This document shows positions 1-64,000 of a DNA stretch of 64,000 nucleotides, piece after piece. Numbering within the stretch: position 1 is the stretch's first letter; every line of letters starts with the position of its first letter. A program made the position numbers and the translations under genes. Source of the DNA: an uncultured bacterium (GTDB lineage: Bacteria > Actinomycetota > Coriobacteriia > Coriobacteriales > Coriobacteriaceae); the NCBI GenBank assembly GCA_905214465.1, contig CAJMMD010000001.1, positions 487-64,486 on the forward strand. The letters are read 5' to 3'. Below the pieces are notes generated by a model. The model made no database searches and was not told the DNA's origin. It was given only the letters and a program-made list of their open reading frames with translations.

Positions 1-61
1 GTATACAAAAAGAGATTCCGGTAACCAGCGCTCGACATTATGTCAATCGATAGGAGGCGCT

Positions 62-328
62 ATGGACGCCAAGCAGCTTGAAAAGATGATGGGGTTTGCC
101 CCCGGAGAGTTGGAGAAAGCCGCGGAGGCATACGAAAAAGATGAATGGCCGAAGGGTCGCACCATCAAGCCGGGAAGGCCGTCGATCTCTGATGAGCCAA
201 GCGTTGTTTTATCGGCACGTGTGGGTAAGTCTGTTCTTGAAGCCTTTGACGCAAAAGCAAAGCGCCATGGGCAAACACGCACGGAGCGACTCAGAGAGCT
301 CATCACGCTCGATGCAATGATTGCTTAG
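62..328 (+). CDS. BrnA-family ribbon-helix-helix (CopG-like) antitoxin
   Basis: 88 aa. The C-terminal half (GRPS..VVLSARVGKSVLEAF..KAKRHGQTRTERLRELI) matches the BrnA/CopG RHH antitoxin pattern. RBS taggagg lies upstream of the ATG. The cognate toxin would be upstream, off the window edge. Confidence 0.55.
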   Translation: MDAKQLEKMMGFAPGELEKAAEAYEKDEWPKGRTIKPGRPSISDEPSVVLSARVGKSVLEAFDAKAKRHGQTRTERLRELITLDAMIA

Positions 329-420
329 ACTCCACTCTCCCGCCGACCCAAACATGTACGCCAGCATCCAAAGTCGACATTTTTCGACATCTTTGAATGC
401 TGGCGTACAGCTTTTTTGCA

Positions 421-480
421 ACATAGTCATCGGGGACGTTCTTAAATGACCAGTCGTTAAAGAACGTCCCCGATAACTAA
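421..480. repeat. ~60-bp hairpin repeat element, copy 1
   Basis: Sequence catagtcatcggggacgttcttaaatgaccagtcgttaaagaacgtccccgataactaacta contains a 15-bp perfect stem (ATCGGGGACGTTCTT / AAGAACGTCCCCGAT). A near-identical copy sits at 45481-45540. It lies between convergent genes and probably also acts as a bidirectional terminator. Confidence 0.6.
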
Positions 481-1440
481 CTAGCCGTGGAAGCGGGCTA
501 TAGGCGCAAGTGGCTGCTCGCGAAAGACACGCTCGACGGCGGCACGGTATTCGTCGACCTTTTTAGTCTTGCGTACGAGCTTGTGAACGGTAGCGGGGTC
601 GGCGAAGGCGCATTTGGCGTAGAACCACCACTCCTTCATGCGAAAGACCGCGTTGCCGCCAATCTCTTCCGCATAGGCCGCAAACAGCATGTCATGGAAA
701 CGCTGCAGTTCGGCTGCCGTGGCAGCAGGGCCACCCTTAACCATGCGAGCCAGCGCGGGGTTCGCGAGCAAGCCGCGTCCCAGCATTACATGGTGCGTGC
801 CGGGATAGGCCTCCACCAGCGCATCCATGTCCTCAAGATCAAAGATGTCGCCGTTATAGGCCACGGGGAATGGCGCGCGATCCAACGTCTCGCCGTAAAA
901 CGCTTTGCGCGGCGAACCCGTATAGCGATCCCTCTGTACACGCGGGTGCACGATCAGCTCTGTCAACGGCATGCGGCAGTACAGATCGAGCACGCGCCCG
1001 TATTCGTCGTCACTCTCCAACCCCAGCCTGGTCTTTACCGACACCGGCAACGGCGACCGCTCGCACACATCGCTCAGGAACACCTCGAGCTCATCGAGGT
1101 TGCGCAGAAAGCCCGACCCTTTGCCCTTCGCGACAACCGTCCCCGAGGGGCAGCCAAGGTTGAGATTGACCTCGCGGTAGCCCATGTCGGCGAGCACGTG
1201 TGCTGCCCACACAAACTCGTCCGCATTCTTGGACATAAGCTGGGGAACGACATTAAGTCCCTGGTTATTGGCAGGATCGATCTCCTTAAACGCCTTGCCG
1301 CCAAAGCGGTTTCCCACCCGCGGCGGCGGCAAAAACGGCGTGTAATAACAATCGAGCGCGCCGAAGCACTCCGCATGCACGCGACGGAACACATGCCCGG
1401 TAATCCCCTCCATAGGGGCCAGCGATAAATACATCAACAT
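481..1440 (-). CDS. tRNA-dihydrouridine synthase (Dus family)
   Basis: 319 aa with MEGITGHVFRR, NLNLGCP and a conserved Cys region typical of the DusB/Dus TIM-barrel flavoenzymes. Confidence 0.85.
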   Translation of the reverse strand: MLMYLSLAPMEGITGHVFRRVHAECFGALDCYYTPFLPPPRVGNRFGGKAFKEIDPANNQGLNVVPQLMSKNADEFVWAAHVLADMGYREVNLNLGCPSGTVVAKGKGSGFLRNLDELEVFLSDVCERSPLPVSVKTRLGLESDDEYGRVLDLYCRMPLTELIVHPRVQRDRYTGSPRKAFYGETLDRAPFPVAYNGDIFDLEDMDALVEAYPGTHHVMLGRGLLANPALARMVKGGPAATAAELQRFHDMLFAAYAEEIGGNAVFRMKEWWFYAKCAFADPATVHKLVRKTKKVDEYRAAVERVFREQPLAPIARFHG

Positions 1441-1454
1441 CCATTCTCAAATCA

Positions 1455-1485
1455 ATGTGACAAAGGGACTGTCCCTTTGTCACAT
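1455..1485. repeat. 31-bp perfect palindrome ATGTGACAAAGGGAC-T-GTCCCTTTGTCACAT, site 1
   Basis: Two 15-bp arms with a 1-nt spacer. It overlaps the LysR stop codon. The same palindrome recurs at 14488, 17952 and 23921. Confidence 0.7.
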
Positions 1486-2361
1486 CCCATTCAAGCGGTT
1501 CAGGAACTCTTCGCAGGCGCGAGAACGCAGGCGATATTTTTTCCACACCAGATACGATGCAATGGTGAGCGGCGGCTCAAACGGGATAAAACGCAGGTCG
1601 CTGCTTTCATCTATCTGCAACAAGCTTCCAATACCAACCGCACATGCGGTGCCCGAACGCACCAGGTGCGACGCGTTGCCGATCAGATCGAAATGCCCCA
1701 CGACGTTGAGGTCATCGAAGCTGAAGACGCCGCCCGACCACACTTCGAGATCGAACGCTCGATTCGAGGTACGCGAACTCACCAGCAGCGGCATCTTCGC
1801 CACGTCCGCAGGCGTTAACACGTCCAGGCCACCCCATGGACCGCTCGCGGCGACAACGGCGCCGGCCCGGTCAGCCTCAGGCATACGGATCCACTCGTAT
1901 TTCTCGACGTTAACGGGCTCCAACAGCAGGGCAAAGTCGAGCAAGCCACGCTCCAAGCGCTCCTCCACCGCATCGGCATTGCCGGTATAGAGCTCAATCG
2001 TCACTCCGGGATGACTCCGATGCAGCTCAGCAAAAGTATCGAGCACCAGCCGCATCGATTTGGTTTCGCCGGCTCCAATGCGGATAACGCCTGCAATGCC
2101 GAGCTCCCGATCCGCCAACTCTAGCTCGGTCTGTTCCACCAGCAAGACAATCTCCTCGGCGCGCTGGCGCAAGCGCATGCCATCGCTCGTGAGCACACAC
2201 GATCGATTGGTGCGCTCGAACAGCTCCACGCCCAGCTCGCGTTCCAAATCGGCTATCTGGCGCGAGAGCGTGGGCTGCGTCACATGTAGCACGTTAGCAG
2301 CTTCGGTCATGTTTTCCTCGCGGGCCACAGCAAGAAAATAACGCAGCGTTCGCAGCTCCAT
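1480..2361 (-). CDS. LysR-family transcriptional regulator
   Basis: N-terminal HTH MELRTLRYFLAVAREENMTEAANVLHVTQPTLSRQIADLE. The start is taken at MELRTL; the track ORF extends 14 codons further upstream. It is divergent from the aldo/keto reductase genes. Confidence 0.85.
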   Translation of the reverse strand: MELRTLRYFLAVAREENMTEAANVLHVTQPTLSRQIADLERELGVELFERTNRSCVLTSDGMRLRQRAEEIVLLVEQTELELADRELGIAGVIRIGAGETKSMRLVLDTFAELHRSHPGVTIELYTGNADAVEERLERGLLDFALLLEPVNVEKYEWIRMPEADRAGAVVAASGPWGGLDVLTPADVAKMPLLVSSRTSNRAFDLEVWSGGVFSFDDLNVVGHFDLIGNASHLVRSGTACAVGIGSLLQIDESSDLRFIPFEPPLTIASYLVWKKYRLRSRACEEFLNRLNGM

Positions 2362-2413
2362 GATTGCTCCTTCGTGCACAACGGAGAACTTCATTCGGTC
2401 CAATTCGTTTCAC

Positions 2414-2428
2414 ATACATAATCCGTAT
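2414..2428. promoter_or_regulatory. Putative LysR box (T-N11-A dyad ATAC..GTAT) in the divergent promoter
   Basis: ATACATAATCCGTAT lies between the divergent LysR and AKR genes. Confidence 0.3.
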
Positions 2429-2511
2429 ATCTAGCTAGTTGCTATAGGAAATATACATTATCAAATCTCGGAACTATCGTTACAGAAGAGAACCAGCGAG
2501 AAAGGAAGCGC

Positions 2512-3360
2512 ATGGAATACATCACGCTCAATAACGGCATCAAAAGCCCCCAGCTAGGACTTGGCACGTATCTGCTTAAACCCGACGATGCCCAATCGTC
2601 GGTTACCTCCGCACTCGGCATGGGGTATGAGCTCATCGACACTGCCAATGCATACGTGAATGAGCGAGCAGTGGGTCGTGGCGTGCGCGAATCAGACTTG
2701 CCACGCGAAAACGTGTTTCTCGAAACCAAGCTCTGGCCCTATTTTTACAACAGCGACACCGCCGTTGACGAAACGCTCGAGCGTCTGAACACACCTTACA
2801 TCGACCTCATGATTCTGCACCAACCCGCAGGCGACTACTTGGCGGGCTATGAGAAGCTTGAGATCGCGTACAAGGAAGGCAAGCTCCGCTCCATCGGAAT
2901 CTCCAATTTCGACGAGAACGAAATCGAGAAGCTTCTCGCAAATTGCGAGATCGTTCCATCCCTTATTCAGGTCGAGTGCCATCCGTATTTCCCGCAGACC
3001 GAACTGAAGAAGCTGCTCGCCCAGCACGACATTGCGTTGCAGGTGTGGTACCCGCTCGGCGGGCGCGGTAACAGCAGCATCATGAACGAACCCGTCGTGC
3101 GCGACCTCGCTGTCAAGTATGGCAAAACGCCTGCTCAAATCATTATGCGTTGGCATATCCAAGAGGGAAATATCGTCATTCCAGGCTCCAAGAATCCGAC
3201 GCACATCGCCGACAACATCGATGTCTTCGACTTCGAGCTCACGGACAGCGACATGACCGCCATGGCTACCCTCGATCGCGGGAAACCCTTCTATGAGCGC
3301 ACGCCCGAGAAGCTTGCGCAATATGCCGCCTGGCACCCCGACGTTGAGAACCAGAAATAG
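2512..3360 (+). CDS. Aldo/keto reductase (2,5-diketo-D-gluconate reductase-like)
   Basis: 282 aa with GLGTY, the IDTANAY motif and the AKR fold pattern. Confidence 0.85.
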   Translation: MEYITLNNGIKSPQLGLGTYLLKPDDAQSSVTSALGMGYELIDTANAYVNERAVGRGVRESDLPRENVFLETKLWPYFYNSDTAVDETLERLNTPYIDLMILHQPAGDYLAGYEKLEIAYKEGKLRSIGISNFDENEIEKLLANCEIVPSLIQVECHPYFPQTELKKLLAQHDIALQVWYPLGGRGNSSIMNEPVVRDLAVKYGKTPAQIIMRWHIQEGNIVIPGSKNPTHIADNIDVFDFELTDSDMTAMATLDRGKPFYERTPEKLAQYAAWHPDVENQK

Positions 3361-3367
3361 GAGCATC

Positions 3368-4387
3368 ATGCAGTACACAACCCTTGGCCATTCCGGCATT
3401 AAAGTCTCTAAACTCTGCCTGGGAGGCATGAGCTTTGGCGAGCCCAGCCCCGACTTTCATCAGTGGACCATCGGACCCGACGGCACACGCGCCGTCATCA
3501 AACGCGCACTCGACACCGGAATCAACTTTATCGATACCGCGAACTGCTACAGCTTTGGCACGAGCGAAGAGTACATTGGCGCCGCCCTGCGCAATCTGGG
3601 AATCGCTCGCGAGAGCGTCGTGCTGGCTAGCAAGGTTCACTTCAACGAGGGCGGCCTTTCCGCCAACGCCATCAAACGCGAGATCGAAGGCTCGCTCAAG
3701 CGCTTGGGCACCGATTACCTAGACCTCTACATCATTCACCGCTTCGATTACGACGTTCCCATGGAAGAGACCATGGAGGCGCTCAACGACTTGGCGCGCG
3801 AGGGCAAGGTTCGCGCGCTCGGCGCCAGCGCTATGTATGCTTACCAGCTGCACAACCTGCAGATCGTCGCGCGCGACCACGGATGGACGCCCTTTACGAG
3901 CATGCAGTGCCACTACAACCTGCTGTACCGAGAGGACGAGCGCGAGATGATCCCGGTGTGCCGCCAGTTTGACATGGCCCTTACGCCATACAGCCCCATG
4001 GCTTCGGGACACCTCTGCCGACCCACGTGGGAAAGCTCGAGCACACGCGGCACCACCGACACGACCATGGCCAACAAGTACGACCATGATCGCGCCATCG
4101 ACATGCCCGTCATTGAGCGCGTGGCCAAGATTGCCGCCGATCACGACGTGCCGATGTCGAGGATTGCGCTGGCATGGCACTGGGCACGTGGTGTGGCGGC
4201 CCCCATCGTGGGCTGCTCCAAGCCCGAGCGCGTCGACGATGCCGTGGCCGAGCTCGACGTAACGCTCTCGCCCGCCGAGATCGAGTTCCTCGAAGAGCTC
4301 TATCAACCGCACGCGCTCGTTGGCCCCAAGGCCCGTCCCGGCGAAAAGCCGCTTGCCGGCACCACCAAGGTCAAAACCACAAAGTGA
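3368..4387 (+). CDS. Aldo/keto reductase (second, larger AKR)
   Basis: The start is MQYTTLGHSGIKVSKLCLGGMSFG, after RBS ggagcatcATG. IDTANCY motif present. The track ORF begins 25 codons upstream, probably spuriously. Confidence 0.85.
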   Translation: MQYTTLGHSGIKVSKLCLGGMSFGEPSPDFHQWTIGPDGTRAVIKRALDTGINFIDTANCYSFGTSEEYIGAALRNLGIARESVVLASKVHFNEGGLSANAIKREIEGSLKRLGTDYLDLYIIHRFDYDVPMEETMEALNDLAREGKVRALGASAMYAYQLHNLQIVARDHGWTPFTSMQCHYNLLYREDEREMIPVCRQFDMALTPYSPMASGHLCRPTWESSSTRGTTDTTMANKYDHDRAIDMPVIERVAKIAADHDVPMSRIALAWHWARGVAAPIVGCSKPERVDDAVAELDVTLSPAEIEFLEELYQPHALVGPKARPGEKPLAGTTKVKTTK

Positions 4388-4391
4388 TGCC

Positions 4392-4631
4392 ATGGACGAC
4401 AACATCATCGACAGCCTACGCGACGCCGGTTGCAGCGAAGAGTTTATCGAGCTATACGGCACTGCTGCCAGCGACTGTGCGCGCATTTGCCTACTAAAAC
4501 GGCATCGCCGCGAATTGCTCAACGATATACACGCGGGGCAACAGAAGCTCGAATGCCTTGACTATCTCATCTATCGGCTACGCAACGCCTCAACCGGATG
4601 CTGTTCAAGCCGCTCGGTATCGCGGCCATGA
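4392..4631 (+). CDS. Small hypothetical protein (79 aa)
   Basis: The ATG lies 2 nt after the AKR stop; no recognisable domain. Uncertain. Confidence 0.3.
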   Translation: MDDNIIDSLRDAGCSEEFIELYGTAASDCARICLLKRHRRELLNDIHAGQQKLECLDYLIYRLRNASTGCCSSRSVSRP

Positions 4632-4690
4632 GGCGGCACTTAATAGCACCTCACCATAAAACCTAACCCTCAGCAACGAAAGGGACTCCA

Positions 4691-5164
4691 ATGGCTAAGA
4701 CACTTGTGGCATATTTCAGCGCATCGGGAACAACGATGGACGTTGCGAGCCGCTTGGCTCGCGTGACGGACAGTGACCTGTTCGCCATTGTGCCCGTCAA
4801 TCCATACACGAGCGCCGACCTCAACTGGCGCGACAAGCAGAGCCGCAGCACACGCGAGGCCGCCGACCCCTCCTGCCGCCCCGCCATAACCTCTAGAGTG
4901 GAGCACATCGAAGGCTACGACACCATCTTTTTGGGTTTCCCCATATGGTGGTACGTGGCACCGGCGATTATCAACACATTCCTTGAGTCTTACGACCTGA
5001 CAGGCAAGACGATCGTCCTGTTTGCCACTTCGGGCGGAAGCGGAATGGGAAAGACGGCGTCGGTCCTTAGGGCAAGCGCTCCGGGTGCAAAGATCGTTGA
5101 CGACGGCATCCTCAACAACGCAAGCAAAGCCGACCTCGAGAAGTTCGCGGCAAGGTACCTCTAA
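4691..5164 (+). CDS. Flavodoxin
   Basis: 157 aa. MAKTLVAYFSASGTT FMN-binding loop and PIWWYVAPAIIN motif. Confidence 0.8.
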   Translation: MAKTLVAYFSASGTTMDVASRLARVTDSDLFAIVPVNPYTSADLNWRDKQSRSTREAADPSCRPAITSRVEHIEGYDTIFLGFPIWWYVAPAIINTFLESYDLTGKTIVLFATSGGSGMGKTASVLRASAPGAKIVDDGILNNASKADLEKFAARYL

Positions 5165-5418
5165 CGCGACAAAGGCCGACAAATCGGCGGGGAAATGCCG
5201 TGGAATAATAGGACCGCGAGCACGGTATCACCGCCAACGGTTGGTTTAGCACCCGACCTTTGCCTTCCCTGGCAAGGACGCGAGCGACGAGCAGCTCGAG
5301 CCCATGAACGACGAGCGGCGCGGCACGCTGGAAGCCCAAGTCGACAATACGCCCAGCCAGAAACGGTCACTCGGCACCACCCGCCCCTCCAACCGACCAC
5401 GTGCAACGAAGACAGCAT

Positions 5419-5460
5419 AACAAGCAAAGGGGCCGCTCCATGGCGGCCCCTTTGCTTGTT
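5419..5460. terminator. Bidirectional intrinsic terminator (GC-rich perfect palindrome)
   Basis: AACAAGCAAAGGGGCCGC-tccatg-GCGGCCCCTTTGCTTGTT followed by ATTTGT. It lies between flavodoxin (+) and the small ORF/mgtA operon (-). Confidence 0.65.
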
Positions 5461-5614
5461 ATTTGTCCTTCGGCAGTGGCTTCATGCTCCAAAAGACGAC
5501 GTTCATAATGACGACAATGACGAGCACGACGCCGTTGGCCACCCAAAAACCCATATTGAGCCCGAGCCACTCCGAGGTACCAAACAGGTCAATCCAAATC
5601 TGCGTCCAGTTCAT
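5459..5614 (-). CDS. 51-aa hydrophobic small membrane protein downstream of mgtA
   Basis: MNWTQIWIDLFGTSEWLGLNMGFWVANGVVLVIVVIMNVVFWSMKPLPKDK, one predicted TM helix. It is below the 60-aa ORF-track cutoff. It begins 28 nt after the mgtA stop. Confidence 0.35.
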   Translation of the reverse strand: MNWTQIWIDLFGTSEWLGLNMGFWVANGVVLVIVVIMNVVFWSMKPLPKDK

Positions 5615-5644
5615 GCGAACGCTCCTCTCATCTCAAATCCCCTG

Positions 5645-8413
5645 TTACAGCAACTCGCCATAGCGCCTGACATAGGCCTTCTTAAGGCTTGTCGCCAACG
5701 CCATATACAGCAAGATGCACGGGATCAGGAACAGGAAGTACTCAACGGGCAGGGCACCCAGACCCAACGTAGGCCCAAGCGGGCTAAACGGAATCACCGT
5801 GAGCAGCGCGATACCCGTCATCGTGAGCAGCATTACCGGCGCTGAGGCGTGGCTCTGGATAAACGGCAGCTTGGGCGTGCGGATCATGTGAATGACCAGC
5901 GTCTGACTCCACATGGACTCGACAAACCAACCGGCTTGGAACAGCGCGATATATGCCAACTGCATCTGCTCCAGCGCAGCGCCCGAGTAAACGTGTGCCA
6001 GATCGTTAAAGAGCACGCCATGGCTCACAAACAGCGGACAGAAGACAAAGTACATAAAGATGTAGGTCATAAAGTCGAAGATGGAGCTGGTGGGACCGAT
6101 CCAGATCATGAACCTGCCGACACTCGACGCATCCCAGGTACGCGGCACGCGCAGGAACTCCTCGTCCACGTTATCCCAGGGAATCGCCAGGCAGCTGCAG
6201 TCATAAATCAAGTTGAGCAAAATCAGCTGGATGCTCATCATGGGCAAAAACGGCAGCAGGGCAGACGCGGCAAGCACGCTAAACATGTTGCCGAAGTTAG
6301 AGCTCGCGGTCATCTTGATGTACTTGATCATGTTAGCGTAGGTCTTACGCCCCTCGATGATGCCCTCCTCGAGCACCATCAGGTCCTTCTCGAGCAAAAT
6401 AATGTCCGCCGACTCCTTGGCAACGTCGACAGCGGTATCGACCGAGATTCCGATATCGGACGACTTCATGGCCGAGGCATCGTTGATGCCGTCACCCATA
6501 TAGCCCACAACATGCCCGTTGTCGCGCAGAACGGAGACGACACGCGCCTTTTGGTCGGGCGTGAGCTTGGCAAACACCTGCACGTCCTCGGCGCGGCGGG
6601 CGAGCTCCGCATCATCCATGGCGGCAATATCGCTGCCCAGCAGCATGTTGTTGACCTGCAGCCCCACCTGCTTGCAGATGGTACGCGTGACCTTCTCGTT
6701 GTCTCCGGTCAAAATCTTGGTGGCGACGCCATGATTGCGCAGTGCCTCGATAGCATCGGCCGTCGACTCTTTGGGCGGATCCAAAAACGCCAGATAGCCG
6801 ATTAGGACCATATCGCACTCGTCTTGGGCGCTAAAGGCGCCGACCGGCGAAGGATTGGACTTTTGCGCAATCGCCAACACGCGAAAACCGTCGTCGTTCA
6901 GATCGGCGACCGTTGCAAGGATGCGCTCGCGCACTTTGCCATCCAGCACGCGAACCGCACCATCGATCTCGGCATGCGAGCACACCGAGAGCATTTCCTC
7001 GACAGCGCCCTTGGTGACCATCTGAGTCTTGCCGCTGCAATCGCGCACCACGGTGGTAAGGCGACGGCGCGCAAAATCAAACGGCACCTCGTCGACCTTT
7101 ACGTATGTCTCCGAAAGATCGGTGAGACTCGGGTCGTTTTGCTCCTCTTCCTCGGTGCACTTGATAATCGCCAGGTCCATGAGGTTCTTGTAGCCCGTCT
7201 GGAAATAGCTGTTGAGATAGGCGTGGCGCAAAACGCGCGAATCCTCCTGACCGTTGATATTCCAGTGATACTCCAGCACCACCTGGTCCTGCGTCAGCGT
7301 GCCGGTCTTGTCCGTGCACAGCACGTCCATGGCGCCAAAGTTCTGAATCGAGTTGAGGTTCTTAACGATGGTCTGTTTTTTGCTCATGGCAACTGCGCCC
7401 TTGGCAAGGCACGTGGTGACAATCATGGGCAGCATCTCGGGCGTAAGACCCACGGTAATGCTGATGGCAAAGAGGCCGGCATCGAGCCAGTTGCCCTTGG
7501 TAACGCCGTTAATCAAAAAGACGAATGGGACCATCACCATCATAAAGCGGATGAGCACCCACGAGACGCCATTGACGCCTTTGGAAAAGCTGGTCTCCAC
7601 GGCGTCATCCGAAAGGCTCGACGCCATCGAACCAAACAGAGTCTGCTCGCCCACGCTAAAGACGGCTGCGGTCGCGCTGCCCGAGATCACGCTGCTGCCC
7701 ATAAGGGCGATATTCTCGAACGACGTTGCCGAATCGGATTCTACACAGGTCGTGGGCATTTTCTCGACAGGCTCGCTCTCACCCGTCAGGCTGGCCTGGC
7801 TCACAAAGAGGTCCTTGGCCTCGATGATTCTCACATCCGCAGGGATCATGTCGCCAGCGGAAAGGTGCACAATGTCGCCGACCACCACATCGTCGATGGG
7901 AATCTCCTCCTTGGGAGCACCCTTTCGAGTGACCGTCACGGTCGTCGTGATCATGTCGAGCAGCTTTTCGGCCGCGTTGCCGCTACGCGCCTCCTGGATA
8001 TAGCGCAACGTGCCCGAAAGCACCACCATCGTGGTGATGATAATCACGGTCAGCGGATCGAAATCTTCCGGCACGCTCCCCATAAGCGAAAGGGCGGGAA
8101 ACACCATGTCCGTTGCCGCCGAGATAATGGCCAGGAAAAATAGGATTGCCGTAAAGGGGTTGACGAAGGCGTCTGCGAGCCTGCGGGCCAGCGACTTATT
8201 CTTGCCGCGCGTGACCACGTTGCGCCCGTTGTCCGCCTCACTGTGTGCGACCTCGTCGCGATCCAGACCACCCAGGTTGGACCCGACCCATGTCATAGCA
8301 TCGCTCAGCGGAATGGTCGCCGCATACTGGATGCGCCCCTCCGCACGATGCCGAATCAAATCGTGCTGCGCTTGAGCCGTCGAAGCCGCACGGTGCATGG
8401 TTAACATCTTCAC
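5645..8413 (-). CDS. mgtA: Mg2+-importing P-type ATPase (MgtA-like)
   Basis: 922 aa. CTDKTGTLT phosphorylation motif, [16 protein letters not shown], ten TM segments, and an MgtA-like C-terminus. GTG/ATG start ambiguity across 8398-8413. Confidence 0.85.
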
Positions 8414-8573
8414 TTACTACGCTCCGTTCTATCGATTGCATGCAGAGCAACTTAGCTGCGGCGGTCCTTAACAAGATGGGACCGCGGCGACGCACACCGC
8501 CCTGCGCTTCCGGTACTGTCACTGCCGCTCAAGGTCCTCACCTCTCCTTCGCGTCTGCGACTGTTCACAGCAT

Positions 8574-8620
8574 AGAAAAGCCGCAAGACCAGGCACATGG
8601 CTGGTTTCTTGCGGCTTTCT
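8574..8620 (-). terminator. Intrinsic terminator/attenuator hairpin in the 266-nt region between the regulator and mgtA
   Basis: On the minus strand AGAAAGCCGCAAGA..TCTTGCGGCTTTTCT is followed by a U-rich tract. Either it terminates the upstream ATPase/regulator operon or it is an attenuator in the mgtA leader. Confidence 0.5.
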
Positions 8621-8679
8621 TGCGATTCGGCAAGGATTGTTCTGCTGCTTTCTATTGGCGGGGGCAATAGGCCAAAGCG

Positions 8680-9162
8680 TCATTCCGTCATCTTGTAGCC
8701 CACGCCCCACACGGTTAGCAGGTAGCGCGGGTTGTCGGGCTCGGGCTCGATCTTCTTTCGAATCTTTCGGACAAAGGCCATGATGTTGCTGTCGTCGAGC
8801 AAATACTCGTCCCGCCACACCGCTCGATAGATTTCTTCCTTGCTAAAGACCGTGCCCCTATTGGTGGCCAAAAAGGCAAGGATGTCAAACTCCTTGGGCG
8901 TGAGCGAGGCGGGTGCACCCAAGACCTTCACGGTGCGCGAAGCCAGGTCAATCGACAGCCCGTCGATAACGATGGGCTCTGCGGCGGAACCCGGCTGCGA
9001 ACCCGCGAGCATGAGTTCGACGGATGTGAGTCTGCCCGACGCGACATCGGCAAATATAGGCGCAAGCTCGTGGGCGGCGGCACTGCCGGACGAGAACAGC
9101 GCACCGCTGAGCTCGGCGGCCTCGGCGGGCGTGATCGCTATGTTGGTTCTGTTCGTTTGCAT
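8680..9162 (-). CDS. Winged-helix transcriptional regulator with an OmpR/PhoB-type DNA-binding domain and no receiver domain
   Basis: The C-terminal ~100 aa (LTPKEFDILAFLATNRGTVFSKEEIYRAVW...YLLTVWGVGYKM) is a trans_reg_C wHTH. The N-terminal 60 aa is Ala-rich and is not a REC domain. Confidence 0.7.
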   Translation of the reverse strand: MQTNRTNIAITPAEAAELSGALFSSGSAAAHELAPIFADVASGRLTSVELMLAGSQPGSAAEPIVIDGLSIDLASRTVKVLGAPASLTPKEFDILAFLATNRGTVFSKEEIYRAVWRDEYLLDDSNIMAFVRKIRKKIEPEPDNPRYLLTVWGVGYKMTE

Positions 9163-9171
9163 AGAACCACC

Positions 9172-11616
9172 CTAGAACAAACTGCTCGCACGGGACAGGT
9201 AGACCCGCTTGATGACCGAAACGACAACAAGGTACAGCACACTGAGCAGTGCGACGACGCCCAAATACCACGCCGGTAAAGCGGCAAGACCGATCAGTTG
9301 CACCGCCGGACCCAGTGCGAGTAAGGCAGACGCGACAAGCATGATGCCGACCATCATCGCGAGCAAACGGCGCGGGCGATCAGCCCCGCGAACGCATCGT
9401 GTTCGCAAGACCAAAAGCACCAGCGACTCGGTCCATGCGCACTCCAGCAGCCAACCTGCTTGGAACATGGCAATAAAGGCCGCCCTACCCGCGTCGTCCA
9501 ACGCCATAAAAGATGCACCGCATACGGCGGGGCACACGCCAAAGAACAAAATGGCAAAGGTGATGATGTCAAAGGCCGAGCTCGCAAAGCCAAAATGGAG
9601 CATAAAGCCACCCAGGCCCTTGCCCGACCATGCCTTGGGGCGAGCAATCTCCTCGCCGTCAACGTTATCCCACGACAACGCCAGGCAGGTCGCGTCGTAA
9701 AGCAAGTTGAGCAAAAGCAGCTGAGTAGCGGTCGCCGGCACAAAGGGCAAGAAGATGCTGGCGGCAGCCACCGAACAAATATTGCCAAAGTTAGAACTCG
9801 ACGCGATGCGGATGTACTTGGAGGCGTTGGCGAACGAGGCCCTGCCCTCGCGTACGCCCTCGGCAACGACGCCCAGGTCGCGCTCGAGCAGCACGAGGTC
9901 GGCAACCTTCTTGGACTCGGCGGCGGCAGAATCCACAACGATACCGACGTCTGCCGCCGTAAGCGCCGGCACGTCATTCACGCCGTCGCCGATATAGCCG
10001 ACGGCATGGCCCGAAAGCCGGATGAGCCCTACGATACGCGCCTTTTGCGCGGGCGTGAGCTCGGCAAAGACGCGAGTCTGCCCCACCTGGATAAGCGCCT
10101 CGGACTCCTCCATGGCATCGAGCATGGCACCCGTGATGACGTTACCGGCGGGAATCCCAAGGCGTTTACAGGTAGAACGAGCGACCGACGCCGAATCACC
10201 GGTCAGCACGCGCACCTCGACAGACAGGTCGGAAAGTGACCGAATGGCAGCGTGGGCGCTAGCCTTTGGTCGGTCGAAGAAGCCCAGAAAACCGCACAGC
10301 ACCAGACCGTCCCAACCCGCCGCCGTCGTACTGTAGGCGACAGCGAGCACTTTGATGCCATCGGCACGCATATCCTCGGCAACCTCGTAGGCGCTCTGGC
10401 GCCCTTCTTCATTCATGGGAACGAGCTCGCCTTTAAAGCTCGCCCAGTCGCAATGTGCGCAAACGCTTTCGACCTCGCCCTTAACGATGGTCAGGCGGCT
10501 GTCGGGACGAGCAGGCAGCCCCAGACACCCAAGTGCCCCCGGTGTGGTGCCGAGCTTAACGCCCGACGCCTTGACAACGTGATCAAAGGGATCGGACGCA
10601 TACAGGGTAAATGCATGACCAAGATCTTTGGCAGCAAGGCGAAGCTCGGGTGCGGCACACGCATCGGCAATAGCCCGGTTAAGTTGATTGGCGACGGTCC
10701 CCTGATTCATACTCTCGAGATACGCCAAGTTGAGGGTCTGCTCGCTCTCGTTGCCCAGGATATCGGTGTAGTACTCAAGCACCGCGACATCTTCTGTCAG
10801 CGTTCCCGTCTTGTCCACGCACACTACGTCTATGGAGCCCAGCGACTCCATGGCATCGACGTTCTTAACGATGACTTGCTTGTTTTTGAGACGACGGGCG
10901 CTGCCCGACAGACAGACGCTCGTAACGACTGGAAGCATTTCGGGAACCAGACCAACGGCCGCTCCCAAAGCAAACAGCAGCGCTTGCGCCCAGTCGCCCA
11001 ACACGACGCCACGAATCGTAATGACAAACGGCAACACAATCAGCATGCACTTGACTAAAGCCGCGCAAATGCTCTTGGCCCCAACATTAAACTGCGTGGC
11101 AGGGCGGGCGCGCCGGCACGGCACGGCCTCATCCTTGTCGGCACATGCAAGAACGGTTGCCGAGGCCTTGCCATCAACAATAGTCGTCCCTGCGCGAACG
11201 GTCTCGCCCTCCCGCTTTGCGGTCTGGCCACTCTCGCCTGTAAGCGATGACTCGGAAACAAGAATGTGATTGCCCTGGGCAAGAATCGCATCGACCGGGC
11301 AGAGCATGCCAGCGTACAAGCGAATCACATCGCCAGGCACAAGCCGGTCGGCATTGACTTGAACCCAGCATGCGTCAACACGCTTCCAAACGGCCGCATG
11401 GCTCGCCCTCAGCATATGGCGATTGAAGGTGCGCATAGCCTCATTTTCATAGAACAGACGCACCAAGCCGCCGACCAGCCACATTGCAAACAACACAGTA
11501 GGCGCGAACACCCCCGTCTGGCCCTGCGCCTGCGGAACGACATCGACCAAAAAAGCCAAACCGGCCAGCGCAAGCAACAGGGACGAGAACGGATTGAAAA
11601 ATGATTTTTTAATCAT
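9172..11616 (-). CDS. P-type cation-transporting ATPase (MgtA-like paralog, shorter N-terminus)
   Basis: 814 aa. CVDKTGTLT, TGES, GDGVNDVPAL, and the C-terminal FLPFVPATATQLLLLNLLYD parallel to MgtA. Confidence 0.8.
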   Translation of the reverse strand: MIKKSFFNPFSSLLLALAGLAFLVDVVPQAQGQTGVFAPTVLFAMWLVGGLVRLFYENEAMRTFNRHMLRASHAAVWKRVDACWVQVNADRLVPGDVIRLYAGMLCPVDAILAQGNHILVSESSLTGESGQTAKREGETVRAGTTIVDGKASATVLACADKDEAVPCRRARPATQFNVGAKSICAALVKCMLIVLPFVITIRGVVLGDWAQALLFALGAAVGLVPEMLPVVTSVCLSGSARRLKNKQVIVKNVDAMESLGSIDVVCVDKTGTLTEDVAVLEYYTDILGNESEQTLNLAYLESMNQGTVANQLNRAIADACAAPELRLAAKDLGHAFTLYASDPFDHVVKASGVKLGTTPGALGCLGLPARPDSRLTIVKGEVESVCAHCDWASFKGELVPMNEEGRQSAYEVAEDMRADGIKVLAVAYSTTAAGWDGLVLCGFLGFFDRPKASAHAAIRSLSDLSVEVRVLTGDSASVARSTCKRLGIPAGNVITGAMLDAMEESEALIQVGQTRVFAELTPAQKARIVGLIRLSGHAVGYIGDGVNDVPALTAADVGIVVDSAAAESKKVADLVLLERDLGVVAEGVREGRASFANASKYIRIASSSNFGNICSVAAASIFLPFVPATATQLLLLNLLYDATCLALSWDNVDGEEIARPKAWSGKGLGGFMLHFGFASSAFDIITFAILFFGVCPAVCGASFMALDDAGRAAFIAMFQAGWLLECAWTESLVLLVLRTRCVRGADRPRRLLAMMVGIMLVASALLALGPAVQLIGLAALPAWYLGVVALLSVLYLVVVSVIKRVYLSRASSLF

Positions 11617-11878
11617 CAGAGCCTCTTTCTAGCATGGATTCGATTGTATCCGAGGCATATACCGGTATCCCCGCCCCACTCCTTGCGACTTCCTTGCTTT
11701 TGCATGCAACACATGTGACACAGGAACGGCCCCTTTGCCTTATTCCTTGATTTCCGGTTACCGCACACAAAGAACAAACGCCTGCTAATCATTTACGCTC
11801 AGGGACATGTGTACGCCACAGACGGAAAACGATGGGGATCGAGGGCTTCGCGCAGCAGCTCACCGAACATGACAAGAA

Positions 11879-12067
11879 GTGCATCCAGTGATACTGCACA
11901 TACCCAAAATCGCAGCAACTGTCCTCGTCATGGCGTTCGCAGTATGTCTGCTGAGGCTGCCACTCCGCATGACCAACGACATCGTATTTCGCCAAAAGGG
12001 TTTCCAACCAGCGGGAATGTATTCCGCAATCACACTCCCCGCAATCGCACTCACCATCTTTTGCTAA
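11879..12067 (+). CDS. Small membrane protein (62 aa), paralog of the N-terminal domain of the 13340-14473 protein
   Basis: GTG start. IAATVLVMAFAVCLLRLPLRMTNDIVFRQKGFQPAGMYSAITLPAIALTIFC aligns with residues ~20-75 of the 377-aa protein (VAGAALAMAFVLPLSIIPFEMVDDIVFHHEGFQETGMMTALVLTSIELVIFC). Confidence 0.4.
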   Translation: MHPVILHIPKIAATVLVMAFAVCLLRLPLRMTNDIVFRQKGFQPAGMYSAITLPAIALTIFC

Positions 12068-12175
12068 TGCGCCCTTGCACCGCGCTTTGGGATGCAGGAC
12101 AAACAGTGAAAGGAGCTGCAAGCAGGTTTACACTCTAGCTGCTGCTCTCAAACGCCGTCTACATCTCGAGGTCTA

Positions 12176-12345
12176 ATACTTTTCCCGAGAAGTGAACGGC
12201 TGTATTTGGGCCCCCGAAACATCGACATTTTTAGACGTTAAAACCGCAGGATTCGACTGGCAAAACCGCAGGAAATTGCACGCCAAAAGTGCCGATGCTT
12301 CGGGGGTCCGTTTTCACTCGTTCACTTCTCGGGAAAAGTATTTGA
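12176..12345. repeat. Long nested inverted repeat (24-bp perfect arms plus inner 13-bp arms) with an internal 12-nt direct repeat
   Basis: AATACTTTTCCCGAGAAGTGAACG at 12176-12199 and its exact reverse complement at 12320-12343. Inner arms cccccgaaacatcg / cgatgcttcggggg. The loop carries aaaaccgcagga twice. No ORF support. Confidence 0.5.
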
Positions 12346-12748
12346 CATCGATTTCGCAAGGGCCCCAATATGGCAAAGGGGCAGTCTCCTGCCGCATAAC
12401 GAGGCGCCCTATTGTCACTGGCAGAATCCATCCGAGGACTGTAAGGGGCACGCATTCCATAAGAGTTGAATCCAACAGCTAAAACCGATTCCACATGCAT
12501 GAAAACGCGCTCGGTATCAGGCAAAAAGCAGTGATGGCAAGGAGAGACGTCCCATTGCGACGGGCGCGAAAAGCATCCTTGCCAACGCCCAGGCAGCGCA
12601 TCGTATGCTCGGCAGGACCATCTGGCAAGCCGACATGGCAAACCCATCGAGCTGCCATGACACTTTAGCCGCATGACCATGCACTCATCGATGGCAGGAT
12701 TCCCTATACTGAGTCACATATGACGGTATCGCGCCAAAGGAGAACGCC

Positions 12749-13276
12749 GTGACCACGTCGCAGATATCCCTGCTCGCGCTCATCTCGGTTGGAGGCATCG
12801 GCATCCTGCTTATCGGAATGAGCACGCTCATGAAAGCCGCCGCCCGCAGGAAAGCCAAGGCCTGCACCGCTATGATCATGGGAACGGTCATTGACCACCG
12901 CTTTATGGGCGAAGGCAGAATGTATCCCGTTTTGGAGTACACCGTCGACGGCACGCGGTACCACGTGAGAAAACAATTCCGCGGCGTAAAGACCAAAAGC
13001 TTGTCGGGACTCCCCGTCCGCACGCAAAGCGCGGCGTACGAAGACGCCAAGGGCTGGTTGCACGTACAGACAGGACCCATCGCACGCCTAGATACTCTCG
13101 CAGAGCAGCTTTGGCCCCTCGGCAGCCAAATGACTGTGCACTACAACCCCAGCAGCCCAGACAAGAGCTATGTCGAGCGCCCCATCGTGGGCGACTTTGC
13201 CACGCTGATGTTTAACATCGCGGGTATCTTGCTCATCGCGCTGAGTATTTTGCTCTATGTTCTTATCCAGCGCTAG
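12749..13276 (+). CDS. Membrane protein (DUF3592-like topology: N- and C-terminal TM helices flanking a soluble domain)
   Basis: GTG start after aaaggag. 175 aa with a hydrophobic N-terminus (LLALISVGGIGILLIGM) and C-terminus (IAGILLIALSILLYVLI). Confidence 0.55.
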   Translation: MTTSQISLLALISVGGIGILLIGMSTLMKAAARRKAKACTAMIMGTVIDHRFMGEGRMYPVLEYTVDGTRYHVRKQFRGVKTKSLSGLPVRTQSAAYEDAKGWLHVQTGPIARLDTLAEQLWPLGSQMTVHYNPSSPDKSYVERPIVGDFATLMFNIAGILLIALSILLYVLIQR

Positions 13277-13339
13277 CTCAGACTGATACATCCCGCGCGC
13301 CGCGCGCCGTAATGACCGCCACGACTCCAAGGACCAGCT

Positions 13340-14473
13340 ATGGCAACACTCTCCGAACAAGAACGTAAGCGCATCCAGCGATACTGCATTTGCCCCAAGG
13401 TTGCCGGCGCGGCGCTTGCCATGGCATTCGTGCTGCCCTTATCGATCATTCCTTTCGAAATGGTCGACGACATCGTCTTCCATCACGAAGGCTTCCAAGA
13501 GACAGGCATGATGACCGCCTTGGTGCTCACCTCCATCGAGCTCGTTATATTCTGCTACTGCGCTCTCGCCCCGCGCTTTGGCATGCGTGGCAAGCAGTGG
13601 AAGGAAATGCAGCGCCGGCTCGCCGTCGAGCAGAGCGAGAAAGACCGCTCGGCACAAATCGCAGGCGTTGTTGGCACGCAGGCCGCCGCGCGCCTGCTCA
13701 AGAACAGCGACAACGAGACCGCGCGCAACCTGGGCGGCGCGGCAGAAGTCGCCGCTGCCGTAGGCGCCGTTGCCACCGCGGCAGACGTGCTTACCGAGAG
13801 CTTCGCCAACGCGAAGGCTATGGCAGAGGCCTGTGGCGTGCCTGTCCCCCGTGCAAAGAAGTGGGTCATCGCGCTTGTGGCGCTGCCCCTCGCGATCGTA
13901 TGCGGCGCCTATATCCCGCAGCTGGCGCAGGGAAACATCGAGATGCAGGAGAACGCCGCGGCCGCGGCTGAGCAGATCGCCATTGCTCGCAAGGCATTAG
14001 AGCCCTCATGCGAGTACGTGTCCGCCGATGACCCCTACGAGCGATATCAAGATTACGGCTATCACGTCCGCGGTTATCTGCACGACGGCGACTCCGATAC
14101 CCAAAAGACCTATACGTACCTGGATTTTGACAACAAGGGGACACTCACGGAAGTGAGCTACGCGGCAGAGGTCGACCCCGGCGCGAGCCTCGAGGACAAC
14201 CTTACCCGTATCGAGCTCGACCTTGACGAGCTTTCCTCTGCCGTCCAAACCATAGACGTCAAGACCACAAGCCCCGAGCTCCTAGCAGCGCAGAAGCTCC
14301 CCGAAGAGTTTAGGCAGGCTTTTTTGAACGGCTCGCTCTACGAGAGAATCTCTATCAGGACGAATGACGGCCCCGTCAAAGCGTATTACTCGTTTGATAC
14401 GGAACCCGAGGACGAGTTTGACGAGCATACCCATCCAGCCATCCGCATCACGCTGATGAGCAAAACGAACTAG
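13340..14473 (+). CDS. Hypothetical membrane-anchored protein (377 aa)
   Basis: N-terminal TM hairpin domain, an Ala-rich linker, a second TM segment, and a C-terminal acidic soluble domain. No recognisable family. Confidence 0.55.
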   Translation: MATLSEQERKRIQRYCICPKVAGAALAMAFVLPLSIIPFEMVDDIVFHHEGFQETGMMTALVLTSIELVIFCYCALAPRFGMRGKQWKEMQRRLAVEQSEKDRSAQIAGVVGTQAAARLLKNSDNETARNLGGAAEVAAAVGAVATAADVLTESFANAKAMAEACGVPVPRAKKWVIALVALPLAIVCGAYIPQLAQGNIEMQENAAAAAEQIAIARKALEPSCEYVSADDPYERYQDYGYHVRGYLHDGDSDTQKTYTYLDFDNKGTLTEVSYAAEVDPGASLEDNLTRIELDLDELSSAVQTIDVKTTSPELLAAQKLPEEFRQAFLNGSLYERISIRTNDGPVKAYYSFDTEPEDEFDEHTHPAIRITLMSKTN

Positions 14474-14487
14474 GTGCAGGGAGATGA

Positions 14488-14518
14488 ATGTGATAAAGGG
14501 GCTGTCCCTTTGTCACAT
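14488..14518. repeat. 31-bp palindrome family, site 2 (imperfect: atgtgataaaggggctgtccctttgtcacat)
   Basis: Lies between the convergent 13340-14473 (+) and ABC transporter (-) genes and probably also serves as a bidirectional terminator. Confidence 0.65.
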
Positions 14519-17500
14519 CATTCGGAGCGCAGGGCTTCCACGGGGTCTTTCTTGGATGCGCTGCGGGCCGGCAGCAGGCCAGCGACAACCGTCAGCAACA
14601 CCGAAATCGCGATGAGCACCAGCGCATCCTGCACGGGCAGGCTCATCAGATTGGGGACCTGTTTGACCGCAAGCGCCCAGGCATTGACCGGAAAACTCAC
14701 GAGCACCACGACGACGATGGCGAAGACGCCAGCAATGAGGCCTTCGATGAAAGTCTCGGCGTTGAACACGTTGGCCACATTGCGCTTCGACGCGCCGATC
14801 GCGCGCAGGATGCCAATCTCCTTTTTACGTTCCAGCACGCTGATGTAGGTGATGATGCCGATCATGATGGAGCTGACGACCAAGCTGATGCTCACAAATG
14901 CGATGAGCACCAAGCTGATGGTGTTCACGATGTCGGTTACCGAACCCATGATAATGCCCATGTAGTCGGTGTACGAGATTGCCTGCTCGTCGTGGCCGGC
15001 GGCTTTGACCTGCTTGTTATACGCATCGATGTGATCGAGTACGCGCTCCTTGGCCTCAAAGTCGCGCGGGAAAATCTTAACCGAGATGGGATCTGCCTCA
15101 TCCGCATAGCCCAACGTGGTCAGATTGTTGTCGTAGGTGAGCTGCGACGCCTTGGCATAGCTCATCATGAGCGAACTCAGGTCCTCAGCGTCCATGTTAA
15201 AGTGGATAGCGCGAGCAAAGGCGTTCGCATCCACGCGCATGGCGCTCGCCAGGTTGGCAAAACTCGAAGACATCTGCGTCGCCATCTGGTCCATAAGCCC
15301 TGCCGCGCCCGCCTTGAGCTGAGCTGATACCGTCGTGGCAATCTGCTCGCTGACCGCCTTCATCACCTGATCCATAGACTGCTGCAAATACGGAGCCAGC
15401 TGCTTTTGCACATAGTCGCCCATCACCTGCTGCAGACGCTCGGCCAGGGCATCGCCGCCGAGCGCCCTGAGCTGAGCCAGGTATTGCTGGGCTGCGACAT
15501 CATTCTCAAGATACGACGAGAACGCGGCGGCGAGCTTCGACGCGTCCTTAAGATCTTCGGGCGACAGCGCCTTAAACTGATCAGACTGCAAAAAGCCCTC
15601 AAACAGTTGGTTGACAAGCGTTCCCACCTGCTGCATTTGCTCGGGCGTGAGCTCCAGACCGTCAAAGATGCCCGAGAAATCTGGGGCCGGTGCTTTTGCC
15701 ATGATGCTGCTGAAGTCGATGTCCTTGCCAACGCCCGAAAGGTCAATATCCAGGCCCGACAAATCGATGCCCGAAAGATCCATGCCACCGGCAGCACCCG
15801 AGAGTGCAGATGCATCGAACGAGAACGCGCTCTTCAACGCCGCCTCGTCCACACTGAACATGCTGCCCAGATCCACGCCCTGCTTGGCCTCGCCCTGCAG
15901 TTCATCGAAAGATTTGCCCGTAAAGACATCCGTCTCGTGGTGGACAAGCTGCTCCTGCACGATCTGCGAATCGGCGGCGCGCTTCATAAGCTGGCAAGTC
16001 AGCGCATGCGTATAGGCAATGCCCGGAGTCAATGCGCTCGCGTTGGCCGTCTCGTTGGGTCGCACCACGCCCACAATGCGCACGTCAATACCGTCGGCAA
16101 CCTTGGCCGCCATAAAGTCGGCATCGCCAGACATGTCAGTCCACATGCCGGTCTCTTCGTTTTTGCGATAGGCATCGGACGGCGACAGCACCTTAAACGT
16201 CGTGGACAGCGCATCGTCGTAGGTAAAGTCGGTGCCGGCCTTGGGCGTCTCGACCTTGCCGTCGGCCGTCATGGCACTGTTAACCAGGTCGTTGAGCTCA
16301 TCGATATCCAGCGCACCGATGCTGTAGAGCGTGTAGTCACCCACCGTGCCGCGGCTCGAAAGCACCATCACGGCCTCGTTGGCAGACGTAGGCCAATGGC
16401 CGGCAACGACATCGTACTGGCTGTCGAGCAGGCTCTGGTCGTCAATCATCTCGTTAAAGACCGAGGTTCCCATGGAATCCATGCTCACCGTTGCCGCCGA
16501 ACTCGCGCCGCCGCTCATGGCCTCGGTCATAGCGTTGGGCACCAGCCGGACAGGCTTCTCATCGCCCTTGCCCGCACGATAGACAACCGGCGTCACGCCG
16601 TAGCCGTACTGGATAGCGTTGACCTCTTTATTGATACCGTCGCCGTCGTCGTCAAGCCATGCCTTAAAGCTTGTCATATCGTTAGATTTAACACTTGCGA
16701 ACATGTCCTTTACGGCTGTGACCACAGGGATCTTGTCGGTTCCCTTAGCTTTGCCACCGGTAGCGTCATCGGACGAGCCCTCGCCCTTGGACGCCTCCTC
16801 ATCGGTAGCCCCATGGCCGCCCATCATGGACGACAGGTCGTAGTCTTGTTTGGAAATCGTCAGCGGGTAGCTCGAGAGCGTGTCCTCCTCGACCTTTTTG
16901 ATGTAGTCGTTTACGCCGTTGGACAGCGCCAGGATCGCCGCAATGCCGATAATGCCAATCGAGCCCGCAAAGGCCGTCATGGCCGTGCGACCCTTCTTGG
17001 TCATGAGGTTTCGGGCAGAAAGCCCCAGCGCCGTCACAAAGCTCATCGAGGTTTTGCGCGTGGGCTTGGCCTCGCGACGCGCGGCCTCGGCAGCATCAAA
17101 GGGATCTGAATCGTCGGTGATCTTGCCGTCCGCCAGGGTGACGATGCGCGTGGCGTACTTGTACGCCAGCTCGGGATTGTGCGTGACCATGATGACCAGA
17201 CGGTCGCGCGCAACGTCCTTGAGCAAATCCATGACCTGCACGGATGTCGTTGAGTCCAAGGCGCCGGTCGGCTCGTCAGCCAGCACAATCTCGGGATCGT
17301 TGATCAGGGCGCGGGCAATAGCCACGCGCTGCATCTGGCCGCCCGATAGCTGGCTCGGGCGCTTGTTAACGTGCTCGCCCAGACCGACTGCCTCAAGCGC
17401 CTTGCGTGCACGCTGGCGGCGCTCGGCATGCCCCACGCCCGTGAGCGTAAGCGCCAATTCCACGTTTTCCAAAATGGTCTGATGCGGAATGAGGTTGTAG

Positions 17501-17781
17501 CTCTGAAACACAAAGCCAATGCGATTGTTTCTGTAGGCATCCCAATCGCGGTCGCTGAAGTCCTTGGTCGAGATGCCATCGATCAACAGGTCGCCGGAAT
17601 CGAAATGGTCGAGTCCACCAATGACGTTGAGCATCGTAGTTTTACCCGAACCCGAGGGACCCAGGATGGCTACAAACTCGTTATCGCGAAAAGACAGGCT
17701 TACGCTGTCGAGCGCTACCTGCGTAAACGACTGCGTAACGTACCTTTTGCAAATATCTCTGAGATCCAGCATGGACGGCAA
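14518..17781 (-). CDS. Fused ABC transporter (N-terminal ATPase plus large extracytoplasmic domain plus C-terminal FtsX/MacB-type permease)
   Basis: 1087 aa. Walker [10 protein letters not shown], signature [15 protein letters not shown], Walker [13 protein letters not shown], then TM/periplasmic regions and C-terminal FtsX-like helices. Confidence 0.85.
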
Positions 17782-17885
17782 CCTCTCTCGCGCGGGCGCG
17801 CTCGCCCGCTCCCCCGCCGTTCACGTTCGGCGCGCTTGTCCTACTCTATCCTCATTTTTGGCCGATACCAGGGAGGAATGTAACG

Positions 17886-17982
17886 AACCGCGCCAAAAAA
17901 CGAACGGGACAGCACGCCGCATGGCGCACCATCCCGCATATAACATCCCCGATGTGACAAAGAGGCTGTCACTTTGTCACAT
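17886..17982. repeat. Extended ~100-bp repeat element (conserved 5' part plus 31-bp palindrome), site 3
   Basis: aacgaacgggacagcacgccgcatggcgcaccatcccgcatataacatc...atgtgacaaagaggctgtcactttgtcacat is shared nearly base-for-base with 23869-23951. Confidence 0.65.
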
Positions 17983-17993
17983 TCCAATGCGCG

Positions 17994-19685
17994 CTACTTT
18001 TCGAGCCCGCACGGCATAACGTTAGCGCTGCCGCGGCGAGCCTCAGTCACGGCTGCAAAGAAGCGATAGCCGCCCGAGAAGTTAAAACACTCAAAGCCAT
18101 GCTGCGCCAAAATGCGGCAAGCAATGTAGCTGCGAATGCCGCTCTGGCAAATCACGTAAACCGGCTTGGCCCGGTCGAGCTCGCCCAGGCGATTGCGCAG
18201 ATCATCGACGGGAATGTTTACGAAACCATCGATATGCCCGCGCTCATACTCCCCTTCCGTACGAACATCGAGCAGCTGCACGCTGCCATCGCGTGGCAAG
18301 TTGGGCTCATCCTCCCAATGCCACTGCGCCAGTATGCCGCGATTGAGGTTCTCGATCATAAAGCCCGCCATATTGACGGGATCCTTCGCCGATGAATACG
18401 GCGGCGCGTATGCTAGGTCCAAATCCTTAAGCCTATCGCCGCGCATGCCTGCCTGGATGGCAGTCGCCAGAACGTCGATACGCTTGTCCACACCATCGAT
18501 GCCCACGATTTGCGCACCCAGCAGGCGCAATCCCTGCTTCTCGAAGATAACCTTCATGGTCATGGGCGTTGCACCCGGATAATAACCCGCATGCGAACCG
18601 GGCGACAGGACCACGCTGTCGCAGTCAATTCCCGCCGCGTGTGCTGCCTTTTCGGATAGTCCCGTGCTTGCCGCCGTCAAGTCGAATACCTTGATAACCG
18701 ATGAGCCCAACGATCCGCGGTAGCAGCTGTCCATGCCGGCTATGACATCGGCGACGACACGCCCCTGCTTGTTGGCGGGGCCGGCGAGCGAAATGACCGC
18801 GTCCTCGCCGGTCACCTGATGCGTGACCTGCACGGCATCGCCCACGGCATACACGTCGGCAGCAGAGGTCTCCATGCGGTCGTTGACCACAATAGCCCCC
18901 TTGATGCCCAGTTCGAGCCCCGCCTCTTGCGCCAGATGGCTCTCAGGTGCCACGCCAATGGCAAGCAGCACCATATCGGCTCCGATAGGGTCATCGCCCG
19001 CAACATGGGTGACAACGCGGCCATCAACTTCCTCAAAACCTGTCACATCGGCCTTGAGGCGCAGATCGATACCGTGCTCACGCACCTCGGTATGCAAAAG
19101 GGTCGCCATGTCGTAATCCAGGTTGTTCATAAGCTGGACGGGACGCTGCAGAAGGGTCACCTGGAGCCCCAGCTCGCACAGATTCTCCGCCGTCTCGACG
19201 CCAATGAAGCCGCCGCCGATCACGACGGCACTGCTCGGTCGCCGCTCTCGAACATAGCTGTGAATACGCAGCGTGTCCTCAACGGTGCGTAGGCTAAAGA
19301 TTTTATCCGAGTCGATGCCCGGCAACGCAGGGCGAATCGGCTTTGCACCCGGCGACAGGATGAGCTTGTCATACGTCTCGACAAATTCCTCGCCCGTCAG
19401 CATATTGCGAACCTCGACCGTATGCGAATCGGGATGGATGGCAAACACCTCGTGACTCGTCTTGACCGCAATGCGAAAGCGATCCCAAAAGCCCTTGGGA
19501 GACTGCAGCGTCAATGCGCTCTCTTCTTCTATCACGCCGCCAATGTAGTACGGAAGCCCACAGTTGGCATACGATACAAAACCCGTGCGCTCAAAGATGA
19601 CAATTTGGGCCTGCTCGTCGAGTCTGCGCAAACGTGCGGCCGCCGATGCGCCGCCTGCGACGCCTCCAACGATAACCACCTTCAT
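17994..19685 (-). CDS. CoA-disulfide reductase / NADH oxidase with a C-terminal rhodanese domain (CoADR-RHD)
   Basis: MKVVIVGGVAGGASAA FAD-binding start, redox-active SYANCGLPY, and a C-terminal rhodanese (VYVICQSGIRS). The ATG at 19685 is preferred over the TTG at 19691. Confidence 0.85.
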   Translation of the reverse strand: MKVVIVGGVAGGASAAARLRRLDEQAQIVIFERTGFVSYANCGLPYYIGGVIEEESALTLQSPKGFWDRFRIAVKTSHEVFAIHPDSHTVEVRNMLTGEEFVETYDKLILSPGAKPIRPALPGIDSDKIFSLRTVEDTLRIHSYVRERRPSSAVVIGGGFIGVETAENLCELGLQVTLLQRPVQLMNNLDYDMATLLHTEVREHGIDLRLKADVTGFEEVDGRVVTHVAGDDPIGADMVLLAIGVAPESHLAQEAGLELGIKGAIVVNDRMETSAADVYAVGDAVQVTHQVTGEDAVISLAGPANKQGRVVADVIAGMDSCYRGSLGSSVIKVFDLTAASTGLSEKAAHAAGIDCDSVVLSPGSHAGYYPGATPMTMKVIFEKQGLRLLGAQIVGIDGVDKRIDVLATAIQAGMRGDRLKDLDLAYAPPYSSAKDPVNMAGFMIENLNRGILAQWHWEDEPNLPRDGSVQLLDVRTEGEYERGHIDGFVNIPVDDLRNRLGELDRAKPVYVICQSGIRSYIACRILAQHGFECFNFSGGYRFFAAVTEARRGSANVMPCGLEK

Positions 19686-19840
19686 AGCCAACGCACCACC
19701 TTTCCCGTGTAGCCGCTTATGCCGCCGATATTCTTGACACTGCCGTACCCCAAACGCTTAAGAAAACTCACAGCTTGGTTGCTTCGCGCACCGCTCAGGC
19801 AATGCACGAAAAGCTGCGTGCCCTTTCGACGTATACCCAT
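19682..19840 (-). CDS. Rhodanese half-domain ORF (52 codons; C-terminal active-site half only)
   Basis: MGIRRKGTQLFVHCLSGARSNQAVSFLKRLGYGSVKNIGGISGYTGKVVRWL. Its stop overlaps the CoADR ATG (ATGA). The N-terminal rhodanese half is absent. May be a remnant. Confidence 0.4.
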   Translation of the reverse strand: MGIRRKGTQLFVHCLSGARSNQAVSFLKRLGYGSVKNIGGISGYTGKVVRWL

Positions 19841-19911
19841 GATGCTACCCCGAAGCAGAAAAAAGAGTCGCTGTTTCCAGCGACTCCCCTTCAGTTGTCT
19901 GTCCCACGGAC

Positions 19912-20874
19912 TTACTGTTCGCTCTTCGCGAGTGCCTGATCGATCAGTTTGTTGAGCGCCTCGCGCTGCTCAGCGGAGTTGATGCCGCCCATGATCGGCT
20001 CTCCCACAATGTTACCGTTCTGGTCGATCACGTAGGTGGTCGGGAACGAGTACAGGTTGGAGGTGAACTTTCCGGCCTCGCTGTCCGACTTAAACCAGAT
20101 GTTCTTATACGTCACGCCCTTCTTGGAAAGCACGTCCTTGGCATCAGCCACCTCGTCTTTGTTGCCATCGAGCGTAAAGGAATTAACGCCCACGACCTGG
20201 CCGCCCTTCTCGGCAAGCTCCTTGTTGAGCTTCTCCAGATCGCCCAGCTCTCCCACGCACGGCTTGCAGGTGGTAAACCAGAAGTTCATGACGGTGACCT
20301 TGTTCTTGGAGAACAGCTCGTCGCTGTTTACATCGTTGCCGTCCAAGTCCTTGCCCTTAAAGCTGGGGAACTTCGTCTCCCCGCTCTCGCCGTTGGTCAT
20401 GCCTGCGGTCGAGGCATCAACACTCTCCCCCTCGCCGGGCGTGCTGCCACATCCGGGGAACTCCTTCTCCAGCGCCATGAGCTTGTCCTCGATCTCCTTG
20501 ACCTGCTGCGCGCCGGCCTTAAGCGTCTTAAGCTCGTCAGCCGCAAACTGATCCTTGGCGCCCTCGATGGTATCGAGCAAGAAGTCACCGTAGTTCTTGC
20601 CGTCCTCAATCATGGGAGTGTCTTTGTTGGCCGCAAGGAACACCTTTTCCCATAGGGCGTTATCGCTCGCAAAGATCTCGTTTTCCTTTTGCAGCAGCTG
20701 CTGGTACAGCTTGGCCGCCTCCTCGGCGCTCGACGGCTTTTGTGCCACAAGCTCGGCAATCTGCGCATCGCCGCTCGTGGCGTCCTTCGCGTCGCCCTTG
20801 GGGGCAGAGCACGCCGCGAGAGTCAGCGCCAGCACGGGCAGCATCAACAAGGCCGCAATTTTTGACAGTTTCAT
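19912..20874 (-). CDS. Thiol-disulfide oxidoreductase lipoprotein (TlpA/ResA-like thioredoxin fold)
   Basis: Lipobox LTLAAC, thioredoxin motif WFTTCKPC, 320 aa. Confidence 0.8.
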   Translation of the reverse strand: MKLSKIAALLMLPVLALTLAACSAPKGDAKDATSGDAQIAELVAQKPSSAEEAAKLYQQLLQKENEIFASDNALWEKVFLAANKDTPMIEDGKNYGDFLLDTIEGAKDQFAADELKTLKAGAQQVKEIEDKLMALEKEFPGCGSTPGEGESVDASTAGMTNGESGETKFPSFKGKDLDGNDVNSDELFSKNKVTVMNFWFTTCKPCVGELGDLEKLNKELAEKGGQVVGVNSFTLDGNKDEVADAKDVLSKKGVTYKNIWFKSDSEAGKFTSNLYSFPTTYVIDQNGNIVGEPIMGGINSAEQREALNKLIDQALAKSEQ

Positions 20875-20909
20875 GGTTCCTCCGTTTATATCGAAACTTA
20901 TATAGGTAC

Positions 20910-21899
20910 CTATTTGTTTTCGCAGGCCTGCGTGGACTGCGCGGTCTTGTCGCCCGTCACACCCAGCCCATAGCGAAAGCTAATAGCATCGACGGGGCAC
21001 GCGCCCACGCATTTGCCGCAACGAATGCACTCGGCATGGTTGGGCGTACGCGTAACGTCCACGTCCATCTGGCACACCTTGGCGCACTTGCCGCACGAGA
21101 CGCATTTACAATGATCGACCTGAATCCCCAGCAACGACACCTTGTTCATGAGTGCATAAAAAGCGCCGAGGGGGCAAATCCATTTACAGAAGGGGCGGTA
21201 GAACAGCACGCTCAGAACCGTAACCGCAATGAGGATCGCGAGCTTCCAGGTAAAGAGCTTTCCCAGCGCGGAGCGGATTCCCACGTTCATGATGGACAGC
21301 GGAATCGCGCCCTCGAGCACGCCCTGCGGACAGATGTACTTGCAAAAGAACGGGTCGCCCATGCCCACATCGTTTACCACCAAGACGGGCAGCAGCACCA
21401 CGGCAAACAGCAGCACGGCATACTTGATGTACGTGAGCGGCTTGAGCTTTTTCGTGGAGAGCTTTTTGCTGGGAATCTTATGCAAAAGCTCTTGCAGCCA
21501 TCCAAACGGGCACAAAAAGCCGCATACAAAACGTCCCAGCAGCACGCCGATTAGAATGAGCGTTCCGGTGACGTAATACGAAAAGCTAAACTTAGACGAG
21601 CCCACCACCGACTGAAACGACCCGATGGGACACGCGCCCGAGGCCGCCGGACACGAGTAGCAGTTGAGCCCCGGCACGCAGACGGCTTTGCCCGCCCCCT
21701 GGTAGATGCCTCCCTTGGCAAAGTTGGGCAGGTGAATATTGGTCGCAAGCGTCGCCGCCGCTTGAATCAATCCACGAAATCGCGCTAAAAGATGCGATGC
21801 AGTGTTTTTTCTTTTATCCAATTCCGATACACTCCAAGCACAGCCTGATTGCCTTGGCCAGCACGGCATCTGCCTCGCCGCGCATAATTCCAAAGCCAA
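20910..21899 (-). CDS. Membrane 4Fe-4S binding protein (NapH/MauN-like polyferredoxin)
   Basis: Several TM helices plus C-terminal CKCVSCGKCAKVC and CIRCGKCVGACP ferredoxin motifs. The true start may be internal. Confidence 0.7.
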   Translation of the reverse strand: MALELCAARQMPCWPRQSGCAWSVSELDKRKNTASHLLARFRGLIQAAATLATNIHLPNFAKGGIYQGAGKAVCVPGLNCYSCPAASGACPIGSFQSVVGSSKFSFSYYVTGTLILIGVLLGRFVCGFLCPFGWLQELLHKIPSKKLSTKKLKPLTYIKYAVLLFAVVLLPVLVVNDVGMGDPFFCKYICPQGVLEGAIPLSIMNVGIRSALGKLFTWKLAILIAVTVLSVLFYRPFCKWICPLGAFYALMNKVSLLGIQVDHCKCVSCGKCAKVCQMDVDVTRTPNHAECIRCGKCVGACPVDAISFRYGLGVTGDKTAQSTQACENK

Positions 21900-22049
21900 C
21901 CATGGCTACCCCAACGATCAGCAAAGCCACCTGCGTCACAGGCTTAATCGCTTTGAACAATCTGACCACTCCTTTCGTTTCGCGACCCATTGGACCATAC
22001 CGACTATAAAATCCGTGTTAAGCGTGAATGACTATGCAAGGAGAACGTT

Positions 22050-22724
22050 ATGCGCATCTTGGTCGTCGAGGACGAGCGGGCGCTGTGCGATGCGATCGCA
22101 CGCAGCCTGCGCAACTTGGCCTATAGCGTCGACTGCTGCTACGACGGGCAGCAGGCCCTCGATCTGCTCGATGTCGAGACCTTTGATCTTGTCGTGCTCG
22201 ACCTCAATCTCCCCCATGTCGACGGCATGACCGTGCTCAGGCAACTCAGGACAACTGATTGTGAGACCAAGGTGCTTGTGCTCTCGGCACGTGGCGAGGT
22301 CTCCGACAAGGTAGCGGGGCTCGATGCGGGCGCCAACGACTACCTCACCAAGCCGTTCCATCTTGACGAGCTGGCGGCACGTATACGCAGCCTCACGCTC
22401 AGGCGCTTTACGCAAAGCGACGTTGTCCTGACCTGTGGATCGCTGAGCTTTGACACCAAAGCGCGCCTCGCCTCCGTGGGCAGCGAGACCCTATCCCTCA
22501 CGCGCAAGGAGACCGGCATCTTGGAATACCTGATGCTTAACCAGGGGCGGCCGGTGAGCCAGGAAGAGCTTATCGAGCATGTATGGGACAGCAGCGTCAA
22601 CAGCTTTAGCAACGCGACCCGCGTGCACATCTCGTCGCTGCGCAAAAAGCTGCGCGGCGCGTTGGGGCACGACCCCATCCGCAACCGAATCGGCGAAGGC
22701 TACGTTATGGAGGACGGCAAATGA
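22050..22724 (+). CDS. OmpR-family response regulator
   Basis: REC domain (MRILVVEDE..DLVVLDLNLP) plus winged-helix C-terminus. Confidence 0.9.
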   Translation: MRILVVEDERALCDAIARSLRNLAYSVDCCYDGQQALDLLDVETFDLVVLDLNLPHVDGMTVLRQLRTTDCETKVLVLSARGEVSDKVAGLDAGANDYLTKPFHLDELAARIRSLTLRRFTQSDVVLTCGSLSFDTKARLASVGSETLSLTRKETGILEYLMLNQGRPVSQEELIEHVWDSSVNSFSNATRVHISSLRKKLRGALGHDPIRNRIGEGYVMEDGK

Positions 22725-23869
22725 AGCGGCTGTCTCTGCAGTGGCGCATCACGCTGATGACGGCACTGCTGATATGTTCAACCTGCGTACTTATGAATTG
22801 CCTGGTTGGCTACTCCGGCATGCGCTACATGGACTCGATCGGCAATGAACTATCGGCGCACAGCAAGGTGGAGGCGGCCTCGCCCAGCTCATTTGACCCG
22901 ACAAACAAAGAGCTCGACGACGAACTGACCATCGTCGTGAGCGACGCCCAAGAATCGTTTGGTGCGACGAGCTGGTACATAACCGCAGCGGTGACGCTAC
23001 TCGGTGGCGTGCTGGCCTACTTTGTAAGCGGGCGCGCGCTGCGACCGCTGCGCTTCTTTGCGACGCAAGTCGAGAGCGTGCGGCCCGACAACCTCGCCGA
23101 CACAAAGATTAGCGAGGACGTGCCCTCTGAACTCAGGCGCTGCAGCGCTTCGTTTAACGACATGATTGCCCGCCTTGACGAGGGATTTTCCGCACAAAGA
23201 CAGTTTACGGGCAATGCGGCGCACGAGCTGCGCACGCCGCTTGCGCTCATGCAGGCCCAGGTTGAGCTGTTTTGCGCCGAGCACCCCGACGTCGACGCCG
23301 ATACAGCGAGCCTGCTCGGGCTGCTGCAGGAGCAGACCGAGCGAATGACGCACATGACAAAGACCCTGCTCGAGATGAGCGAGCTGCGCAGTGTCCCTTG
23401 CAACGATGTGATTGACCTAGCGCCGATGATCGAAGAAGTGCTCACGGACCTGGCACCCCTTGCCGAGCAAAAAGACATCACGCTTACAAGTGAGGGCGAC
23501 GCGCAAACGATCGGCAGCGACACGCTGATCTATCGGTTGCTGTTCAACTTGACCGAAAACGCCATACGCTATAGCGCGCCCAACTCGACCGTGCAAATCA
23601 GCGCCTGCGCCGAAGGCGACCGCGTGCTGCTACGCGTGCGCGACCAGGGACCGGGCATTCCCGAGCAATACCAGACGAGCATCTTTCAGCCCTTCTTTCG
23701 CGTCGACAAATCGCGCAGCAGGGCATATGGCGGCGTGGGGCTGGGGCTTGCACTGGTCTGGGAGATTGCCGCACTCCACGGCGGCTCCATCGAGGTCGAA
23801 GAGAGCTCGGAGCGCGGAACGACCATGCTCGTGACTCTTCCCACTCGCGCACTCGGCTCATTAAAATAA
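22721..23869 (+). CDS. Sensor histidine kinase
   Basis: Two TM segments, H-box HELRTPLALM, and ATPase G-boxes (GGVGLGLALV). A 4-bp overlap with the regulator indicates an operon. Confidence 0.85.
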   Translation: MKRLSLQWRITLMTALLICSTCVLMNCLVGYSGMRYMDSIGNELSAHSKVEAASPSSFDPTNKELDDELTIVVSDAQESFGATSWYITAAVTLLGGVLAYFVSGRALRPLRFFATQVESVRPDNLADTKISEDVPSELRRCSASFNDMIARLDEGFSAQRQFTGNAAHELRTPLALMQAQVELFCAEHPDVDADTASLLGLLQEQTERMTHMTKTLLEMSELRSVPCNDVIDLAPMIEEVLTDLAPLAEQKDITLTSEGDAQTIGSDTLIYRLLFNLTENAIRYSAPNSTVQISACAEGDRVLLRVRDQGPGIPEQYQTSIFQPFFRVDKSRSRAYGGVGLGLALVWEIAALHGGSIEVEESSERGTTMLVTLPTRALGSLK

Positions 23870-23951
23870 CGAACGGGATGGCACGCCGCGTGGCGTACCA
23901 TCCCGCACATAATATCGAGGATGTGACAAAGGGACTGTCCCTTTGTCACAT
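23869..23951. repeat. Extended ~100-bp repeat element plus perfect 31-bp palindrome, site 4
   Basis: Lies between the convergent histidine kinase (+) and GMP-synthase paralog (-). Perfect atgtgacaaagggactgtccctttgtcacat. Confidence 0.7.
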
Positions 23952-23985
23952 CTGCTAGTTCTCGTCGCCTACCAGCTGAGTTAGC

Positions 23986-24966
23986 TTACTCCCACTCCAC
24001 CGTGCCGACGGGCTTCGGCGTGAGGTCGTAGCACACTCGGCAGATGCCGGGGACCTCGGCGGTCACGCGAGCGGTAATGCGCTTGAGCAGCGCCCAGTCG
24101 AGCTCAGGCACCTCGGCGGTCATGACGTCGACGGTGTTGATGCAGCGAATAATGCAGGGCCAGTCGTAGGCGCGCTTGCCCTCGCGCACACCGGTAGCGC
24201 GGAAATCGGGCACTACGGCAAAGTACTGCCAGATGGTCAGGCCGGCCTTGTCGATCTCTTCGCGCACGATGGCATCGGCCTCGCGCAGCGCCTCGAGACG
24301 GTCACGGGTGATGGCGCCAAGGCAGCGGACGCCCAGGCCAGGACCGGGGAACGGCTGACGCTCAACCATGTTCTCGGGCAGGCCGAGCTCGCGGCCCACG
24401 ACGCGCACCTCGTCCTTGTACAGCAGCTTAACGGGCTCGCAGAGCTCAAATTGCAGATCCTCGGGCAGACCGCCAACGTTATGGTGAGCCTTCACGCCGT
24501 CCTGCGACTCCAGAATGTCGGGGTAGATAGTGCCCTGGGCGAGGAAGCTGACCTCATCGCCCACCTTTCGGGCCTCTTCCTCGAACACGCGGATAAACTC
24601 GGCGCCGATAATCTTGCGCTTGGCCTCGGGCTCGTCGACGTCGACGAGCTTATCGAGGAAGCGGTCGGTAGCGTCCACGTAAACCAGGTTGGCGTCCATC
24701 TGGTTCTGGAACACGTCGACGACCTGCTCGCTCTCGCCCTTGCGCATCAGGCCGTGGTTCACATGCACGCAGATGAGCTGCTTGCCGATGGCCTTGATGA
24801 GCAGCGCCGCGACGACCGAGCTGTCAACGCCGCCAGAAAGGGCAAGCAGGACCTTCTTGTTGCCGATCTGCTCACGGATTGCAGCAACCTGCTCTTCGAT
24901 GAACGCCTGAGCGAGTTCGGGAGTGGTGATACGCACCATGTCGTCGGGACGCTTGTTGGGATCCAT
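23986..24966 (-). CDS. GMP synthase-like ATP pyrophosphatase (PP-loop plus dimerisation domains only; no glutamine amidotransferase domain)
   Basis: 326 aa with PP-loop [17 protein letters not shown] and C-terminal ...[17 protein letters not shown]. It is a paralog of the C-terminal two-thirds of guaA at 54418-56016. Confidence 0.8.
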
Positions 24967-25236
24967 GCAGAGCTCCTTTTTGGTTCGATGGAAATGCGCC
25001 GCACGTATGCAGACGCACCGTCATATGACCTCATTATATGCAGAGCGAGGTTCGTTTCCCATCGCTGCGACGGAGCTTTTTGCAGGGGCGGCAGTTTTTC
25101 CTTATGCCAAGGTTAGCTCTACCTCGACAACGACCTTAAGAGCATCGCCAATAGACTCTTCCATTATTCGTTCGGCATAATCGTAGGCGATAACCACAAA
25201 TTCCAGTCCCGAGCAACAGGGGTAAAATGGCTGCTA

Positions 25237-26268
25237 ATGTTGCCAGCTGTTGGGAGATGGAAGATGGACTGCGATGGCTACCCGCGCATTCCCATGCCGT
25301 TGATGTGCACTGCCTTTGTGCCGGGGCAGATTGACGCTGCGGTTGCAGGCATTTCCGGCCCCGATTCACGCACCATCGCCACGGCGGAAGCGCTGTACTT
25401 TCGCGGACAGGCCACACTCGCCGCCGAGACAGCACGCCCCTATCTTGACGCCACCGACCCCGCACTGCGCTATTCCGCATGCCTTATCTGCGGATATGCC
25501 AGTCTGTCGCTCAACCGTATCGCCGATGCCCGTCGTTGCCTTGCGGGCATCCTCGATACGCCAACTGACGAGGAATCGTCTGCCGTCCACGCCACGCATA
25601 TCCTGTTCGCCTCCGCCGCGAGCGTCCTGTTGCACTTGCCTTCCCCGTATTCTGCCGAAGAGTTTTATCCGCTTGCGGCACATCTGCCCGAAGGCCTGCG
25701 CCTGTTCGCCAGCTACGTGATGACGCATGCCCTGTACCTGCGCGGCGAATATGGCCGCAGTCTAGGCATGGCGGAAAACGCCCTGATCATGAAACAGGGA
25801 AGTTATCCCATCTCGGAGCTGTTCCTGCACCTGTCGGCTTCCATGGCCTGCATGAGTCTCAAAGACGTCGACGCTGCAAAGGCACACTTCGGAGCCGCTT
25901 GGGACATTGCGCGTCCCGACGGCCTTATCGAGCTCATTGGCGAGCACCACGGCCTTTTGCAGGGGCTTATCGAGGCATGCTTAAAATCGCAATACCCCGA
26001 CGATTTCGCTCGCATCATCGAGATCACGTATCGATTCAGCTACGGCTGGCGGCGCATCCACAACCCCGATTCGGGCGAGGACGTGGCCGACGATCTAACG
26101 ACCACGGAGTTCACCATGGCCATGCTCGCCTGCCGTGGGTGGACCAACGCCGAAATCGCACGCCATATGGGAGTATCGCCGGGCACCGTCAAAAACCGCC
26201 TATCAGGAGTGTATGCCAAGCTTGGTATCGGAACTCGCGCCGAGCTGGTCGCGCATATGTTGCGCTAG
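25237..26268 (+). CDS. LuxR-family transcriptional regulator (C-terminal HTH)
   Basis: C-terminal LACRGWTNAEIARHMGVSPGTVKNRLSGVYAKLGIGTRAEL. The N-terminal ~250 aa is of unknown type. The exact start is uncertain. Confidence 0.7.
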   Translation: MLPAVGRWKMDCDGYPRIPMPLMCTAFVPGQIDAAVAGISGPDSRTIATAEALYFRGQATLAAETARPYLDATDPALRYSACLICGYASLSLNRIADARRCLAGILDTPTDEESSAVHATHILFASAASVLLHLPSPYSAEEFYPLAAHLPEGLRLFASYVMTHALYLRGEYGRSLGMAENALIMKQGSYPISELFLHLSASMACMSLKDVDAAKAHFGAAWDIARPDGLIELIGEHHGLLQGLIEACLKSQYPDDFARIIEITYRFSYGWRRIHNPDSGEDVADDLTTTEFTMAMLACRGWTNAEIARHMGVSPGTVKNRLSGVYAKLGIGTRAELVAHMLR

Positions 26269-26424
26269 CGGCCAGACTGCCCGGCATATCGAAAGCGCTC
26301 CGGGGCCTGACGCTTTCGCGCGCTCAAATTGGACACTTTGACCCTTGAACGGCACTACCGCCACGGGGCACCTTCTTGCAAAATTGGATTATTTCCACCG
26401 ATACCTGCGGGATGGGAGCCCAAA

Positions 26425-29400
26425 ATGTTTGATCGCCGTTCGTTACTTATCGCCGGAGCATCCTCGCTGGCAGGCATCATGCTGCCTCGCGTGCCGGGCA
26501 GCGCAAACGCCTTCATATTGCCGTTCGCGCCCACCGAAGCCTATGCCGACGAAAAAGACCCCTTCAGGGTGCTCGTTCTCTCGCGCACCATGTTTGGTGT
26601 GGTCGTGGTCGACGTCGCCAACAAGAATACGCCTATCGCAGGCGCCAAGGTCACGCTCACGTCGCGCTACGCCGCAGGCAAGCAGCTCACCGCCACTACC
26701 GACGAGGAAGGCACGGCCATCTTTGAGGTCGCGCCGCTTTCGGAAGGCTACGTGGACGAGGCAACGCTTCTCGACGCGTACGACTTTAACGGCGGCATCT
26801 CCATTAGCATGGCGGGCTATCGCGATGTCGAGATTCCCCTCGCGCGCGTCCAAGGCGGCACCGCCATTACCGCACCCACACGTCCGCTCTCCGATGGCGA
26901 GCCGTACTTTCGACAGCTCACGTTTGACGAATGGGACATCCAGTACGCCGACGCCACGTTTATGGCAATGCCAGCGGACGAAGCAGCAAACGACCAACCC
27001 GACACGCACGCCTTTACTGTGCAGGCACATCTGCCACAGGGTGGACAGGCAACGCTGCACATCAACAAGGTAATGCCTGCCGCGGGCAGCTCACCCGAAA
27101 CCGTCACGCAGATCGGTCAGATCAAGGCCAGCGCATCGGGCGCGGATAATCTGGCGACGTTCACACTCGAAGACAAGTTTCTCGACGCGGCATCGGGCCT
27201 TCTGGAAGAAGGGTGCAAACTGCGTTTTGCCCTCGACTATCAGGGCAAAACCTACACGCTTTCATCCCCTATGGCCGTTGTCACCGCGCCGGCCGCAAAG
27301 GCGGAATCGGGCTCGACCACCATCATTCCCACCACCATGGACCAAGAGATCACTCCGTTTGATTTCCCGGCGGCGTTTCCCGGCATCGGCGGCAACAAGT
27401 TCACCTGCTGGATGCCCACATTTCCGATCCTCTTCGATTTCTCGTTTGCTGGATACGTGCTGTTTGGCGGAGGATACAAACCAGCCAGCTATATGAACGA
27501 TTCGGGCAATCCGGATCCGGAGTACTGGAAGAAATCGCCGCGCGAGTCGGGCGCCAAGCAGGCAAACCGCTACCTCGACGAGATGGAGGGGAAGTGGAAT
27601 CAGTACAAGAGTATGAGTGCCGGTTCGGGAACCGACCCAAGAAACACCAAGCTCCTTCGCCACCATTGCACGCCGCTGTTTACGATGGATATCGCCACAC
27701 AGCTGTACGGATCGCTCGCCTACGATTGGGTGGGCAAAACCTGGGGTAACAACAACGACCCCGCATACGGCAATATTAAGGCCCTCTTCCAGGTAAGAAC
27801 CGATCTCAATTGGACCGAGCAGTTTACCCTAGGACCGGTGCCGTTTTTCCTAAACGTCAACCCCTGGGTGCTGGCAAAACTAGCGCTCGCCGTGGGCGCC
27901 CACACACACGGTAGCGGCGCAGCGTTTTTTAAAAACATTTCGCTCGATTGGTCAAATACATCAGGCTCGTTCACCATCCAGATTGGGCTTGCCGTTACCT
28001 TTGGAGCCGGCGTTGCGGGCGTCGCCTCGTCTGCCGTGCGTGGCGCCGCATCCCTCACGCTGTTCATTGGGTATGAGAAGGCAGATGGACACCAGCTTCC
28101 GCGACTGCGCGTAGGTGCAGACGTCGATGTCGATGTGATACTCCAGTTCGTCATGTTCAAGTGGACCACCAAGGCTTGGTCGGGGTCGTGGCCCACACTC
28201 CTCGATTCGTGGAATATGTCGGCGAACAACAGCGACCAGTATGTACTCCAGCGCTCTGAGCTGGCCTTGGGTGGAGATACGCCTTATACGCTGAACGCCT
28301 GCTTCGGCTCGGGCGGCAACGCCGAGGCAGGTGGTGTGCCGCAATTTATCGCATCGGCCACCATCGTCACCAACGCCGAGCTGCTCGCACGCGCCGAGGT
28401 TAAGGCCACTGCCGCAAACGTCGCGCCTGTCGTGCGCGATTGGGATCAAGCGGTCACGCGCATTGAGCTCGAGGCGGATGCAGAAAGCGATGACACGGGA
28501 CAGATCGAGCATTTCGTCCATGCACTGGTAGAGAACGACGAAAACGCCGCGCCGATGTATGAGTACACCTATATCGGGCAGGCAACGAACGCCGTTGCGG
28601 ACCCCAACGCCAATTCTGCCGGCGTGTCGGAGGACGAGCGTGGCGGCATAAAACCCTCGAGCGACAACGTGCTGTTTTCCGGCGTGCTCAGCGAAGCCCA
28701 CATGAAGCTGGCAATGATTGCCGGCGTAGAATGCCTGTTCCGTATCGCCTCGGTGTGCTACGGCGACAATGGCCGCTCGCGCCTGGTGGTGCACACAAGG
28801 GCAAACGGCACGTGGTCCGCCCCCACGCCCGTGGACTTCCCCCTTGGGTTTGGCGAGGGCGACGTGGAGCGCAACGGCATATACGATTACGACTTCGACG
28901 TGGTGGAATATACGGACGGGAGGGGAAACCAGGACGCCTACGTGCTGCTGGTCTCGGGCGAGCGCCCCGACGGCGACAACACCCTTTTCGATACGGCAAG
29001 CACAGCCGGCATACTGTCCGTCGTGCGCCTGCGCATAAGTAATGACGAGACCCGCGTGGTGTCGCATACGTCATGGCGCAGCATCTCGCGCGGCCGCCTG
29101 CAAGAGGATGGCTACCATTGCCTGCAGTGCCCACGTATCACGGTGGGCAAGACGCTGGTCGACGGGCGCCTGTCGGGTGCCTACCTCCACCGCCGCGGAA
29201 CCACCGCAGAAAAGGCGCTCGGCAGCGAGGCTGAGGTTGCGCTGGAGTGCTTTACCCTGTGGTCGGACGTTTCGGGCGACAGCCTGACGTTCCGCCAAGT
29301 TCTCCGCTTTCCGCAAGCACCGTCGAGTATCGAGCTGGGCGAGCCCGAGAATATCAACGGCAAAATGGTGGTGCCCGTTACGTACGAGACCGCAAACGGT

Positions 29401-30792
29401 TGCGGCTGCGCATCGTACGCCGTGATCGGCCAGTCTATCGCGGGCTGGGGCGTTATGCCGCCGGACGCCGCGGTGCCCCATGCGGTGCCATGGCCGCAGC
29501 ACACGGGCTTTTTGGCCACCGTCAACGAACAACTGCAGCATATTACTTGGACGCGAGGCGCATCGGCATTTGCAACGCAGCCCGTGGGTGCCGCAGGCTG
29601 TGGCCCGGCATCGTTTAGCGTAAGCAACAACGGCAGGTGCGTGCTCTATGTAGAGAACACCGATGGCAAGGTGGGACAAACCTACGACGAAGAAGGCAAC
29701 CCGGTAGCAGTGATGGGCAAGCACTTCCGCATCTTCGCCAGCACCTTGGCAGGCGATCTGTTCACGGAGCCGTTCGTGATGTGCGAGCTGGACCATCCCG
29801 TCGATCAGATAACGACATTTTTGACGTCGGGAGGCATGCTCTCCGCGCTCGCCACGCACATTGTGAGCGCGGAGAAGAGCGAGGCAGAGCTGCACGGCAT
29901 CGAAGTACCCTTGGTGGCATGTGCCACTCCGACGGGCGCGGTCGCCACCTCGGGCGCAGTGGTGCCCGGAGCAGCAGGCGAATCCTTCATGGTCACGGTG
30001 CGAAACGACGGCAACACCTTGCTGACCGCCGGCACGATCGATCTGTATCGAGAGGGCTTTAGCCAGCCGTTCTCCAGCGCATCCATCGGATTCGGAGTGA
30101 ACGCACGTATGGCATCGATCTACGATCCAGAGCTTGCCGAGGACGCTTCGGCCAACGACATGGCACACGTGAAGTACGCACTCGAGACGCTGGGCGAACA
30201 TTTTGCGACGCACCCGCTGGTAGCCGACAACGGCAACGCCGTGCTGGCACCGGGTTGCACGGCACAGTTCCGCATGAGCTTCGCCATCCCCGAGAGCTGG
30301 AGCGACGAAGTGGGCAAACGCGTAACGCTGTATGCGAAGGCACGTAATCTGGTGGCGCTCGATCCCGTAACGTTCGAGGAAATTCGACCGGGCGCAAACT
30401 CGACGCTGGGCGCCGTACTGCACGAGCTTCATGTGCCCGACGCGGCATGCGAACGCTCAGAAGTTCAGGTCGGCGTATGCGACAGCGCGGATACGACAGG
30501 ACTTCACGACGCCCCGATGACAGCAGACGGCGATGGTGGCTCGAGTGGCGGCGGTACCGATGAGGACGGCGACTCCGGCGGAAGCAGCTCCGGCAGTGGC
30601 AAGGACCACGGCAATAACATGCGCTCCGGAAAAGCGGGCACGCTTGCGGGCACGGGCGATGCCAACGCTCCCCTTACGGCAGCCGCCGCAGCACTCGCCG
30701 CGGCAGGCGCCGGCCTCGTCGCCTACAGCACCCGCCGCACGGCGCTCGAAACCAACACCGCCAATGAGGTCAATTCTGATAAGCGTCGCTAG
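26425..30792 (+). CDS. Giant secreted, cell-wall-anchored protein (~1455 aa) with a Tat-type signal and a C-terminal LAXTG sortase motif
   Basis: The start is MFDRRSLLIAGASSLAGIMLPRVPGSANA (twin-arginine). The C-terminus reads GKAGTLAGTGDANAPLTAAAAALAAAGAGLVAYSTRRTA...KRR: an LAGTG motif, then a hydrophobic stretch, then a basic tail. A Gly/Ser-rich spacer precedes it. Confidence 0.7.
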   Translation: MFDRRSLLIAGASSLAGIMLPRVPGSANAFILPFAPTEAYADEKDPFRVLVLSRTMFGVVVVDVANKNTPIAGAKVTLTSRYAAGKQLTATTDEEGTAIFEVAPLSEGYVDEATLLDAYDFNGGISISMAGYRDVEIPLARVQGGTAITAPTRPLSDGEPYFRQLTFDEWDIQYADATFMAMPADEAANDQPDTHAFTVQAHLPQGGQATLHINKVMPAAGSSPETVTQIGQIKASASGADNLATFTLEDKFLDAASGLLEEGCKLRFALDYQGKTYTLSSPMAVVTAPAAKAESGSTTIIPTTMDQEITPFDFPAAFPGIGGNKFTCWMPTFPILFDFSFAGYVLFGGGYKPASYMNDSGNPDPEYWKKSPRESGAKQANRYLDEMEGKWNQYKSMSAGSGTDPRNTKLLRHHCTPLFTMDIATQLYGSLAYDWVGKTWGNNNDPAYGNIKALFQVRTDLNWTEQFTLGPVPFFLNVNPWVLAKLALAVGAHTHGSGAAFFKNISLDWSNTSGSFTIQIGLAVTFGAGVAGVASSAVRGAASLTLFIGYEKADGHQLPRLRVGADVDVDVILQFVMFKWTTKAWSGSWPTLLDSWNMSANNSDQYVLQRSELALGGDTPYTLNACFGSGGNAEAGGVPQFIASATIVTNAELLARAEVKATAANVAPVVRDWDQAVTRIELEADAESDDTGQIEHFVHALVENDENAAPMYEYTYIGQATNAVADPNANSAGVSEDERGGIKPSSDNVLFSGVLSEAHMKLAMIAGVECLFRIASVCYGDNGRSRLVVHTRANGTWSAPTPVDFPLGFGEGDVERNGIYDYDFDVVEYTDGRGNQDAYVLLVSGERPDGDNTLFDTASTAGILSVVRLRISNDETRVVSHTSWRSISRGRLQEDGYHCLQCPRITVGKTLVDGRLSGAYLHRRGTTAEKALGSEAEVALECFTLWSDVSGDSLTFRQVLRFPQAPSSIELGEPENINGKMVVPVTYETANGCGCASYAVIGQSIAGWGVMPPDAAVPHAVPWPQHTGFLATVNEQLQHITWTRGASAFATQPVGAAGCGPASFSVSNNGRCVLYVENTDGKVGQTYDEEGNPVAVMGKHFRIFASTLAGDLFTEPFVMCELDHPVDQITTFLTSGGMLSALATHIVSAEKSEAELHGIEVPLVACATPTGAVATSGAVVPGAAGESFMVTVRNDGNTLLTAGTIDLYREGFSQPFSSASIGFGVNARMASIYDPELAEDASANDMAHVKYALETLGEHFATHPLVADNGNAVLAPGCTAQFRMSFAIPESWSDEVGKRVTLYAKARNLVALDPVTFEEIRPGANSTLGAVLHELHVPDAACERSEVQVGVCDSADTTGLHDAPMTADGDGGSSGGGTDEDGDSGGSSSGSGKDHGNNMRSGKAGTLAGTGDANAPLTAAAAALAAAGAGLVAYSTRRTALETNTANEVNSDKRR

Positions 30793-30842
30793 CTTCTAGT
30801 TACTTTTGTGAGAGACGCCGACCCGGCTCATCGAATATCAAA

Positions 30843-30876
30843 ATGGGCTGGTTCTGGATACCCAGAGCCGGCCCAT
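30843..30876. terminator. Bidirectional terminator hairpin between convergent genes
   Basis: atgggctggttctgg...ccagagccggcccat, an imperfect 13-bp stem. Confidence 0.45.
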
Positions 30877-30882
30877 TACGCA

Positions 30883-31467
30883 TTAAATGTCGTCTGAGGA
30901 GTCGAGTTCAGCCTCGAGCTTGGCGCGACGTCTTTTCGCCGTGAAAAACGTTGCGCACAGGACGGCAAACGTGGCCGCGAAAATCGTCGCTCCGCAGAAC
31001 ACGCCCGTGGCCAGGTTCGCCAACCAAAAGACGTTTTCGAGCGGCACGATCTGCGCCTCAGCGATACAGCGCATTGCGGCAATAACAAGCGCGAACGCGG
31101 CGCCGCTAAGACCGCTGACAAGCAGGAAATATCCAACAGGAAGATGCTCGGTTTGCCCAAAACGATTGGTATCGACATAGCCCTTCCGCGTTTGCAGTCC
31201 TGCGCAAATCAACATCACGAGAACGAGCCACAAATACATGGCTGCCTCGAACGGCGTTGCAAAGCCATGCGGCATTTCACTGGCATCGCTGTGAACCCAC
31301 GCAACCTGTCGAGCTATAAACTGGTAGAAAAAGATCATCAACATGCCAAACGAAAGCAGCACGAAACCAATCTTGTAGATCTTCGCGCTCTCAGCCTCCA
31401 GGCGTTCATCCTTTGGGCCGGCATATTCACGCCACTTTTGCACGAGTTTTAAATCTTCAAATTTCAT
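30883..31467 (-). CDS. Membrane protein (DUF2178-like, four TM helices) co-transcribed with the small XRE regulator
   Basis: 194 aa. Hydrophobic helices; the HTH-plus-membrane-protein pairing is typical. Confidence 0.6.
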   Translation of the reverse strand: MKFEDLKLVQKWREYAGPKDERLEAESAKIYKIGFVLLSFGMLMIFFYQFIARQVAWVHSDASEMPHGFATPFEAAMYLWLVLVMLICAGLQTRKGYVDTNRFGQTEHLPVGYFLLVSGLSGAAFALVIAAMRCIAEAQIVPLENVFWLANLATGVFCGATIFAATFAVLCATFFTAKRRRAKLEAELDSSDDI

Positions 31468-31476
31468 AGCGAACTC

Positions 31477-31707
31477 CTAAAGAGCGTCAGGGTCGACGTC
31501 GTTTTCGTCTTCCCAAAATAAGTCGTTCAACGTAACCCGCAGCGCTCTGCAGATTGCCACGCACAAGTTGAGCGTGGGATTGTAGCCGCCCGCCTCGATC
31601 AGACCGATGGTTTGACGCGTAACGCCCACGGCTTTGGCCAAGTCGGCCTGCGAAAGGCCAGCCGCCGCGCGCGCCGCCTTCATGCGTAGGTTCTTTTTGC
31701 CCGGCAT
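31477..31707 (-). CDS. XRE-family helix-turn-helix transcriptional regulator (76 aa)
   Basis: MPGKKNLRMKAARAAAGLSQADLAKAVGVTRQTIGLIEAGGYNPTLNLCVAICRAL. The start is taken at MPGKK. Confidence 0.7.
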   Translation of the reverse strand: MPGKKNLRMKAARAAAGLSQADLAKAVGVTRQTIGLIEAGGYNPTLNLCVAICRALRVTLNDLFWEDENDVDPDAL

Positions 31708-31857
31708 GGAGTTCCTTTCGTAAATGTGGACAGATATCCGTTGCAACATGACAGAAATATATTGCATCCTTCACAAGATGTCAACTATATCTGTCATTAT
31801 GGAAACCATGTTCGCCATCGCCATGTGGACATAACAATCTCGATTCGCTATTCAAAC

Positions 31858-31892
31858 TTACTCGGACAGAACCGACTCGGTTTTGTCCGAGT
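31858..31892. promoter_or_regulatory. 35-bp nested palindrome upstream of the XRE/membrane-protein operon (candidate operator)
   Basis: tactcggacag-aaccgactcggtt-ttgtccgagta: outer 10-bp arms and an inner palindromic core, ~150 bp upstream of the XRE start in an AT-rich region. Confidence 0.35.
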
Positions 31893-32158
31893 AAACGTGA
31901 TTGATAGTCGATCGCTGTGCCCGCTCGTGCAATCAGCATCATTCGATTTTGTTTAGTAAAACTAGGTCCCTATTAAATAAAATTCGTTTGTATCCAAATT
32001 TGTTTAACAATGCCGCGTTACCACTAAACACTATACCCGTTAATCCGAACGATTGTTCGATGGATTTCGTGTTGGGTGGAATCGTCTGTGGGCTGGGCTA
32101 TGCTACCTTGACTATCTATATGACTTAAACGCAGCAAAGGAGCACCGAGAGAGCGAGT

Positions 32159-34156
32159 ATGGCAAAAAACACCGCAAACTATGGTAACGACAGTATTCGT
32201 CAGCTCAAGGACGAGGAGCGCGTACGCCTGCGCCCCGCCGTCATCTTTGGCTCGGACGGGCTCGACGGCTGCGCGCATGCCGCCTTCGAGATCCTGTCCA
32301 ACGCCGTTGACGAGGCGCGCCAGGGCTACGGCAAGCTCATCATCCTTACCGCCTTTCGCGATGGCTCCATTCAGGTAGAGGACAACGGCCGCGGCTGCCC
32401 ACTCGACTGGAACCCTTCTGAGAAGCGCTTTAACTGGGAGCTCGTCTTTTGCGAGCTCTACGCCGGCGGCAAGTACAACAACAACCAGGGCGGCGACTAC
32501 GACTTCTCGCTCGGCACCAACGGCCTGGGCTCGTGCGCGACCCAGTACGCTTCCGAGTACATGGACGTCACCGTTTGGCGCGACGGTAACAAGTACTCTC
32601 TGCACTTTAAGAAAGGCAAGGTCGTCGGCGCCAAAAAGAAGGCGCTCGAGATCGAGCCCAGCGACGAGGACCGCACCGGTACCACCATCAAGTGGCGCCC
32701 CGATCTTGAGGTCTTTACCTCGATCAGCATTCCCCACGACTGGTATCGCGAGACCATGCGCCGCCAGGCCGTGGTTAACGCCAACGTGACCTTCCGCCTG
32801 CGCATCGAGGGCGACGACGGCGAGTTTTCCGAAGAGGATTTTTGCTACCCCAAGGGTATCGAGGACTACGTGCTCGAGAAGGTCGGTGCCGACTACCTCA
32901 CCGAGCCCTTCTTTATCGAGGCCGACCGTCGCGGTCGCGACCGCGAAGACCTGCCCGACTACAACGTAAAGATCACCGCGTGCATGTGCTTCTCGCGCAC
33001 CTTCATGATGCAGGAGTACTACCACAACTCGTCATGGCTCGAGAACGGCGGCTCGCCCGAGAAGGCGGCCCGCAGTGCTCTGACCAGCGCCATCGATGCT
33101 TACATTAAGCAACAGGGCAAGTACAACAAAAACGAGAGCGGTATCAAATGGCAGGACGTCCAGGACTGCCTGGTGCTGGTGACCAACTGCTTCTCCACCC
33201 AGACGTCCTACGAAAACCAGACTAAGAAGGCCATCAACAACCGCTTTATCCAGCAGGCCATGACGGCATTCTTTAAGGAGCGCCTTTCGACCTACCTGAT
33301 CGAGAACAAAGACGCCGCCAATAAGATCATGGAGCAGGTGCTCATCAACAAGCGCTCGCGCGAGAATGCCGAGAAGACCCGCCAGAGCATCAAGACCAAC
33401 CTGCAGCAGAAGACCGACATGGCCAACCGCGTGCAAAAGTTTATCGATTGCCGCTCCAAGGACAAGAGCCGCCGCGAGATCTACATCGTAGAGGGCGACT
33501 CGGCAGCAGGCGCCATCCGCACGTCGCGCGATGCCGAGTTCCAGGGTGTTATGCCCGTCCGCGGCAAGATCCTCAATTGCCTGAAGGAGGACTATCCGCG
33601 CATCTTTAAGTCCGACATCATCATGGACCTTATGCGCGTGCTGGGCTGCGGCGTGGAGATCAAGGACAAGCGCATCAAGAACCTTGGTGCCTTTGACCTG
33701 GACAACCTCAACTGGAACAAGGTCATCATCTGTACGGACGCCGACGTCGACGGCTACCACATCCGCACGCTCGTGCTCACCATGCTCTACCGCCTGGTGC
33801 CCACACTTATCGACGAGGGCTACGTGTATATCGCCGAGTCGCCGCTCTACGAGATCAACTGCAAAGAGAAGACCTACTTTGCCTACACCGAGCTCGAGAA
33901 GAACGGCATCCTCAAGGAGATCGGCGACCAGAAGTGCTCCATCAACCGCTCCAAGGGTCTTGGTGAGAACGATCCGGACATGATGTGGCTCACCACCATG
34001 AACCCCGAGACGCGCCGTCTGATCAAGGTGGAGCCCGAGGACGTCACCAAGATGGAAACCATGTTCAACCTGTTGCTGGGCAACGACGAGGCGGGCCGCA
34101 AGCGCCATATCTCCGAGCACGGCAAGGAATACCTGGACCAGCTGGACCTGCAATAG
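32159..34156 (+). CDS. Type IIA DNA topoisomerase subunit B (GyrB/ParE-like, short form)
   Basis: 665 aa with a GHKL ATPase N-terminus and a TOPRIM C-terminus (YIVEGDSAAG, GKILN, PLRGKILN-like). Confidence 0.9.
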   Translation: MAKNTANYGNDSIRQLKDEERVRLRPAVIFGSDGLDGCAHAAFEILSNAVDEARQGYGKLIILTAFRDGSIQVEDNGRGCPLDWNPSEKRFNWELVFCELYAGGKYNNNQGGDYDFSLGTNGLGSCATQYASEYMDVTVWRDGNKYSLHFKKGKVVGAKKKALEIEPSDEDRTGTTIKWRPDLEVFTSISIPHDWYRETMRRQAVVNANVTFRLRIEGDDGEFSEEDFCYPKGIEDYVLEKVGADYLTEPFFIEADRRGRDREDLPDYNVKITACMCFSRTFMMQEYYHNSSWLENGGSPEKAARSALTSAIDAYIKQQGKYNKNESGIKWQDVQDCLVLVTNCFSTQTSYENQTKKAINNRFIQQAMTAFFKERLSTYLIENKDAANKIMEQVLINKRSRENAEKTRQSIKTNLQQKTDMANRVQKFIDCRSKDKSRREIYIVEGDSAAGAIRTSRDAEFQGVMPVRGKILNCLKEDYPRIFKSDIIMDLMRVLGCGVEIKDKRIKNLGAFDLDNLNWNKVIICTDADVDGYHIRTLVLTMLYRLVPTLIDEGYVYIAESPLYEINCKEKTYFAYTELEKNGILKEIGDQKCSINRSKGLGENDPDMMWLTTMNPETRRLIKVEPEDVTKMETMFNLLLGNDEAGRKRHISEHGKEYLDQLDLQ

Positions 34157-34201
34157 CAGCAAATCGATAACGACGGCCCATAAGAAGTTCAAGAGGAAAT
34201 C

Positions 34202-36442
34202 GTGGCAAAGAAGAAGACAAAGAACCAGCCAAAGAAAAAGCAGGTCAACGCCGAGAACGTCATCGGCCTGCACTCTGAGGTCACCGACCAGCCGATTACG
34301 CAGACGCTCGAGGTCAACTACATGCCCTACGCCATGAGCGTCAACGTCTCGCGTGCGTTCCCCGAGATCGACGGCTTTAAGCCCTCGCACCGCAAGCTGC
34401 TCTACACCATGTACAAGATGGGCTTGCTCAAGGGCGAGCGCCAGAAGAGCGCCAACATCGTCGGCCAGACCATGAAGCTCAACCCGCACGGCGATGCCGC
34501 CATCTACGAGACGATGGTGCGTCTGGCAACCGGCAACGAAGCGCTGCTCGCCCCCTTCGTGGAGTCGAAGGGCAACTTTGGCAAATACTATTCGGGCGAC
34601 CTGAGCTACGCCGCCTCGCGTTACACCGAGGCAAAGCTCTCCCCCATCAGCGCCGAAATCTTCAAGGACATCGACAAGGACCCGGTCGACTTCGTTGACA
34701 GCTACGACGGCGCCATGAAGGAGCCGCGCCTGCTGCCCACCACGTTCCCCAACATCCTCGTCTCGGCCAACAAGGGCATCGGCGTCGCCATGGCGTCCGA
34801 CATCTGCGGCTTCAACCTCAACGAGGTCTGTACCGCCACGATGCACTACCTGCAGGATCCCGACTGCGACCTGCTCGAGTACATGCCTATGCCCGACTTC
34901 TCGACCGGCGGCGAGATCATCTACCGCCGCGAGGAGATGGAGAAGATCATCGAGACCGGCCTTGGCAGCTTCCAGATCCGCTCCCGCTGGCGCTGGATTC
35001 CCGAAGAGCGCATCATCGAGGTCTACGAGATCCCCTACACCACCAAGACCGATGTCATCATCGAGCGCATCGTCAAGCTCTCCAAAGAAGGCAAGGTCAA
35101 AGAGATCGCAGACATTCGCGACGAGACCGACCTTTCGGGTCTGCGCATCGCTATCGACCTTAAGCGCGGTGTCGACCCCGACAAGCTCATGGCCAAGCTC
35201 TATCGCTCGACCACGCTGCAGGATTCGTTCTCGTGCAACTTCAACGTGCTCGTCGACGGCTATCCCCGAGTTATGGGCGTGCGCCAGATCCTGCACGAGT
35301 GGGTCAAGTGGCGTATTGAGTCCACGCGTCGCCGCATTAACTTTGACCTGGGCAAAAAGTCCGAGCGTCTGCACCTGCTGCACGGCCTTGAGGCAATTCT
35401 GCTCGACATCGACAAGGCCATCGCCATCATCCGCGGCACTAAGCTCGAGGCAGAGGTTGTACCCAACCTTATGAAGGGTTTCGACATCGACGAGACCCAG
35501 GCAGAGTTTGTTGCCGAGCTCAAGCTCCGCAACATCAACGAGGAGTACATCCTCAACCGCACCAAGGACATTGCAAAGCTCGAGGGTGAGATCGCCGAAC
35601 TCGAGGAGATCCTCTCGAGCGAGGACAACATCAAGAAGGTCATCAGCGACGAGCTGGCCGCGGTCAACAAAAAGTACGTGATGCCGCGCCGCACGGGCAG
35701 AATCGAGCCCCATGAGGTCATCGAGGTAAGCCTGGAGCCCGAGGTCGAGGAGTACCCGGTCACCATCATGCTCTCGCGCGACGGCTACCTTAAGAAGATG
35801 ACGGACCGCGTGCTCAAGAAGGCGACCACGCTCAAGTACAAGGACGGCGACAAACCCTTTATCGAGTTCCCGTCCTCCAACACGCACGAGCTGCTGGTCT
35901 TTACCAACAAGAGCCAGGTGTACAAGTGCAAGGTCGCGGCGTTTGAGGATACCAAGTCGGCCCAGCTGGGCTCGTACCTTCCGACCGATCTCGAGATGGA
36001 ACCCGACGAGAGCGTCATCTGGGTCATCGACCCCGAGGACTACAAGGCCGACGTGCTGTTCGTCTTTGAGAACGGCCGCGTGGTGCGTGTCGCGCTTTCT
36101 GGATACGCTACCAAGACCAACCGCAAGCGCCTTAAGAACGCCATCTACGGCGGCAGCAAGCTGCTGTATGCGCAGGTGCTCAAGGAGGACCGCGACCTCG
36201 CGCTGGTCTCGAGCGACTACCGCCTGATGAACTTCAACACGTCGCTGCTCAAGACCAAGACGACCACCAACACGCAGGGCGTCCAGGCCTTTACGGCCAA
36301 GAAGGGCCGCTCGGTCACCACCGTCGGCACGACCGAGGAAATCCTTGGCGCCGGCGTCTCGGCCGAGAAGTTCACCGCGCAGAGCCTGCCCTCCGCCGGC
36401 GCCCTCATGAAGGAAAATGACATGCCGAGTTTGTTTGACTAG
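34202..36442 (+). CDS. Type IIA DNA topoisomerase subunit A (GyrA/ParC-like, short form)
   Basis: 746 aa. Catalytic-Tyr motif AASRYTEAKLS. Lys-rich N-terminal tail MAKKKTKNQPKKKQ. The C-terminal beta-pinwheel is shortened; no obvious GyrA box. Confidence 0.9.
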   Translation: MAKKKTKNQPKKKQVNAENVIGLHSEVTDQPITQTLEVNYMPYAMSVNVSRAFPEIDGFKPSHRKLLYTMYKMGLLKGERQKSANIVGQTMKLNPHGDAAIYETMVRLATGNEALLAPFVESKGNFGKYYSGDLSYAASRYTEAKLSPISAEIFKDIDKDPVDFVDSYDGAMKEPRLLPTTFPNILVSANKGIGVAMASDICGFNLNEVCTATMHYLQDPDCDLLEYMPMPDFSTGGEIIYRREEMEKIIETGLGSFQIRSRWRWIPEERIIEVYEIPYTTKTDVIIERIVKLSKEGKVKEIADIRDETDLSGLRIAIDLKRGVDPDKLMAKLYRSTTLQDSFSCNFNVLVDGYPRVMGVRQILHEWVKWRIESTRRRINFDLGKKSERLHLLHGLEAILLDIDKAIAIIRGTKLEAEVVPNLMKGFDIDETQAEFVAELKLRNINEEYILNRTKDIAKLEGEIAELEEILSSEDNIKKVISDELAAVNKKYVMPRRTGRIEPHEVIEVSLEPEVEEYPVTIMLSRDGYLKKMTDRVLKKATTLKYKDGDKPFIEFPSSNTHELLVFTNKSQVYKCKVAAFEDTKSAQLGSYLPTDLEMEPDESVIWVIDPEDYKADVLFVFENGRVVRVALSGYATKTNRKRLKNAIYGGSKLLYAQVLKEDRDLALVSSDYRLMNFNTSLLKTKTTTNTQGVQAFTAKKGRSVTTVGTTEEILGAGVSAEKFTAQSLPSAGALMKENDMPSLFD

Positions 36443-36478
36443 GTACCACGGCAACGAGATCGTTAGATACTTCGCAAA

Positions 36479-36531
36479 GCGACGAGGCCCGGAACGCAAC
36501 GGCATTGCGCCCGGGACTCGTCGTTTTTCTT
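36479..36531 (+). terminator. Rho-independent terminator after the topoisomerase operon
   Basis: gcgacgagGCCCGG...CCCGGGactcgtcg followed by tttttcttc. Confidence 0.6.
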
Positions 36532-36625
36532 CTCAACTATTTTTTAACGCAGATAAATTGATTTCTGCTTATTTTTCTGCGTAAAAAATGTCAGCGTCAC
36601 TACTTCGATGCCCTTTGGTCAGTCG

Positions 36626-36682
36626 TTAGCAAAACTTGCAAAAGTTAGCAAAACTTGCAAAAATTAGCAAAACCTGCAAAGG
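36626..36682. repeat. Three tandem 19-bp direct repeats (TTAGCAAAACYTGCAAARR) immediately upstream of the ATPase gene start
   Basis: ttagcaaaacttgcaaaag / ttagcaaaacttgcaaaaa / ttagcaaaacctgcaaagg, ending 8 nt before the ATG. Candidate iteron/operator array. Confidence 0.55.
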
Positions 36683-36689
36683 AGCTACC

Positions 36690-37784
36690 ATGGAGTACAG
36701 CAAGAACCCCTTTACCCCAACATTTGGAAGCGTCCCTCCCTTTCTAGCGGGTCGCGAGCATATCCTGCGCGACATCAACCGTGGCTTTATCAACGGCCCA
36801 GGAGATCCCAACCTGTCGACCATTTTTACTGGCGCAAGGGGAACGGGCAAGACGGCACTTCTCTCGCTCCTTTCAGAAACAGCGCTTGAACACGACTGGA
36901 TCGCAGCAAATGTCTCCGCCATGCCAGGCATGCTCGAAGATATTATCGAGCGAACCAAAGAAGCCGCAGATAGCTACCTCTCACAGCCTCACGCGCGCAT
37001 AAACGGTGTTCAAATTGGCCCAGTGGGCATCGATTGGACATACGCTCAAGAGGCTCAGGGCAACTGGCGCACGCGCATGAATGGCATCTTTAAGCAACTC
37101 GAAAAACATGACATCGGACTTCTCATCACCATCGATGAAGTCACCGTCGATCTCGAAGAAATGCTTCAATTTGCCTCTGTTTACCAGCACTTTGTACGCG
37201 AAGGTAAAAAAGTTGCCCTACTCATGGCAGGACTGCCCTACAAAGTATCGGCGTTGCTACGTAACGATTCCGTCTCGTTCCTCAGACGCTCCCAGTATCA
37301 TCAGCTGGGACGAATCACTGATGTTGAGATTGCAAATGCATTTCGTAAAACCATTGAAGCAGGAGGACGCTCAATCACGCCAGAAGCGCTCGAGGATGCC
37401 GTGAAGGCCGTCGACGGATTTCCCTACATGATGCAGCTCGTCGGATACCGCACTTGGGATGTTTCGGAAAACTCGCCCCAAATCAGTACATCCGATGTCC
37501 AGCAGGGTTCTCTGCTTGCCCGTATGGAGCTGCGCGATCGTATTCTCGAAACGACCTATCAGGAGCTTTCCGATAAAGACATTGAGTTTTTGCTCGCGAT
37601 GCTGCCCGATTCTGGCCCCAGCAGGGTCTCGGAGATAGCCAAACGCATGGGCGTCGCCAGCAACTACGCAAGCCAATACAAACGCCGCCTCCTCGAGGAC
37701 GGCGTTATCGGGGAACGTGGACGTGGCCTCGTCGGCTTCGACATCCCCGCGTTCAGGGAATTCTTGAACGAGAAGGCGTTTTAG
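36690..37784 (+). CDS. AAA-type ATPase (archaeal-ATPase/ORC-like family) with a C-terminal winged-helix domain
   Basis: The start is MEYSKNPFTPTFGSVPPFLAGRE. Walker A GARGTGKT, Walker B LLITIDEV, and a C-terminal wH region (SRVSEIAKRMGVASNYASQYKRRLLEDGVI). Confidence 0.7.
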   Translation: MEYSKNPFTPTFGSVPPFLAGREHILRDINRGFINGPGDPNLSTIFTGARGTGKTALLSLLSETALEHDWIAANVSAMPGMLEDIIERTKEAADSYLSQPHARINGVQIGPVGIDWTYAQEAQGNWRTRMNGIFKQLEKHDIGLLITIDEVTVDLEEMLQFASVYQHFVREGKKVALLMAGLPYKVSALLRNDSVSFLRRSQYHQLGRITDVEIANAFRKTIEAGGRSITPEALEDAVKAVDGFPYMMQLVGYRTWDVSENSPQISTSDVQQGSLLARMELRDRILETTYQELSDKDIEFLLAMLPDSGPSRVSEIAKRMGVASNYASQYKRRLLEDGVIGERGRGLVGFDIPAFREFLNEKAF

Positions 37785-37814
37785 CACACCGGAATTGTCC
37801 GCGGGAGCATCGTT

Positions 37815-37880
37815 GCATGGCAATCAGCAATCCTCTTGGTAAGGGCAGCAAGCATTTCCGCTTGTGCTGATTGCCATGCG
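37815..37880. terminator. Bidirectional terminator hairpin (14-bp perfect stem, long loop) between convergent genes
   Basis: catggcaatcagca...tgctgattgccatg. Confidence 0.45.
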
Positions 37881-37892
37881 CTCCTCTTGTCC

Positions 37893-38423
37893 TTAGGCGA
37901 GCTTGCGGGCGAGCTCGCGCACCTCTTCCAACTTAGGCGAGGAGGCCATGCTGTCGCGCTCGGTCATGCCGCTAATGGTGACAATGCCCTGGTCCTCCCA
38001 CTTGCAGTACGCGCAGGTTGACTTGTACATGGCAATCGCCGCATCATAGACACCCTCGCTGTGGCTATCGAGCAAAAGGGCCGTCTTGGTGAACGGGAAA
38101 CCCGTGGCACCGAAGGCGTACAGGCGGTCGATGGCGGTCTTTTCCTGCGCAGTGATGTCAAACCAGTAGATAGGCGAAGCGAAGACAACCATGTCGGTGT
38201 CTTTCAGCGACTCAATCACGTTGGCCATGTCATCCTTTTGCACGCAGACGCCCTCATGGGCGAAGCAGTACTGGCATCCCAAGCAGCCGGCGATCTTCTT
38301 GCTGGCAACGCGGATGACCTCGACCGTATGGCCGCCCTCACGCGCGGTCTCGGCAAACGCCTCGACCATGGTATCGGTATTGGCGCCCTTACGCGGGCTG
38401 CCGCTCAATACAACGATATTCAT
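37893..38423 (-). CDS. Flavodoxin-like fold NAD(P)H-dependent FMN reductase / iron-sulfur flavoprotein-like
   Basis: 176 aa. MNIVVLSGSPRKGANT and a Cys cluster CLGCQYC. Confidence 0.75.
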   Translation of the reverse strand: MNIVVLSGSPRKGANTDTMVEAFAETAREGGHTVEVIRVASKKIAGCLGCQYCFAHEGVCVQKDDMANVIESLKDTDMVVFASPIYWFDITAQEKTAIDRLYAFGATGFPFTKTALLLDSHSEGVYDAAIAMYKSTCAYCKWEDQGIVTISGMTERDSMASSPKLEEVRELARKLA

Positions 38424-38627
38424 AGGATTCCCTCTCCTTCATGCTGCAGGCGCGCAGCATTTTTTCTTGTAACCAAAACAAATGGGGTTAATCAATCGCC
38501 AGCAGGCCATATCTCTTGCTCAAGTTCCCTAAAGAAGCTCAAGGCGATTGCGATTGCCTTATACAACATCGAAAACCAAAGAGGGGCCATAGCAACGTCG
38601 CCTGCCTGAAATGGCACGCTGTCAAGA

Positions 38628-39182
38628 TCAACTACGGGGATCGCGACGAGCCGATACCGCCCGCATGCCCCCTTCGGAATAGGCGCTGAGCAGCTCCTGA
38701 GCGTGGGCAAACTCGGGCCCTCGCCTCCAACCGAGCAGGCGGTTGACCGCGAGATTTCCCTGGACGTTGTGGACAAAGAGCAGATAGGCGTCCTCGCGCG
38801 AAAGCCCAGTCTCCTCCATGATCGAGGGAACCATCTGCTCGGCGCCGCGCTCGACGACGCGCTGTGCCACCCGGGCGTACGCGTCGTCATCCGAGTAGAG
38901 CAGATAATAGTCATCGTTTGCCGGCGGACGCTGGCAGAGGGCGCCCGCCTCCGTTCCCTCGAGCGGCGGCACCGCCGCCAAGGCCTCGTCGATAAGCGCG
39001 TCGAGCAGGGCGAACTTGTCCTCGTAGTGCAGATAGAACGTGCCACGGTTGATATCGGCGCGTCGGCAGATATCCGCTACCGTCATCTTCGCGAAGCCGA
39101 CCTCGGCCAGCAGCGCGAAGAACGCCTCCCGTATGACCGAGAGTGTATAGCGTCGGCGACGATCGATCTTCCCCGCTTCCAT
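38628..39182 (-). CDS. TetR-family transcriptional regulator (copy 1)
   Basis: HTH TLSVIREAFFALLAEVGFAKMTVADICRRADINRGTFYLHY. The start is taken at MEAGKIDRRRR. It is divergent from the first SIR2-like gene. Confidence 0.8.
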   Translation of the reverse strand: MEAGKIDRRRRYTLSVIREAFFALLAEVGFAKMTVADICRRADINRGTFYLHYEDKFALLDALIDEALAAVPPLEGTEAGALCQRPPANDDYYLLYSDDDAYARVAQRVVERGAEQMVPSIMEETGLSREDAYLLFVHNVQGNLAVNRLLGWRRGPEFAHAQELLSAYSEGGMRAVSARRDPRS

Positions 39183-39285
39183 TACCCCTCCAATTGCAAC
39201 GCTCGACAATGCCCGGCAAACGCTCGTTTATCGACAGCAGGCCGAAGCTGTTCATTGCTCTTAAGCAAATCGACATGGATACTTT

Positions 39286-39305
39286 TTATAGACACCTGTT
39301 TATAA
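39286..39305. promoter_or_regulatory. Imperfect palindrome TTATAGACACCTGTTTATAA, candidate TetR operator in the divergent promoter
   Basis: TTATA-N-ACA..TGT-N-TATAA dyad. It is duplicated with the promoter region at 42579-42598. Confidence 0.5.
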
Positions 39306-39325
39306 TAGCTGAAAGAAGGTATCCA

Positions 39326-40291
39326 GTGACCCTGTACGAGCAGCTCGTTATCGAGCTCACCAACCAATCGTTTTCCCTTCAGGCCGCCTACCGCAGCGGC
39401 GGCACGCCCTATGAGCTGAGTGACCGCGAGCCCGAGCCCTACGACCAGCAAATCAGGGACTTCGCCCGCATGATCGAGGAAGCCGATTGCGTGCTGGTGG
39501 GCGGGGCCTCTGGGCTCTCCGCGGCGGGCGGCGGCGACTTCTATTACGAGGACAACGCAACCTATCGCAGGCATTTCGGCAAATTCGCCGAGCGTTACGG
39601 TTTCAAGGGCGCTTTCGAGGGGTCGTTCTACCGCTGGCCCACCGCCGAGGCGCGCTGGGGATACCTCGCCACCTTCCTCGACACCACGCTCAACGCCCCG
39701 CTGCGCAAGCCCTACAAGGACCTCGACGCCATTCTCGCCGAGAAGGATTTCTTCGTGCTCACCACCAACCAGGACACGCAGTTTGTGAAGCTCTACCCCT
39801 GGGAGAAGGTGGCAGAGATCCAAGGCGACCACCGCTTCTTTCAGTGCTCCCGCTGTTGCACCGACGCGGTGTGGGATGCGGTCGAGCCGGTCTCCAACAT
39901 GGTAGAGGCCATGGGAGACGGCCTTGAGGTTCCGACAGAGCTCGTGCCGCGCTGCCCGCACTGCGGGGCAGAGGCGTTCCCCTGGGTTCGCGGCTACGGC
40001 AACTTCCTGCAGGGCGAGCTCTACGAGGAGCAGTACCACAAGGTGTCCGACTGGCTCGACGCGCACGCGCGGCAGAGGATCCTTTTCCTCGAGCTGGGCG
40101 TGGGCCGCATGACGCCCGCGTTTATCCAGGAGCCGTTCTGGGCCCTCACGGCGCAGTTGTCGCAGGCTAGCTACATCGCCGTGAACAACAGGACGCAGTT
40201 TCTCCCCCGCGCGATCGAGGATTGGGGGCTCGCCGTTCGCGCCGACATCGCCGACGTGCTCGCCGACGTGCGCAAGACGCTGGGGAGGTAG
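39326..40291 (+). CDS. SIR2-like (sirtuin-fold) protein A
   Basis: GTG start after gaaagaagg. NAD-binding VLVGGASGLSAAGG (sirtuin GAGIS-like), TTNQDTQ (QNIDxLH-like), conserved His in QGDHRFFQCSRCC, second zinc pair PRCPHCG, and C-terminal ILFLELGVG. Confidence 0.65.
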   Translation: MTLYEQLVIELTNQSFSLQAAYRSGGTPYELSDREPEPYDQQIRDFARMIEEADCVLVGGASGLSAAGGGDFYYEDNATYRRHFGKFAERYGFKGAFEGSFYRWPTAEARWGYLATFLDTTLNAPLRKPYKDLDAILAEKDFFVLTTNQDTQFVKLYPWEKVAEIQGDHRFFQCSRCCTDAVWDAVEPVSNMVEAMGDGLEVPTELVPRCPHCGAEAFPWVRGYGNFLQGELYEEQYHKVSDWLDAHARQRILFLELGVGRMTPAFIQEPFWALTAQLSQASYIAVNNRTQFLPRAIEDWGLAVRADIADVLADVRKTLGR

Positions 40292-40294
40292 CAC

Positions 40295-40993
40295 ATGGAA
40301 ACGGTGAAAGCAGTTCGCATAGGCAGGGCGCTAGCCGAGGCGGATCTTGTCATCATCGGCGCCAGCAACGGGCTGGACATGGCAGAGGGGCTCAACCTCT
40401 TCTGCGCCGATGCTCATTTCCGAGAGGCGTACGGCGACCTCGCTCAGGCCGACGGCATCGGCTGCATACTGCAGGGGCTCGCCTCCCCGGATGCCAGCGT
40501 GCGAAGCCGATGGGTCGAGCGGTTCCATCAAAAGGAGTATGTCGAGTATGAGCCCAGCCCGCTCATGAACGGGCTGCGGCGTCTTACAGAGCACGCTGAC
40601 ACCTTCGTGATCACGTGCAATATCGACGGGCACTTCGTACGCGCAGGGTTCAACGAGAACCGCGTGCTCGAGACGGAGGGGAGCATACGCACGTCGATCG
40701 ACGAGCGGCGTCTCGCCCATCCAGACGCCCTCGCCACGGCCCAGCTCGAGGAGCTCGAGCGCCTTGTGCAAGCCCATCGCAACGGCAGGGTCGCCATCCT
40801 CGAACTTGGCGTGGGACTGCGCAACGGCATCATAAAGCACATGCTCGCCCAGATCGCGAACGTCTGCGAGCACGCCACCTACATCGTGTTCAACTACAGC
40901 CAGGCCATGGCGCCCGACGCCTCGTGCGAGACGATTCTCGTTGACGGCGATATGACCCCGGCTTTCGAGGAGATCGCCCGATGCCACCCCTAG
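40295..40993 (+). CDS. SIR2-like protein B (degenerate: lacks the Zn-ribbon cysteines and the conserved His)
   Basis: 232 aa. VIIGASNGLDMAEG, ITCNIDGHF and ILELGVG are retained, but there is no CxxC and no catalytic His. Confidence 0.6.
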   Translation: METVKAVRIGRALAEADLVIIGASNGLDMAEGLNLFCADAHFREAYGDLAQADGIGCILQGLASPDASVRSRWVERFHQKEYVEYEPSPLMNGLRRLTEHADTFVITCNIDGHFVRAGFNENRVLETEGSIRTSIDERRLAHPDALATAQLEELERLVQAHRNGRVAILELGVGLRNGIIKHMLAQIANVCEHATYIVFNYSQAMAPDASCETILVDGDMTPAFEEIARCHP

Positions 40994-41829
40994 AAAGAGA
41001 AGCGCGTAGGCTTCGAAGCCTTATCGACGATGCCGACGCCATCATCGTCGGCATCGGCTCGGGCATGTCGAGCGCCGCCGGGTTCAACCATTACAACCGC
41101 GCGGGCATGGCGCGCGCAGGAATGGCGGACTGGCAGCAAGCCTTTGGCTTCAAGAGCCTTTTCGACGGCTTCTACCACCTCTACCCCAGCCTCGAGCAGC
41201 AATGGGCCTACTACGCGCGATATATCGATTTCATGCTGCGCGAGCCGACCTCGCAGCCCTATCTCGACCTACGGTCCCTCATCGGCCATAAGGATTACTT
41301 CATCCTGAGCACCAATGTAGACACCCAAGTCGAGAAGACGTTTCCCACCGAGAGGATCTGCAACTATCAGGGAAGCTTCGCGCACCTTCAATGCAAGCAG
41401 CCATGCTGCGACGAGCTCTTCGAGGCGAGCCCCTACGTCGAGCGCATGCTCGCGGGCATGGCGGGGTTCGAGATCCGCAGCGAGGATGTCCCCCGATGCC
41501 CGCACTGCGGCTGGCAGCTCGTGCCGTGGGTGCGCGACGACACGTTTCTGCAGGGTGCGGCATGGCGCGAGAGCCTCGGACGATACGAGCGCTTCGTGCG
41601 CGAGCGCAGCGATCGCCGCGTGCTGTTGCTGGAGCTTGGCGTGGGCGAGATGACCCCCGGCATCATCACGCTCCCGTTCTGGAGCATGACCGCAAAGCTG
41701 CCGGATGCGCACCTTTTGAGCGTAAACATCTCGGGCGGCTCGGCTCCGCTGCAGCTTAGAAGCAAGGCAGGGGCGATCCAGGCCGATTTGGGCGCCCTGC
41801 TCTCGGTGGCGCGGGCAGGTGGCGAGTAA
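40981..41829 (+). CDS. SIR2-like protein C
   Basis: 282 aa. IIVGIGSGMSSAAG, STNVDTQ, GSFAHLQCKQPCC, PRCPHCG, LLLELGVG. 13-bp overlap with gene B. Confidence 0.65.
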   Translation: MPPLEREARRLRSLIDDADAIIVGIGSGMSSAAGFNHYNRAGMARAGMADWQQAFGFKSLFDGFYHLYPSLEQQWAYYARYIDFMLREPTSQPYLDLRSLIGHKDYFILSTNVDTQVEKTFPTERICNYQGSFAHLQCKQPCCDELFEASPYVERMLAGMAGFEIRSEDVPRCPHCGWQLVPWVRDDTFLQGAAWRESLGRYERFVRERSDRRVLLLELGVGEMTPGIITLPFWSMTAKLPDAHLLSVNISGGSAPLQLRSKAGAIQADLGALLSVARAGGE

Positions 41830-41912
41830 CGCGGAGCGGTAGACGCGCAATGAGGTTTTAGTCGCAGCCTCCGAACGAGAGGGCTCGGAGGCTGGTATTC
41901 CTGAATCGCAGG

Positions 41913-42473
41913 TCACGATGGGTTATCGGAATCGCGAAGAGCGGATACCGCCAGTAAGCCCCCTTCGGAATAGGCGTTGAGCAGCTCCTGGGCATGGGCG
42001 AACTCGGGACCTCGTCTCCAGCCGAGCAGGCGGTTGACGGCCAGATTGCCCTGGACGTTGTGGACGAAGAGCAGGAAGGCGTCTTCGCGTGAAAGCCCTG
42101 TTTTCTCCATGACCCAGGGAACCATCTGCTCCGCTCCGCGTTCTATGACGCGCTGGGCTACGCGAGCGTATGCGTCGCTGTCCGAATAAAGCAGGCGATA
42201 ATCGTCGTCTGCCGGCGGACGCTGGCAAAGCGTTGCCGATTCAACCCCCTCAAGCGGGGGAGCCGCTGCCAATGCCTCGTCGATAAGCGCATCGAGCAGC
42301 GCGTACTTATCCTCGTAATGCAGATAGAACGTTCCCCGGTTGATCTCGGCGCGGCGGCAGATGTCCGCCACCGTCATCTTCGCGAAGCCGACCTCGGCCA
42401 GCAGCGCGAAGAACGCCTCCTGTATGACCGAGAGGGTGTAGCGCCGCCGGTGGTCGATCTTGGTTTCTCCCAT
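41913..42473 (-). CDS. TetR-family transcriptional regulator (copy 2, ~85% identical to copy 1)
   Basis: The start is taken at MGETKIDHRRR. Near-identical HTH and C-terminal domain to 38628-39182. Confidence 0.8.
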   Translation of the reverse strand: MGETKIDHRRRYTLSVIQEAFFALLAEVGFAKMTVADICRRAEINRGTFYLHYEDKYALLDALIDEALAAAPPLEGVESATLCQRPPADDDYRLLYSDSDAYARVAQRVIERGAEQMVPWVMEKTGLSREDAFLLFVHNVQGNLAVNRLLGWRRGPEFAHAQELLNAYSEGGLLAVSALRDSDNPS

Positions 42474-42578
42474 CGCCTCTCCAATCTGAGTCGTTTGACA
42501 ATGTCCAGTAGCTGTTCGTTTATCGACAGGTGCACGCGTTTGTTCATTGCCCCTGAGAAAATCAACAAGGATACTGTT

Positions 42579-42598
42579 TATAGACACCTGTTTATTAT
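42579..42598. promoter_or_regulatory. Duplicate of the candidate TetR operator (TTATAGACACCTGTTTATTA)
   Basis: Part of the duplicated promoter segment; coordinates within 1-2 bp. Confidence 0.45.
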
Positions 42599-42616
42599 AG
42601 CTGAAAGGGAGTACGG

Positions 42617-42817
42617 ATGACCCTGTGCGAGAAACTCGGCATCGGGCTTGTCAGCCGATCGTTTTCCCATCGGTCCGTCTATCGAAACGGCGGCACGTCA
42701 TACGATTTGAGCGATTGCGAGCCTGCTGCTTGCAAGCAAGATATCGAGGCTTTTGCCCGCAAGGTGGAGGAGGCTGATTGCGTGTTTACGGGAGAGGCAG
42801 GTAGGCAGGCGTTATGA
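42617..42817 (+). pseudogene. Truncated SIR2-like paralog (N-terminal 66 codons only)
   Basis: MTLCEKLGIGLVSRSFSHRSVYRNGGTSYDLSDCEPAACKQDIEAFARKVEEADCVFTGEAG parallels residues 1-65 of SIR2-like A and then terminates where the lower-GC radical-SAM insertion begins. Confidence 0.5.
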
Positions 42818-43503
42818 GCATCTGCATCAAAAATCAGATTCAGAATATGAATATCGTCATCGGCTGCACGGTGGGGTGTCCATATTGCTATGCCCGTAAC
42901 AATGTGAAACGTTGGCATATGATTGACGACTTCGCTGATCCTGCGTTCTTCCCGAGCAAGCTCAAGATGATGGAAAAGAAACGCCCGCAGAACTTTCTCC
43001 TTACCGGCATGAGCGATCTCTCCGGGTGGAAGCTGGAATGGCGAGACGAGGTATTTGCAAAGATCCATGAGAATCCACGGCATCAGTTCCTGTTCCTGAC
43101 CAAGAGACCCGATTTGCTGGATTTAGATACCGACCTGGAAAACGCATGGTTCGGCGTTACGGTGACGAGAAAAGCGGAGCTGTGGCGTATCGACGCCCTT
43201 CGGAAAAACCTCAAAGCAAATCACTTCTTCGTTACTTTTGAGCCGCTATTCGACGATCCCGGTACGGTCGACCTTTCCGGAATCAACTGGATCGTCGTCG
43301 GTACCATGACCGGGGCGCAGAGCAGGAAGGTTCATACGGAACCGGAGTGGGCATGGTCTTTGACGGACCAGGCGCACGCGCTTGGCATTCCAATGTTTAT
43401 GAAGGAAGACCTCGTCTCTGTCATAGGGGACGAAAACATGATTCAGGAATTACCGGAAGAATTCGAAAGAGTGCTGGAGGTGCAGAGAACATGGCGGAAG
43501 TGA
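42814..43503 (+). CDS. Radical SAM protein (CxxxCxxC; SplB/DUF5131-like small form)
   Basis: IGCTVGCPYCYARN cluster near the N-terminus; 229 aa; lower GC than the flanks. Confidence 0.55.
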   Translation: MSICIKNQIQNMNIVIGCTVGCPYCYARNNVKRWHMIDDFADPAFFPSKLKMMEKKRPQNFLLTGMSDLSGWKLEWRDEVFAKIHENPRHQFLFLTKRPDLLDLDTDLENAWFGVTVTRKAELWRIDALRKNLKANHFFVTFEPLFDDPGTVDLSGINWIVVGTMTGAQSRKVHTEPEWAWSLTDQAHALGIPMFMKEDLVSVIGDENMIQELPEEFERVLEVQRTWRK

Positions 43504-44399
43504 TCGATAGAATCCTCATCAATGAGGTGGAAGCAAAGAACATCATGACCAAGTCCAGCCTGCCGGTAGGCGGCTACTCGGTCAATCCCTATGTAGGCTG
43601 CACGCATGCCTGCAAGTATTGCTATGCCTCCTTTATGAAGCGCTTTACCGGACACAAGGAGGAATGGGGCACCTTTCTTGATGTGAAGCATTGGCCGGAA
43701 ATCAAGAATCCGAAGAAATACGCTGGACAGCGGGTGGTTATCGGTTCTGTGACGGATGGCTACAATCCACAGGAGGAGCGATTCGGGAATACCAGGAAAC
43801 TCCTGGAGCAGCTGATTGGCAGCGATGCAGATATTCTGATCTGCACAAAGTCCGATCTTGTGGTACGGGATATCGATCTGCTGAAGAAGCTTGGACGAGT
43901 GACCGTTTCATGGTCGATCAACACGCTGGATGAGAACTTCAAGAACGATATGGACTCCGCGTCGAGCATCGAGCGTCGTATCGCTGCTATGAAGCAGGTG
44001 TATGACGAAGGTATCCGTACGGTCTGCTTCGTGTCCCCGGTATTTCCCGGCATCACGGATTTTGAGATGATTTTTGAGCGAGTAAAGGATCGGTGCGATT
44101 TGTTTTGGCTCGAAAATCTCAATCTTCGGGGTGGTTTCAAAAAAACGATCCTGGATTATATCGCCGAGAAACATCCCGATCTCGTACCGCTTTACGATGA
44201 GATCTATAACAAGCGCAACCGTAGCTATTTTGAAGCGCTTGAAGAAAAAGCCGAGGAAATGGCCAAGAAGTACGATTGCCCCTTTGTGGACAACGAAATG
44301 CCTTATGGCAGAGTCCCCCAGGGGCATCCGGTGATCGTGGACTACTTCTATCACGAGGAAGTCCGAGGGTCGGATAATAGCGGAAAAAGAAATCGTTAA
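43491..44399 (+). CDS. Radical SAM DNA-repair-photolyase-like protein (SplB/COG1533-like)
   Basis: The start is MAEVIDRILINEVEAK. VGCTHACKYCYA cluster; 302 aa; 13-nt overlap with the upstream radical-SAM gene. Confidence 0.65.
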   Translation: MAEVIDRILINEVEAKNIMTKSSLPVGGYSVNPYVGCTHACKYCYASFMKRFTGHKEEWGTFLDVKHWPEIKNPKKYAGQRVVIGSVTDGYNPQEERFGNTRKLLEQLIGSDADILICTKSDLVVRDIDLLKKLGRVTVSWSINTLDENFKNDMDSASSIERRIAAMKQVYDEGIRTVCFVSPVFPGITDFEMIFERVKDRCDLFWLENLNLRGGFKKTILDYIAEKHPDLVPLYDEIYNKRNRSYFEALEEKAEEMAKKYDCPFVDNEMPYGRVPQGHPVIVDYFYHEEVRGSDNSGKRNR

Positions 44400-44629
44400 A
44401 CGGAAACCGACGACGATTCGCTCGAGCGATTAGCGTCCACGCGTGGCTTCTGCCGATTGGCGCAACGGGCGACGGATTAAGGGATCGCTCGGGCGGATGA
44501 TCCCGCTGCAGTACAGGCGGTCGCTCAATTTAGCGGCATGAGCGTTTTCGCACGGGAAACCAGTATCCCCTGTGCCGAGTTTAATCGTAGCAAATACAAT
44601 GGGCACTGAGCATCAATCGAAAGTAGTCG

Positions 44630-45190
44630 ATGGAGATGGATATGCAACTGGCAACCGAGCGGCTGATACTGCGCCCATGGGCCGAAACGGACGCAGAGGA
44701 CCTGTACAGATACGCGAAGGACGACAGGGTGGGGCCGATTGCCGGCTGGCCGCCTCACTCGAGCGTTGACGACAGCGCCGAAATCATCCGCACCGTGTTT
44801 TCCGCGCCGGAGACGTACGCCGTTTGCCTGAAGGAAGACAACAGGGCCATCGGAAGCATAGGGTTGATGATTGGCGCGCGGTCCGACAAGGAGATTCCGG
44901 ACACTGAGGGAGAAATAGGCTACTGGATCGGCGTCCCGTTCTGGGGCAAGGGGCTGATACCGGAGGCGGTTCGAGAACTCGTCCGCCATGGTTTCGAGGA
45001 CTTGAAACTGGACAAAATCTGGTGCGGATACTTCGACGGGAACGAGAAATCGAAACGCGTTCAGGAAAAATGCGGCTTTATTTGGCACCGCACCCGCAAG
45101 GACGTCTGCTGTGAGCTGATGGGCGACATCCGTACAGAACATATCGCTTGCCTGACGAGAAGTGATTGGCTGAGTCAGTCTAAAGCTTGA
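44630..45190 (+). CDS. GNAT-family N-acetyltransferase (RimJ/RimL-like)
   Basis: LATERLILRPW motif and acetyl-CoA binding region IGYWIGVPFWGKG. The start may be the fourth Met. Confidence 0.8.
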   Translation: MEMDMQLATERLILRPWAETDAEDLYRYAKDDRVGPIAGWPPHSSVDDSAEIIRTVFSAPETYAVCLKEDNRAIGSIGLMIGARSDKEIPDTEGEIGYWIGVPFWGKGLIPEAVRELVRHGFEDLKLDKIWCGYFDGNEKSKRVQEKCGFIWHRTRKDVCCELMGDIRTEHIACLTRSDWLSQSKA

Positions 45191-45480
45191 TATGCAACAT
45201 GGGTTCTGCGAGTAGCTCGCAAACCCCAGGTCGCAAGTCTTCGTCAGCGGTGAGCAAAGTGAGTGGTCTCAGGTGGCTTGCCTATGGGCTGGCGCGCAGG
45301 CTGGGGCTTCGCCATTGGAGCGATCGTTTCATGTACTTGCCTTTTCGCACAGCCCATGATTTAAAAATAATTGGTTTTCCGCAAGCAAGGCTTCCAAGTG
45401 CCAGGGACGTTTTCCCCGGCTTTTTCTTATCCAGTTGAGCGCACTTGCCGTCCAGGTCGTCAGATAACGAAGGCAAGCAG

Positions 45481-45540
45481 CATAGTCATTGGGATCGTTC
45501 TTAAATGACTAGTCGTTAAAGAACGTCCCCGACCACTAAC
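45481..45540. repeat. ~60-bp hairpin repeat element, copy 2
   Basis: catagtcattgggatcgttcttaaatgactagtcgttaaagaacgtccccgaccactaacta, ~90% identical to 421-480. Confidence 0.6.
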
Positions 45541-45880
45541 TATCGCAAGTGACGAAATCGGGCAGGCGGATGCACGAGATAAAGTTGAAGTCGTCTTTCC
45601 TCGTGTAATCGATCTCGCCATCGGCGCGGTCTTGCCACCAGAAGCCCTCGAGCGGCGGCACGACGAAGTCGAAATAGCCTTCGATCTCTCGCGGGCCCTT
45701 TTTCGACATCTTGATGGTATAGGCGACGCCGTAGGGCATCGGCAACGCGTTCTGCTACGCGCCGCCTTCGGCATTGGGATCGCCTTCGCCCCGCACGGCA
45801 ACGTAGCTCATAGACGGAACGATCAGAATGCTCGGCTTGTCAGGCGGTTTGCCCGCGATGTTGTAGCGCACCGTAGACGC
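45536..45880 (-). pseudogene. GyrI-like / effector-binding-domain protein disrupted by an in-frame amber codon
   Basis: The minus-strand frame reads ...SILIVPSMSYVAVRGEGDPNAEGGA*QNALPMPYGVAYTIKMSKKGPREIEGYFDFVVPPLEGFWWQD... with a TAG where a Tyr is expected. The surrounding ~1 kb is degraded (no long ORFs). Confidence 0.4.
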
Positions 45881-46871
45881 TGATGGAGATGACTGCGCGC
45901 AGGCACGAGTGCGCCGCCGCACCTCATGGCCTGTTTCTCGGGTATTTGGGGCGCGCGGCGTTCAAAAATGTGAAGCGGTTCCGCATGGCTCGAGACTGAG
46001 CCGAGGTGCCCTACTTCTCGCCCTCCAGCAGCCCCACGATGCGGTCGATGTCGACGGCGAAGCGGGGCCTTCCCTCGCGCTCGTAGCGGTCGAGGCATGC
46101 CTGGCACTCGGAGACAATGCGCTTGGTGTTGCCGTCGATGATGCGCTGGGGCGTCTCGTAGTAGGCCGAACCCTCGGTCCTAAAGCGACGCTGCCCCTAC
46201 AGGTGAGCGATACTCTACGCCTTGCGGCACCCCGTCGCCCACGGAGGTTAAACGTACACGTAAGCCGTACTCTGAAAGCCGCGGTTTCCGGCAAGTAGTT
46301 TTTACCACGAAAACTCGCCTTAGATGCGCGTAGCTCTCAAAATAACACTCGCCGAGCCGTTACTTAACCGCCGACCTCGCTTGATGCAGAGGGCATTGGG
46401 GCAACAATAATGCGGATGAGTGCCGAGGATCCAAACGGGTCTCACACCGTCCTTCCAGCGTTCATGCGTCCGTCTTCATTGCCTGGACTAATTATTCCAA
46501 ATAGAGCGTTTTGGAGTGCATCGCGGCGTTGCATGAAAACCCCAGATAGCCTATTCTACCTAGGGTTTCATTGCTATTCACTACCTTTTGTAACGTGCCG
46601 TTTTAGGCTCTCGGTTTACTCCCACTCAGTAATCAAATCGTGCATTCCCATGGTCTCTCGTCTACGTGGTGCACTGCCGTCTCCCCATTTACTGGAATCA
46701 GGCGGTTTTCAGATACCAAAATTGAACTCAAAATGAACTCAACGCCAATTTCTGGCGAGAGGCTTCCAACGCTAGCAGTCAATACCGAGCACCACTATTT
46801 ATCACCATTCGCCGCCATCTTCATTTCATGTCCAATTGAATTTTTACGGCAATCACTACGGCTTCCAAACA

Positions 46872-47996
46872 TTAATCAACGGACACACCCCAAGGAAGAA
46901 CGTCTTTTCCCCTCCCGTTCGTCTTTCCCTTCCACGTTGCGAACAGGTATCTGTCGAACTCGAAGAACTCTGTTTCTCTATAGGGATGCTGTCTGTCATA
47001 GCTGCCAATATTCGTTATATATGCATGGTCGACAGACCTCAGTTCATAGTCTCTACATCTCAGCGACGGAGAGAGCTGTTTGTACAGGGCATAGTTGAAG
47101 GAATCATCTATTTTCATATGTTTAATGAGCGGAGAGTAGTCCTTGTGCTGATCATAATTAACAAATAGAGCGAGGTTGACGGCGCAGCGTGCGAATACGT
47201 CGTCTTCCACGCGCCGGGAATAATAGGCGACCCCGTCAAGACCATGCTTCTTACACGCCATCATTATTGCCTGGGGAACGATGTACTCAGACTTGAACGT
47301 TCTGTCAGCTTCGTCGATTCTGTACGAGGTCGCTATCATGAGCATGAATAGTTTAAGCCAGCAATGAACGCGCCCCTCATCGAAACCGTCCAAGCCGCCG
47401 AAATCTCTCACATTGATTGCCAAGTTAAGTATTTTCTGCGTGCCGTCTAAAACTACCGGTGAGCCGTTGAAATCGATTTCCGGTGGAAATCCCGTCTCTA
47501 TCCAGCATCCATACGAAGAATTTGCAAGATAATAGGCCGGGCTGCCGGGGATACTAAACCTGTAGCTTCCGGTCTTAGATCTCAGGCTCTTCGGCAAATG
47601 CAACATCTCTTTTGCCGCATAGGCGCTAGAAGGACTCCCTGTTCTCGACCGAAAGAATTGTATCTCCTGGCTCCTGTTCCCCGGAAAGGCCCAACTCTCA
47701 TCTAGCTTTGCAACCGCAAAAGGATCGGAACGAACTTCTGAAACCAAATTCCTGATGATTGTGTTGCTTTTTGCAATATCGGCCTTGTAGTAACTACGCA
47801 GGGCTTCGAGGATTTTATTTCGATATTTCTTTATTATTGCCAGGCTGCCATCATCCGCACCGGCCTTTTCCGCCTGGTTGAGCACAATGTTGTATTTCTC
47901 CATAAGGCGGGAATAGTAGTCATTGTCCAGTTTGACAACAAACGGAGCATATAGGTCATTACAGATGAAATCATTCAACAACCAAGATAACCCCAT
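46872..47996 (-). CDS. RES-domain protein (NAD+-targeting toxin family) with N- and C-terminal extensions
   Basis: RES motifs: GSYRFSIPGSPAYYLANSSYGCWIE (Arg..Glu) and GLDGVAYYSRRVEDDVFARCAVNLALF (Ser). Low-GC coding. The start is taken at MGLSW; the track ORF extends to 48302 into GC-rich DNA, so the true start is uncertain. Confidence 0.6.
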   Translation of the reverse strand: MGLSWLLNDFICNDLYAPFVVKLDNDYYSRLMEKYNIVLNQAEKAGADDGSLAIIKKYRNKILEALRSYYKADIAKSNTIIRNLVSEVRSDPFAVAKLDESWAFPGNRSQEIQFFRSRTGSPSSAYAAKEMLHLPKSLRSKTGSYRFSIPGSPAYYLANSSYGCWIETGFPPEIDFNGSPVVLDGTQKILNLAINVRDFGGLDGFDEGRVHCWLKLFMLMIATSYRIDEADRTFKSEYIVPQAIMMACKKHGLDGVAYYSRRVEDDVFARCAVNLALFVNYDQHKDYSPLIKHMKIDDSFNYALYKQLSPSLRCRDYELRSVDHAYITNIGSYDRQHPYRETEFFEFDRYLFATWKGKTNGRGKDVLPWGVSVD

Positions 47997-48351
47997 CTTT
48001 GCACCATCCTCAATTAGATCCCAGTTGGTCAGCACATCCTTAATGTCGAATATACATCCTGTACTATCCGAAGCAAAACGAACTGGTCGGTTTCGAATAG
48101 CGAATGCCGGGCACACTACACAAGAACGCCCCAAGCTATTACGTTTAGGAGGAAAGCCGCGCTGTATATGGATGCAAACTCGGCAAACCAGGAAGCATGC
48201 AAACTGTGTGCTCCCCACCCTGACGCCCTCTTTCAAGTCGACTGGGCGCAGAAAAAAGATCCCGCAGCGCCCCAAAGCCATCAGTGCTCCCGAATAATGC
48301 AAACACTCCGTTAATGGACCGTATTATTGCGGTTTAGCAAGGAATGCCCCC

Positions 48352-48789
48352 TTAACCGCCAAAATCTACCTTCCGCCGAACCCGCGCTTCCAGTCGAGGT
48401 ACTCCTCCTCGGAGATCTCCCCGGAGTCCCGTCTCGCGCGCATCGCGGCCCATGCCGCTGCAGCATATGAGAACCACGAGGTCGCGCGCGACCCAGATCC
48501 CGTCGACGTAGAGCACGCGGTGGAGCTCGCCGTCGGGGACGGGCATGGGCCAGACCTCCCAGAACTCGGCCGTCCTGCGCCTGAAGGAGCGCCCGCCGCC
48601 CGGCATCATGGCCTGCGAGTCCTTCGAGAGGAGCTACCCGAGGAACTCCCCGAGCCTTGTCGCCGTGTCGTCGTACCTCACCGTCGTCGACGCACCGCAG
48701 GCCGTGCACCTCCACCGCTGGGACCCCGATGAGGTCCTGCCGTTGCGCTTGGTCCGACCGCCGCAGTAGGGGCAATAAACGGCCTTCAT
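48352..48789 (-). mobile_element. Truncated IS transposase remnant (zinc-ribbon N-terminus plus frameshifted second frame)
   Basis: Frame 1 gives MKAVYCPYCGGRTKRNGRTSSGSQRWRCTACGASTTV...EFLG*. A +1 shifted frame continues LLSKDSQAMMPGG...FWEVWPMPVPDGELHRVLYVDGIWVARDLVVLICCSG. This is an IS1/IS1595-like arrangement. It is GC-rich and incomplete. Confidence 0.5.
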
Positions 48790-49617
48790 GGGCACCTCTT
48801 CCGAAAGCGTATTTAACGGTTCCGGAAAAGGTTATCTACCTGCGAGAACGATAGGCAACCGGACACACATTCTGTCCGAGCGGTTAAAAGCGGGCACGGA
48901 ATTTAAACGGCTGAAAAAGGGGCATCGACCTGCGCCGATGCCCCCAACGTGGACACATATTTTGTCCTATAAGCCCGGCTTTGCCCTGCAGCGTTGCCGA
49001 AACAGCATCAGGCGGTACTCGACGGTATCAAAACGCGAGTTTAGAAGCCAGTTCCCGTTATTCCCACTCTTTCACGCTCGTTTGCCGTTGTGTCAATCCA
49101 GTTAACTCCAGCTGGGTCGTCGATCTTGGCCGTCTTGCCACCGAATCCCGCCGCGTGTCTCCACGTAAGCGTTCGGCACAAATCCTGGGACAAATTCGCA
49201 AACTATTCGTCCGCACCCCAACCGCAAACCCGCAGTTTCATTTTTGTCCCGGAGACAAAAACGGGTTGGTTTTGAGGGCTCAAAACACCCGAATACAGGA
49301 GCCAAACCCATCGAATGATCGATTGACGACCACGGCGCGAGATAAATCGTAGCCAGTGGCTTTGCGGTCTTGCGTTTCCGCAGGTCAACAATGATGCAAA
49401 ATAGATATGAACGATAGAATCGTCGCAAGTGGCTAACTCTCGTCAAAGGTTCGGAGGCGTCCTTTCGTCCCTCCAGTATCGTGCTGTATCGCTCCGTTAT
49501 AATACGCTCAATGCATAAACGGTTTTCGCAACATAGTATATGTTGGAGCCTAAAGAACTACTATCCGTTCCTTTTTCTCTCGTAGGCAGGGATACATTTG
49601 ATTGTTCAATATGAAGC

Positions 49618-50751
49618 ATGCAACAACAAGTTGCTCGATCTCTCAGTAAAACCAAAGAACACCAGAGTGAAACTATCCTGCCGTCAACTAACTATCAGGT
49701 ATTTGAAATGACGTATAGATTTATCTCGACAGAAAGAGGGACTCCCAGTGGCAACAGGGCTGAAACCTGTGCTCTGTTGCATATGATGTGTTTTGCCCCT
49801 GAACGCGATGAAATCGATTTGTTCGCCATTGACTGCTTTAATGACGTTACAGGAATGGACAACTCCTGTAATACCCTTCATGATGTGCAGTCAAAAGGCG
49901 AAACAAAAATAACCCCAGCAAAGCTGGGCGAGTATCTAGCTACGCTTTTTGAAAATAGAGCAAGCGAATTCTCAAAGTATTTCGACACGCTTACCCTGTT
50001 TGTCGGGGGCGTATCCCCAACCACACTTGAGAATCCGACGCTAACGGAATTTCGATTTCAACAGCTGAAGCCAAAATCGCAGGCGAGCGTCCGTGAGCAT
50101 CTCATCGAGGCGTGCAAGAAGAGGCACAACGACATTCCCGACGGCCTGATCGATGACGACGCCATTGACGACTTCTTGAGCTGTGTTAGATTCGTTGTAG
50201 CAAAGAAGGACGAGACCGAGTACATCCGCGCTCTTGCGCACAACTCTTCCGCTCTTTTAACGGACAAGCGGACCCTTCTTGGTATTTTTGGAGCGATACG
50301 CGACCAACAGTCATCGCTCAAAAACCGTGCCGGAATTGCCGGAAGAGCCATAGACAGGCCTGACGCTGTCATGGATTTCGGACGCACCATGTCAACCCGT
50401 CAGATTCGTCTGTTGGTAATTCAGCGCCTCCTCAATATGAGTTTTCTGACAGAAGAATCTCCCGACAGTTTCCGGCCTTATCTCAATTCGCTTCCTCCGG
50501 AAATGCGAATTGAAGACGTGGAGGAAGACTGCAGGAATGAACTTTGCCTTCAGTATTTTGACAAAAACAACCTTGCTGCTTTCTGGCATCTTCTGGACGA
50601 AATCGTAGACATCATTCAGGATGACCCCAAAGCCGATATACAGCAGATTTATAGCAAGATCGGCGAAGGCACCTTAGCCTCCTGCACTCAGCTGACCAGA
50701 AGATCTCACCTCTACTTTATTGCGACCATTAAGGATGGACTTCGCCCATGA
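49618..50751 (+). CDS. Hypothetical protein (377 aa), candidate LmuA-like effector partner of the downstream SMC-like ATPase
   Basis: Low-GC. No recognisable domain. A possible PD-(D/E)xK-like arrangement (AETCALL ... IDLFAID ... LHDVQSK) near the N-terminus is speculative. Its stop overlaps the next gene's ATG (ATGA). Confidence 0.55.
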   Translation: MQQQVARSLSKTKEHQSETILPSTNYQVFEMTYRFISTERGTPSGNRAETCALLHMMCFAPERDEIDLFAIDCFNDVTGMDNSCNTLHDVQSKGETKITPAKLGEYLATLFENRASEFSKYFDTLTLFVGGVSPTTLENPTLTEFRFQQLKPKSQASVREHLIEACKKRHNDIPDGLIDDDAIDDFLSCVRFVVAKKDETEYIRALAHNSSALLTDKRTLLGIFGAIRDQQSSLKNRAGIAGRAIDRPDAVMDFGRTMSTRQIRLLVIQRLLNMSFLTEESPDSFRPYLNSLPPEMRIEDVEEDCRNELCLQYFDKNNLAAFWHLLDEIVDIIQDDPKADIQQIYSKIGEGTLASCTQLTRRSHLYFIATIKDGLRP

Positions 50752-52364
50752 TTAGCATCAAAACCGTTTACATAGGCAACGAGAACGAATCCTACATCCA
50801 GGATGATTTCGCAATCGCTGGCGTGAACATCATTTCTAGCGATGAAAACCATGTTGGTAAGACCATCGTTATGCAGGCAATAATGTATGCGCTTGGATCT
50901 GAAGCACGCTTCCCTCCAAGCTTCAAAAGCAACGAATATGTCTTTATTGTTGACCTCGAAGTTGATGGACGCGGACTTTCCATACTAAGAAACAGGGATT
51001 CGTTTGTCGTGCTGGATGGAGGAACGATTATCCCAATCGAAAGCTCGGGTGACTTTGACGTTTTCTGGAACGACCATATCTCACCTTTACCCACCATTAC
51101 TAAAGATGGTAGTCAGACAATAGTGGGACTCCCTCTCTACACTCAAATTGCTTTCGTTCCTCAGGCCGGTAGAAGCACTGCCCGTACCAGTACAAGCTAT
51201 TTCAACAAAGACGACTTTAAGGAAATGGTCTATGCCTTAAAGGGCTTAGATGCTCGTACCTTGGATAAGAAATCTATTGCAGACCTCAAGAACAAGAGGA
51301 GCGCTCTTAAAACCAGAAGAGAAGAGCTTGCCAAGCAGGCATCGACACTACGTAAAATTGGAACCTCGCTTGCCGTGGTTAGCCCAACAGCAAATAGAGA
51401 AGAGACTGCTCGTTTCATCGAGCGACTCAATTTCCTAAAGAATTCGATAGTCAGCCTCACGAATGAGCGCAACCATGCTCATACGCGCCGAGCCAAGAAT
51501 CAGGCAGTAAAGAAGGAGCTGAATTCCTTAAATCGGGAAATCAAGGTCGGCTCCGTGATTTGCATGAACTGTGGATCGGATGAGATTGGTTACAAGCTTC
51601 CAGGATCAGATTATGTGTTTGACATAACGACGAGTGAAATGAGGTCGCAAATCCTTCTGAGCGTCCAACGTAAGATCGACGCATATCAAAAAGAGATCGA
51701 GGAGCTCGACCTGGAGATTCGCGAACTCCAAAATCAATTCAATAAGCTTGCGGATTCTAGGGAAATAACCCTGGAGGATATTTTTGCTGCACGTCAGGAC
51801 TATGCCGACCTTGAAGCAATTGATCGAGAGATAACCAATATCTCGGACCAAATCGACGGTATCGACGAACAGCTCAAAGAGGCAAAAACAATCGATAAAG
51901 AGCTTAGCGAGGACAGAGCGGATTTCAATGCGGCCCTGCTAGCCACTATGAATGACGTGCGCCGCACAATCAATGAAAGTGATTCCGTCGAAGATTACAC
52001 GGACCTTTTTACTACCAACAACAGCCCCTATATCGGAAGCGAAGCTACCGAGTTCTTTCTTGCAAAAACCTATTCACTTGCCAAGCACATACATCACGGC
52101 TTACCTATTGTTATTGACTCTTTTCGCGCCGAAGAGCTATCGACAGGAAGGGAGGAACGTGTGCTCCCCCTGTTTATCGATCTCCCTAATCAGGTTATTT
52201 TCAGTGCTACCTTGAAGGGTGAAGAAGTTGGAAAATATCACGGACGTGAAGGAATTAATAGTATTGAATATATAGGCTATACGCAAAATAAGCTTCTCTC
52301 CAATCGTGACAACGAGAGGTTTTTGTCGAAAGTCGCTGATTTCGGCATCAAGCTCAATGGGTAG
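50748..52364 (+). CDS. SMC/Rad50-like ABC-type ATPase with a central coiled coil and CxxC hook (LmuB-like)
   Basis: N-terminal P-loop SDENHVGKTIVMQAIMYALG, ~300 aa of heptad-rich coiled coil with ICMNCG at its midpoint, and a C-terminal Walker-B/D-loop-like LPIVIDSFRAEELS. 538 aa. Confidence 0.65.
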   Translation: MISIKTVYIGNENESYIQDDFAIAGVNIISSDENHVGKTIVMQAIMYALGSEARFPPSFKSNEYVFIVDLEVDGRGLSILRNRDSFVVLDGGTIIPIESSGDFDVFWNDHISPLPTITKDGSQTIVGLPLYTQIAFVPQAGRSTARTSTSYFNKDDFKEMVYALKGLDARTLDKKSIADLKNKRSALKTRREELAKQASTLRKIGTSLAVVSPTANREETARFIERLNFLKNSIVSLTNERNHAHTRRAKNQAVKKELNSLNREIKVGSVICMNCGSDEIGYKLPGSDYVFDITTSEMRSQILLSVQRKIDAYQKEIEELDLEIRELQNQFNKLADSREITLEDIFAARQDYADLEAIDREITNISDQIDGIDEQLKEAKTIDKELSEDRADFNAALLATMNDVRRTINESDSVEDYTDLFTTNNSPYIGSEATEFFLAKTYSLAKHIHHGLPIVIDSFRAEELSTGREERVLPLFIDLPNQVIFSATLKGEEVGKYHGREGINSIEYIGYTQNKLLSNRDNERFLSKVADFGIKLNG

Positions 52365-52953
52365 GCTCCATTTGGCGCAAGGATCGTCCTGCATTCGCCT
52401 GTATTCACATGAATGCAGGACATCGTTGAAACGCTGATCGATTTACCCAAAAACTGTTTAGGCCGGCGGCGCAAAACCGGTTTCGCCACCCACTCATCCC
52501 TTTGCAGCATAACCATCCTATTAGCCACATTATATCCCAACAGATGGGCACCATTTATCTGGGTGCACCTGGGGCAACGGATTGAAAAACCTGCATAAGA
52601 TCGTTCGCAGAACACGCAACATCAAACACGACAGAAGAGGCGAACGACAGATGCCGGACCCCGGACGATAGCACCGCGGGAGACGAGCATTCCGACCACA
52701 ACCGAACAACTCCAGTTATTAGGCAGGCGCCCGCATGGGCGTCTTTTACTTTTCAGGGACTTGGCTGCCAGCTAAGGCACGCGTCTCATGGCCGTTTCGT
52801 GAAGGCACGACCAGCTCGACCCAGCTCGACCCGTCTCCGCTCCCGTCGTGCGCGCCAACCGCAATCAGGCGGTTCAATCGTCGCGCAGACGAAAACGCAC
52901 GCGGGAGCGCGCGGGCGCATCGCGCGGTGCCGCACGGGAAGATTGGAGGAACC

Positions 52954-53172
52954 ATGGCACGCACAGCCGAATGCGCCGCGCCCGAGGGCAACCAAGATCG
53001 CGACGAATGGATGACGGTGATCGAGATGCAGGAGTACATGAGGGCGAGCCGAAACAAGGCGTACGGCCTCATCCGGTCGGGAAAGATCGACTCGTACAGG
53101 CTCGGCAGGAAGCTCCTGGTTTCGAGGGCGTCAGTAGACGCCTACATCGAGTCGAGGAGCGGGAGGAAATGA
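52954..53172 (+). CDS. Excisionase/AlpA-family helix-turn-helix DNA-binding protein (72 aa)
   Basis: The start is MARTAEC after ggaggaacc. WMTVIEMQEYMRASRNKAYGLIRSGKIDSYRLGRKLLVSRASVDAYI is a typical Xis-type wHTH. Confidence 0.55.
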   Translation: MARTAECAAPEGNQDRDEWMTVIEMQEYMRASRNKAYGLIRSGKIDSYRLGRKLLVSRASVDAYIESRSGRK

Positions 53173-53250
53173 CGGCGGCGACCGCCCCGGGAGCCGCCCG
53201 CGGCCGGGGACGCGAGGGAGCCTCGAGACGAAAGGAGCTCGAGGACAACC

Positions 53251-53673
53251 ATGACCAAGAGCATTAGCGGGAGCCAGGTGAGGCTCATCGCATCGACCAA
53301 CGCGATATTCGGCACCGACGAGGCGTGCGCGATGCTGCGTATCAGCCGCGACGCAATGTACCGGCTCGCCCCCCTTGCATTCACCGCCAGCGCATGCTAT
53401 AAGGTTGTTGGTGGCTCATTAAGCTACCTCCAAGTGCCGGGGGAGTCCCCCGGCTATTTTTTTATCTATTCCATTAGGAGTCCCCATTGGCCAAGGAGCT
53501 CAGCATCTTCGTCGACGAGAGCGGCGACCGCGGCGGCAAAGCCCGTTACTACCTGCTCACACTCGTCTTTCACGACCAGGCAGACAGCATCGCCGGGGCG
53601 GTCACGGGCTATGAGGCCAAGCTTGCCAGGGCCGATCTCCCTAACATTCCGTTTCACTCCGAGCCTCTCATGA
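53251..53673 (+). CDS. Possible second AlpA-like HTH small protein (N-terminal ~60 aa plausible; remainder overlaps the DUF3800 gene and is doubtful)
   Basis: MTKSISGSQVRLIASTNAIFGTDEACAMLRISRDAMYRLA resembles an AlpA HTH. The frame has no stop until 53673, overlapping 53487-54161 in another frame. Confidence 0.25.
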   Translation: MTKSISGSQVRLIASTNAIFGTDEACAMLRISRDAMYRLAPLAFTASACYKVVGGSLSYLQVPGESPGYFFIYSIRSPHWPRSSASSSTRAATAAAKPVTTCSHSSFTTRQTASPGRSRAMRPSLPGPISLTFRFTPSLS

Positions 53674-54161
53674 ACGGGCACAAGGACTATGAGTTTCTTG
53701 ACATCGAGCAGCGCAAGGTGATGCTCGCCTACTTCTCCTCGTTCATCCGCAAACTTCCCATTTCCTATATCACGTTCGTCTACCGCCGCAGCCAGTTCGA
53801 AGACCCGGCAAGGCTAATGGAGCGTATGGGGCGCGATATCTCCTCTGCCATGATTGAACACCTGGGCTTCTTTCAATCCTTCGACGATGTGAAGGTTTAC
53901 TACGACAACGGTCAGGACATTGTCAAGCAGGCGCTCGACCGCTCGGTGGGCAAGGTCCTCTCAAAAGGGGTCGTCCGACGCCGCAAGACCTCGATGACCG
54001 ACTACCGCCTCGAGCAAGTGGCGGATTACCTCTGCACCATCGAACTTGCCTTGGTCAAGTACGAGGCCAAGGAGAACGGTGAGACGTACAACAAGTTCTT
54101 CGGAGGTATAGGCTCTTTCAAGAGGAACTGGCTCAAGCAAGCCCGCAGCAAGCGGATATAG
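53487..54161 (+). CDS. DUF3800-domain protein
   Basis: N-terminal MAKELSIFVDESGDRGG... (the IxxDESG signature of DUF3800); 224 aa. The family is common in mobile/defence islands. Confidence 0.7.
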   Translation: MAKELSIFVDESGDRGGKARYYLLTLVFHDQADSIAGAVTGYEAKLARADLPNIPFHSEPLMNGHKDYEFLDIEQRKVMLAYFSSFIRKLPISYITFVYRRSQFEDPARLMERMGRDISSAMIEHLGFFQSFDDVKVYYDNGQDIVKQALDRSVGKVLSKGVVRRRKTSMTDYRLEQVADYLCTIELALVKYEAKENGETYNKFFGGIGSFKRNWLKQARSKRI

Positions 54162-54364
54162 CTGGTCTCGCGGTTTCGCAAGGAACGGTCAGCTCTCCTC
54201 TGGCGAGGAACCCCGGGCGACGAGCTTCGAGCGGCGGAAGCTGAAGCGCAAGTAGAAGCAGCACGGGCATTGATCGGTGCCGACATGGGCCCAGACGTGA
54301 ACAGTGCTACGTCCCCTGTTCACGGGGCGCGAAACCGCAAGGTTGCACAGAGGTTGCAAAACAA

Positions 54365-54399
54365 GAAGCCCCCGACCTGTTTTCGCAGGTCAGAGGCTT
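54365..54399 (-). terminator. Intrinsic terminator downstream of guaA
   Basis: Minus strand: cctctgacctg-cgaaaa-caggtcggggg followed by cttcttgtttt. Confidence 0.55.
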
Positions 54400-54417
54400 G
54401 AAATCAACGAATATCGT

Positions 54418-56016
54418 TTACTCCCACTCGATCGTCGCGGGCGGCTTGGACGTGATGTCGTAGCACACGCGGTTGGCGCCGGGGACCTCGGCAACGATGC
54501 GGCCCGAGATGCGGGCCAGGACGTCGTAGGGCAGCTTGGCCCAGTCGGCGGTCATGGCATCGCTGGACTCGACGGCGCGCAGGATGATCGGGCGCTGGTA
54601 GGTGCGCTCGTCGCCCATAACGCCCACGGACTTAATGTCGGGCAGGACCGCGAAATACTGCCAGCAGCTGTGCTCGGAGTTGCGCTCGCCGGTCTGCTCA
54701 AACAGACGCTGGTTGTAGGCGTCGAGCTCCTCGCGCACGATAGCGTCGGCATTCTTGAGAATCTCGAGCTTCTCCTTGTCGACCGCACCGATGATGCGGA
54801 TGGCCAGACCCGGGCCCGGGAAAGGCTGACGGAACACGATATGACCCGGCAGGCCAAGCGCCAGACCAAGTGCGCGGACCTCGTCCTTAAAGAAGTGGTC
54901 GAGCGGCTCAATAAGGTCGAAGTGCACGCCCTCGGGGAACGGGATCAGGTTGTGGTGGCTCTTGATGGTGGCCGTCTTGCCACCCGTCTTGCGAGCGCCG
55001 GACTCGATGATGTCGGGGTAGATGGTGCCCTGAGCCAGGTACTTGACCGGCTTGCCATCGGTCTCAAGCTGTTGCGCCACGGCGAAGAACTCTTTCCAGA
55101 ACTGCGTACCGATGATGCGGCGCTTCTCCTCGGGCTCGGTCACGCCGGCCAGAAGCTCGGCATAACGGTCCTCGGCGTGGACGTGGATAAAGTCGACGTC
55201 AAACTGCTTGGTGAAGACCTCCTCCACCTGCTCGGGCTCGCCCTTGCGCAGCAGGCCGTGGTTGATGAACACGCAGGTCATCTGCTTGCCCACGGCACGG
55301 GCGCCCAGTGCAGCCACGACGGAGGAATCGACACCGCCAGACAGGGCCAAAATCACGCGGTCGTCGCCGACCTTCTCGCGGAACTCGGCCGTCATGGTCT
55401 CGACCAGGTTGTCCATGCTCCAGTTGGGCTCCAGGCCGCAGATCTCAAACAGGAAGTTGCTCAGCAGCTGCTGACCGTACTCGGAGTGCTTGACCTCGGG
55501 GTGGAACTGCGTGGTGAAAATCTTGCGCTCGACGCACTCCATGGCGGCAACCGGGCACACGTCAGTGCTGGCGGTAACGGTAAAGCCCTCGGGCACCTCG
55601 GACACGGCGTCGCGGTGGCTCATCCACACGGTTTGCTCCATGGGCGTGGAGTTAAAGAGCTTGGCGCCGGCAGTGCGCGTAATAGTGGCGCGGCCGTACT
55701 CGCCCACCTCGGAGTGCCCGACCTTGCCGCCGAGCGTCACGGCCGTGATCTGATGGCCGTAGCAGAAGCCCAGGACGGGAAGGCCCAGGTCAAAGATGGC
55801 AGGATCGATGGACGGAGCGTCCTCGGCGTACACAGAGGCCGGGCCGCCAGAAAGGATGAGCGCAGAGGCGTTCATCTCGCGAATCTCATCGGCCGAGATG
55901 TCGCAGGGAACGATCTCGGAATACACGTTGAGGTCGCGGACGCGACGGGCAATGAGCTGACCGTACTGCGCACCAAAGTCGAGTACGAGGACCTTTGCGG
56001 AAGCCTTTTGATCCAT
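54418..56016 (-). CDS. guaA: GMP synthase (glutamine-hydrolysing), full length
   Basis: The start is MDQKASAKVLVLDFGAQYGQL (class-I GATase). PP-loop [14 protein letters not shown] and C-terminal ...CYDITSKPPATIEWE. The track ORF has a 42-codon spurious extension. Confidence 0.9.
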   Translation of the reverse strand: MDQKASAKVLVLDFGAQYGQLIARRVRDLNVYSEIVPCDISADEIREMNASALILSGGPASVYAEDAPSIDPAIFDLGLPVLGFCYGHQITAVTLGGKVGHSEVGEYGRATITRTAGAKLFNSTPMEQTVWMSHRDAVSEVPEGFTVTASTDVCPVAAMECVERKIFTTQFHPEVKHSEYGQQLLSNFLFEICGLEPNWSMDNLVETMTAEFREKVGDDRVILALSGGVDSSVVAALGARAVGKQMTCVFINHGLLRKGEPEQVEEVFTKQFDVDFIHVHAEDRYAELLAGVTEPEEKRRIIGTQFWKEFFAVAQQLETDGKPVKYLAQGTIYPDIIESGARKTGGKTATIKSHHNLIPFPEGVHFDLIEPLDHFFKDEVRALGLALGLPGHIVFRQPFPGPGLAIRIIGAVDKEKLEILKNADAIVREELDAYNQRLFEQTGERNSEHSCWQYFAVLPDIKSVGVMGDERTYQRPIILRAVESSDAMTADWAKLPYDVLARISGRIVAEVPGANRVCYDITSKPPATIEWE

Positions 56017-56284
56017 GGTTTCCCCCTCTTGTTGGCGGGGAGCCGGTGCCCACCCGCGTGAATGAACGAAAATAACTTCCATAGTGTACACGTTATATGG
56101 GGTTTCTCGTCCCTCGCGGCCATCAGCGCACGGCAAACGCACGACCTGGGCCCTTATTTGACGGCAATTGAAGTATTACTAAACATTACAGATGATGTAT
56201 TACGTTTGAACATTGGACGCCCTGTGCCACAATACTGCCGAACGACTCCGCCCTTGCGGCGACAAAACCGATAGGAATACCAGC

Positions 56285-57298
56285 ATGAAGCGCATCCTTC
56301 TCATCGCCACGGGCGGCACCATCGCATCGACCGAGGACGGCAACGGCCTCTCCCCCGCCCTGACCGGTGAGGAGCTCGCCCAGAGCGTCCCCGAGATCTC
56401 GGGCCTCTGCGAGCTCGACGTCGTGCAGCCCATGAACATCGACAGCACCAATATGCGCCCCAGTGACTGGATGCGTATCCGCGACGTCATCGTCGAGGGT
56501 TATGCCGACCACGACGGCTTCGTGATTCTGCACGGCACCGACACCATGAGCTACACCGCGGCGGCGCTTTCCTATCTGATTCAGGACAGCCCCAAGCCTA
56601 TCGTACTCACCGGCTCGCAAAAGCCCATGGGCAATCCCTTTACCGACGCCAAGCTCAACCTGTACCAGAGCCTGCTCTATGCGCTCGACGAGCACTCGCA
56701 CGACGTCTCAATCGTGTTTGGCGGCGTAGCCATTGCCGGTACGCGCGCCCGCAAACAGCGCACCATGAGCTTTAACGCGTTCATTAGCGTCAACTATCCG
56801 CCCATCGCCTATATCCGCAACGACCGCATCGTGCGCAACGGGCTTCACGGCACGCATCAGGGCGAAAACCCGGTGCGTTTCTACGACAGCATCGACCCGC
56901 GCGTATTTGTACTCAAGCTCACGCCCGGCGTAAACCCGGGCATCCTCGACGCCCTTGCCGATAGCTACGACGCTGTAATCCTTGAGACCTTTGGCATTGG
57001 CGGTATCCCCGAGTTTGGCGAGTCGGGCGAGTCGTTCCAAGAGGCGATTTTCCGCTGGGTCGATTCGGGCCGCACCGTCGTTATGACCACGCAGGTCCCC
57101 GAAGAGGGCCTTGATCTGGGTGTTTATGAGGTCGGCCGTGCCTACGCCGATCATCCGGGCATTTTGCGCGGCGACGACATGACCACCGAGACGCTCGTGG
57201 CCAAGACCATGTGGGCGCTCGGCCAGTCACGCGATGCCGCCGAGATCCAGCGCCTGTTCTACAGCCAAGTCAACCACGACCGCATCCCGATGGCGTAA
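56285..57298 (+). CDS. ansA: L-asparaginase (type I-like)
   Basis: MKRILLIATGGTIAS threonine active-site motif, HGTDTM; 337 aa. Confidence 0.85.
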   Translation: MKRILLIATGGTIASTEDGNGLSPALTGEELAQSVPEISGLCELDVVQPMNIDSTNMRPSDWMRIRDVIVEGYADHDGFVILHGTDTMSYTAAALSYLIQDSPKPIVLTGSQKPMGNPFTDAKLNLYQSLLYALDEHSHDVSIVFGGVAIAGTRARKQRTMSFNAFISVNYPPIAYIRNDRIVRNGLHGTHQGENPVRFYDSIDPRVFVLKLTPGVNPGILDALADSYDAVILETFGIGGIPEFGESGESFQEAIFRWVDSGRTVVMTTQVPEEGLDLGVYEVGRAYADHPGILRGDDMTTETLVAKTMWALGQSRDAAEIQRLFYSQVNHDRIPMA

Positions 57299-57320
57299 TT
57301 CAGTTGTCGACGGGTATCCC

Positions 57321-57539
57321 CTATTCGATGCCCTCGAGAAGCTCTGATACCGTCATGCCGAGTGCGGGCGCGATCTTAAATAGAACCTTGAGCGTGAAAT
57401 TTGCCGTCCCATCTTCGATTCGGTCGAGGTAGGGTCGGCTGATTCCTGTCGCCACACAAAAATCGACCTTGGAGATACCAAGGTCCTTGCGCGTCTGCTC
57501 GACTCGCTTGCCAAGAATCTGTTTCGCACGTTCGTCCAT
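57321..57539 (-). CDS. XRE-family HTH transcriptional regulator (72 aa)
   Basis: LGKRVEQTRKDLGISKVDFCVATGISRPYLDRIEDG. Confidence 0.75.
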   Translation of the reverse strand: MDERAKQILGKRVEQTRKDLGISKVDFCVATGISRPYLDRIEDGTANFTLKVLFKIAPALGMTVSELLEGIE

Positions 57540-57566
57540 GCAGCCGAGTTTGAAATGGAGCTGAAC

Positions 57567-57594
57567 AAAAACGTAAACTATAGTTTACGTTTTG
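57567..57594. promoter_or_regulatory. Perfect 26-bp palindrome AAAACGTAAACTA|TAGTTTACGTTTT in the divergent promoter of the XRE regulator
   Basis: 13-bp arms with no spacer, 28 nt upstream of the XRE start and overlapping the start of the divergent ORF. Confidence 0.5.
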
Positions 57595-58005
57595 CCGAAT
57601 ACACAGGAGTTTTCTATGTCGGGTTCTTCGGTCCGCATGCACCGAACTACGCTTCGCACAAACAGCGCACCGCCCAAGCTCGTCGTTGTTGAAGCTGAAT
57701 GCCTTTCGCCCGATGAGCGCACAGCATTTGCATTGCTATCAAGTCGCGTCGCCGCCGTTCTGGTCCCTTGCCCGGCGCAAGGTGAACTTGCCATCCAATG
57801 CCAAGCGCACAGCTGCTCGCTCAATCAGGCTGCCGTAATCGCAACCAGCCAACGCGGTCTGCCCCTTCTCCTGGAAGCCGGTATCGCGCTCGCCCTTCGC
57901 GGCGCCGGATACGAAAACGAGGCCGCCGCCGACATGGTCTTTAAACCACGATCGAGCGGCGGCCTCGCAGCAGCCCTTGAATATGCGTGCAGGCTCGTTG
58001 CCTAA
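57592..58005 (+). CDS. Hypothetical protein (divergent from the XRE regulator)
   Basis: 137 aa, Ala-rich, no recognisable domain. The start may be the MSGSSV at 57616. Confidence 0.4.
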   Translation: MPNTQEFSMSGSSVRMHRTTLRTNSAPPKLVVVEAECLSPDERTAFALLSSRVAAVLVPCPAQGELAIQCQAHSCSLNQAAVIATSQRGLPLLLEAGIALALRGAGYENEAAADMVFKPRSSGGLAAALEYACRLVA

Positions 58006-58014
58006 AAGGACAGG

Positions 58015-58398
58015 CTAGAAACCAAGGCCAAAGCCCGTTCCGGTAATCGCCGAGTACATAAAGTAAACGTTGACCACGTTGAGGAACACACCCGTGATGC
58101 AACCGTTGCGCAGGTAGCGCTCGCACACGATGCGCGCCATGGCGGCGGAGTCATCATTGTTCTTTGCCTGGCGTCCCGCCGTAAAATACGTCGCCACGCT
58201 CAGCAGCAAGTTGAGCACCGGCAGCGCCAGCAACTCGTAGCTCTTGCCCCAGCGCGTCGCCTCGCCGGCGGCATTAAACTTTGTTGCCACCTCGGGACCA
58301 ATGTTGGGGATAACACACGCTGCGACCACCAGCGGAATCACCGCAAGCACGAGCAGCGCAATACCCATGTAGCCGGCTTTTTTGCCATATTTAAACAT
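58015..58398 (-). CDS. Small membrane protein (DUF1648/SdpI-like)
   Basis: 127 aa, three or four TM helices. Confidence 0.55.
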   Translation of the reverse strand: MFKYGKKAGYMGIALLVLAVIPLVVAACVIPNIGPEVATKFNAAGEATRWGKSYELLALPVLNLLLSVATYFTAGRQAKNNDDSAAMARIVCERYLRNGCITGVFLNVVNVYFMYSAITGTGFGLGF

Positions 58399-58409
58399 GT
58401 GCGTCGTCC

Positions 58410-59486
58410 TTACACGTTAAAGCGGAAGTGCACGACGTCGCCATCGGCCATGACATAGTCCTTGCCCTCAATACGCAGCTTGCCGGCGGCCTTGGCGCCC
58501 TGCTCTCCGCCGAGCTCGATGTAGTCGTCATAGCCAATGACCTCGGCCTTAATAAAGCCGCGCTCAAAGTCGGTGTGGATGACACCGGCAGCCTGCGGAG
58601 CGGTCGCACCCTGACGCACCGTCCAGGCCTTGACCTCCATCTCGCCGGCCGTAAAGAACGACTGCAGGCCGAGCAGCTTATAGGCCGCCTGCGCGAGCAC
58701 GTCCAGGCCGGGCTGCTCCAAGCCCAGGCTCTCCAGGTAGTCGGCGGCGTCCTCGGGATCGAGCTCGGAAAGCTCGGCCTCGATCTTGGCGCAGATGGGC
58801 AGCGGCTTGACGCCATCGATGGGCGCCAGGTCCTCGTTGAGCATGTCCTCGTCCACGTTTGCCACGTACAGGATGGGCTTCATGGTGAGCAGGAACAGGC
58901 CCTTGGCGGCAGCACGCTCCTCGTCGGTCATCTCCATGGATGCGGCGCGCTTGCCCTCGTTAAGCCAGGCGAGCAGGCGCTTGGCGACCTCGAACTTGGG
59001 CATGAGCTCCTTGTCGCGCTTGGCCTCCTTCTCGAGCTTGGGCAGCTGCTTCTCGAGCGTGCCCATGTCGGCCAGGATGAGCTCGGTCATGATGGTGTCG
59101 GCATCGCCGGCGGGATCGACGAACTCGCCCGTACGGCCCACCTCACGCATGACGTTGGGATCCTTAAAGTAGCGCACGACCTCGCAGATGGCGTCGGTCT
59201 CGCGAATGTTGGCCAGGAACTGGTTGCCCAAGCCCTCGCCCTCGTTGGCGCCCTTCACCAGACCTGCGATGTCGACGAACTCGACCGTCGCCGGCACAAT
59301 GCGACCCGGGTTAACGATGTCGGCGAGCTTTTGCAGGCGGCTATCGGGCACGTCGACGATACCCACGTTGGGGTCGATCGTGGCGAACGGATAGTTGGCG
59401 GCAAGGCCGGTCTTTTTGGTAAGCGCGGTGAACAGCGTCGACTTGCCTACGTTGGGCAGGCCCACGATACCGATGGAAAGGGACAC
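58410..59486 (-). CDS. ychF: Redox-regulated ribosome-binding ATPase YchF
   Basis: GTG start after aaaggag gives [19 protein letters not shown]; C-terminal TGS domain; 358 aa. The track ORF has a spurious N-terminal extension. Confidence 0.85.
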
Positions 59487-59600
59487 GACAGCTCCTTTTG
59501 GTACAAGCATTTCAAACTGCATAAGTATAGCGCCGCCGCAGCATCTGGGCGAACCCGGACGCCACGGCGGCACGAATGAAGCAGAGATAGGGGTCGCTGA

Positions 59601-60854
59601 CTAGTCCGCGAGCTTCTCCACCTGGTCGAGCATCTTATCGAGCTTGGCCTTTGCCTCGGCCTTGACCTTCTGGGCTTCTTCGTGGGCCTTCGCCTTCTGG
59701 GCGGCCTTTTCCTCGGCTTCGGGATCGACGACGACCAGATTGGACGCGTCGTGCTCAACCAACTTGAGCGCATGCTCAGGGCACACCTTGACGCAGGCAC
59801 CGCAGCCCAAGCAATACGTGGACTCCAGTGCAAAGCGGCCGCTTCCCACCAGATCGCAGGCGAACGTGGGGCACACATTGACGCACTCGCCGCACGACGT
59901 GCACTTGTCAAAATCGCATTCCGGCGTGCTCACCCGCATGTTCTGGGCAAGCTCGGGGTGGTTTTGCAGCGTCGAGAGCACCAGCTGCCGCCCGTGCGTG
60001 AGCGAACGGCGACGCTTGGTCGTCGTGGTGCCGCACATGGTGTTGAGCGTACGCTCCAACTGGGTAATCTGATGGCGATGGGCTTTGAGCTTCTGCGTCA
60101 CCGAGGCCAGTGCCGCCGTTGCCGGATTGAGCTTTGTCACGGTAAGGCCCGTGGTGCGGGCGATCTTTTCCATGTACTCCTTGCGCTCGTACTCGCGGCG
60201 CTTATGACATTTGAGGCTCTTGGGATCGACCTCCAGACCCATGCCCGTGCCGGCCCACTCCTCGGCCTTCGCAATCGCCTCGCCCAGGATGTCCTCACCG
60301 CCGGTGTTGCGGCACTTATCGCACACGCCCAGTGGCAGGTACACGCTCACGTTGGGATAGTCCGCCAGTACCGAGAACCAGGTCTCGGCCGTAATATCGC
60401 CCACGCAGGCGACAACAACCTCGTTCTCGCGCGGCATGCGCTTAAGGGCACGCGTGCAGGTAACGTAGGCGGTCTCGTGGCTCGTAGCCGCCGAGACAAT
60501 GTCGTCGTAAAGGTTTTTGGGCGCCAGACGCGGCGAAATAATCGCCTCAGTCGGACAGGCGGCAGCGCACAGGCCGCACTTGCGGCAGGTATCGAGGATC
60601 TCGATGGCGTCTTCCTCGACCTCGATGGCGTTGACCGGGCACACGTCCATGCACGCAGTGCAGCCGCTCTTTTCGTTTTTGCAGGTCAGACACGGAATCG
60701 TGTTGCCGCGCGGACGCTCCTTGTAGTCGGCAGGATTCCACTGCGGCGCCGACGGATCGAGCGCGTCGGTCACGCCGCCAAGCGGGTTTTTAAGAAAGTC
60801 GAAACCCTTGCTGATCTCGATAATGTCATCAAACAGATCGTGTTCCTGCGCCAT
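59601..60854 (-). CDS. Multi-cluster 4Fe-4S ferredoxin-domain protein
   Basis: Four CxxCxxCxxxCP-type motifs (CTACMDVCP, CRKCGLCAAACP, CTSCGECVNVCP, CLGCGACVKVCP) and a Lys/Glu-rich C-terminal tail. The start is taken at MAQEHDL. Confidence 0.7.
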   Translation of the reverse strand: MAQEHDLFDDIIEISKGFDFLKNPLGGVTDALDPSAPQWNPADYKERPRGNTIPCLTCKNEKSGCTACMDVCPVNAIEVEEDAIEILDTCRKCGLCAAACPTEAIISPRLAPKNLYDDIVSAATSHETAYVTCTRALKRMPRENEVVVACVGDITAETWFSVLADYPNVSVYLPLGVCDKCRNTGGEDILGEAIAKAEEWAGTGMGLEVDPKSLKCHKRREYERKEYMEKIARTTGLTVTKLNPATAALASVTQKLKAHRHQITQLERTLNTMCGTTTTKRRRSLTHGRQLVLSTLQNHPELAQNMRVSTPECDFDKCTSCGECVNVCPTFACDLVGSGRFALESTYCLGCGACVKVCPEHALKLVEHDASNLVVVDPEAEEKAAQKAKAHEEAQKVKAEAKAKLDKMLDQVEKLAD

Positions 60855-61005
60855 GCGCGGCCCCTCCCTGAGCAGTGCAAACAAGCAAGAGATAATAATA
60901 CGCTATCGGCCCGTGCCTCGGGCAAATTACACGCGGAGCACCTTTGCGGCAAATAGCCTATGGCCTATCGCCGCCCCGATTGCACAAGGTCGATCAAGCG
61001 CCAAG

Positions 61006-62073
61006 CTATGCCTCGCGCATGAGCTCGACGAGCTTTTGCTTGGTCACCTTGGCCTGCTCGTTGGCCATATTGCGTTCGTTTCTTAAGGCCGCATCCGCAA
61101 CGCTCATCAGGTCGGCATCGGAAATCTCGCCAAGGCCCAGCTCCTCGAGCGTCGTCGGCAGACCGACGCGCTGACAAAACTCGAGCACCTGTTCAAGCTC
61201 GGGCGCACGCTCCAGACGAAGCTGGACCACCAGACCAAACGCCACGGCCTCGCCGTGCATAGCCTTGCACTCGGGCAAAATCGTCAGGCCGTTGGCGATG
61301 GCATGCGCCAACGCCAAGCCACCGCTCTCAAAGCCAACGCCCGAAAGCAGGATGTTGCACTCGATCAGGCGCTCAACCGCCGGCGATATACGGCCCTTTT
61401 TGAGATCGCGCTTGGCAGCGACACCGCACTCCATAAGTGTGTCGTAGCAGGCACGAGCCGCAACCAGGGCCAAGTGCCCCGGCGCGCCACCGTGCTCGTT
61501 GGCGCCGTGCGCCGCGGCGCACGAACGCGCCTCGAAGTACGTTGCCAGCGCATCGCCCATACCAGCGACCGTCATACGCAGTGGGGCCGCCGCGACCACG
61601 TTGGTATCGACCACGACCAGGTCTGGATTCTTCTCGAGCATCAGGTAACGGTCGAACGACCCATCCTCGTGATACAGCACCGAAATCGCGCTGCACGGAC
61701 CGTCCATCGAAGCCGCCGTGGGGCATACGCACAACGGCAGCTCGGCATAAAACGCAACGGCCTTGGCGATATCGAGCATCTTGCCGCCGCCAATGCCCAC
61801 CACCATGTCGCAATACTCGGCCTGGGCTTCCTGAGCCATTCCGACAACGGCCCCTTCCGTACACGGACCGTTATAAATCTTAAAGAACGGCTCGCTTAGA
61901 TCTTCATCCAGAAATCCATCGACGATCTGCCTGCACAGCCGATCCTCGGTGCCCTGGTCAAACAAGACATAGGCAGCGCAGCCCAACCATGACAAATACC
62001 TGCCCTGACGCGAAAGTTCGCCCGGCCCCTGAACATACCGGCCGGGACCGCCATAAACCATAGGAAGCGCCAT
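61006..62073 (-). CDS. Glycerol dehydrogenase-family (Fe-dependent ADH superfamily) protein
   Basis: GGGKMLDIAK, and the metal-site histidines in the HAIANGLT region; 355 aa. Confidence 0.8.
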   Translation of the reverse strand: MALPMVYGGPGRYVQGPGELSRQGRYLSWLGCAAYVLFDQGTEDRLCRQIVDGFLDEDLSEPFFKIYNGPCTEGAVVGMAQEAQAEYCDMVVGIGGGKMLDIAKAVAFYAELPLCVCPTAASMDGPCSAISVLYHEDGSFDRYLMLEKNPDLVVVDTNVVAAAPLRMTVAGMGDALATYFEARSCAAAHGANEHGGAPGHLALVAARACYDTLMECGVAAKRDLKKGRISPAVERLIECNILLSGVGFESGGLALAHAIANGLTILPECKAMHGEAVAFGLVVQLRLERAPELEQVLEFCQRVGLPTTLEELGLGEISDADLMSVADAALRNERNMANEQAKVTKQKLVELMREA

Positions 62074-62186
62074 ACGAGAATCCGCCCTTCATCAAACACC
62101 GATTGGTGCAAAGTAACCTGACCCCTTTGCACCATAGCAAAAAGGGGCAAAGCCATCTGTTGGCTTTGCCCCTTCCTTAGCTTGAT

Positions 62187-63293
62187 TTACTCATCCATGA
62201 GATAGTAGTGGCCCAGTGCGTCTGCACCCAGAATGGCGTTTGCGACCATCTCGGGCGTCACCTCAAACGGCATGTTGCACATGGTGTCATCGGACGCGCA
62301 GGCGGCCTCGGCAACAATCATGGCCTGCTCGCGCGTAAGCTCGGCAACGCCAAGTTCCTTCATCGTGACCGGCAGGCCCAGCTCAATGCAGAAGCCCAAG
62401 ACTTCCTCGAGTTTCTCAGTCGGGGCATCCTCGAGTACCAGCTGGACGATAGTGCCAAAGGCGACCTTCTCGCCGTGATACATACCGTGGCACTCGGGCA
62501 GCATCGTCAGGCCATTGTGGATGGCATGAGCAGCAGCAAGGCCCGAGCTCTCAAAGCCAATGCCCGAAAGCAGCGTATTGGCCTCGATGATATGCTCGAC
62601 GGCAGGCGTCAACGCTCCCTTCTCCAGCGCAACCTTGGCCTTGACGCCGTCGGTCATAAGCGTCTCGTAGCAGAGCTTGGCGAGTGCCAGGCCGGCCATG
62701 CCGCCCTTGCCGCCAGCGCAGGTGCCACCGTCGGCATCGTGCGTTGCCTGGGCCTCGAAATAGGTTGCGAGCGCATCGCCCATACCGGAAACCGTCAGGC
62801 GCACCGGGCTCGCCGCGATAACCGTCGTGTCCATAAGGACAATGTTGGGGTTTGCCTTAAGGAAGAGATACTTGTCGAACTGGCCGTCATCGGTATAGAG
62901 CACCGAAAGCGCCGAACACGGGGCATCGGTCGAAGCAATGGTGGGGCAAATGATAACCGGGGACTCCAGGTAATAGGCGACGGCCTTCGCGGTGTCGAGG
63001 ATCTTGCCGCCACCGACGCCGACGATGATGTCGCAACCGTTGTCGCGAGCGAGCGCAACCAGGCGATCGACCTCGCCCTTGGAGCACTCACCGTTAAAGT
63101 CCTCAAACAGCAGCTCGGCCTTAGCCTCGGCAAAGCCGCCCTCGATCTTGGCACCGACGCGCTTCTTGCCCGAAGGCGTCACGATGACGAGGGCCTTAGC
63201 GCCAAGCGGCTCAACATAAGAGCCGAGCTTGGCCAGCTCGTCCGGGCCCTGGATGTACTTGCTGGGGCTATTGAAAATTGCAGCCATAACCAT
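62187..63293 (-). CDS. Glycerol dehydrogenase-family protein (paralog)
   Basis: VGGGKILDTAKAVAY, HAIHNGLT; 368 aa; ~45% identical to 61006-62073. Confidence 0.8.
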   Translation of the reverse strand: MVMAAIFNSPSKYIQGPDELAKLGSYVEPLGAKALVIVTPSGKKRVGAKIEGGFAEAKAELLFEDFNGECSKGEVDRLVALARDNGCDIIVGVGGGKILDTAKAVAYYLESPVIICPTIASTDAPCSALSVLYTDDGQFDKYLFLKANPNIVLMDTTVIAASPVRLTVSGMGDALATYFEAQATHDADGGTCAGGKGGMAGLALAKLCYETLMTDGVKAKVALEKGALTPAVEHIIEANTLLSGIGFESSGLAAAHAIHNGLTMLPECHGMYHGEKVAFGTIVQLVLEDAPTEKLEEVLGFCIELGLPVTMKELGVAELTREQAMIVAEAACASDDTMCNMPFEVTPEMVANAILGADALGHYYLMDE

Positions 63294-63369
63294 CCCATTC
63301 TCTAAAAGAAAAAGAAAGGGGCTCCGTACGGATACGTGCGGAGCCCCTCGTTACGATAACAAGAGTCGA

Positions 63370-64000
63370 TTAGAAATCGATGTCGGTGTCGTAGTAGCAG
63401 GCCTTGAGGATCTTCTCGAAGTCGGCAGCCTTGGTCTCACGCGGGTTCTCGGGCGTGCAGGCGTCGGTCTCGGCGTTCGCAGCGATCTCGGGCAGCTTGG
63501 CGAGGAACTCCTCCTCGGAAACCATCTGCGGGTTCTCGGCGTCGACCTTCACGCCACCATTCGCGTAATCCTTGATGGACTGCGGAATGTTGAGCTGGTC
63601 ATTGAGGTCGCGAATCTTCTGGACGAGCGCAGCGATGAGCTCCTCGTTGGTCTCGCCGGGAAGGTGCAGGATCTCCTTGGCCACGTAAGCGTAACGCTCA
63701 GCAGCACGCGGGTCCTTGGAGTTCCACTGGATAACCTTGCCCAGGTACATGGCGTTAGCGGCACCGTGGATGATGTGGCCGTTCTCGAAGGCAGCACCGG
63801 TCTTGTGAGCCATGGAGTGAACGATGCCGAGCAGGCCCGAGGAGAAGGCGATACCGGCGATGCACTGAGCCTCGTGCATGTGCTGACGGGCCTCATGGTC
63901 GCCAGCATAGGACTTGGGCAGCCACTCGACGATCTCGCGGATGCCGTGCAGGGCGTTGGCATCGGTGAACATAGAAGCGCAGGTGGAAACGTAGGCCTCC
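63370..64000 (-). CDS. Iron-containing alcohol dehydrogenase (C-terminal part; gene continues beyond the window end)
   Basis: GIVHSMAHKTGAAFENGHIIHGAANAMYL and C-terminal helices typical of DhaT/FucO/AdhE-type Fe-ADH. The N-terminus lies beyond position 64000. Confidence 0.75.
   Translation of the reverse strand, partial: EAYVSTCASMFTDANALHGIREIVEWLPKSYAGDHEARQHMHEAQCIAGIAFSSGLLGIVHSMAHKTGAAFENGHIIHGAANAMYLGKVIQWNSKDPRAAERYAYVAKEILHLPGETNEELIAALVQKIRDLNDQLNIPQSIKDYANGGVKVDAENPQMVSEEEFLAKLPEIAANAETDACTPENPRETKAADFEKILKACYYDTDIDF

Follow-up and report, generated by a model that had tools for sequence, protein, structure and literature searches.

A low-copy intergenic palindrome of Collinsella at gene 3' ends and at junctions of variable gene modules

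Palindromic and modular repeats in other bacteria

The REP and BIME elements of Enterobacteria and Pseudomonas, which are associated with RAYT transposases, are 20–40-bp extragenic hairpins located after stop codons, in 3' UTRs or between cistrons. REPs act as mRNA 3'-end stabilizers and as join-points of rearrangements. The palindrome described here, four copies of which occur in a 64-kb stretch of DNA (the window), resembles REP elements, a likeness and not a membership. REPs are imperfect and number hundreds of copies, whereas the Collinsella palindrome is perfect and occurs ~3 times in one 900-kb C. aerofaciens replicon. It also lacks BIME-type clusters, and most of its sites have orthologues in other species. 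A search of 944 kb surrounding the copies for a RAYT-like ORF was negative, although this was a weak test because of an approximate query sequence.

The dRS3/NIME repeats of Neisseria ('minimal mobile elements') are generally known as short genus-specific repeats that lie between conserved genes with strain-variable cassettes, and both they and the Collinsella palindrome form repeat-module-repeat arrays. However, dRS3 is a 20-bp repeat of other structure, linked to natural transformation and to a Piv-like enzyme that integrates phages, and this partner was not seen at the Collinsella palindromes. Integron attC sites are similar in being hairpins directly 3' of an ORF, with one site per module, arrays of modules, and empty and filled states. 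In contrast to integrons, neither an intI-like integrase nor an attI turned up with the palindrome, the R''/R' core motifs are absent, and there are no extrahelical bases, since the palindrome is perfect. Collinsella modules also have their own promoters, sometimes contain many genes, and occur in both orientations.

The pdif modules of Acinetobacter plasmids (XerCD sites) and CIME/att accretion arrays likewise consist of recombinase-less modules between short repeated sites, and one copy remains at the empty site, as it does in Collinsella. The palindrome is chromosomal and actinobacterial, its 5-nt center is nearly symmetric, and its sequence is presumably unlike that of dif (11-6-11). Intrinsic (Rho-independent) terminators are also stem-loops immediately downstream of genes, and the inner part of the palindrome, AAAGGGAC-N-GTCCCTTT, resembles a bidirectional A-tract/stem/T-tract design. 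They differ from the palindrome in that its stem is only 45% GC, has no U-run after the full stem, and has the same sequence at several sites, two of which (sites 3 and 4) are accompanied by true canonical terminators.

Palindrome copies and their position at gene ends

The palindrome has the 31-bp consensus (G)AATGTGACAAAGGGAC-N-GTCCCTTTGTCACATT(C). Four copies had been predicted in the window, and these are present at 1455, 14488, 17952, and 23921 with 0, 2, 3, and 0 mismatches, respectively. A pattern search of the window with GTGACAAAGGGACNGTCCCTTTGTCAC (≤3 mismatches) gave exactly four matches, at 1457, 14490, 17954, and 23923, as compared to none in 100 dinucleotide-preserving shuffles. 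A profile search found two decayed copies and no copy, intact or decayed, in the 24–64 kb portion of the window.

1455–1485, no strand: P1, perfect palindrome copy (15-1-15)
11712–11742: Pa, decayed palindrome copy, ATGTGACACAGGAAC-G-GCCCCTTTGCCTTAT (profile search with nhmmer, E = 0.002)
~12370–12397: Pb, decayed palindrome copy, ATGGCAAAGGGGCAGTCTCCTGCCGCAT (profile search)
14488–14518, between convergent genes: P2, palindrome copy with two mismatches, both in the left arm
17952–17982: P3, palindrome copy with three mismatches, 11 nt past the stop codon of a CoADR-like gene
23921–23951, between convergent histidine-kinase and guaA genes: P4, perfect palindrome copy with arms reaching 16 nt

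The four copies P1–P4 are all intergenic and lie by stop codons, and two (P2 and P4) are between convergent genes, as the original prediction had it. P1 contains the LysR stop codon (1480–1482, minus strand) and is located upstream of the dus start codon, with the ATG (1440) 14 nt away. The last base of P2 is overlapped by the stop codon of an ABC-FtsX gene (14518–14520, minus strand), and a plus-strand gene encoding 377 amino acids ends 14 nt ahead of P2. P4 is 34 nt from the guaA stop codon and 51 nt from that of the histidine kinase. At the position orthologous to Pb, an intact or near-intact palindrome occurs in four other loci (L077, L108, L024, and L100). Pb adjoins a MITE-like element; in at least three contexts, a MITE-like element of 200 bp lies beside a palindrome.

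Although described as species-specific, the palindrome is genus-wide in Collinsella. Matches were found in at least 120 blocks of 8 kb, retrieved from ~115 assemblies; almost all come from genomes of different Collinsella species, and the few loci labeled otherwise share at least 91% identity with Collinsella loci, except for L098. Intergenic positions with a palindrome are limited in number and mostly orthologous, with 167 copies falling into at least 24 flank-defined orthologous site groups. They thus constitute a dispersed family, as proposed, and not a local duplication. Copies are clustered, as a second copy occurs in ~30% of the 8-kb blocks that have one, versus ~1 copy per 300 kb overall. 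The proposed classification as a classical REP or MITE was not borne out, given the low copy number, the lack of RAYT association, the absence of any recurrent transposase or integrase near palindromes, and the absence of a clean solo insertion or target-site duplication in locus comparisons.

Palindromes occupy the 3' ends of genes or operons and are often fused to the stop codon. A gene's 3' end is faced by 120 of 140 copies, and in 50 of these 120 the stop codon is -20 to +5 nt from the palindrome edge. Convergent contexts are enriched (30% of copies) and divergent ones depleted, and the neighboring genes have no functional theme.

Sites 3 and 4 do share ~88 bp (17895–17982 and 23864–23951), which had been described as an extended form, but the idea of a ~100-bp REP/BIME- or MITE-like unit does not hold. 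The upstream 70 bp is instead a canonical minus-strand intrinsic terminator beside the palindrome.

17894–17937, minus strand: canonical intrinsic terminator at site 3 (hairpin 17904–17937, T-run 17894–17903), downstream of the CoADR-like gene and P3
23860–23906, minus strand: canonical intrinsic terminator at site 4 (hairpin 23873–23906, T-rich run 23860–23872), downstream of guaA and P4

The two terminators are ~85% identical, consist of a GC-rich 14–15-bp stem followed by TTCGTT(T/A)TTTT, and serve the CoADR-like gene and guaA, respectively. The 88-bp palindrome-terminator composite was found only at orthologues of sites 3 and 4, which are 6 kb apart. Elsewhere (L035) a canonical terminator precedes the palindrome, whereas at sites 3 and 4 it comes after. 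The palindrome itself has no U-tract, and in 19% of gene-facing copies the next 110 nt downstream include a site resembling a canonical terminator; the palindrome is therefore unlikely to be an autonomous canonical terminator.

The claim that the palindrome forms a hairpin is supported by a predicted folding energy of -21 to -27 kcal/mol (z about -6). Near-invariant 13-nt arms surround a variable 5-nt center in a conserved layout. Among orthologues, 92–97% of stem positions are kept, as compared to 93.5–99% in the mostly coding flanks and 68–95% in the center, which flips between A and T. Compensated double changes are few (in L098, L052, and L078). The number of double-change pairs was 7, versus 4.1 ± 0.9 in shuffles, and overall stem covariation was not above shuffles, since the stems hardly vary. 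Where copies have a single facing gene, their mismatches in the stem, read as sense RNA, are G.U in 15 cases and A.C in 2 (~12 versus 2 independent events). There are no isolated half-sites, and outer positions have a base preference without pairing. The conserved C and G beside the central base, together with the 13 nt per arm, would fit sequence-specific recognition at least as well as pairing.

Gene modules bounded by palindromes

Palindromes mark the exact junctions at which gene blocks are present, absent, or exchanged among Collinsella genomes. Segments between two palindromes in one genome are absent from another, with one palindrome remaining. We determined how often the left flank of one point and the right flank of another are adjacent in a different genome, with one palindrome between them. 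This was the case for 22 of 51 palindrome pairs, 1 of 592 palindrome-control pairs, and 0 of 1389 control-control pairs, where control intergenic points are midpoints from crude gene calls and make the control less sensitive than the palindrome test. Synteny is broken at 55% of palindrome points, as compared to 18–31% of control intergenic points. There are five independent indel loci, several of them backed by isolate genomes (L081, L043, and L093), versus no inversions between palindromes. The original account made no mention of module junctions.

1486–14487, no strand: 13-kb variable segment between P1 and P2 (from genome comparison)
14518–17951, minus strand: single-gene module between P2 and P3, consisting of a fused ABC-FtsX transporter gene (14518–17772) and its upstream region

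The 13-kb segment, one of the five indel loci, encodes a LysR protein, two aldo-keto reductases, a flavodoxin, two P-type ATPases, a response-regulator C-terminal protein, a DUF3592 protein, and the 377-amino acid protein. It is missing in L081 and L107, in which dus is joined to the ABC gene through one palindrome. P1 is the left edge of the segment. Other genomes have at least six shorter versions, and the dus-ABC locus has at least seven structural states. The ABC-FtsX module has neighbors that vary between genomes on both sides. L112 and L077 lack the CoADR segment (17983–19911), the left junction of which coincides exactly with the edge of P3. The L093:4382 site has three alternative states: empty, 1.06 kb, and 5.96 kb. 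The window's arrangement is kept in every strain-level relative whose ABC protein is identical, and the events are therefore rare.

Possible roles of the palindrome

It is conceivable, though unlikely, that the palindrome is the core site of a recombination system with a recombinase in trans (att, attC, or dif-like, as in XerCD pdif modules and integrase-less CIMEs). Such an enzyme would insert and excise promoter-bearing modules with one palindrome each, leading to arrays such as dus-P-...-P-guaA. The occurrence of left flank-palindrome-right flank versus left flank-palindrome-module-palindrome-right flank at five independent loci has the pattern of attB versus attL/attR, and the clustering of copies, the alternative modules at one site, and the restriction of events to insertions and deletions are in keeping with this. 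Tyrosine-recombinase core sites such as loxP (13-8-13) and dif (11-6-11) are near in size to the 31-bp palindrome with its 13-nt arms and 5-nt center. The palindrome array also sits between dus and the guaA 3' end, which are island-integration hot spots in other phyla. However, a center of only 5 nt that is nearly symmetric and differs between copies is poorly suited to strand exchange. A set of 150 representative proteins from within 3.2 kb of palindromes contains no recurring recombinase family, and in 944 kb the tyrosine-recombinase box II motif is absent from every ORF of at least 150 amino acids and only one ORF is serine-recombinase-like. The modules contain ordinary genes for metabolism and transport, the junction in L027 is imprecise (1.6 palindrome copies), strain-level relatives have no recent events, and searches of phage and viral collections gave no matches.

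We consider it improbable that the palindrome is a double-stranded DNA site for a dimeric Collinsella protein, such as a nucleoid-associated or chromosome-organizing factor or a transcriptional roadblock, with placement at gene ends and indel junctions being secondary. Low copy number, a limited set of conserved sites, and conservation beyond pairing (13 near-invariant nt per half-site, a variable center, no isolated half-sites, and outer base preference) would suit such a site, and in the divergent L098 both half-sites have changed symmetrically, in keeping with co-evolution with a dimer. This gives no reason for the tight stop-codon fusion, though, and the asymmetry of G.U over A.C on the sense strand is unexpected for a duplex site. 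Moreover, a simple dimeric operator would normally be shorter than 26 conserved bp, the placement of 30% of copies between convergent genes and the lack of a functional theme among neighbors argue against it, and no candidate protein is known.

Terminators without a U-tract have been proposed for Actinobacteria, and there is a slim chance that the palindromes are bidirectional terminators of this kind, related by old duplications, with the coincidence with junctions due to gene gain and loss at gene ends. A strong hairpin straight after stop codons is consistent with this, as is the lack of a canonical terminator within 110 nt in 81% of gene-facing copies, 42 of which face a convergent gene beyond. 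Yet independent terminators would not have 31 identical bases at more than 20 sites, and the genome does have canonical U-tract terminators, directly after the palindrome at sites 3 and 4. The proximity of P1 to the dus start leaves no room for a promoter, and indel junctions are specific to palindrome pairs as opposed to other intergenic pairs. It is very improbable that the palindrome is an active REP/REPIN or minimal MITE moved by a transposase (RAYT-like or other) whose gene lies elsewhere in the genome, since for all its being a short extragenic palindrome at many sites in one genus, with an adjoining MITE-like element and a flipping loop center, its copies are few, its sites are overwhelmingly orthologous without clean filled/empty solo polymorphism or target-site duplication, tandem BIME-like clusters are absent, and the (weak) search for a RAYT was negative.

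We tentatively favor, over these, a REP-like 3'-end hairpin, low-copy and genus-wide, that doubles as a crossover point for the gain and loss of gene modules. Some observations go against it: stem covariation is not above shuffles, conservation of the arms and of the bases beside the center fits sequence-specific recognition at least as well as pairing, strain-level relatives point to rare events, indels but no inversions were seen although recombination between perfect palindromes should yield inversions and deletions equally often, simple replication slippage would not span the 13 kb of one deletion, and the first arrival of identical copies at ~25–60 sites is not explained. In mRNA, the REP-like palindrome would fold into a 14-bp hairpin that might serve as a 3'-end barrier, attenuator, or stabilizer without canonical U-tract termination. 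Position and a small, partly non-independent G.U bias, which could also stem from transcription-linked mutation bias, suggest this RNA role. In DNA, copies would be crossover points, through host recombination or template switching, for the deletion and re-acquisition of modules, because palindromes are the only identical sequences of 31–35 bp common to many intergenic regions.

Palindrome copies, gene context, and distribution

The window contains four intact copies of the 31-bp palindrome, as originally predicted. Its 27-nt core, GTGACAAAGGGACNGTCCCTTTGTCAC, matches at 1457, 14490, 17954, and 23923 with 0, 2, 3, and 0 mismatches, respectively, and has zero matches across 100 dinucleotide-preserving shuffles of the window. 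The copies are intergenic and adjoin stop codons, with the stop lying inside copy 1, overlapping copy 2, and 11 nt from copy 3. Copies 2 and 4 are located between convergent genes, in agreement with the prediction of two such sites.

Palindrome copies in the window (gene context from Pfam and gene calls)
1455–1485, copy 1: holds the stop codon of a minus-strand LysR gene; 14 nt upstream of the dus start
14488–14518, copy 2: between a 377-aa plus-strand gene (stop 14 nt away) and a minus-strand fused ABC-FtsX gene, whose stop codon overlaps the final base of the palindrome
17952–17982, copy 3: 11 nt past the stop of a minus-strand CoA-disulfide-reductase (CoADR)-like gene
23921–23951, copy 4: between a histidine kinase gene (plus strand) and guaA (minus strand)

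Searching with a profile of related copies identified two further, decayed copies (11712–11742 and ~12370–12397) and no copy in the 24–64 kb portion of the window, giving four intact and two decayed copies, all inside 24 kb. Isolated half-sites were absent from the window. Elsewhere in the window are two very large ORFs without a Pfam match, at 26329–30792 (1487 aa) and 33032–36505 (1157 aa). The former sits in a 4.3-kb segment (26382–30663) that is missing from an otherwise collinear locus of another genome (L033). The stretch 42000–52500 has a low GC content (0.47–0.55 vs. about 0.58–0.62 elsewhere) and zero palindrome copies. This stretch, possibly a foreign or defence island, encodes one radical-SAM and one RES-domain protein along with ORFs that have no Pfam match.

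A scan covering one genome per bacterial species found at least 120 matching 8-kb blocks in ~115 assemblies, nearly all of them labelled Collinsella among the matches listed. The palindrome is therefore genus-wide rather than species-specific, as had first been proposed, and constitutes a dispersed repeat family rather than a local duplication. Loci labelled otherwise are few and share at least 91% identity with Collinsella loci, except for L098 (GC 66%), which has a symmetric variant of the palindrome, AACGTGAC...GTCACGTT. Variants with different outer arms also occur among the retrieved loci (e.g., GGGGCAAAAGGGCAGTCCCTTTGCCCC in L032).

The 167 copies in the window and the loci listed fall into 24 flank-linked site groups, and Chao1 gives an estimate of ~56 sites (from 8 singletons and 1 doubleton among exact copies). 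An 899,693-bp C. aerofaciens replicon has five BLAST places, which correspond to about three copies, as a palindromic query matches both strands; two of these bracket a 41-aa hypothetical gene. The family is genus-wide and low in copy number, with sites that are mostly inherited vertically. A phage or plasmid origin was rejected, with zero matches in each of IMG/VR and a phage collection, and with the sole "plasmid" match being a 900-kb Collinsella replicon with core genes. This sequence, NZ_OY725717.1, was deposited as "plasmid 6" of C. aerofaciens TSDC17.2-1.1; it carries lgt, map, dxs, pfk, and an ammonium transporter gene, and is evidently chromosomal sequence mislabelled as a plasmid. A metagenomic contig encoding an identical Dus protein begins 42 bp upstream of dus, inside the palindrome (L121, 1–45), which suggests that assemblies tend to break there.

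Rfam 15 gave zero window matches at gathering thresholds, and a permissive search of site 4 returned noise only (E ≥ 0.18). The palindrome sequence was not found in a bacterial context in the literature, nor was a link between Collinsella and REP elements, except for a general remark, in a paper with Collinsella in its data set, that horizontal gene transfer breakpoints show palindromic patterns. The family is real and, to judge from Rfam and the searchable literature, previously undescribed.

Anatomy of the palindrome and neighboring terminators

The consensus of the palindrome is (G)AATGTGACAAAGGGAC-N-GTCCCTTTGTCACATT(C). Copies are 31–35 bp in length, every one is intergenic, and their folding energies range from −21 to −27 kcal/mol. 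Extension of the palindrome itself to 35 bp was rejected, as positions outside the 31-bp core have a base preference but pair only at chance level. Conservation was measured on orthologous pairs in which neither copy had been needed for ascertainment. Stem identity in these pairs is about equal to that of the mostly coding flanks (92–97% vs. 93.5–99%), and identity in the 5-nt center is only 68–95%. The central base is unlike in 164 of 583 orthologous pairs, with A/T swaps making up half of the differences.

Since the stems vary so little, a formal pair count (89.7% of cells paired) is the same as in shuffles and the covariation score has no excess. Seven stem pairs have double changes, a number attained by 4 of 500 shuffles (shuffled value, 4.1 ± 0.9). 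Transition-type mismatches in the stem, counted where only one gene faces the copy, appear in the sense RNA as G·U in 15 cases and as A·C in 2 (~12 vs. 2 as independent events). This G·U bias would be modest evidence for a function of the palindrome as RNA, and is the only RNA-specific evidence. With one facing gene, the central base read along that gene's sense strand is A in 46 cases and T in 11 (the A form giving a C-A-G loop in mRNA), and all four window copies have T at the center on the plus strand; no link to GC skew was detected (p = 0.33). We do not rely on this polarity, because by orthologous site group the split is just 9 vs. 4.

The palindrome faces a gene 3' end in 120 of 140 copies. 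Among these 120, the stop codon lies −20 to +5 nt from the palindrome edge in 50; TGA or TAA is often fused to the first A of the palindrome, or else an internal ATG-TGA is used. Convergent gene pairs are over-represented around palindromes and divergent ones under-represented.

Sites 3 and 4 have in common a minus-strand sequence consisting of a 14–15-bp GC-rich hairpin followed by TTCGTT(T/A)TTTT. This sequence is a textbook intrinsic terminator, located 13–14 nt past the palindrome and downstream of the CoADR-like gene and guaA.

Canonical intrinsic terminator hairpins next to palindromes
17904–17937, minus strand: site 3
23873–23906, minus strand: site 4

The ~100-bp extended form suggested for these two sites thus has a basis in a common stretch of ~88 bp, but not as a dispersed element. 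Among at least 120 related loci, this stretch occurs only at orthologues of the two sites, and it is therefore one palindrome–terminator unit duplicated once across a distance of 6 kb.

The palindrome itself differs from a canonical intrinsic terminator, in which a GC-rich stem-loop is followed by a U-run. No T-run follows it on either strand, and it is not among the sites listed by a terminator scan. Canonical terminator-like sites occur within 110 nt downstream in 19% of gene-facing copies, and in locus L035 a canonical terminator stands before the palindrome. Copy 1 is so close to the dus start codon that there is no room for a promoter. The missing U-run, the nearby canonical terminators, and the spacing of copy 1 to dus argue against an autonomous canonical terminator; the position and shape of the palindrome fit a 3'-UTR or intercistronic hairpin.

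A separate 46-bp hairpin is present at 5417–5462 of the window, with 20-bp arms (ATAACAAGCAAAGGGGCCGC-TCCATG-GCGGCCCCTTTGCTTGTTAT) followed by a T-rich tail. It is located between convergent flavodoxin and P-type ATPase genes, beside a synteny breakpoint (5176–5190), and its core, GCAAAGGGGC...GCCCCTTTGC, is similar to that of the palindrome.

Gene blocks bounded by palindromes

BLAST alignments of the window to the retrieved loci end exactly at palindrome edges. In two loci (L107 and L081, the latter from an isolate), a single palindrome is all that separates dus from the ABC gene, which identifies the 13-kb window segment 1486–14487 as an indel bounded by copies 1 and 2. We took all pairs of intergenic points in each locus and asked whether, in a different genome, the left flank of the first point adjoins the right flank of the second. 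Control points were midpoints from crude gene calls, and the loci had been ascertained on the palindrome.

Junction test (positive pairs/pairs compared)
Palindrome–palindrome pairs: 22/51
Palindrome–control pairs: 1/592
Control–control pairs: 0/1389

Every positive palindrome pair had one palindrome left at the junction. Events common to orthologues are not independent, and we therefore count five loci rather than 22 events.

Loci at which a palindrome-bounded block is present or absent
Locus 1: window, copies 1 to 2
Locus 2: 0.4-kb segment with a LysR remnant and a MITE-like element (L024 vs. L043)
Locus 3: 1.85-kb segment with DUF3592 and the 377-aa gene (L108 vs. L077, L112, and L114)
Locus 4: 0.4–0.75-kb module with a LexA box and a small peptide (13 loci vs. 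L048)
Locus 5: 5.9-kb segment containing UbiD/UbiX (L009 vs. L093)

At least three structural states exist at one site and at least seven at the dus–ABC locus. Synteny breaks occur at 55% of palindrome points vs. 18–31% of control points. No inversions between palindrome pairs were seen among the loci compared, and two exact-protein look-ups revealed no recent rearrangements among strain-level relatives, returning identical arrangements or short contigs. Misassembly is an unlikely source of the junctions, as assembly k-mers are typically longer than the repeat and the junctions are present in isolate genomes.

The blocks encode LysR, aldo-keto reductases, ATPases, UbiD/UbiX, an AAA_14-DUF4143 protein, and a small toxin-like peptide, and no recombinase. 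By function, their products range from transporters and redox enzymes to the decarboxylase pair UbiD/UbiX.

Recurrent contents and neighbors
LexA-box/peptide module, palindrome-bounded, 0.4 kb: L013 2060–2304; L138 22919–23044 (NZ_OY725717.1 662919–663044, WP_022094649.1)
AAA_14 and DUF4143 ATPase gene, palindromes on both sides: L088 1917–3302; also L003, L005, L029, and L093
MITE-like element, ~200 bp: window 12150–12350; L024 4752–4970; L077 645–872; L027 1124–1322; L085 6762–6906

In the 0.4-kb module, which is missing in L048, an operator resembling a LexA box, TACGAACATATATTCGTA, precedes the gene for a hydrophobic peptide of 41 aa whose tail is rich in Arg, MTDLIDFVRLLTAVVSFFTALVGLSEALKQRSKRNRRGRRR. 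This peptide looks like an SOS-induced type I toxin. The AAA_14-DUF4143 gene has palindromes 12 nt past its stop and ~120 nt upstream of its start, with centers ~1549 bp apart. This ATPase was considered as a partner of the palindrome and rejected, as it occurs in only two to three orthologous contexts that are unrelated at the DNA level. The MITE-like element ends in inverted repeats of ~30 bp (GAGGTCTAATACTTTTCCCGAGAAGTGAACG) and contains two copies of an internal direct repeat, AAAACCGCAGGA. It is always 14–30 bp from a palindrome copy, in at least three different flanking contexts, and has no Rfam match.

One junction, in L027, is imprecise and contains 1.6 palindrome copies. An intact palindrome is followed there (1332–1400) by TA and a partial second copy, GGGACAGTCCCTTTGCCAC; L087 and L085 have a single copy at the orthologous site, which lacks the MITE-like element. 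It looks as though a segment together with its palindrome had been inserted imprecisely into a palindrome already in place.

Relationship to known elements and possible mechanism

The original suggestion of a REP/BIME-like element holds for position and shape, the palindrome being a short extragenic one with a stable hairpin (20–40 bp in REPs), but fails on number and arrangement. REP/BIME elements number dozens to hundreds per genome and form alternating clusters, whereas the palindrome has about three copies in the 899,693-bp replicon and 24 site groups, and its copies are solitary, the nearest being at least 400 bp apart with genes or modules between them. No RAYT-like ORF was detected among six-frame ORFs of 944 kb (window and loci), using an HUH/Y motif regular expression and phmmer with an E. 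coli RAYT query, which makes for a weak test.

The alternative suggestion of a MITE is not borne out. MITEs have terminal inverted repeats, target-site duplications, and solo filled/empty polymorphism. In 1142 orthologous comparisons, nearly all sites were filled and the few seemingly empty ones were replacements; there was no clean solo insertion polymorphism, clean excision, or target-site duplication. The palindrome is also unlike integron attC sites, which have R''/R' cores with extrahelical bases and are accompanied by intI and attI, in that it is perfect, without bulges, and without a tyrosine-recombinase motif in the 944 kb of window and loci. It resembles an att site structurally, with direct repeats flanking an insert and one copy at the empty locus (22 of 51 pairs, five independent loci), but the inserts carry no cognate recombinase.

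We favor a passive use of the repeats by host recombination. Identical 31–35-bp repeats would serve as crossover points, and the resulting alleles would then spread through flanking homology. This reading is favored by the lack of a recombinase in the modules, of a recurrent enzyme near the copies, and of recent change, as well as by the imprecise junction in L027.

A recombinase acting in trans at the palindrome is a less likely alternative. The absence of inversions, the clustering of palindromes, and the attB/attL/attR-like pattern would be consistent with such an enzyme. However, the genes found in the modules are ordinary ones. Within 3.2 kb of the copies, no family of recombinases or transposases reached two members among the 25 Pfam families listed and 150 cluster representatives. 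Phage_integrase is absent from the recurrent neighbor families listed, and a tyrosine-recombinase box II regular expression had zero matches in 944 kb. A serine-recombinase motif is present in one ORF in the 944 kb (L006, 6678–7346). It is improbable, though worth stating, that the palindrome is the 13-5-13 site, possibly read as a hairpin, of an unrecognized Collinsella cassette-exchange system, in which a recombinase encoded elsewhere would insert and excise self-contained modules with their own promoters, like an integron array without a linked integrase. Should enzymes drive the junctions, the system would be a novel one for exchanging cassettes, distinct from the integron and Xer types.

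In practice, the palindrome is a genus-specific marker and a likely cause of assembly breaks and spurious small ORFs. Termination signals are poorly defined in the phylum to which Collinsella belongs, and the palindrome is a candidate 3'-end RNA element for this phylum. Collinsella is abundant in the gut and associated with disease, and the reference collection splits it into very many species-level genomes. Cassette exchange, if true, could be one source of the extreme diversity of this genus in gene content and at species level. A single conserved 31-bp marker of the gain, loss, and swap of gene blocks would offer a testable handle on this diversity.

Follow-up and report, generated by a model that had tools for sequence, protein, structure and literature searches.

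The window analyzed here, a 64,000-nucleotide stretch of DNA from a gut Collinsella chromosome, contains an array composed of a TetR gene and three coupled sirtuin-fold paralogs, A, B and C. The genes of the array and its surroundings are as follows.

37893..38423, minus strand: FMN-dependent NAD(P)H oxidoreductase (FMN_red/Flavodoxin_2; PF03358, E 3.6e-23)
38628-39182, minus strand: TetR1 (PF00440, E 1.1e-11), divergent from the sirtuin operon
39326-40291, plus strand: gene A, type-1 (T1) SirTM-like sirtuin with the NQR trio and a Cys4 zinc module
40295-40993, plus strand: gene B, type-3 (T3, 'N-E-x') SirTM-like paralog, 232 aa
40981-41829, plus strand: gene C, type-2 (T2) SirTM-like sirtuin with the NQR trio and a Cys4 zinc module, 282 aa
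41913-42473, minus strand: TetR2 (PF00440, E 2.7e-11), regulator of a broken second copy
42617-42817, plus strand: truncated copy A', a 66-codon remnant of a second type-1 gene
42814..44399, plus strand: radical SAM mobile pair (A, 42814-43503; B, 43491-44399)

A check of the open reading frames returned the arrangement given in the original prediction, that is, TetR1 opposite A, B and C, followed by TetR2 and the 66-codon stub. The GTG start of gene A is backed by the N-termini of orthologues and by the ATG with which the truncated copy starts; its product has 321 aa (322 codons including the stop) with an N-terminal extension of approximately 40 aa. The A stop lies 3 nt from the B start, and B runs 13 nt into C. 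TetR1 comprises 184 aa counted from its ATG, which is the version called in metagenome contigs, and its open frame reaches 39209. The proposal of three sirtuin-fold paralogs with a divergent TetR is supported by these frames, by PF00440 and by homology to SirTM structures. The FMN oxidoreductase gene is located 3' of TetR1 on the same strand, a position that is kept in Collinsella loci, and this neighbour is possibly a member of the same stress regulon as the array. Co-transcription of the oxidoreductase and TetR1 is not obligatory, since a GmrSD insertion separates them in one locus (L004).

In the suggested profile comparison of SIR2 (PF02146) with SIR2_2 (PF13289), neither Pfam threshold was reached by A, B or C; homology was instead established through solved SirTM structures. 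Searches with phmmer matched SpySirTM (5A3A) with E values of 1.6e-35 for A, 4.5e-38 for C and 5.8e-7 for B; A and C also matched a fungal macro-SirTM fusion (8RSN) at E about 1e-19, whereas other sirtuins gave E > 0.1. The first PDB match of the AF2 models of A (pLDDT 91.4) and B (pLDDT 91.1) was again 5A3A, with a TM of 0.88 and an rmsd of 2.4 Å for A and a TMq of 0.76 for B. As anticipated, the N-x-D motif and LELGVG are seen in all three proteins. The Gly-rich NAD loop is likewise common to A, B and C, but its pattern is GxxSGxS or GxGSGxS and not GxGxSGxS. The Cys4 zinc module occurs in A and C and is deleted in B, which agrees with the zinc ribbon originally proposed for A and C only. 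On the other hand, the conserved His attributed to A and C is absent: the catalytic position is occupied by Gln in both (IQGD, YQGS), as in all class M sirtuins, and by Glu in B (TEGS), and the His residues nearby are not homologous with that of the sirtuin active site. A and C retain the full trio Asn118/Gln137/Arg192, which is required for ADP-ribosylation by SirTM (Rack et al., PMC4518038), and the claim of a catalytic His was therefore wrong. By sequence and predicted fold, A, B and C are SirTM-like (class M-like) sirtuins, distinct from both CobB-type deacylases and defence SIR2s.

Consequently, one option of the original prediction, CobB-like protein deacylases with a pseudo-enzyme regulator, is very improbable. 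Relatives are publicly annotated as 'NAD-dependent protein deacetylase, SIR2 family', and NCBIfam CobB models match weakly, but the 17-22 bits obtained are far under the cut-offs of 243-252 bits, Pfam SIR2 is not matched and Gln stands in place of the catalytic His. This Gln-for-His replacement of class M sirtuins goes along with a lack of deacylase activity: SpySirTM and SauSirTM showed no deacetylase, desuccinylase or delipoylase activity, and a Gln-to-His mutant was dead (PMC4518038). The class M protein LBA1649 removed 0 of 15 acyl groups (bioRxiv 10.1101/252379).

In addition to its Glu for the catalytic Gln, B has a deletion of approximately 50 aa that comprises the Arg192 region and the zinc module. 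At the three catalytic positions of SirTM, B and its orthologues (29-31% identity) have N-E-[A/G/S/E], and B retains the T3 signature IGASNGL, TxNxxxHF, ExEG and LELGVGxRNxxIK. The T3 (N-E-x) family is large and strongly constrained, with its own invariant signature. The description of B as catalytically degenerate thus captured an atypical active site but was overstated, because B belongs to a constrained subfamily and is selected like A. Judged by the T3 signature, purifying selection and the confident AF2 model, B is functional. It would hold the Rossmann NAD/ADP-ribose-binding half together with invariant polar residues of its own, while the catalytic Gln, the Arg and the zinc module on the substrate side are missing; B is probably not a canonical transferase but a NAD- or ADP-ribose-binding partner subunit by which the reaction is tuned or completed.

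The intergenic regions contain the following elements.

39183..39325: control region 1, 143 bp between TetR1 and A
39224-39237: box TCGTTTATCGACAG in control region 1, conserved between both region copies
39249-39258: box TGTTCATTGC in control region 1, conserved between both region copies
39286-39305: imperfect palindrome TTATAGACA-CC-TGTTTATAA, overlapping TATAAT at 39301-39306
39311-39319: RBS-like GAAAGAAGG in control region 1, ahead of A, conserved between both region copies
42474..42616: control region 2, a duplicate, with a second palindrome TTATAGACACCTGTTTATTA at 42578-42597

The palindromic candidate operator and the duplicated promoter/operator that had been predicted are therefore both present. 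The palindrome falls in the block with the highest conservation between the two diverged 143-bp regions, and its arms are at least 90% conserved around a variable centre in 80 Collinsella loci. Its overlap with TATAAT and its place in the block conserved between the control regions point to an operator role. TetR1 may sit on the palindrome over the -10 element, keeping A-B-C off, and may be released by a small-molecule or redox/electrophile signal. A strict sigma-70 scan of the control region found no promoter, which counts against the interpretation proposed below.

TetR1 and TetR2 are 87% identical in protein (157/181), near the predicted value of approximately 85%, and about 82% identical in DNA. 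Both are part of a colinear direct repeat with a period of 3291 nt (38621-39507 versus 41912-42798), which spans from 7 nt beyond the TetR stop to the first ~180 nt of A. The truncated copy A' shares 52% aa identity with the A N-terminus (71% nt identity over 181 nt) and stops at the Gly-rich NAD loop, where its stop codon and the start codon of radical SAM pair protein A share bases in ATGA; in the Collinsella loci compared, A' was found wherever TetR2 was found. The direct repeat and the identity of A' to A support the claim of a truncated, duplicated fourth copy, and TetR2, the second operator and the 66-codon stub are leftovers of an operon that had been duplicated in tandem in its entirety. 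The radical SAM pair matches TIGR04471 (406 bits) and TIGR04470 (598 bits), both over the cut-off, and shows 87.6% nt identity to a Lachnospira eligens megaplasmid exactly across 42814-44399. Its local GC is 0.52 versus ~0.62 in the array, and it stands here without the MarR regulator that is its canonical partner elsewhere. The pair is horizontally acquired and replaced the inner part of the second operon copy; judged by its placement, it is apparently now under the TetR2-controlled promoter. In another locus, a CAT resistance gene adjoins the pair.

A survey of 80 fetched Collinsella/Coriobacteriaceae genomes located the array at one parC-adjacent site in all of them (80/80), in line with the prediction that it is native to the lineage. 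In Collinsella, A, B and C are under purifying selection (dN/dS 0.26, 0.28 and 0.19, respectively; TetR1, 0.09). It is improbable that the array is a functionless relic in a decaying locus, despite several signs of erosion: B is short, the second operon copy is broken with rearrangement around it in a recombining region, and B or C is frameshifted in 4 of the 80 genomes (L041, L043, L060 and L074). Moreover, a dN/dS of 0.2-0.3 is relaxed compared to the neighbours (0.02-0.09), which also counts against the interpretation favored below. However, most genomes by far retain intact copies of the three genes, dN/dS is far under 1, the regulator and operator are conserved, and the B model appears well folded.

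The array had been regarded as unusual, but such NQR+NEX arrays are common in gut bacteria and span Clostridia, Bacilli plasmids and Desulfovibrio. T1, T2 and T3 orthologues stand in tandem in Oscillospiraceae-like gut contigs and Gemmiger, and T1+T3 pairs occur in Blautia, Ca. Cellulosilyticum, locus L186, Paenibacillus and Mesobacillus plasmids, and Desulfovibrio. Outside Collinsella, an NQR-type gene precedes T3 wherever the upstream sequence was available. A is 61-68% identical to its orthologues in Gemmiger, Choladousia and Desulfovibrio, and C is 46-52% identical to T2 orthologues. A T3-T1 fusion protein (P0292) was encountered as a single case on one short MAG contig. The Collinsella operon is the local form of a widespread, undescribed module that combines NQR-type (A, C) and NEX-type (B) proteins; no prior description of the paralog array was found in the literature that could be searched.

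The gene neighbourhoods suggest what this module may do. In three taxa, the T1+T3 pair is followed on the same strand by HD, NAPRTase and nicotinamidase genes, with NAD synthase added in one, which argues for NAD consumption by the array. Regulators of the TetR, Rrf2 or HxlR type stand divergent to the genes or upstream of them, and the neighbours across loci include FMN and flavin reductases, OYE, an aldo-keto reductase, a CGGC protein and CMD/cupin with MerR; these regulators and redox enzymes point to stress or small-molecule control.

These observations also bear on whether the array is an anti-phage or abortive-infection NADase like ThsA, DSR or SIR2-HerA, whose induction would deplete NAD+. 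By analogy, the sirtuin fold, the use of NAD and a paralog number that could signal diversification would suit such a function. The Collinsella flanks are variable and rich in defence genes, with GmrSD (L004), a RES-domain protein and the candidate system PDC-M22A/B, and this counts against the interpretation given below. Nevertheless, a defence role is scarcely probable: A, B and C match no PADLOC model and no SIR2_2 profile, the TIR, HerA and pAgo partners to which the original prediction compared the array are absent, as is any other sensor or effector partner, and the catalytic residues belong to the transferase class. The single fixed chromosomal site, the identity of T1 across phyla (unlike fast-evolving defence genes) and the type of regulator also speak against it, and NAD salvage in the same operon is the opposite of NAD depletion.

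Based on the results presented above, the interpretation in which we place about half of our confidence is a TetR-repressed, inducible, NAD-consuming ADP-ribosylation operon of three SirTM-like paralogs with no macrodomain eraser; of the two options first raised, a NAD-consuming stress module is the better. A and C would spend NAD+ to transfer ADP-ribose onto an acceptor, releasing nicotinamide. Neither the array nor the NQR+NEX loci of the other taxa compared contain a macrodomain, and because this SirTM-defining linkage is absent, the chemistry of the array may differ from that of SirTM. The only SirTM target characterised is lipoylated GcvH-L. Neither GcvH-L nor its ligase is encoded in the 10 kb on each side of the array, and no HD or NAD-salvage genes adjoin it in Collinsella; both findings count against this interpretation.

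Arr is a rifampicin ADP-ribosyltransferase, and TetR and HxlR regulators typically sense a small molecule that the adjacent genes handle. By analogy, the paralogs might act on a xenobiotic, antibiotic or metabolite, by ADP-ribosylation or another NAD+-dependent reaction; the same compound would be the regulator ligand, and the HD hydrolase of the other taxa would handle the nucleotide product. TetR/HxlR control, the flavin, FMN and nitro-type reductases nearby, an uncharacterised HD phosphohydrolase directly after T3 in 10 loci, an operon that encodes no protein target (unlike GcvH-L in SirTM operons) and adjacent mobile cassettes that elsewhere carry a resistance gene (CAT by the radical SAM pair) would fit this explanation. 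It is nonetheless unlikely, since to our knowledge no sirtuin-fold enzyme modifies small molecules, A and C retain the zinc module, which in sirtuins forms the cleft for the protein substrate, and the nearest characterised homologue is a protein ADP-ribosyltransferase.

Among known systems, CobB deacylases with the nicotinamidase PncA resemble the array in that a NAD-consuming fold is tied genetically to nicotinamide recycling in some relatives, but the array proteins are multi-paralog, lack the catalytic His and score far below the CobB cut-offs. Defence SIR2s (ThsA, DSR1/2, SIR2-HerA, SIR2-pAgo; Pfam SIR2_2) share the fold and the NAD+ substrate, and ThsA and DSR2 are weak structural neighbours (E ~1e-5); the array proteins differ in having neither a profile match nor a sensor or partner domain, in an active-site Gln or Glu instead of His, and in a chromosomally fixed, regulator-controlled locus. 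Olesen et al. (2018) distinguished 'NEX' and 'XFP' motif groups among class M matches in lactobacilli (bioRxiv 10.1101/252379). B and its orthologues show the matching N-E-x motif; in the accessible part of that preprint, however, the group is listed as a motif from BLAST, with no context, NQR pairing or function, and Collinsella B moreover lacks the zinc module.

In the minimal SirTM-macrodomain pairs of a Roseburia sp. 831b plasmid and Treponema saccharophilum pTS1, a SirTM-type gene similarly abuts its partner among Rrf2 regulators and flavoenzyme neighbours, but this partner is a protein-ADP-ribose hydrolase, whereas in the arrays it is a sirtuin-fold N-E-x paralog. The SirTM/Zn-macrodomain systems of Streptococcus pyogenes and Staphylococcus aureus, which are tied to oxidative stress and OYE/LLM oxidoreductases (Rack et al. 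2015, PMC4518038; Ariza et al. 2024, PMC11490716), provide the nearest match in sequence and fold (5A3A), with the Asn-Gln-Arg trio and Cys4 zinc module of A and C; canonical SirTM-macro pairs occupy similar Rrf2/flavoenzyme contexts, and redox/flavoenzyme neighbourhoods are common to both. The array differs from them in that it is without macrodomain, GcvH-L and LplA2, and in a distance tree A, C and B form three clades, all apart from the macro-linked clade. In contrast to the single sirtuin of SirTM systems, the array module has two or three sirtuin paralogs, one of them an obligatory N-E-x protein, under TetR, Rrf2 or HxlR, and here its host is a commensal actinobacterium.

The ORF list bears out the gene order of the original prediction, with a TetR gene (TetR1) divergent from three adjacent sirtuin-fold genes (A, B and C), followed by a second TetR gene (TetR2) and a 66-codon ORF; the feature is real and mostly as it had been described. 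Counted from the start of the window, the genes are as follows.

38628-39182, minus strand: TetR1 (its ORF extends to 39209)
start at 39326 (GTG), plus strand: gene A, 321 aa
40295-40993, plus strand: gene B, 232 aa
40981-41829, plus strand: gene C, 282 aa
41913-42473, convergent with A-B-C: TetR2
42617-42817: stub ORF, 66 codons

The GTG at 39326 is the most likely start of A, because the orthologues begin with MSFYEDLV or MNFYDDLV there and the truncated copy has an ATG at the aligned place; the 360-aa form of A called in public contigs would traverse the control region. With 3 nt between the A stop and the B start, and a 13-nt overlap of B with C, the three genes look translationally coupled. 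Both TetR proteins carry the TetR HTH (PF00440) and are 87% identical to each other (157/181 aa). A colinear direct repeat with a period of 3291 nt takes in the TetR gene, the 143 bp that separate it from A, and ~180 nt at the start of A, and the best-conserved blocks between the two diverged control regions are TCGTTTATCGACAG, TGTTCATTGC and GGATACTnTTTATAGACACCTGTTTAT. The last of these contains the imperfect palindrome TTATAGACA-CC-TGTTTATAA (39286-39305), overlapped by a TATAAT at 39301-39306. The palindromic candidate operator claimed from the sequence is present and conserved in both control regions, where it lies over the TATAAT, and together with the N-terminal HTH and the divergent arrangement it is the pattern of a TetR repressor. 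A strict promoter scan returned no promoter in the control region, and promoter and terminator scanning was uninformative.

Profile databases gave no usable family for A, B and C, and their identity came from a PDB sequence search and a fold search. The profile comparison proposed earlier, SIR2 (PF02146) versus SIR2_2, favoured neither family: A and C had no match to either even at E <= 10, and B scored 15.7 bits against SIR2 (cut-off 24) with no SIR2_2 match. The NCBIfam CobB-like models gave the array proteins 17-22 bits (cut-offs 243-252), and PADLOC had no match for any of the three. In phmmer searches, the structure of the ADP-ribosylating class M sirtuin (SirTM) from Streptococcus pyogenes (SpySirTM, 5A3A) was matched by A at E 1.6e-35, by C at E 4.5e-38 and by B at E 5.8e-7; A and C also matched the fungal macrodomain-SirTM fusion 8RSN at ~1e-19, and all other sirtuins gave E > 0.1. 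The AlphaFold models of A and B (pLDDT 91.4 and 91.1) both had 5A3A as their top Foldseek match, with a TM of 0.88 and an rmsd of 2.4 A for A and a TMq of 0.76 for B.

The trio that SpySirTM requires for ADP-ribosylation consists of Asn118, Gln137 and Arg192, and Gln137, in a QG motif, stands where other sirtuins have the catalytic His of an HG motif (Rack et al., PMC4518038). In a MAFFT alignment with SpySirTM, the Gln137 position reads IQGD in A and YQGS in C, where the Gln is kept, and TEGS in B, where it is Glu. The equivalent of Asn118 is present in all three proteins, and Arg192 (PWVR motif) is found in A and C only, the region being deleted in B. The conserved His that had been assigned to A and C is therefore wrong, Gln being the residue there; the Cys4 zinc module claimed alongside it does occur in A and C, and B lacks ~50 residues comprising both the zinc module and the Arg. 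Judged by sequence, modelled fold and aligned catalytic residues, the array belongs to the class M sirtuin lineage. Deacylase function, one of the two roles first offered, is contradicted by the same active site, with Gln in A and C, Glu in B and no catalytic His, and published class M data also speak against it (PMC4518038; bioRxiv 10.1101/252379); the class is marked by protein mono-ADP-ribosyltransferase activity and by lack of deacylase activity. The public label 'NAD-dependent protein deacetylase' for such proteins is probably wrong.

The window comes from the Collinsella aerofaciens group. Near-identical Collinsella and a single Clostridia species dominated the scans of genome and metagenome contigs, and taxonomic breadth was drawn from contigs encoding homologues and from plasmid records. 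In 80 Collinsella/Coriobacteriaceae genomes the type-1 protein is 97-100% identical, and parE-parC and an FMN reductase gene always adjoin. Distant homologues of C lie in three-gene arrays on gut contigs (325, 290 and 278 aa), divergent from an Rrf2 regulator. All-against-all BLAST resolves three orthologous types, in which T1 corresponds to A (62-63% identity), T2 to C (46-52%) and T3 to B (29-31%); T1 identity across phyla is 61-68%. In T3, the Gln is always replaced by Glu and the Arg by Ala, Gly, Ser or Glu, giving an N-E-x (NEX) variant of the Asn-Gln-Arg (NQR) trio. The full T1-T2-T3 trio is found in Gemmiger sp. An50, and a T1-like plus T3 pair in Blautia, Ca. Cellulosilyticum, another Clostridia contig, plasmids of Paenibacillus and Mesobacillus, and Desulfovibrio sp. 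An276; further loci have Rrf2 with T1-T2-T3, Rrf2 with T1-T3, or longer arrays. In a census of the fetched non-Collinsella loci (98 with T3), an NQR-type paralog precedes every T3 that has upstream sequence. A 'NEX' motif group was already noted among class M BLAST matches in lactobacilli, with neither gene context nor function in the text available (Olesen et al., bioRxiv 10.1101/252379), and our literature search found no description of macrodomain-less multi-paralog arrays. On Lactiplantibacillus plantarum plasmid p1 (L192, 3148-7119), a macrodomain-less class M-like gene with the NQR trio and no Cys4 module adjoins a TetR/AcrR gene, with IS30 between them, and a gene for a 439-aa cupin-domain protein comes next; loci of this type have a different partner set and lie on conjugative Lactobacillaceae plasmids.

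The view of B as the one catalytically degenerate member holds in that its Gln has become Glu and its Arg and zinc module are gone, but B belongs to a constrained family. T3 is a large family, with 2278 matches at E < 1e-5; in a search of representative proteins, E-values would not be expected to separate T1, T2 and T3. The family's near-invariant elements are IGASNGLS, TSNxxxHF, ExEG, the Cys4 module and LExGxGxRNxxIK, and Collinsella B retains all of them but the zinc module. The Collinsella dN/dS ratios of A (0.26), B (0.28) and C (0.19) are above the values of the neighbouring TetR1 (0.09), FMN reductase (0.09) and parC (0.02). Purifying selection acts on each of the three sirtuin genes, and is no weaker on B than on A. 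These ratios, and the intactness of the genes across genomes, contradict simple decay of the locus.

The mean dS of A in loci L020-L099 (0.04) is 2-5 times below that of B, C, TetR1, FMN reductase and parC (0.08-0.20), a hint that this gene recombined or went through a recent sweep. Split hits for B or C in L041, L043, L060 and L074 may reflect sequencing error or real inactivation; likewise, TetR2 is split or internally deleted in about a dozen genomes (L045, L059, L092 and others), which may be error or inactivation. An in-frame T3-T1 fusion of 552 aa, whose T1 part lacks the N-terminal extension (P0292, NCBI, 2.6-kb contig), could be genuine or an artefact of the MAG; coming from one short contig only, it is too weak as Rosetta-stone evidence. 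The 510-aa P0267 is an assembly duplication artefact.

Downstream of C, the usual Collinsella order is TetR2, the 66-codon stub (A'), pair A and pair B of a radical SAM mobile pair (rSAM pair), a C' fragment and a second FMN reductase. The C' fragment corresponds to C residues ~48-280 at 87-95% identity. Some Collinsella genomes are missing everything between C and the second FMN reductase, and the window type has a GNAT gene instead of the C' fragment; the window is colinear with another Collinsella locus (L049) to 44628 and diverges beyond. The 3291-nt period is common to all repeat blocks and equals one TetR-A-B-C unit, and the C' offset fits ~1.6 kb replaced by ~1.8 kb. The shared period and the offset are most simply explained if the whole operon was duplicated in tandem and copy 2 then lost its interior, from A' codon 67 to C' codon ~47, to the rSAM pair. 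The truncated fourth copy that had been described is thus most simply the remnant of a tandem operon duplicate. Interruption of a single hybrid fourth gene by the rSAM pair is disfavoured by the 3291-nt period and the position of C'. The longer 'C-like' proteins considered as intact fourth copies (P0004, P0005, P0017, P0028 and P0056) are read-throughs, frameshifts or chimeras. Many contigs end inside C, which fits an assembly break at the C/C' repeat.

The rSAM pair is foreign. Its two proteins pass the cut-offs of TIGR04471 (406 bits, cut-off 355) and TIGR04470 (598 bits, cut-off 410), local GC is lower at the pair, and a Lachnospira eligens megaplasmid matches it at 87.6% nucleotide identity over exactly 42814-44399, from start to stop codon. 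The pairs on L. eligens and Selenomonas plasmids have a dedicated MarR-family regulator upstream, whereas the window pair has none and directly follows the stub and the TetR2 control region. Since its ATG overlaps the stub stop, the pair is placed to be driven by the predicted TetR2-controlled sirtuin promoter. The surroundings of such pairs were compared across the window (42814-44399) and L101, L103, L128, L131, L132, L136, L140, L159, L165, L167, L180-L183, L188 and L200. Several Clostridia have a pair at a distance of ~1-4 kb from a SirTM-like array, usually in the order HxlR <-> flavin reductase - pair A - pair B. In Blautia, pair B and a remnant of pair A lie directly upstream of the T1-like gene; in L. 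eligens, a macrodomain gene lies 2.3 kb away from the pair, and genes for NUDIX and RNA 2'-phosphotransferase are close by; and the pairs on Bacteroides and Selenomonas plasmids have no such neighbours. This adjacency could reflect a common stress island, a preferred insertion site or a functional link to ADP-ribose metabolism; a further, improbable option is a functional tie between the arrays and the pair, which repeatedly adjoins them and other ADP-ribose genes.

Clues to function come from the genes that accompany the paralogs. Downstream of the T1-like plus T3 pair, and on its strand, Ca. Cellulosilyticum has an HD-nicotinamidase fusion, NAPRTase and NAD synthase, and Paenibacillus and Mesobacillus have HD, NAPRTase and an isochorismatase-family hydrolase. 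These downstream genes constitute the Preiss-Handler route from nicotinamide, an argument for NAD+ cleavage by the paralogs that sets free enough nicotinamide to make recycling worthwhile. An HD-domain protein of ~180 aa is encoded directly after T3 in 10 loci of several species (among them L200 9701-10237, L191 3526-4104, L194 6780-7358, L184 7850-8400, L164, L125, L166 and L179); it has no sequence relative in NCBIfam or the PDB and no homologue in the Collinsella window. The array regulators are TetR, Rrf2 or HxlR, and genes that recur beside the arrays encode FMN and flavin reductases, OYE, an aldo-keto reductase bearing Fe-S domains, a CGGC protein, and CMD/cupin together with MerR. The salvage genes, the HD protein, the regulators and the redox neighbours therefore lead to an NAD-consuming ADP-ribosyl-transfer reading, and the best reading of the array is an inducible module of this kind. 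In such a module, an inducer signal would switch the array on, A and C would act as writers that move ADP-ribose to a putative acceptor, and B would be a non-canonical partner. Small-molecule ADP-ribosylation, or formation of an NAD-derived product, is a serious though less probable rival, since it would account for the kinds of regulator, for the HD gene and for the absence of an encoded target.

Phage defence, the other role first offered, is unlikely. The likeness to defence SIR2 systems did not survive: besides the missing PADLOC and SIR2_2 matches, A, B and C have no partner gene or domain, and their neighbours are TetR and FMN reductase genes. The locus is fixed in the chromosome, T1 keeps its 61-68% identity across phyla, and elsewhere NAD salvage lies in the same operon. 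What speaks for defence is the variability of the Collinsella flanks, which carry a RES protein, PDC-M22A/B and, in one strain, GmrSD.

In that strain (L004, 5060-7417), the GmrSD-family gene (PADLOC HEC-06/SspE-like hits) and a DUF6508 gene lie between FMN reductase and TetR1, which makes this junction an insertion hot spot. The 476-aa RES-domain protein (window 46872-48302, minus strand) is ~5 kb from the array and is preceded by a 154-aa ORF without a hit (48311-48775, minus strand); RES domains occur in NAD+-degrading toxins. Two genes at 49618-52364 match the PADLOC candidate PDC-M22A/B (399 and 592 bits), the B protein being LmuB/SMC-like, and they lie in a stretch of low GC (0.46-0.49 between 47 and 52 kb) that looks like an acquired island. 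A 364-aa P-loop ATPase, encoded at 36636-37784 with a probable start at 36690 and winged-helix-like towards its C terminus, has weak AAA_22, AAA_16 and PtuA hits only; it lies between parC and FMN reductase in some Collinsella and is absent in others.

At present, a linked macrodomain eraser is what defines class M sirtuins, and their one known target, lipoylated GcvH-L, is known from a few pathogens only. In the arrays described here, abundant commensals of the human gut (Collinsella, Blautia, Gemmiger, other Oscillospiraceae-like contigs and Desulfovibrio) have a large sister group of SirTM-like enzymes, always as macrodomain-free paralog sets that include a conserved Gln-to-Glu variant and often tied to nicotinamide salvage and redox-type regulators. 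Through them, new targets or chemistries of SirTM can be sought by experiment, and T3 is a natural experiment on a sirtuin active site with Glu instead of Gln or His.

Canonical SirTM is genetically linked, by adjacency or fusion, to a (Zn-)macrodomain hydrolase, whereas the Collinsella array has no such link at the locus. Called genes within 10 kb on either side in 8 contigs had no Macro Pfam match, tblastn with three macrodomain proteins found none in the 64-kb window or in Collinsella loci L001-L008 and L020-L099, and no macrodomain adjoins the non-Collinsella NQR+NEX arrays. Canonical SirTM-macrodomain pairs were recovered separately from Roseburia, Treponema, Subdoligranulum and Niallia, and they form a fourth clade in the distance tree. 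Some SirTM members lie in an extended operon with GcvH-L and LplA2; the Collinsella array does not, and neither Pfam family occurs within 10 kb on either side. It is conceivable, if quite improbable, that the NQR+NEX arrays are a self-contained, sirtuin-fold-only ADP-ribosylation system in which B (N-E-x) takes over the job of the missing macrodomain. B would then be a sirtuin-fold ADP-ribosyl hydrolase or 'reader'; alternatively, it would perform a second catalytic step and, with the HD hydrolase, convert NAD+ to a new nucleotide in redox or electrophile stress. The preferred reading, an inducible ADP-ribosyl-transfer module, shares its redox and flavoenzyme flavour with canonical SirTM systems, which are linked to oxidative stress. 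In comparison with these systems, the array lacks the macrodomain link by which the class is defined and has a conserved N-E-x paralog in addition.

Follow-up and report, generated by a model that had tools for sequence, protein, structure and literature searches.

The DNA analyzed here, a 64,000-nucleotide stretch hereafter called the window, comes from a gut Collinsella and carries two small islets that lack an integrase, hold phage-defence-type genes and lie one behind the other downstream of the GMP synthase gene, at an attachment site exploited by mobile elements in many bacteria. This target gene, guaA (54418-56016, minus strand), codes for a protein of 532 amino acids with matches to the Pfam families GATase (9.5e-46) and GMP_synt_C (9.5e-42), and public assemblies contain the identical protein in 16772 indexed blocks. 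The gene is intact at the junction and ends in IEWE-stop, in line with an insertion that restores the reading frame at the 3' end of guaA. An earlier sequence-only reading had described a 14-mer, GTTTACTCCCACTC, that occurs exactly at 46614-46627 and at 54416-54429, the second copy covering the guaA stop codon, and an extended match of 17/18 with one indel; both were borne out by sequence comparison. The reverse complement of the 14-mer reads GAG TGG GAG TAA, the final three codons of guaA and its stop codon. Its recurrence on the same strand within 64 kb has a chance probability of about 2e-4, and 100 shuffles returned 0 matches. A near-copy (13/14) at position 23984 belongs to a paralogue of guaA, where it forms the 3' end and likewise encodes EWE-stop.

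The islets are flanked by direct repeats with the core GAGTGGGA, of which three copies lie on the same (minus) strand. The first, GAGTGGGAGTAA, encodes the Glu-Trp-Glu-stop of guaA at the guaA-side junction (54418-54429) and the third, again GAGTGGGAGTAA, is located inside the left 14-mer (46616-46627). Between them, a copy overlooked by the first reading was found at 49058-49069 (GAGTGGGAATAA; forward strand TTATTCCCACTC). As this copy divides the interval 46614-54429, two tandem islets replace the single element that had originally been proposed. Both are part of a longer variable array.

Islet 1 (49070-54417; 5.35 kb) extends from core copy 2 to core copy 1 and combines a conserved backbone with defence cargo and a distal arm that is conserved as well. 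Just past the guaA stop, a G+C-rich hairpin is followed by a T run (54359-54399, minus strand), and the fold of 258 nt on the guaA strand yields z = -3.7; this hairpin is probably the guaA terminator, contributed by islet 1. The surrounding arm (54253-54417) is common to other loci with a DUF3800 module, e.g., L048, L070, L084, and L082 of the comparison described below. The backbone encodes a DUF3800 protein of 224 amino acids (53487-54161, plus strand; Pfam PF12686, 1.3e-06), in agreement with the first reading. In 14 other Collinsella loci and in Bifidobacterium bifidum, homologues follow guaA on its downstream side, several of the Collinsella copies being truncated, and the backbone shows 88-90% DNA identity between Collinsella and B. 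bifidum. Two excisionase-like HTH genes had also been proposed: one of them, coding for 72 amino acids (52954-53172, plus strand), was confirmed as an excisionase-family protein (TIGR01764, 46.4 bits vs a cutoff of 28.8; Pfam HTH_17, 3e-12) that also matches the MADS1 HTH (6.7e-06) and shows weak similarity to a small gene adjoining the integrase of L086, while the second proved to be a sub-threshold match of 20 residues (E 0.0095). At its inner edge, the backbone contains a conserved non-coding stretch (52537-52953, plus strand) for which zero genes were called across ten contigs of the window type and which includes one hairpin with two compensatory pairs. Its sharp boundary at 52535-52537 recurs in L048, L056, L070, L084, and the B. 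bifidum locus L106.

The cargo of islet 1, formerly described as a two-gene SMC-ATPase module, was identified as the PADLOC candidate system PDC-M22, whose A and B genes are adjacent and match the system profiles over their full length. PDC-M22A (49618-50751, plus strand; 6e-120, profile positions 1-342 of 343) starts at 49783 according to gene callers, resulting in 322 amino acids. PDC-M22B (50748-52364, plus strand; 538 amino acids; 1.9e-178, profile positions 1-533 of 535) is an LmuB-like SMC-type ATPase (LmuB 8.8e-26). The distal arm of the islet (49062-49434, minus strand) shows 68% identity over 378 bp to an arm in L109-L113, where it terminates an integrase-bearing AICE-like element at GAGTGGGAGTGA, and its last 80 nt resemble the ends of L038, L044, L048, L067, L070, and L084. 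Sibling islets with the same backbone, a similar distal arm and different cargo are found in L048, L070, and L084.

Islet 2 (46628-49057; 2.43 kb), a decayed element, occupies the interval between core copies 2 and 3. Its proximal arm (48977-49057, minus strand) shows 83-90% identity to the first 82 nt past guaA in eight loci (L001, L012, L017, L019, L025, L029, L039, and L086), where it directly follows the guaA stop codon; in L025 and L086 it is succeeded by an HTH_3 gene and an integrase, the match to the window ending at +93. An IS1249-family transposase (48355-48831, minus strand; NCBIfam NF033544, 9.3e-36) is represented by its frameshifted N-terminal third. With a shifted frame and coverage limited to profile positions 3-114 of 382, it is a remnant, as the first reading had suggested, and not an intact protein of about 380 amino acids. 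The RES-domain protein (46872-47996, minus strand; 374 amino acids; Pfam RES, 28.4 bits vs a cutoff of 23.2), also recognized earlier, carries a long N-terminal extension and lacks a partner gene: an Xre-type antitoxin gene was sought beside it, and the gene calls show no neighbor to its left or right within islet 2. The distal arm (46628-46744, minus strand) is 79% identical to L075 20895-21022, which terminates at the third core copy of that locus.

Beyond core copy 3 follows a 250-bp junction segment (46364-46613) that is specific to this lineage, has no match in the other loci, and is succeeded at 46363 by restored homology to L049, L046, and others. The expected empty site, with guaA directly joined to the sequence at 46.4-46.6 kb, was not found. 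In the nearest allele, L049, guaA is joined to the homologue of the window from 46363 downwards via a different arm of 111 bp. Alleles of this lineage with signs of recent excision, an empty site or one islet alone were not encountered, and metagenome contigs scanned twice for exact junctions gave no match, an uninformative negative. The exact RES protein is indexed in 69 blocks, and 5/5 of the contexts listed have this array; counting those of the exact DUF3800 protein as well, the same array was present in 15/15 contexts listed.

A k-mer analysis verified the foreign, AT-rich character of the interval (GC 0.51-0.52; tetranucleotide distance z = 10.8 vs the rest of the window), although the background was measured at about 0.58-0.60 rather than the approximately 62% GC given for the flanks. 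The foreign composition is patchy: it is pronounced in the cargo of islet 1 (GC 0.464, z = 9.8) and in the RES part of islet 2 (GC 0.475, z = 7.8), and the IS remnant (GC 0.617) and the DUF3800/HTH backbone (GC 0.594, z = 1.1) look host-like. To the left of the repeat, low GC persists at 42600-45440 (0.529).

The locus was compared with 89 other Collinsella guaA loci (L numbers designate these and further loci), 79 of which served as species representatives for counting homology breaks. In 78 of the 79 representatives, similarity to the window breaks off at the guaA stop codon (54417-54419). Downstream of guaA, the 89 loci have 24 extra Glu-Trp-Glu-stop cores in 558 kb, every one of them on the guaA strand and none on the other, and 916 kb upstream contain 0 copies on either strand; the chance expectation is about 0.3-0.4 copies, with 12-nt EWE-stop matches expected at about 6e-7 per site. 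When core copies are compared, identity starts at GAGTGGGA and the bases beyond differ by element. Tyrosine integrases of 356-358 amino acids (Arm-DNA-bind_4, Phage_int_SAM_3, Phage_integrase) are encoded downstream of guaA in 18/89 loci, and the integrase-bearing elements of L083 (9.1 kb) and L041 (8.6 kb) have the core at their bounds. A position of the integrase next to the att site was seen in the sibling elements L083, L041, L081, and L086. Both inner arms of the window thus have relatives in integrase-bearing elements at guaA (48977-49057 in L086/L025, 49062-49434 in L109-L113). Islets of other strains carry alternative defence or resistance cargo, namely GmrSD, Abi_2, Schlafen/AlbA_2, ABC-F plus MFS, and methyltransferases. 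These data support the views that the guaA 3' end is an integration hotspot, that the repeat is a duplication of its attachment site, and that only accessory genes lie between the repeats. However, the modules are mosaic, with edges of the backbone at 52537 and 54252/54268 that lie away from any core copy, so general recombination has also shaped the region. The far flank varies among strains as well.

The reported absence of an integrase was confirmed, as tblastn, a tyrosine-recombinase profile and a resolvase query were all negative within the 64 kb. Neither a tyrosine or serine recombinase ORF nor a functional partner element able to mobilize the islets is present in the window, and both islets are att-flanked units devoid of recombination and transfer modules. 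With no recombinase encoded in the 64 kb, the nature of the responsible enzyme has to be deduced from other strains.

Most likely, the interval is the end nearest to guaA of an accretion array, produced by tandem accretion and subsequent decay at the known guaA hotspot. The sequences directly show the three core copies, the loss of synteny precisely at the stop codon, an excess of cores confined to one strand in other strains, integrase-bearing elements bounded by the core, and the arm homologies. The last codons of guaA, GAG TGG GAR TRR, would serve as the attachment core for tyrosine integrases of integrative mobilizable or conjugative elements, with the crossover presumably taking place within GAGTGGGA. 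We infer an order of events in which serial integrations each restored the guaA end and left a further core copy downstream, before later deletions and the IS1249 insertion stripped the integrase, excision and transfer genes. Islets 1 and 2 would be the core-bounded remnants, with arms still resembling related elements, and the genes kept would be defence-type cargo: the Lamassu-like PDC-M22, the RES-domain protein and DUF3800. The islets are presumably immobile at present, though one or both of them might in principle still be excised by an integrase acting in trans.

Alternatively, the islets might be still-active satellites, mobilizable in cis or trans and integrase-less by design, that borrow guaA-specific integrases to shuttle defence cargo from host to host. 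Conserved proximal and distal arms surround variable cargo in several strains, an excisionase-family gene has been kept, the backbone is shared with B. bifidum at the same position, and GIsul2 offers a tested precedent for the mobilization of an integrase-less unit via a third att site (PMC9376610). However, the window shows no integrase-bearing partner, no array variation was seen in this lineage among the contexts listed, the DUF3800 module is truncated in many copies, and the backbone is not core-bounded in B. bifidum, L056, L072, and L078, which makes this scenario improbable. It is unlikely, and already disfavoured, that 46614-54429 is one decayed integrative element after all and that the copy at 49058 is an internal coincidence. 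The outer copies do share 14 exact bases while the middle copy differs at one position of the 12-nt core, and in this lineage the whole interval always occurs together among the contexts listed. Yet the 82 nt past the middle copy correspond to the sequence found directly after guaA in eight other loci, the islets with the islet 1 backbone in L048, L070, and L084 end at a core copy by themselves, and the low per-site frequency of chance EWE-stop matches argues against coincidence. Quite improbable, too, is a role of the 1.7-kb backbone (DUF3800, the excisionase-family gene and the 420-bp non-coding stretch) as a self-contained unit spreading among gut Actinomycetota, which may target the guaA hotspot with no integrase of its own, via hijacked guaA-specific integrases or via the RNase H-like DUF3800 and an associated RNA. 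The idea that the repeats are incidental and that the content varies solely by homologous recombination between conserved flanks is in keeping with mosaic boundaries away from the core and with the differing far flank, but it is extremely improbable and already disfavoured by the core excess confined to the downstream side and guaA strand (24 vs 0), along with the synteny break exactly at the stop codon and the core-bounded integrase-bearing elements.

Tandem accretion followed by decay makes this locus a clear example of a known process and no new mechanism. The universally conserved Glu-Trp-Glu-stop end of guaA was already documented as an attachment core in Proteobacteria and Firmicutes; it is a busy integration hotspot also in Collinsella, an abundant genus of the gut, and probably in Bifidobacterium as well. 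Small islets with defence and resistance genes pile up at this site in Collinsella. For annotation, the core motif offers a simple means of delimiting guaA islets even when no integrase remains, and for biology the hotspot is a defined site for studying the turnover of defence cargo in gut Actinomycetota.

Published work gives GAGTGGGA as the attachment core at guaA for both GIsul2 and Tn5801. GIsul2/CR2-sul2 of Proteobacteria resembles the window in its insertion at the guaA 3' end, its core 5'-GAGTGGGA-3' and its three att copies per array, the third and internal of which mobilizes an integrase-less unit (PMC9376610); an array of this type with three att copies thus yields an integrase-less sub-unit bounded by att sites. 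In contrast, GIsul2 retains its integrase and was shown to excise, whereas the array described here has none; the host phylum differs, and the cargo is sul2 resistance rather than defence-type genes. In Staphylococcus and Enterococcus, Tn5801 is inserted at the guaA 3' end with 11-bp direct repeats, an 11-bp att, GAGTGGGAATA, has been proposed for Tn6647 at the same site, and the composite Tn6648 includes both (PMC4844618; bioRxiv 10.64898/2026.03.26.714560). These are likewise tyrosine-integrase elements of the guaA 3' end that form composites, but they are conjugative, 25-42 kb long and equipped with Tn916-type modules, while the window holds remnants of 2.4 and 5.3 kb. The cargo of islet 1 has Lamassu and PDC-M22 as its closest known systems, being a two-gene A+B module that matches the profiles over their full length and includes an SMC ATPase of the LmuB-like kind, yet PDC-M22 is a candidate system only, and as the A protein has no Pfam match, no LmuA-type effector domain can be assigned. 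Accretion with decayed elements has been described in streptococci, where the ICESt1/ICESt3 model comprises successive integration into a resident attL or attR followed by deletion (PMC5357655, citing Pavlovic 2004 and Bellanger 2011). Streptococcal ICEs and IMEs, including those with guaA-targeting Tyr_3 integrases, provide the parallel of att-flanked islands without recombination modules; the host here is instead a gut actinobacterium, and with no functional element left, mobilization in cis is impossible as the array stands.

The exact 14-mer GTTTACTCCCACTC is present at 46614-46627 and at 54416-54429, with none of 100 shuffles matching. Its minus-strand reading is GAG TGG GAG TAA AC, and the copy at 54416-54429 forms the Glu-Trp-Glu-stop (EWE-stop) end of guaA, which codes for a 532-aa GMP synthase (54418-56016; Pfam GATase and GMP_synt_C). 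The sequence-only reading had rightly reported this repeat and interpreted the interval 46614-54429 as one integrated element. A search with the twelve bases encoding EWE-stop revealed a third core copy on the same strand, GAGTGGGAATAA at 49058-49069, and the interval therefore splits into two parts, islet 1 (49070-54417) and islet 2 (46628-49057), which makes a single element unlikely. Of the 8-nt core TCCCACTC, the window has five copies, all on the strand of the guaA core, against an expectation of about 1.2 per strand. More degenerate core copies were sought left of 46614, where two-mismatch matches are at chance level (16 found vs 18 expected). A 13/14 match to the 14-mer at 23984 is the 3' end of a second guaA-like gene on the minus strand (23986-24966). 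This gene is shorter than guaA and encodes PP-loop ATP-pyrophosphatase and GMP_synt_C domains without a glutamine amidotransferase domain. As this gene also ends in EWE-stop (VEWE-stop, with the same 12-nt core), the match is considered a consequence of protein conservation outside the island. A one-mismatch core copy on the same strand is located at 23835-23846, 151 bp downstream of this second gene.

By its GuaA protein, the organism belongs to Collinsella. The window was compared with 80 guaA loci from different species-level genomes and 10 contexts of the identical GuaA protein (loci numbered with the prefix L). Homology to the window ends at the guaA stop codon (54417-54419) in every species-representative locus except the window-like L013, and the DNA beyond the stop codon varies from strain to strain. 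Across the 89 loci other than L013, 24 extra copies of GAR TGG GAR TRR were found in the 558 kb downstream of guaA, every one of them on the guaA strand, and upstream of guaA neither strand carries any (916 kb), at a chance expectation of about 0.3-0.4 copies. Spacings between core copies vary between 246 bp and 9.1 kb. Identity between the copies starts at GAGTGGGA, and the bases that follow as well as the flank are element-specific, a pattern that fits strand exchange inside this octamer. Islets with a similar distal arm (the islet end beside the far core copy) and the same backbone of DUF3800 and helix-turn-helix (HTH) genes carry other cargo, namely Schlafen/AlbA_2 in L048, NERD in L084 and DUF1294 in L070, and further repeat-bounded islets contain GmrSD, Abi_2, ABC-F plus MFS, or three methyltransferases. 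In L009, L011, L020, L024, L047 and L074, guaA is directly followed by a 246-bp mini-segment (about 11588-11845) with a core copy on either side, and the integrase element comes after it. Inside the mini-segment, partial core copies, ATTTACTCCC, occur twice in inverted orientation.

Tyrosine or serine recombinase ORFs are absent throughout the 64-kb window, in agreement with the earlier statement that no integrase is present. In 18 of the 89 loci, a tyrosine integrase of 356-358 aa (Arm-DNA-bind_4, Phage_int_SAM_3 and Phage_integrase domains) is encoded downstream of guaA, in most loci 1.1-2.5 kb from the stop codon and, in L041, at the distal end of the element. Its usual neighbors are an HTH_3 repressor gene, a gene for 62-71 aa and a NikA-like gene, with defence or resistance cargo coming next. 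Integrase-bearing elements with the core at both ends measure 9.1 kb in L083 and 8.6 kb in L041. A more distant integrase of 397 aa is part of an AICE-like element (FtsK/SpoIIIE, RepSA, DUF3173) terminating in GAGTGGGAGTGA (L109-L113).

Both islets carry arms related to those of elements at other guaA loci. The 82 nt beyond the middle core copy (48977-49057) show 83-90% identity to the sequence directly after guaA in eight loci, and in two of these, L086 and L025, the matching sequence runs into an integrase element. The match of the window to this type of arm ends at +93, beside an IS1249-family transposase remnant (48355-48831; E 9e-36) that comprises the frameshifted N-terminal third. Between the remnant and the truncated arm (48863-48975), the palindromic motif GGACACAYATWYTGTCC occurs twice, flanking a G+C-rich hairpin; these copies may mark the end of an IS or a small repeat element. 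Islet 2 further encodes a RES-domain protein of 374 aa that lacks a partner gene (46872-47996). In L075, the end of a 6.9-kb element shows 79% identity to the distal arm of islet 2 (46628-46744). For islet 1, the counterpart is the terminal arm of the AICE-like element of L109-L113, with which the distal 370 bp of the islet (49062-49434) share 68% identity. A piece of this distal part of islet 1 (49321-49434), 75% conserved in L075, matches a c-di-GMP-I-UAU riboswitch model weakly (E 0.24; 23.9 bits vs a gathering score of 65.9), probably by chance.

The cargo of islet 1 corresponds to the PADLOC candidate system PDC-M22, with component A at 49618/49783-50751 (E 6e-120) and component B at 50748-52364 (E 2e-178), the latter also LmuB-like, i.e., Lamassu-type. 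On its guaA side, beyond a conserved non-coding stretch, lie the genes for a 72-aa excisionase-family HTH protein (52954-53172; TIGR01764, 46 bits) and for DUF3800 (53487-54161). A second gene described as excisionase-like (53251-53673) could not be upheld, the match spanning 20 residues (E 0.0095). The guaA-side arm of 165 bp contains a strong hairpin and a T run, which probably terminate guaA. Between DUF3800 and guaA, a 56-bp piece (54221-54276) recurs with 86-91% identity elsewhere downstream of guaA in nine loci (L043, L044, L048, L061, L067, L075 (twice), L088, L089).

In composition, the interval is indeed foreign (GC 0.51-0.52; tetranucleotide z 10.8 vs the rest of the window), as had been proposed; its AT-richness, however, is patchy, and the background GC is about 0.58-0.60 instead of about 62%. 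The PDC-M22 cargo (GC 0.464, z 9.8) and the RES part of islet 2 (GC 0.475, z 7.8) deviate from the rest of the window, whereas the DUF3800/HTH backbone has a GC of 0.594 and a z of 1.1; the IS remnant has a GC of 0.617. A second low-GC block lies beyond the repeats at 42600-45440 (GC 0.529, z = 4.9) and encodes a DUF5131 protein (matching PADLOC PDC-M41B and M30B), a radical SAM protein and a GNAT acetyltransferase; in L031 and L071 it is arranged differently, with a duplicated flank. The adjacent region 45440-46363 has a high GC and no intact genes, only remnants of a GyrI-like gene and a 180-aa ORF, both of which are intact in L046 and L089, there after a distal core copy. The assignment of this ORF (homologous to 45872-46363) as a ToxN-type toxin was dropped, as no Pfam family matched.

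The backbone (52537-54268) shows 88-90% DNA identity to Bifidobacterium bifidum contigs (L106-L108), where it lies 5.7 kb downstream of a guaA whose end carries the same core, separated by a GmrSD-type gene, an IS3-family transposase gene and other ORFs. This similarity points to a recent passage between actinobacterial classes. Its boundaries at 52537 and 54252/54268 coincide with no core copy and the modules are mosaic; given this mosaicism, general recombination has evidently also acted on the region. With low probability, the backbone may itself be an active unit. DUF3800, though placed where an integrase would be, was rejected as the recombinase, since in L056, L072, L078 and B. bifidum no core copy adjoins it and a GmrSD-type gene or other DNA separates it from guaA.

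DUF3800 adopts an RNase H-like fold in published models and shows an unexplained association with structured RNAs (PMC5737381; PMC10910872), and defence systems have been linked with it (PMC10910872; PMC13594972). Upstream of the excisionase-family and DUF3800 genes lies a 420-bp conserved non-coding stretch (52537-52953), whose sharp 5' boundary is common to four Collinsella loci and B. bifidum. An Rfam scan of 41000-56500 (E <= 1) returned two chance-level matches and none of eleven DUF3800-associated RNA motifs, and RNAalifold on six sequences of 52530-52960 gave an unfavourable covariation term of 0.82 kcal/mol; neither analysis yielded decisive evidence of a structured RNA beside DUF3800. 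A structured RNA was not called, because just one hairpin (about 52581-52594) shows convincing double changes (GGTT/AACC to GGCC/GGCC) and these probably stem from a single event.

The predicted empty site, guaA directly joined to 46.4-46.6 kb, did not turn up in that form; the 250-bp segment 46364-46613 is confined to the lineage of the window. The nearest allele, L049, consists of guaA, 111 bp and then the homologue of the window from 46363 downwards, a sequence that follows a distal core copy in six other loci. L013 is 98.9% identical to the window over 13.6 kb. The exact DUF3800 protein (indexed in 679 blocks) is found in the array in all ten contexts shown and the exact RES protein (69 blocks) in all five. 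Metagenome contigs contained no exact junction match for alleles lacking both islets or islet 1, in a collection that may lack this lineage. The array thus showed no variation among these contexts of its own lineage, and nothing points to present-day mobility.

Taken together, the array likely represents tandem accretion at an attachment site and subsequent decay. In this model, elements would accrete in tandem at the guaA end, and decay of the accreted elements would come after. Comparable systems have been described: GAGTGGGA has been published as the core of GIsul2 at the 3' end of guaA, and through a third, internal att site at that locus the integrase can mobilise a unit that has no integrase of its own (PMC9376610). 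Similarly, an 11-bp att site at the 3' end of guaA, GAGTGGGAATA, has been reported for Tn6647; Tn5801 uses the same end of the gene and is flanked there by direct repeats of 11 bp, and at this site the two make up the composite Tn6648 (PMC4844618; bioRxiv 10.64898/2026.03.26.714560). In streptococci, guaA is the target of some IME integrases, and accretion together with decayed elements is frequent at other target genes (PMC5357655). The mechanism is thus already known; the present comparison adds the host group and depicts a hotspot that is heavily used and rich in defence genes.

Follow-up and report, generated by a model that had tools for sequence, protein, structure and literature searches.

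The question raised by this locus is whether two adjacent genes in the window (the whole 64,000-nucleotide stretch that was analysed) constitute a Lamassu-like system, and whether the first of them encodes an undescribed class of effector, as was proposed in a preliminary description. The pair, whose products are here termed A and B, is very probably a highly divergent type I Lamassu (the two-gene form that lacks lmuC), the same as the PADLOC candidate PDC-M22, with A as the LmuA effector and B as LmuB. The Lamassu half of the original interpretation is supported by the homology of B to LmuB, by the folds of both proteins and by the gene order, and the half concerning a new effector class is not upheld. 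The two-gene order and the overlap of stop and start codons were both recovered at the following positions:

49618..50751, + strand: open reading frame of A, 377 amino acids, as first described.
49708..50751, + strand: lmuA-like effector gene, 347 amino acids from M31, with the start placed from homologs.
50748-50751, + strand: ATGA stop/start overlap of A and B (translational coupling), read in the sequence.
50748..52364, + strand: lmuB-like gene for a short SMC/Rad50-type ABC ATPase, 538 amino acids, identified with PADLOC, profiles, hhalign and Foldseek.

The first open reading frame thus exists as described, but its length as a protein needs correction, since the true start of A is most likely M31 (window 49708), giving 347 rather than 377 residues. 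Nearly all of 84 homologs are about 347 amino acids long, with 92% query coverage; the PADLOC model for A begins at residue 31 of the 377-residue frame, and a 94%-identical locus (L002) has a stop codon four codons upstream of the methionine equivalent to M31. The 30-codon extension that opens at 49618 is not conserved among A homologs.

The pair is conserved as a unit elsewhere, as had been anticipated. In 52 syntenic loci, each from a different genome and together spanning about nine phyla, A is followed by B in every locus whose contig does not end first; with approximately 358 homologous clusters for A (at 50% identity) and more than 155 for B, this synteny places the pairing far beyond chance. 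Operon coupling is strict: at 48 of 49 homologous junctions the genes overlap, by 1–17 nt, which excludes an intervening gene. When all flanking open reading frames of at least 50 amino acids within 3 kb were clustered for 49 loci as a search for a hidden lmuC, no recurrent flanking family was found, except for recombinases in five loci. In agreement with the preliminary description, there is no lmuC-like third gene at the window locus, and none is conserved in the 49 related loci. The canonical operon of B. cereus has the same order, lmuA followed by lmuB.

The sequence of B carries the following motifs:

50838..50864, + strand: Walker A motif (P-loop) SDENHVGKT, residues 31–39 of B, with G37, K38 and T39 invariant in 43 homologs.
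51561..51572, + strand: zinc-hook-like motif CMNC, residues 272–275 of B, with C272 and C275 invariant in 43 sequences.
52035..52043, + strand: ABC signature-like GSE of B, aligned with SGSG of B. cereus LmuB, with G430 and S431 invariant and E432 nearly so.
52104..52121, + strand: deviant Walker B motif PIVIDS of B (IVIDS being residues 454–458), lacking the catalytic Glu, with D457 and S458 invariant in 43 homologs.

Profile comparison identifies B as a homolog of known LmuB, a short SMC/Rad50-like ABC ATPase of the LmuB type. The HMM check called for in the preliminary description yielded homology to LmuB: B matches the PADLOC LmuB model PDLC00254 with an E value of 8.8e-26, a second model (PDLC03860) matches residues 26–532, a profile of B matches LmuB of PDB entry 9ux7 (chain A) with an E value of 6e-10, and hhalign against a RefSeq-annotated LmuB gives 99.5% probability (E 3e-22). 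The best fold match is likewise type I LmuB 9ux7_A (Foldseek E 2e-19). Identity to a canonical type I LmuB is about 21% (tblastn), and B is about 25 residues shorter. In alignments with known LmuB proteins, the Walker A of B falls opposite GKS in the B. cereus protein, and CMNC falls opposite CPYC in B. cereus LmuB and CQYC in 9ux7. The AlphaFold model (pLDDT 84) places CxxC in a small beta element (269–292) between helical arms at 174–260 and 296–409, consistent with a putative zinc hook at the apex of the coiled coil. The N-terminal P-loop, the apical CMNC and the Glu-less IVIDS that were originally noted in B are therefore all present, and all are conserved across 43 homologs; the coiled coil, first estimated at about 300 residues, is instead a region of about 240. 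IVIDS fits the short-Lamassu Walker B consensus hhhhD[Q/S/T/E] (PMC12663957). Short LmuB proteins have zero to two copies of CxxC, and BcLmuB has one.

The fold of B also matches Rad50 and SMC heads, and Lamassu has been proposed to derive from SbcCD (PMC12663957), both of which fit a housekeeping DNA-repair module of the SbcCD/Rad50–Mre11 type. Such a role is extremely improbable for this pair, which contains no Mre11/SbcD phosphoesterase: A has a predicted PD-(D/E)xK fold and no match to Pfam Metallophos, the coiled coil of B is short (arms of only about 90–110 residues), its Walker B lacks the catalytic Glu, and the pair has a patchy taxonomic distribution, a foreign composition and a mobile context (see below).

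On the evidence of model matches, the locus is a member of PDC-M22 (PADLOC-DB v2.0.0), since both proteins match the corresponding models almost end to end (A to PDLC04521, PDC-M22A, at 6e-120; B to PDLC04526, PDC-M22B, at 1.9e-178) and the genes are adjacent. PDC systems are unpublished candidates (PMC11811056). A search of the searchable literature for PDC-M22 by name found no paper: its function, its mechanism and any link to Lamassu are unpublished. In RefSeq, members of the clade of the pair are labelled hypothetical proteins.

The identity of A is less apparent from its sequence, and it had been described as domain-less. This holds for sequence models: Pfam gives no match for A or for the 48 homologs aligned with it (PF14130, DUF4297/Cap4_nuclease, included), and neither NCBIfam nor the PADLOC LmuA models match A. 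Searches of PDB sequences with phmmer and profiles failed to identify it, as did hhalign against a single canonical LmuA. Comparison of the 49-sequence A profile with a 23-sequence canonical LmuA profile over the full length gave a probability below 1%, which is not significant; with the N-terminal domains alone, comparison with the 23-sequence LmuA profile gave 5% (E 0.007), and QxK was out of register by one residue. Exhaustive profile searching across 1.84 billion proteins returned nothing beyond the family of A itself. Two apparent relatives sharing only the N-terminal domain (P0328 and P0333) were considered as bridges to DUF4297 and rejected, since they proved to be fused or chimeric proteins involving a PtuA C-terminus and a Mur ligase domain. 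Homology of A to LmuA or DUF4297 is thus not detectable by sequence comparison.

The description as domain-less does not extend to structure, where Foldseek reveals a Cap4-like nuclease fold. The features of A are as follows:

49708..50202, + strand: N-terminal Cap4/DUF4297-like PD-(D/E)xK nuclease domain of A, residues 1–165, with an alpha-beta-beta-beta-alpha-beta core; the boundary is approximate.
50203..50748, + strand: all-helical C-terminal domain of A, residues 166–347, from AF2 secondary structure.
49762-49764, + strand: helix glutamate E19 of A, invariant, part of the putative active site.
49828..49896, + strand: putative active-site motif IDCFNDVTGMDNSCNTLHDVQSK of A, with D42, D46, D59, Q61 and K63 invariant in a 49-sequence alignment.

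The AF2 secondary structure of the N-terminal region comprises helix 13–28, strands 38–41, 47–50 and 57–63, helix 70–85 and strand 92–99, and E19, D42, D46, D59, Q61 and K63 are placed on the helix and strands expected for such a nuclease. Fold matches include LmuA, Cap4, the Avs3 nuclease, HamA, MspJI and other restriction endonucleases; the best are the BcLmuAB complex (9ux7/9ux8) and the Salmonella LmuA tetramer, the latter being the top match of Foldseek, which aligned A over the full length of the LmuA chains 9hr5_A and 9nxx_D. The TM-scores are low (0.34–0.40) and the global rmsd is high, so that the agreement is one of domain-level fold and order of local structure only. In the predicted model, A has a Cap4-type PD-(D/E)xK nuclease fold with a helical C-terminal domain, as in LmuA, and by analogy the latter domain is presumed to serve LmuB binding and oligomerisation. 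Canonical type I LmuA has a parallel motif, MDCIDDV...YQVK, in which D51, D54, D55, Q72 and K74 are invariant. The published catalytic lysines of LmuA are K59 in BcLmuA, K57, and K68 in the Salmonella enterica protein, and K63 of A is the putative equivalent by position and motif. The proposal of an undescribed effector class is not supported by these predictions; most likely, A is a Cap4-like nuclease that has diverged past the point of recognition by sequence profiles.

The lack of a significant profile relation between A and canonical LmuA also bears on an alternative, in which A belongs to a family of independently recruited Cap4-like nucleases with their own C-terminal domain, and PDC-M22 is a separate SMC–nuclease immune lineage with a trigger or activation unlike the DNA-end sensing and LmuA tetramerisation of Lamassu. 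This is unlikely. In a likewise unlikely version, a descendant of an LmuB-like ancestor took on an unrelated PD-(D/E)xK nuclease whose C-terminal domain is different, giving a distinct system whose trigger, stoichiometry or activation may differ (for example, constitutive cleavage guided by B). [quoted passage not shown] In a weaker version, the pair may represent a new, deeply branching clade of type I Lamassu, missed by the current DefenseFinder, NCBIfam and Pfam models.

Comparison with characterised systems places the pair closest to type I Lamassu of Bacillus cellulasensis NIO-1130 (BcLmuAB, PDB 9ux7/9ux8; clade S, short Lamassu), which likewise consists of lmuA followed by lmuB without lmuC. 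Its LmuB resembles B, both being short SMC-like ATPases in which Walker A is joined by one apical CxxC and a Glu-less Walker B. Its LmuA combines, as A is predicted to do, an N-terminal Cap4-like PD-(D/E)xK nuclease, whose QxK lysine lies some 60 residues into the chain, with a C-terminal domain built of helices; A differs from it in having no significant profile similarity and in being missed by PF14130, NCBIfam and the PADLOC LmuA models. Type II Lamassu, or DdmABC (LmuACB of Vibrio cholerae and Salmonella enterica; 9hqu, 9hqx, 9hr5, 9uxh, 9nyg), has the LmuB fold in common with B, and its LmuA has a Cap4-like nuclease and a C-terminal domain that oligomerises, similar to the predicted fold of A. 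However, type II includes lmuC (DdmB), which is absent from the pair and from all 52 related loci, and Vibrio LmuB has no zinc hook, whereas CxxC is invariant in the B family. In CBASS, Cap4 joins a DUF4297 nuclease to SAVED; A has no SAVED match, its C-terminal domain is all-helical, and its invariant partner is SMC-like B rather than a CD-NTase. The pair also differs from HerA–DUF4297, Hachiman HamA and the Avs3 nuclease in having no HerA, helicase or STAND partner.

If the pair is a type I Lamassu, its mode of action can be drawn from the solved complexes of Bacillus LmuAB and of Vibrio and Salmonella LmuACB (10.1101/2025.06.23.660979; PMC12663957). By this analogy, B would act as the sensor and most likely dimerise through its coiled coils and CxxC zinc hook, and a single A monomer would be restrained by this dimer in an inactive state, via the C-terminal domain of A near the hook (A1:B2). 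Binding of free DNA ends arising from phage or plasmid replication by the B heads, with the involvement of ATP, would release A to form an oligomer, probably a tetramer, in which nuclease domains are brought together. Oligomeric A would cut DNA with its putative active site (E19, D42/D46 and D59-x-Q61-x-K63), with the infected cell being killed or arrested (abortive infection). The stoichiometry of the complex, the sensing of DNA ends, the oligomerisation switch and the defence phenotype are all carried over from these relatives.

The gene pair was acquired horizontally and is of foreign origin. The low-GC island reported earlier is real (GC 0.466 in the pair and 0.585 elsewhere in the window), and GC3 is 0.53 and 0.49 in the two genes compared with 0.83 in neighbouring guaA. 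The pair is carried on a larger segment:

49059..53180, no strand assigned: horizontally shared segment carrying the pair and a downstream excisionase-like HTH gene, delimited by nucleotide identity to L002; GC 0.49 versus 0.585.

This segment is 83–90% identical at the nucleotide level to the L002 locus, in a MAG labelled Slackia, up to the end of that contig, and the similarity is absent upstream of window position 49059. After the pair, the next open reading frames encode an HTH_17 excisionase-like protein and a DUF3800 protein. A search for direct repeats at the borders of the island turned up a single exact repeat, 14 nt long and including the guaA stop codon, which does not extend; about 0.2 are expected by chance (an estimate), and the repeat was given no weight. 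Scans for promoters and terminators gave results no better than shuffled sequence, and no tRNAs were found within the window. An Arabiibacter locus (L056) was considered as another guaA-adjacent insertion and rejected after blastn identified the neighbouring gene as a paralog matching window positions of about 24.0–25.0 kb, not guaA.

Homologs of the pair are also found on plasmids, and they lie in mobile or defence-type neighbourhoods. The main role of the pair might be anti-plasmid action, or competition between elements or addiction, on behalf of its carrier mobile element, in place of anti-phage defence of the host. Consistent with this, Lamassu DdmABC eliminates plasmids, several LmuACB systems show plasmid-dependent toxicity, the pair occurs on plasmids and, together with an excisionase-like gene, on a small segment that is shared horizontally, and no copy was found among 50,697 phage records. 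Nevertheless, published Lamassu systems guard against phages and plasmids alike, and the molecular mechanism would be identical, which makes this possibility compatible with a type I Lamassu; as the main role of the pair it is very improbable.

The pair reveals neither a new effector class nor a new mechanism, and the value of the finding is one of annotation: a recurrent pair that is labelled hypothetical protein in RefSeq and is an unpublished candidate in PADLOC can now be placed in type I Lamassu. It supplies targets for mutagenesis in the predicted nuclease site (K63 of A), the ATPase site (K38 of B) and the zinc hook (C272/C275 of B). It also indicates that LmuA can drift past detection by HMM and HH methods while LmuB remains recognisable, which bears on censuses of defence systems and on whether Lamassu effectors are exchanged or co-diverge. 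If the pair is a deep clade missed by current models, the prevalence of Lamassu would be undercounted, particularly in gut Coriobacteriia, Clostridia and marine Gammaproteobacteria.

The pair is placed here within type I Lamassu, the two-gene LmuA–LmuB system that lacks lmuC, as a deeply divergent member with a Cap4-like nuclease. A (the LmuA-like putative effector), B (the LmuB-like ATPase) and the neighbouring elements are located as follows.

46614-46627 and 54416-54429: exact 14-nt direct repeat GTTTACTCCCACTC
46872-48302, minus strand: RES-domain ORF, GC 0.42-0.50 (Pfam PF08808, E 3.5e-6, residues 242-381 of a 476-aa maximal ORF)
48311-48835, minus strand: very GC-rich (up to 0.70), reading frames broken
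49618-50751, plus strand: A, maximal ORF of 377 aa
50748-52364, plus strand: B, 538 aa
52735-53172, plus strand: HTH_17/excisionase-family gene, between the pair and guaA (Pfam 3e-12; TIGR01764 1.5e-11)
53487-54161, plus strand: gene for a DUF3800 protein, between the pair and guaA (E 1.3e-6)

Both ORFs of the preliminary description, with their ATGA stop/start overlap, are seen in the sequence; the length of 377 aa given there for the first gene holds for the ORF but not for the favoured product. Nearly all of 84 A homologs are about 347 aa long and align from residue 31, the match to the PADLOC model for A likewise begins at residue 31, and at L002 (a 94%-identical locus in a MAG labelled Slackia) a stop codon lies just four codons upstream of the Met equivalent to M31. 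Together these place the start of A most likely at M31 (window position 49708), giving a 347-aa product; A residues are numbered from this Met.

B is an LmuB, as sequence profiles and a predicted structure indicate. Whereas Pfam yields a sub-threshold AAA_23 match alone, the PADLOC library matches B with PDC-M22B (E 1.9e-178), the model for B of an unpublished phage-defence candidate, and with many LmuB models (best 8.8e-26), one of which spans residues 26-532. In an alignment of 43 B-family sequences, Walker A (G37-K38-T39), the Q-loop Gln (Q139), C272 and C275 of CMNC, and Walker B D457-S458 are invariant, as are G430-S431 of the signature-like G430-S431-E432, E432 being nearly so. The P-loop, the CMNC hook and the Glu-less Walker B (IVIDS) noticed earlier are thus conserved family features, and the last fits the norm of short Lamassu, hhhhD[Q/S/T/E], a group with zero to two CxxC copies (PMC12663957). 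Used as a profile, this alignment finds the solved "Lamassu protein LmuB" 9ux7_A (E 6e-10, residues 19-496 versus 19-536), with the CxxC of B opposite CQYC. B is linked by tblastn to a B. cereus plasmid gene named lmuB by RefSeq, which hhalign aligns with the family at a probability of 99.5% (E 3e-22, 505 columns, all motifs in register); in reverse, canonical LmuB matches the PDC-M22B model at 7e-28. In the AlphaFold model of B (pLDDT 84), the head is split, and two helical arms, 174-260 and 296-409, run antiparallel to an apex where a small beta element (residues 269-292) bears both cysteines. Among PDB folds, 9ux7_A again matches this model best (E 2e-19); type II (LmuACB/DdmABC) LmuBs come next, and Rad50/SMC heads after them. 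The third-best match, among the Lamassu LmuBs, is the integrative model YYDD-YYDB (9a6c_A, E 1.5e-12), which suggests that a further LmuB-like two-component system exists.

The pair is kept as a unit. A scan for A relatives (one genome per species) yielded 52 loci, which, by the organism names on the records, belong to Actinomycetota, Bacillota, Patescibacteria, Pseudomonadota, Desulfobacterota, Melainabacteria, Bacteroidota, Ignavibacteria and "Tenericutes". Unless a contig end interrupts the locus, A is always followed on the same strand by a B-family gene (apparently truncated at one locus, L012), and A stop and B start overlap by 1-17 nt at 48 of 49 junctions. Clustering of flanking ORFs within 3 kb gave no recurrent third family, the commonest being serine recombinase and tyrosine integrase (five loci each); lmuC is therefore absent, as the preliminary description had it, and as in type I clade S, characterized by "loss of LmuC".

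Profile–profile comparison of A with LmuA is not significant over the full length (probability below 1%) or for the N-terminal domains alone (5%, E 0.007), and in the latter alignment the DCxxDV motifs are in register and QxK is off by one residue. That A is instead a nuclease recruited independently, and activated by another route, we consider unlikely. The assignment of A as a Cap4-like nuclease is based on fold, motif and its pairing with B rather than on sequence homology, and replaces the undescribed effector class proposed earlier. Two metagenomic proteins also contain the N-terminal nuclease domain of PDC-M22A (about 155-160 aa), joined in P0328 to the C-terminal half of a Septu PtuA-like ATPase and in P0333 to a Mur ligase middle domain; they may be chimeras of assembly or gene calling, or else reflect genuine shuffling of domains in defence islands.

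The low-GC location is borne out (0.466 for the pair, 0.585 in the remaining window), and third-position GC is 0.53 and 0.49 in the two genes versus 0.83 in the adjacent guaA; the pair is therefore foreign in origin. A Collinsella MAG (L001) is 99.3% identical to the window over 12.9 kb. L002 shares only 49059-53180 (83-90% nucleotide identity, continuing until its contig ends), which holds the pair and the accompanying excisionase-like gene; the latter matches the MADS1 anti-phage HTH model NF047737 below threshold (E 2e-5, 24.7 bits; cutoff 80). Because the RES ORF lies outside this common segment, it is a separate acquisition; by eye, its true start is probably further inside the maximal ORF, no Xre-type antitoxin partner was recognized beside it, and PADLOC gave no match. 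Between it and the pair, 48311-48835 resembles, by eye, a degenerate IS or transposase remnant; one fragment within it is like a CxxC...CxxC zinc-ribbon N-terminus (MKAVYCPYCGG...WRCTACG).

The right copy of the 14-nt repeat overlies the last codons and stop of guaA (minus strand, ...EWE*), and the repeat could be an att duplication with a mosaic island of 7.8 kb between its copies at the 3′ end of guaA, but it does not extend beyond the exact 14 nt, its chance expectation is about 0.2 by our own estimate, and by eye no integrase-sized ORF is evident in the interval. In an Eggerthellaceae MAG (L003), as in the window, a pair 62% identical to this one sits about 2 kb away from the 3′ end of the guaA ortholog. 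In Arabiibacter massiliensis (L056), the immediate neighbour is not guaA but an ortholog (12846-13830, 82% nucleotide identity) of a second GMP-synthase-C-domain/NAD-synthase-like gene of the window (~23987-24968), distinct from guaA (54418-56142). Plasmids of Paenibacillus larvae and Cytobacillus firmus bear the pair, annotated as hypothetical proteins, and it was not found among 50,697 phage records. In Pectobacterium brasiliense (L055, 14931-15857 and 18105-21020), the pair is separated by about 2.3 kb from a BrxR-type WYL regulator (WHD_BrxR + WYL) and adjoins a DUF4942/CbtA-CbeA/RadC/YfjT block, surroundings typical of a defence or mobile island.

By analogy, B heads would bind DNA ends in an ATP-dependent manner and release A, which would oligomerize into a tetramer with a composite nuclease site; DNA cleavage by this tetramer would abort infection. 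For this clade, we infer each of these steps, from end sensing to abortive cleavage.

The pair is already catalogued in PADLOC-DB among unpublished candidates, as PDC-M22, a name not found in the literature searched. What the present analysis adds is the placement of PDC-M22 within type I Lamassu, which is useful for annotation and mechanistically unsurprising.
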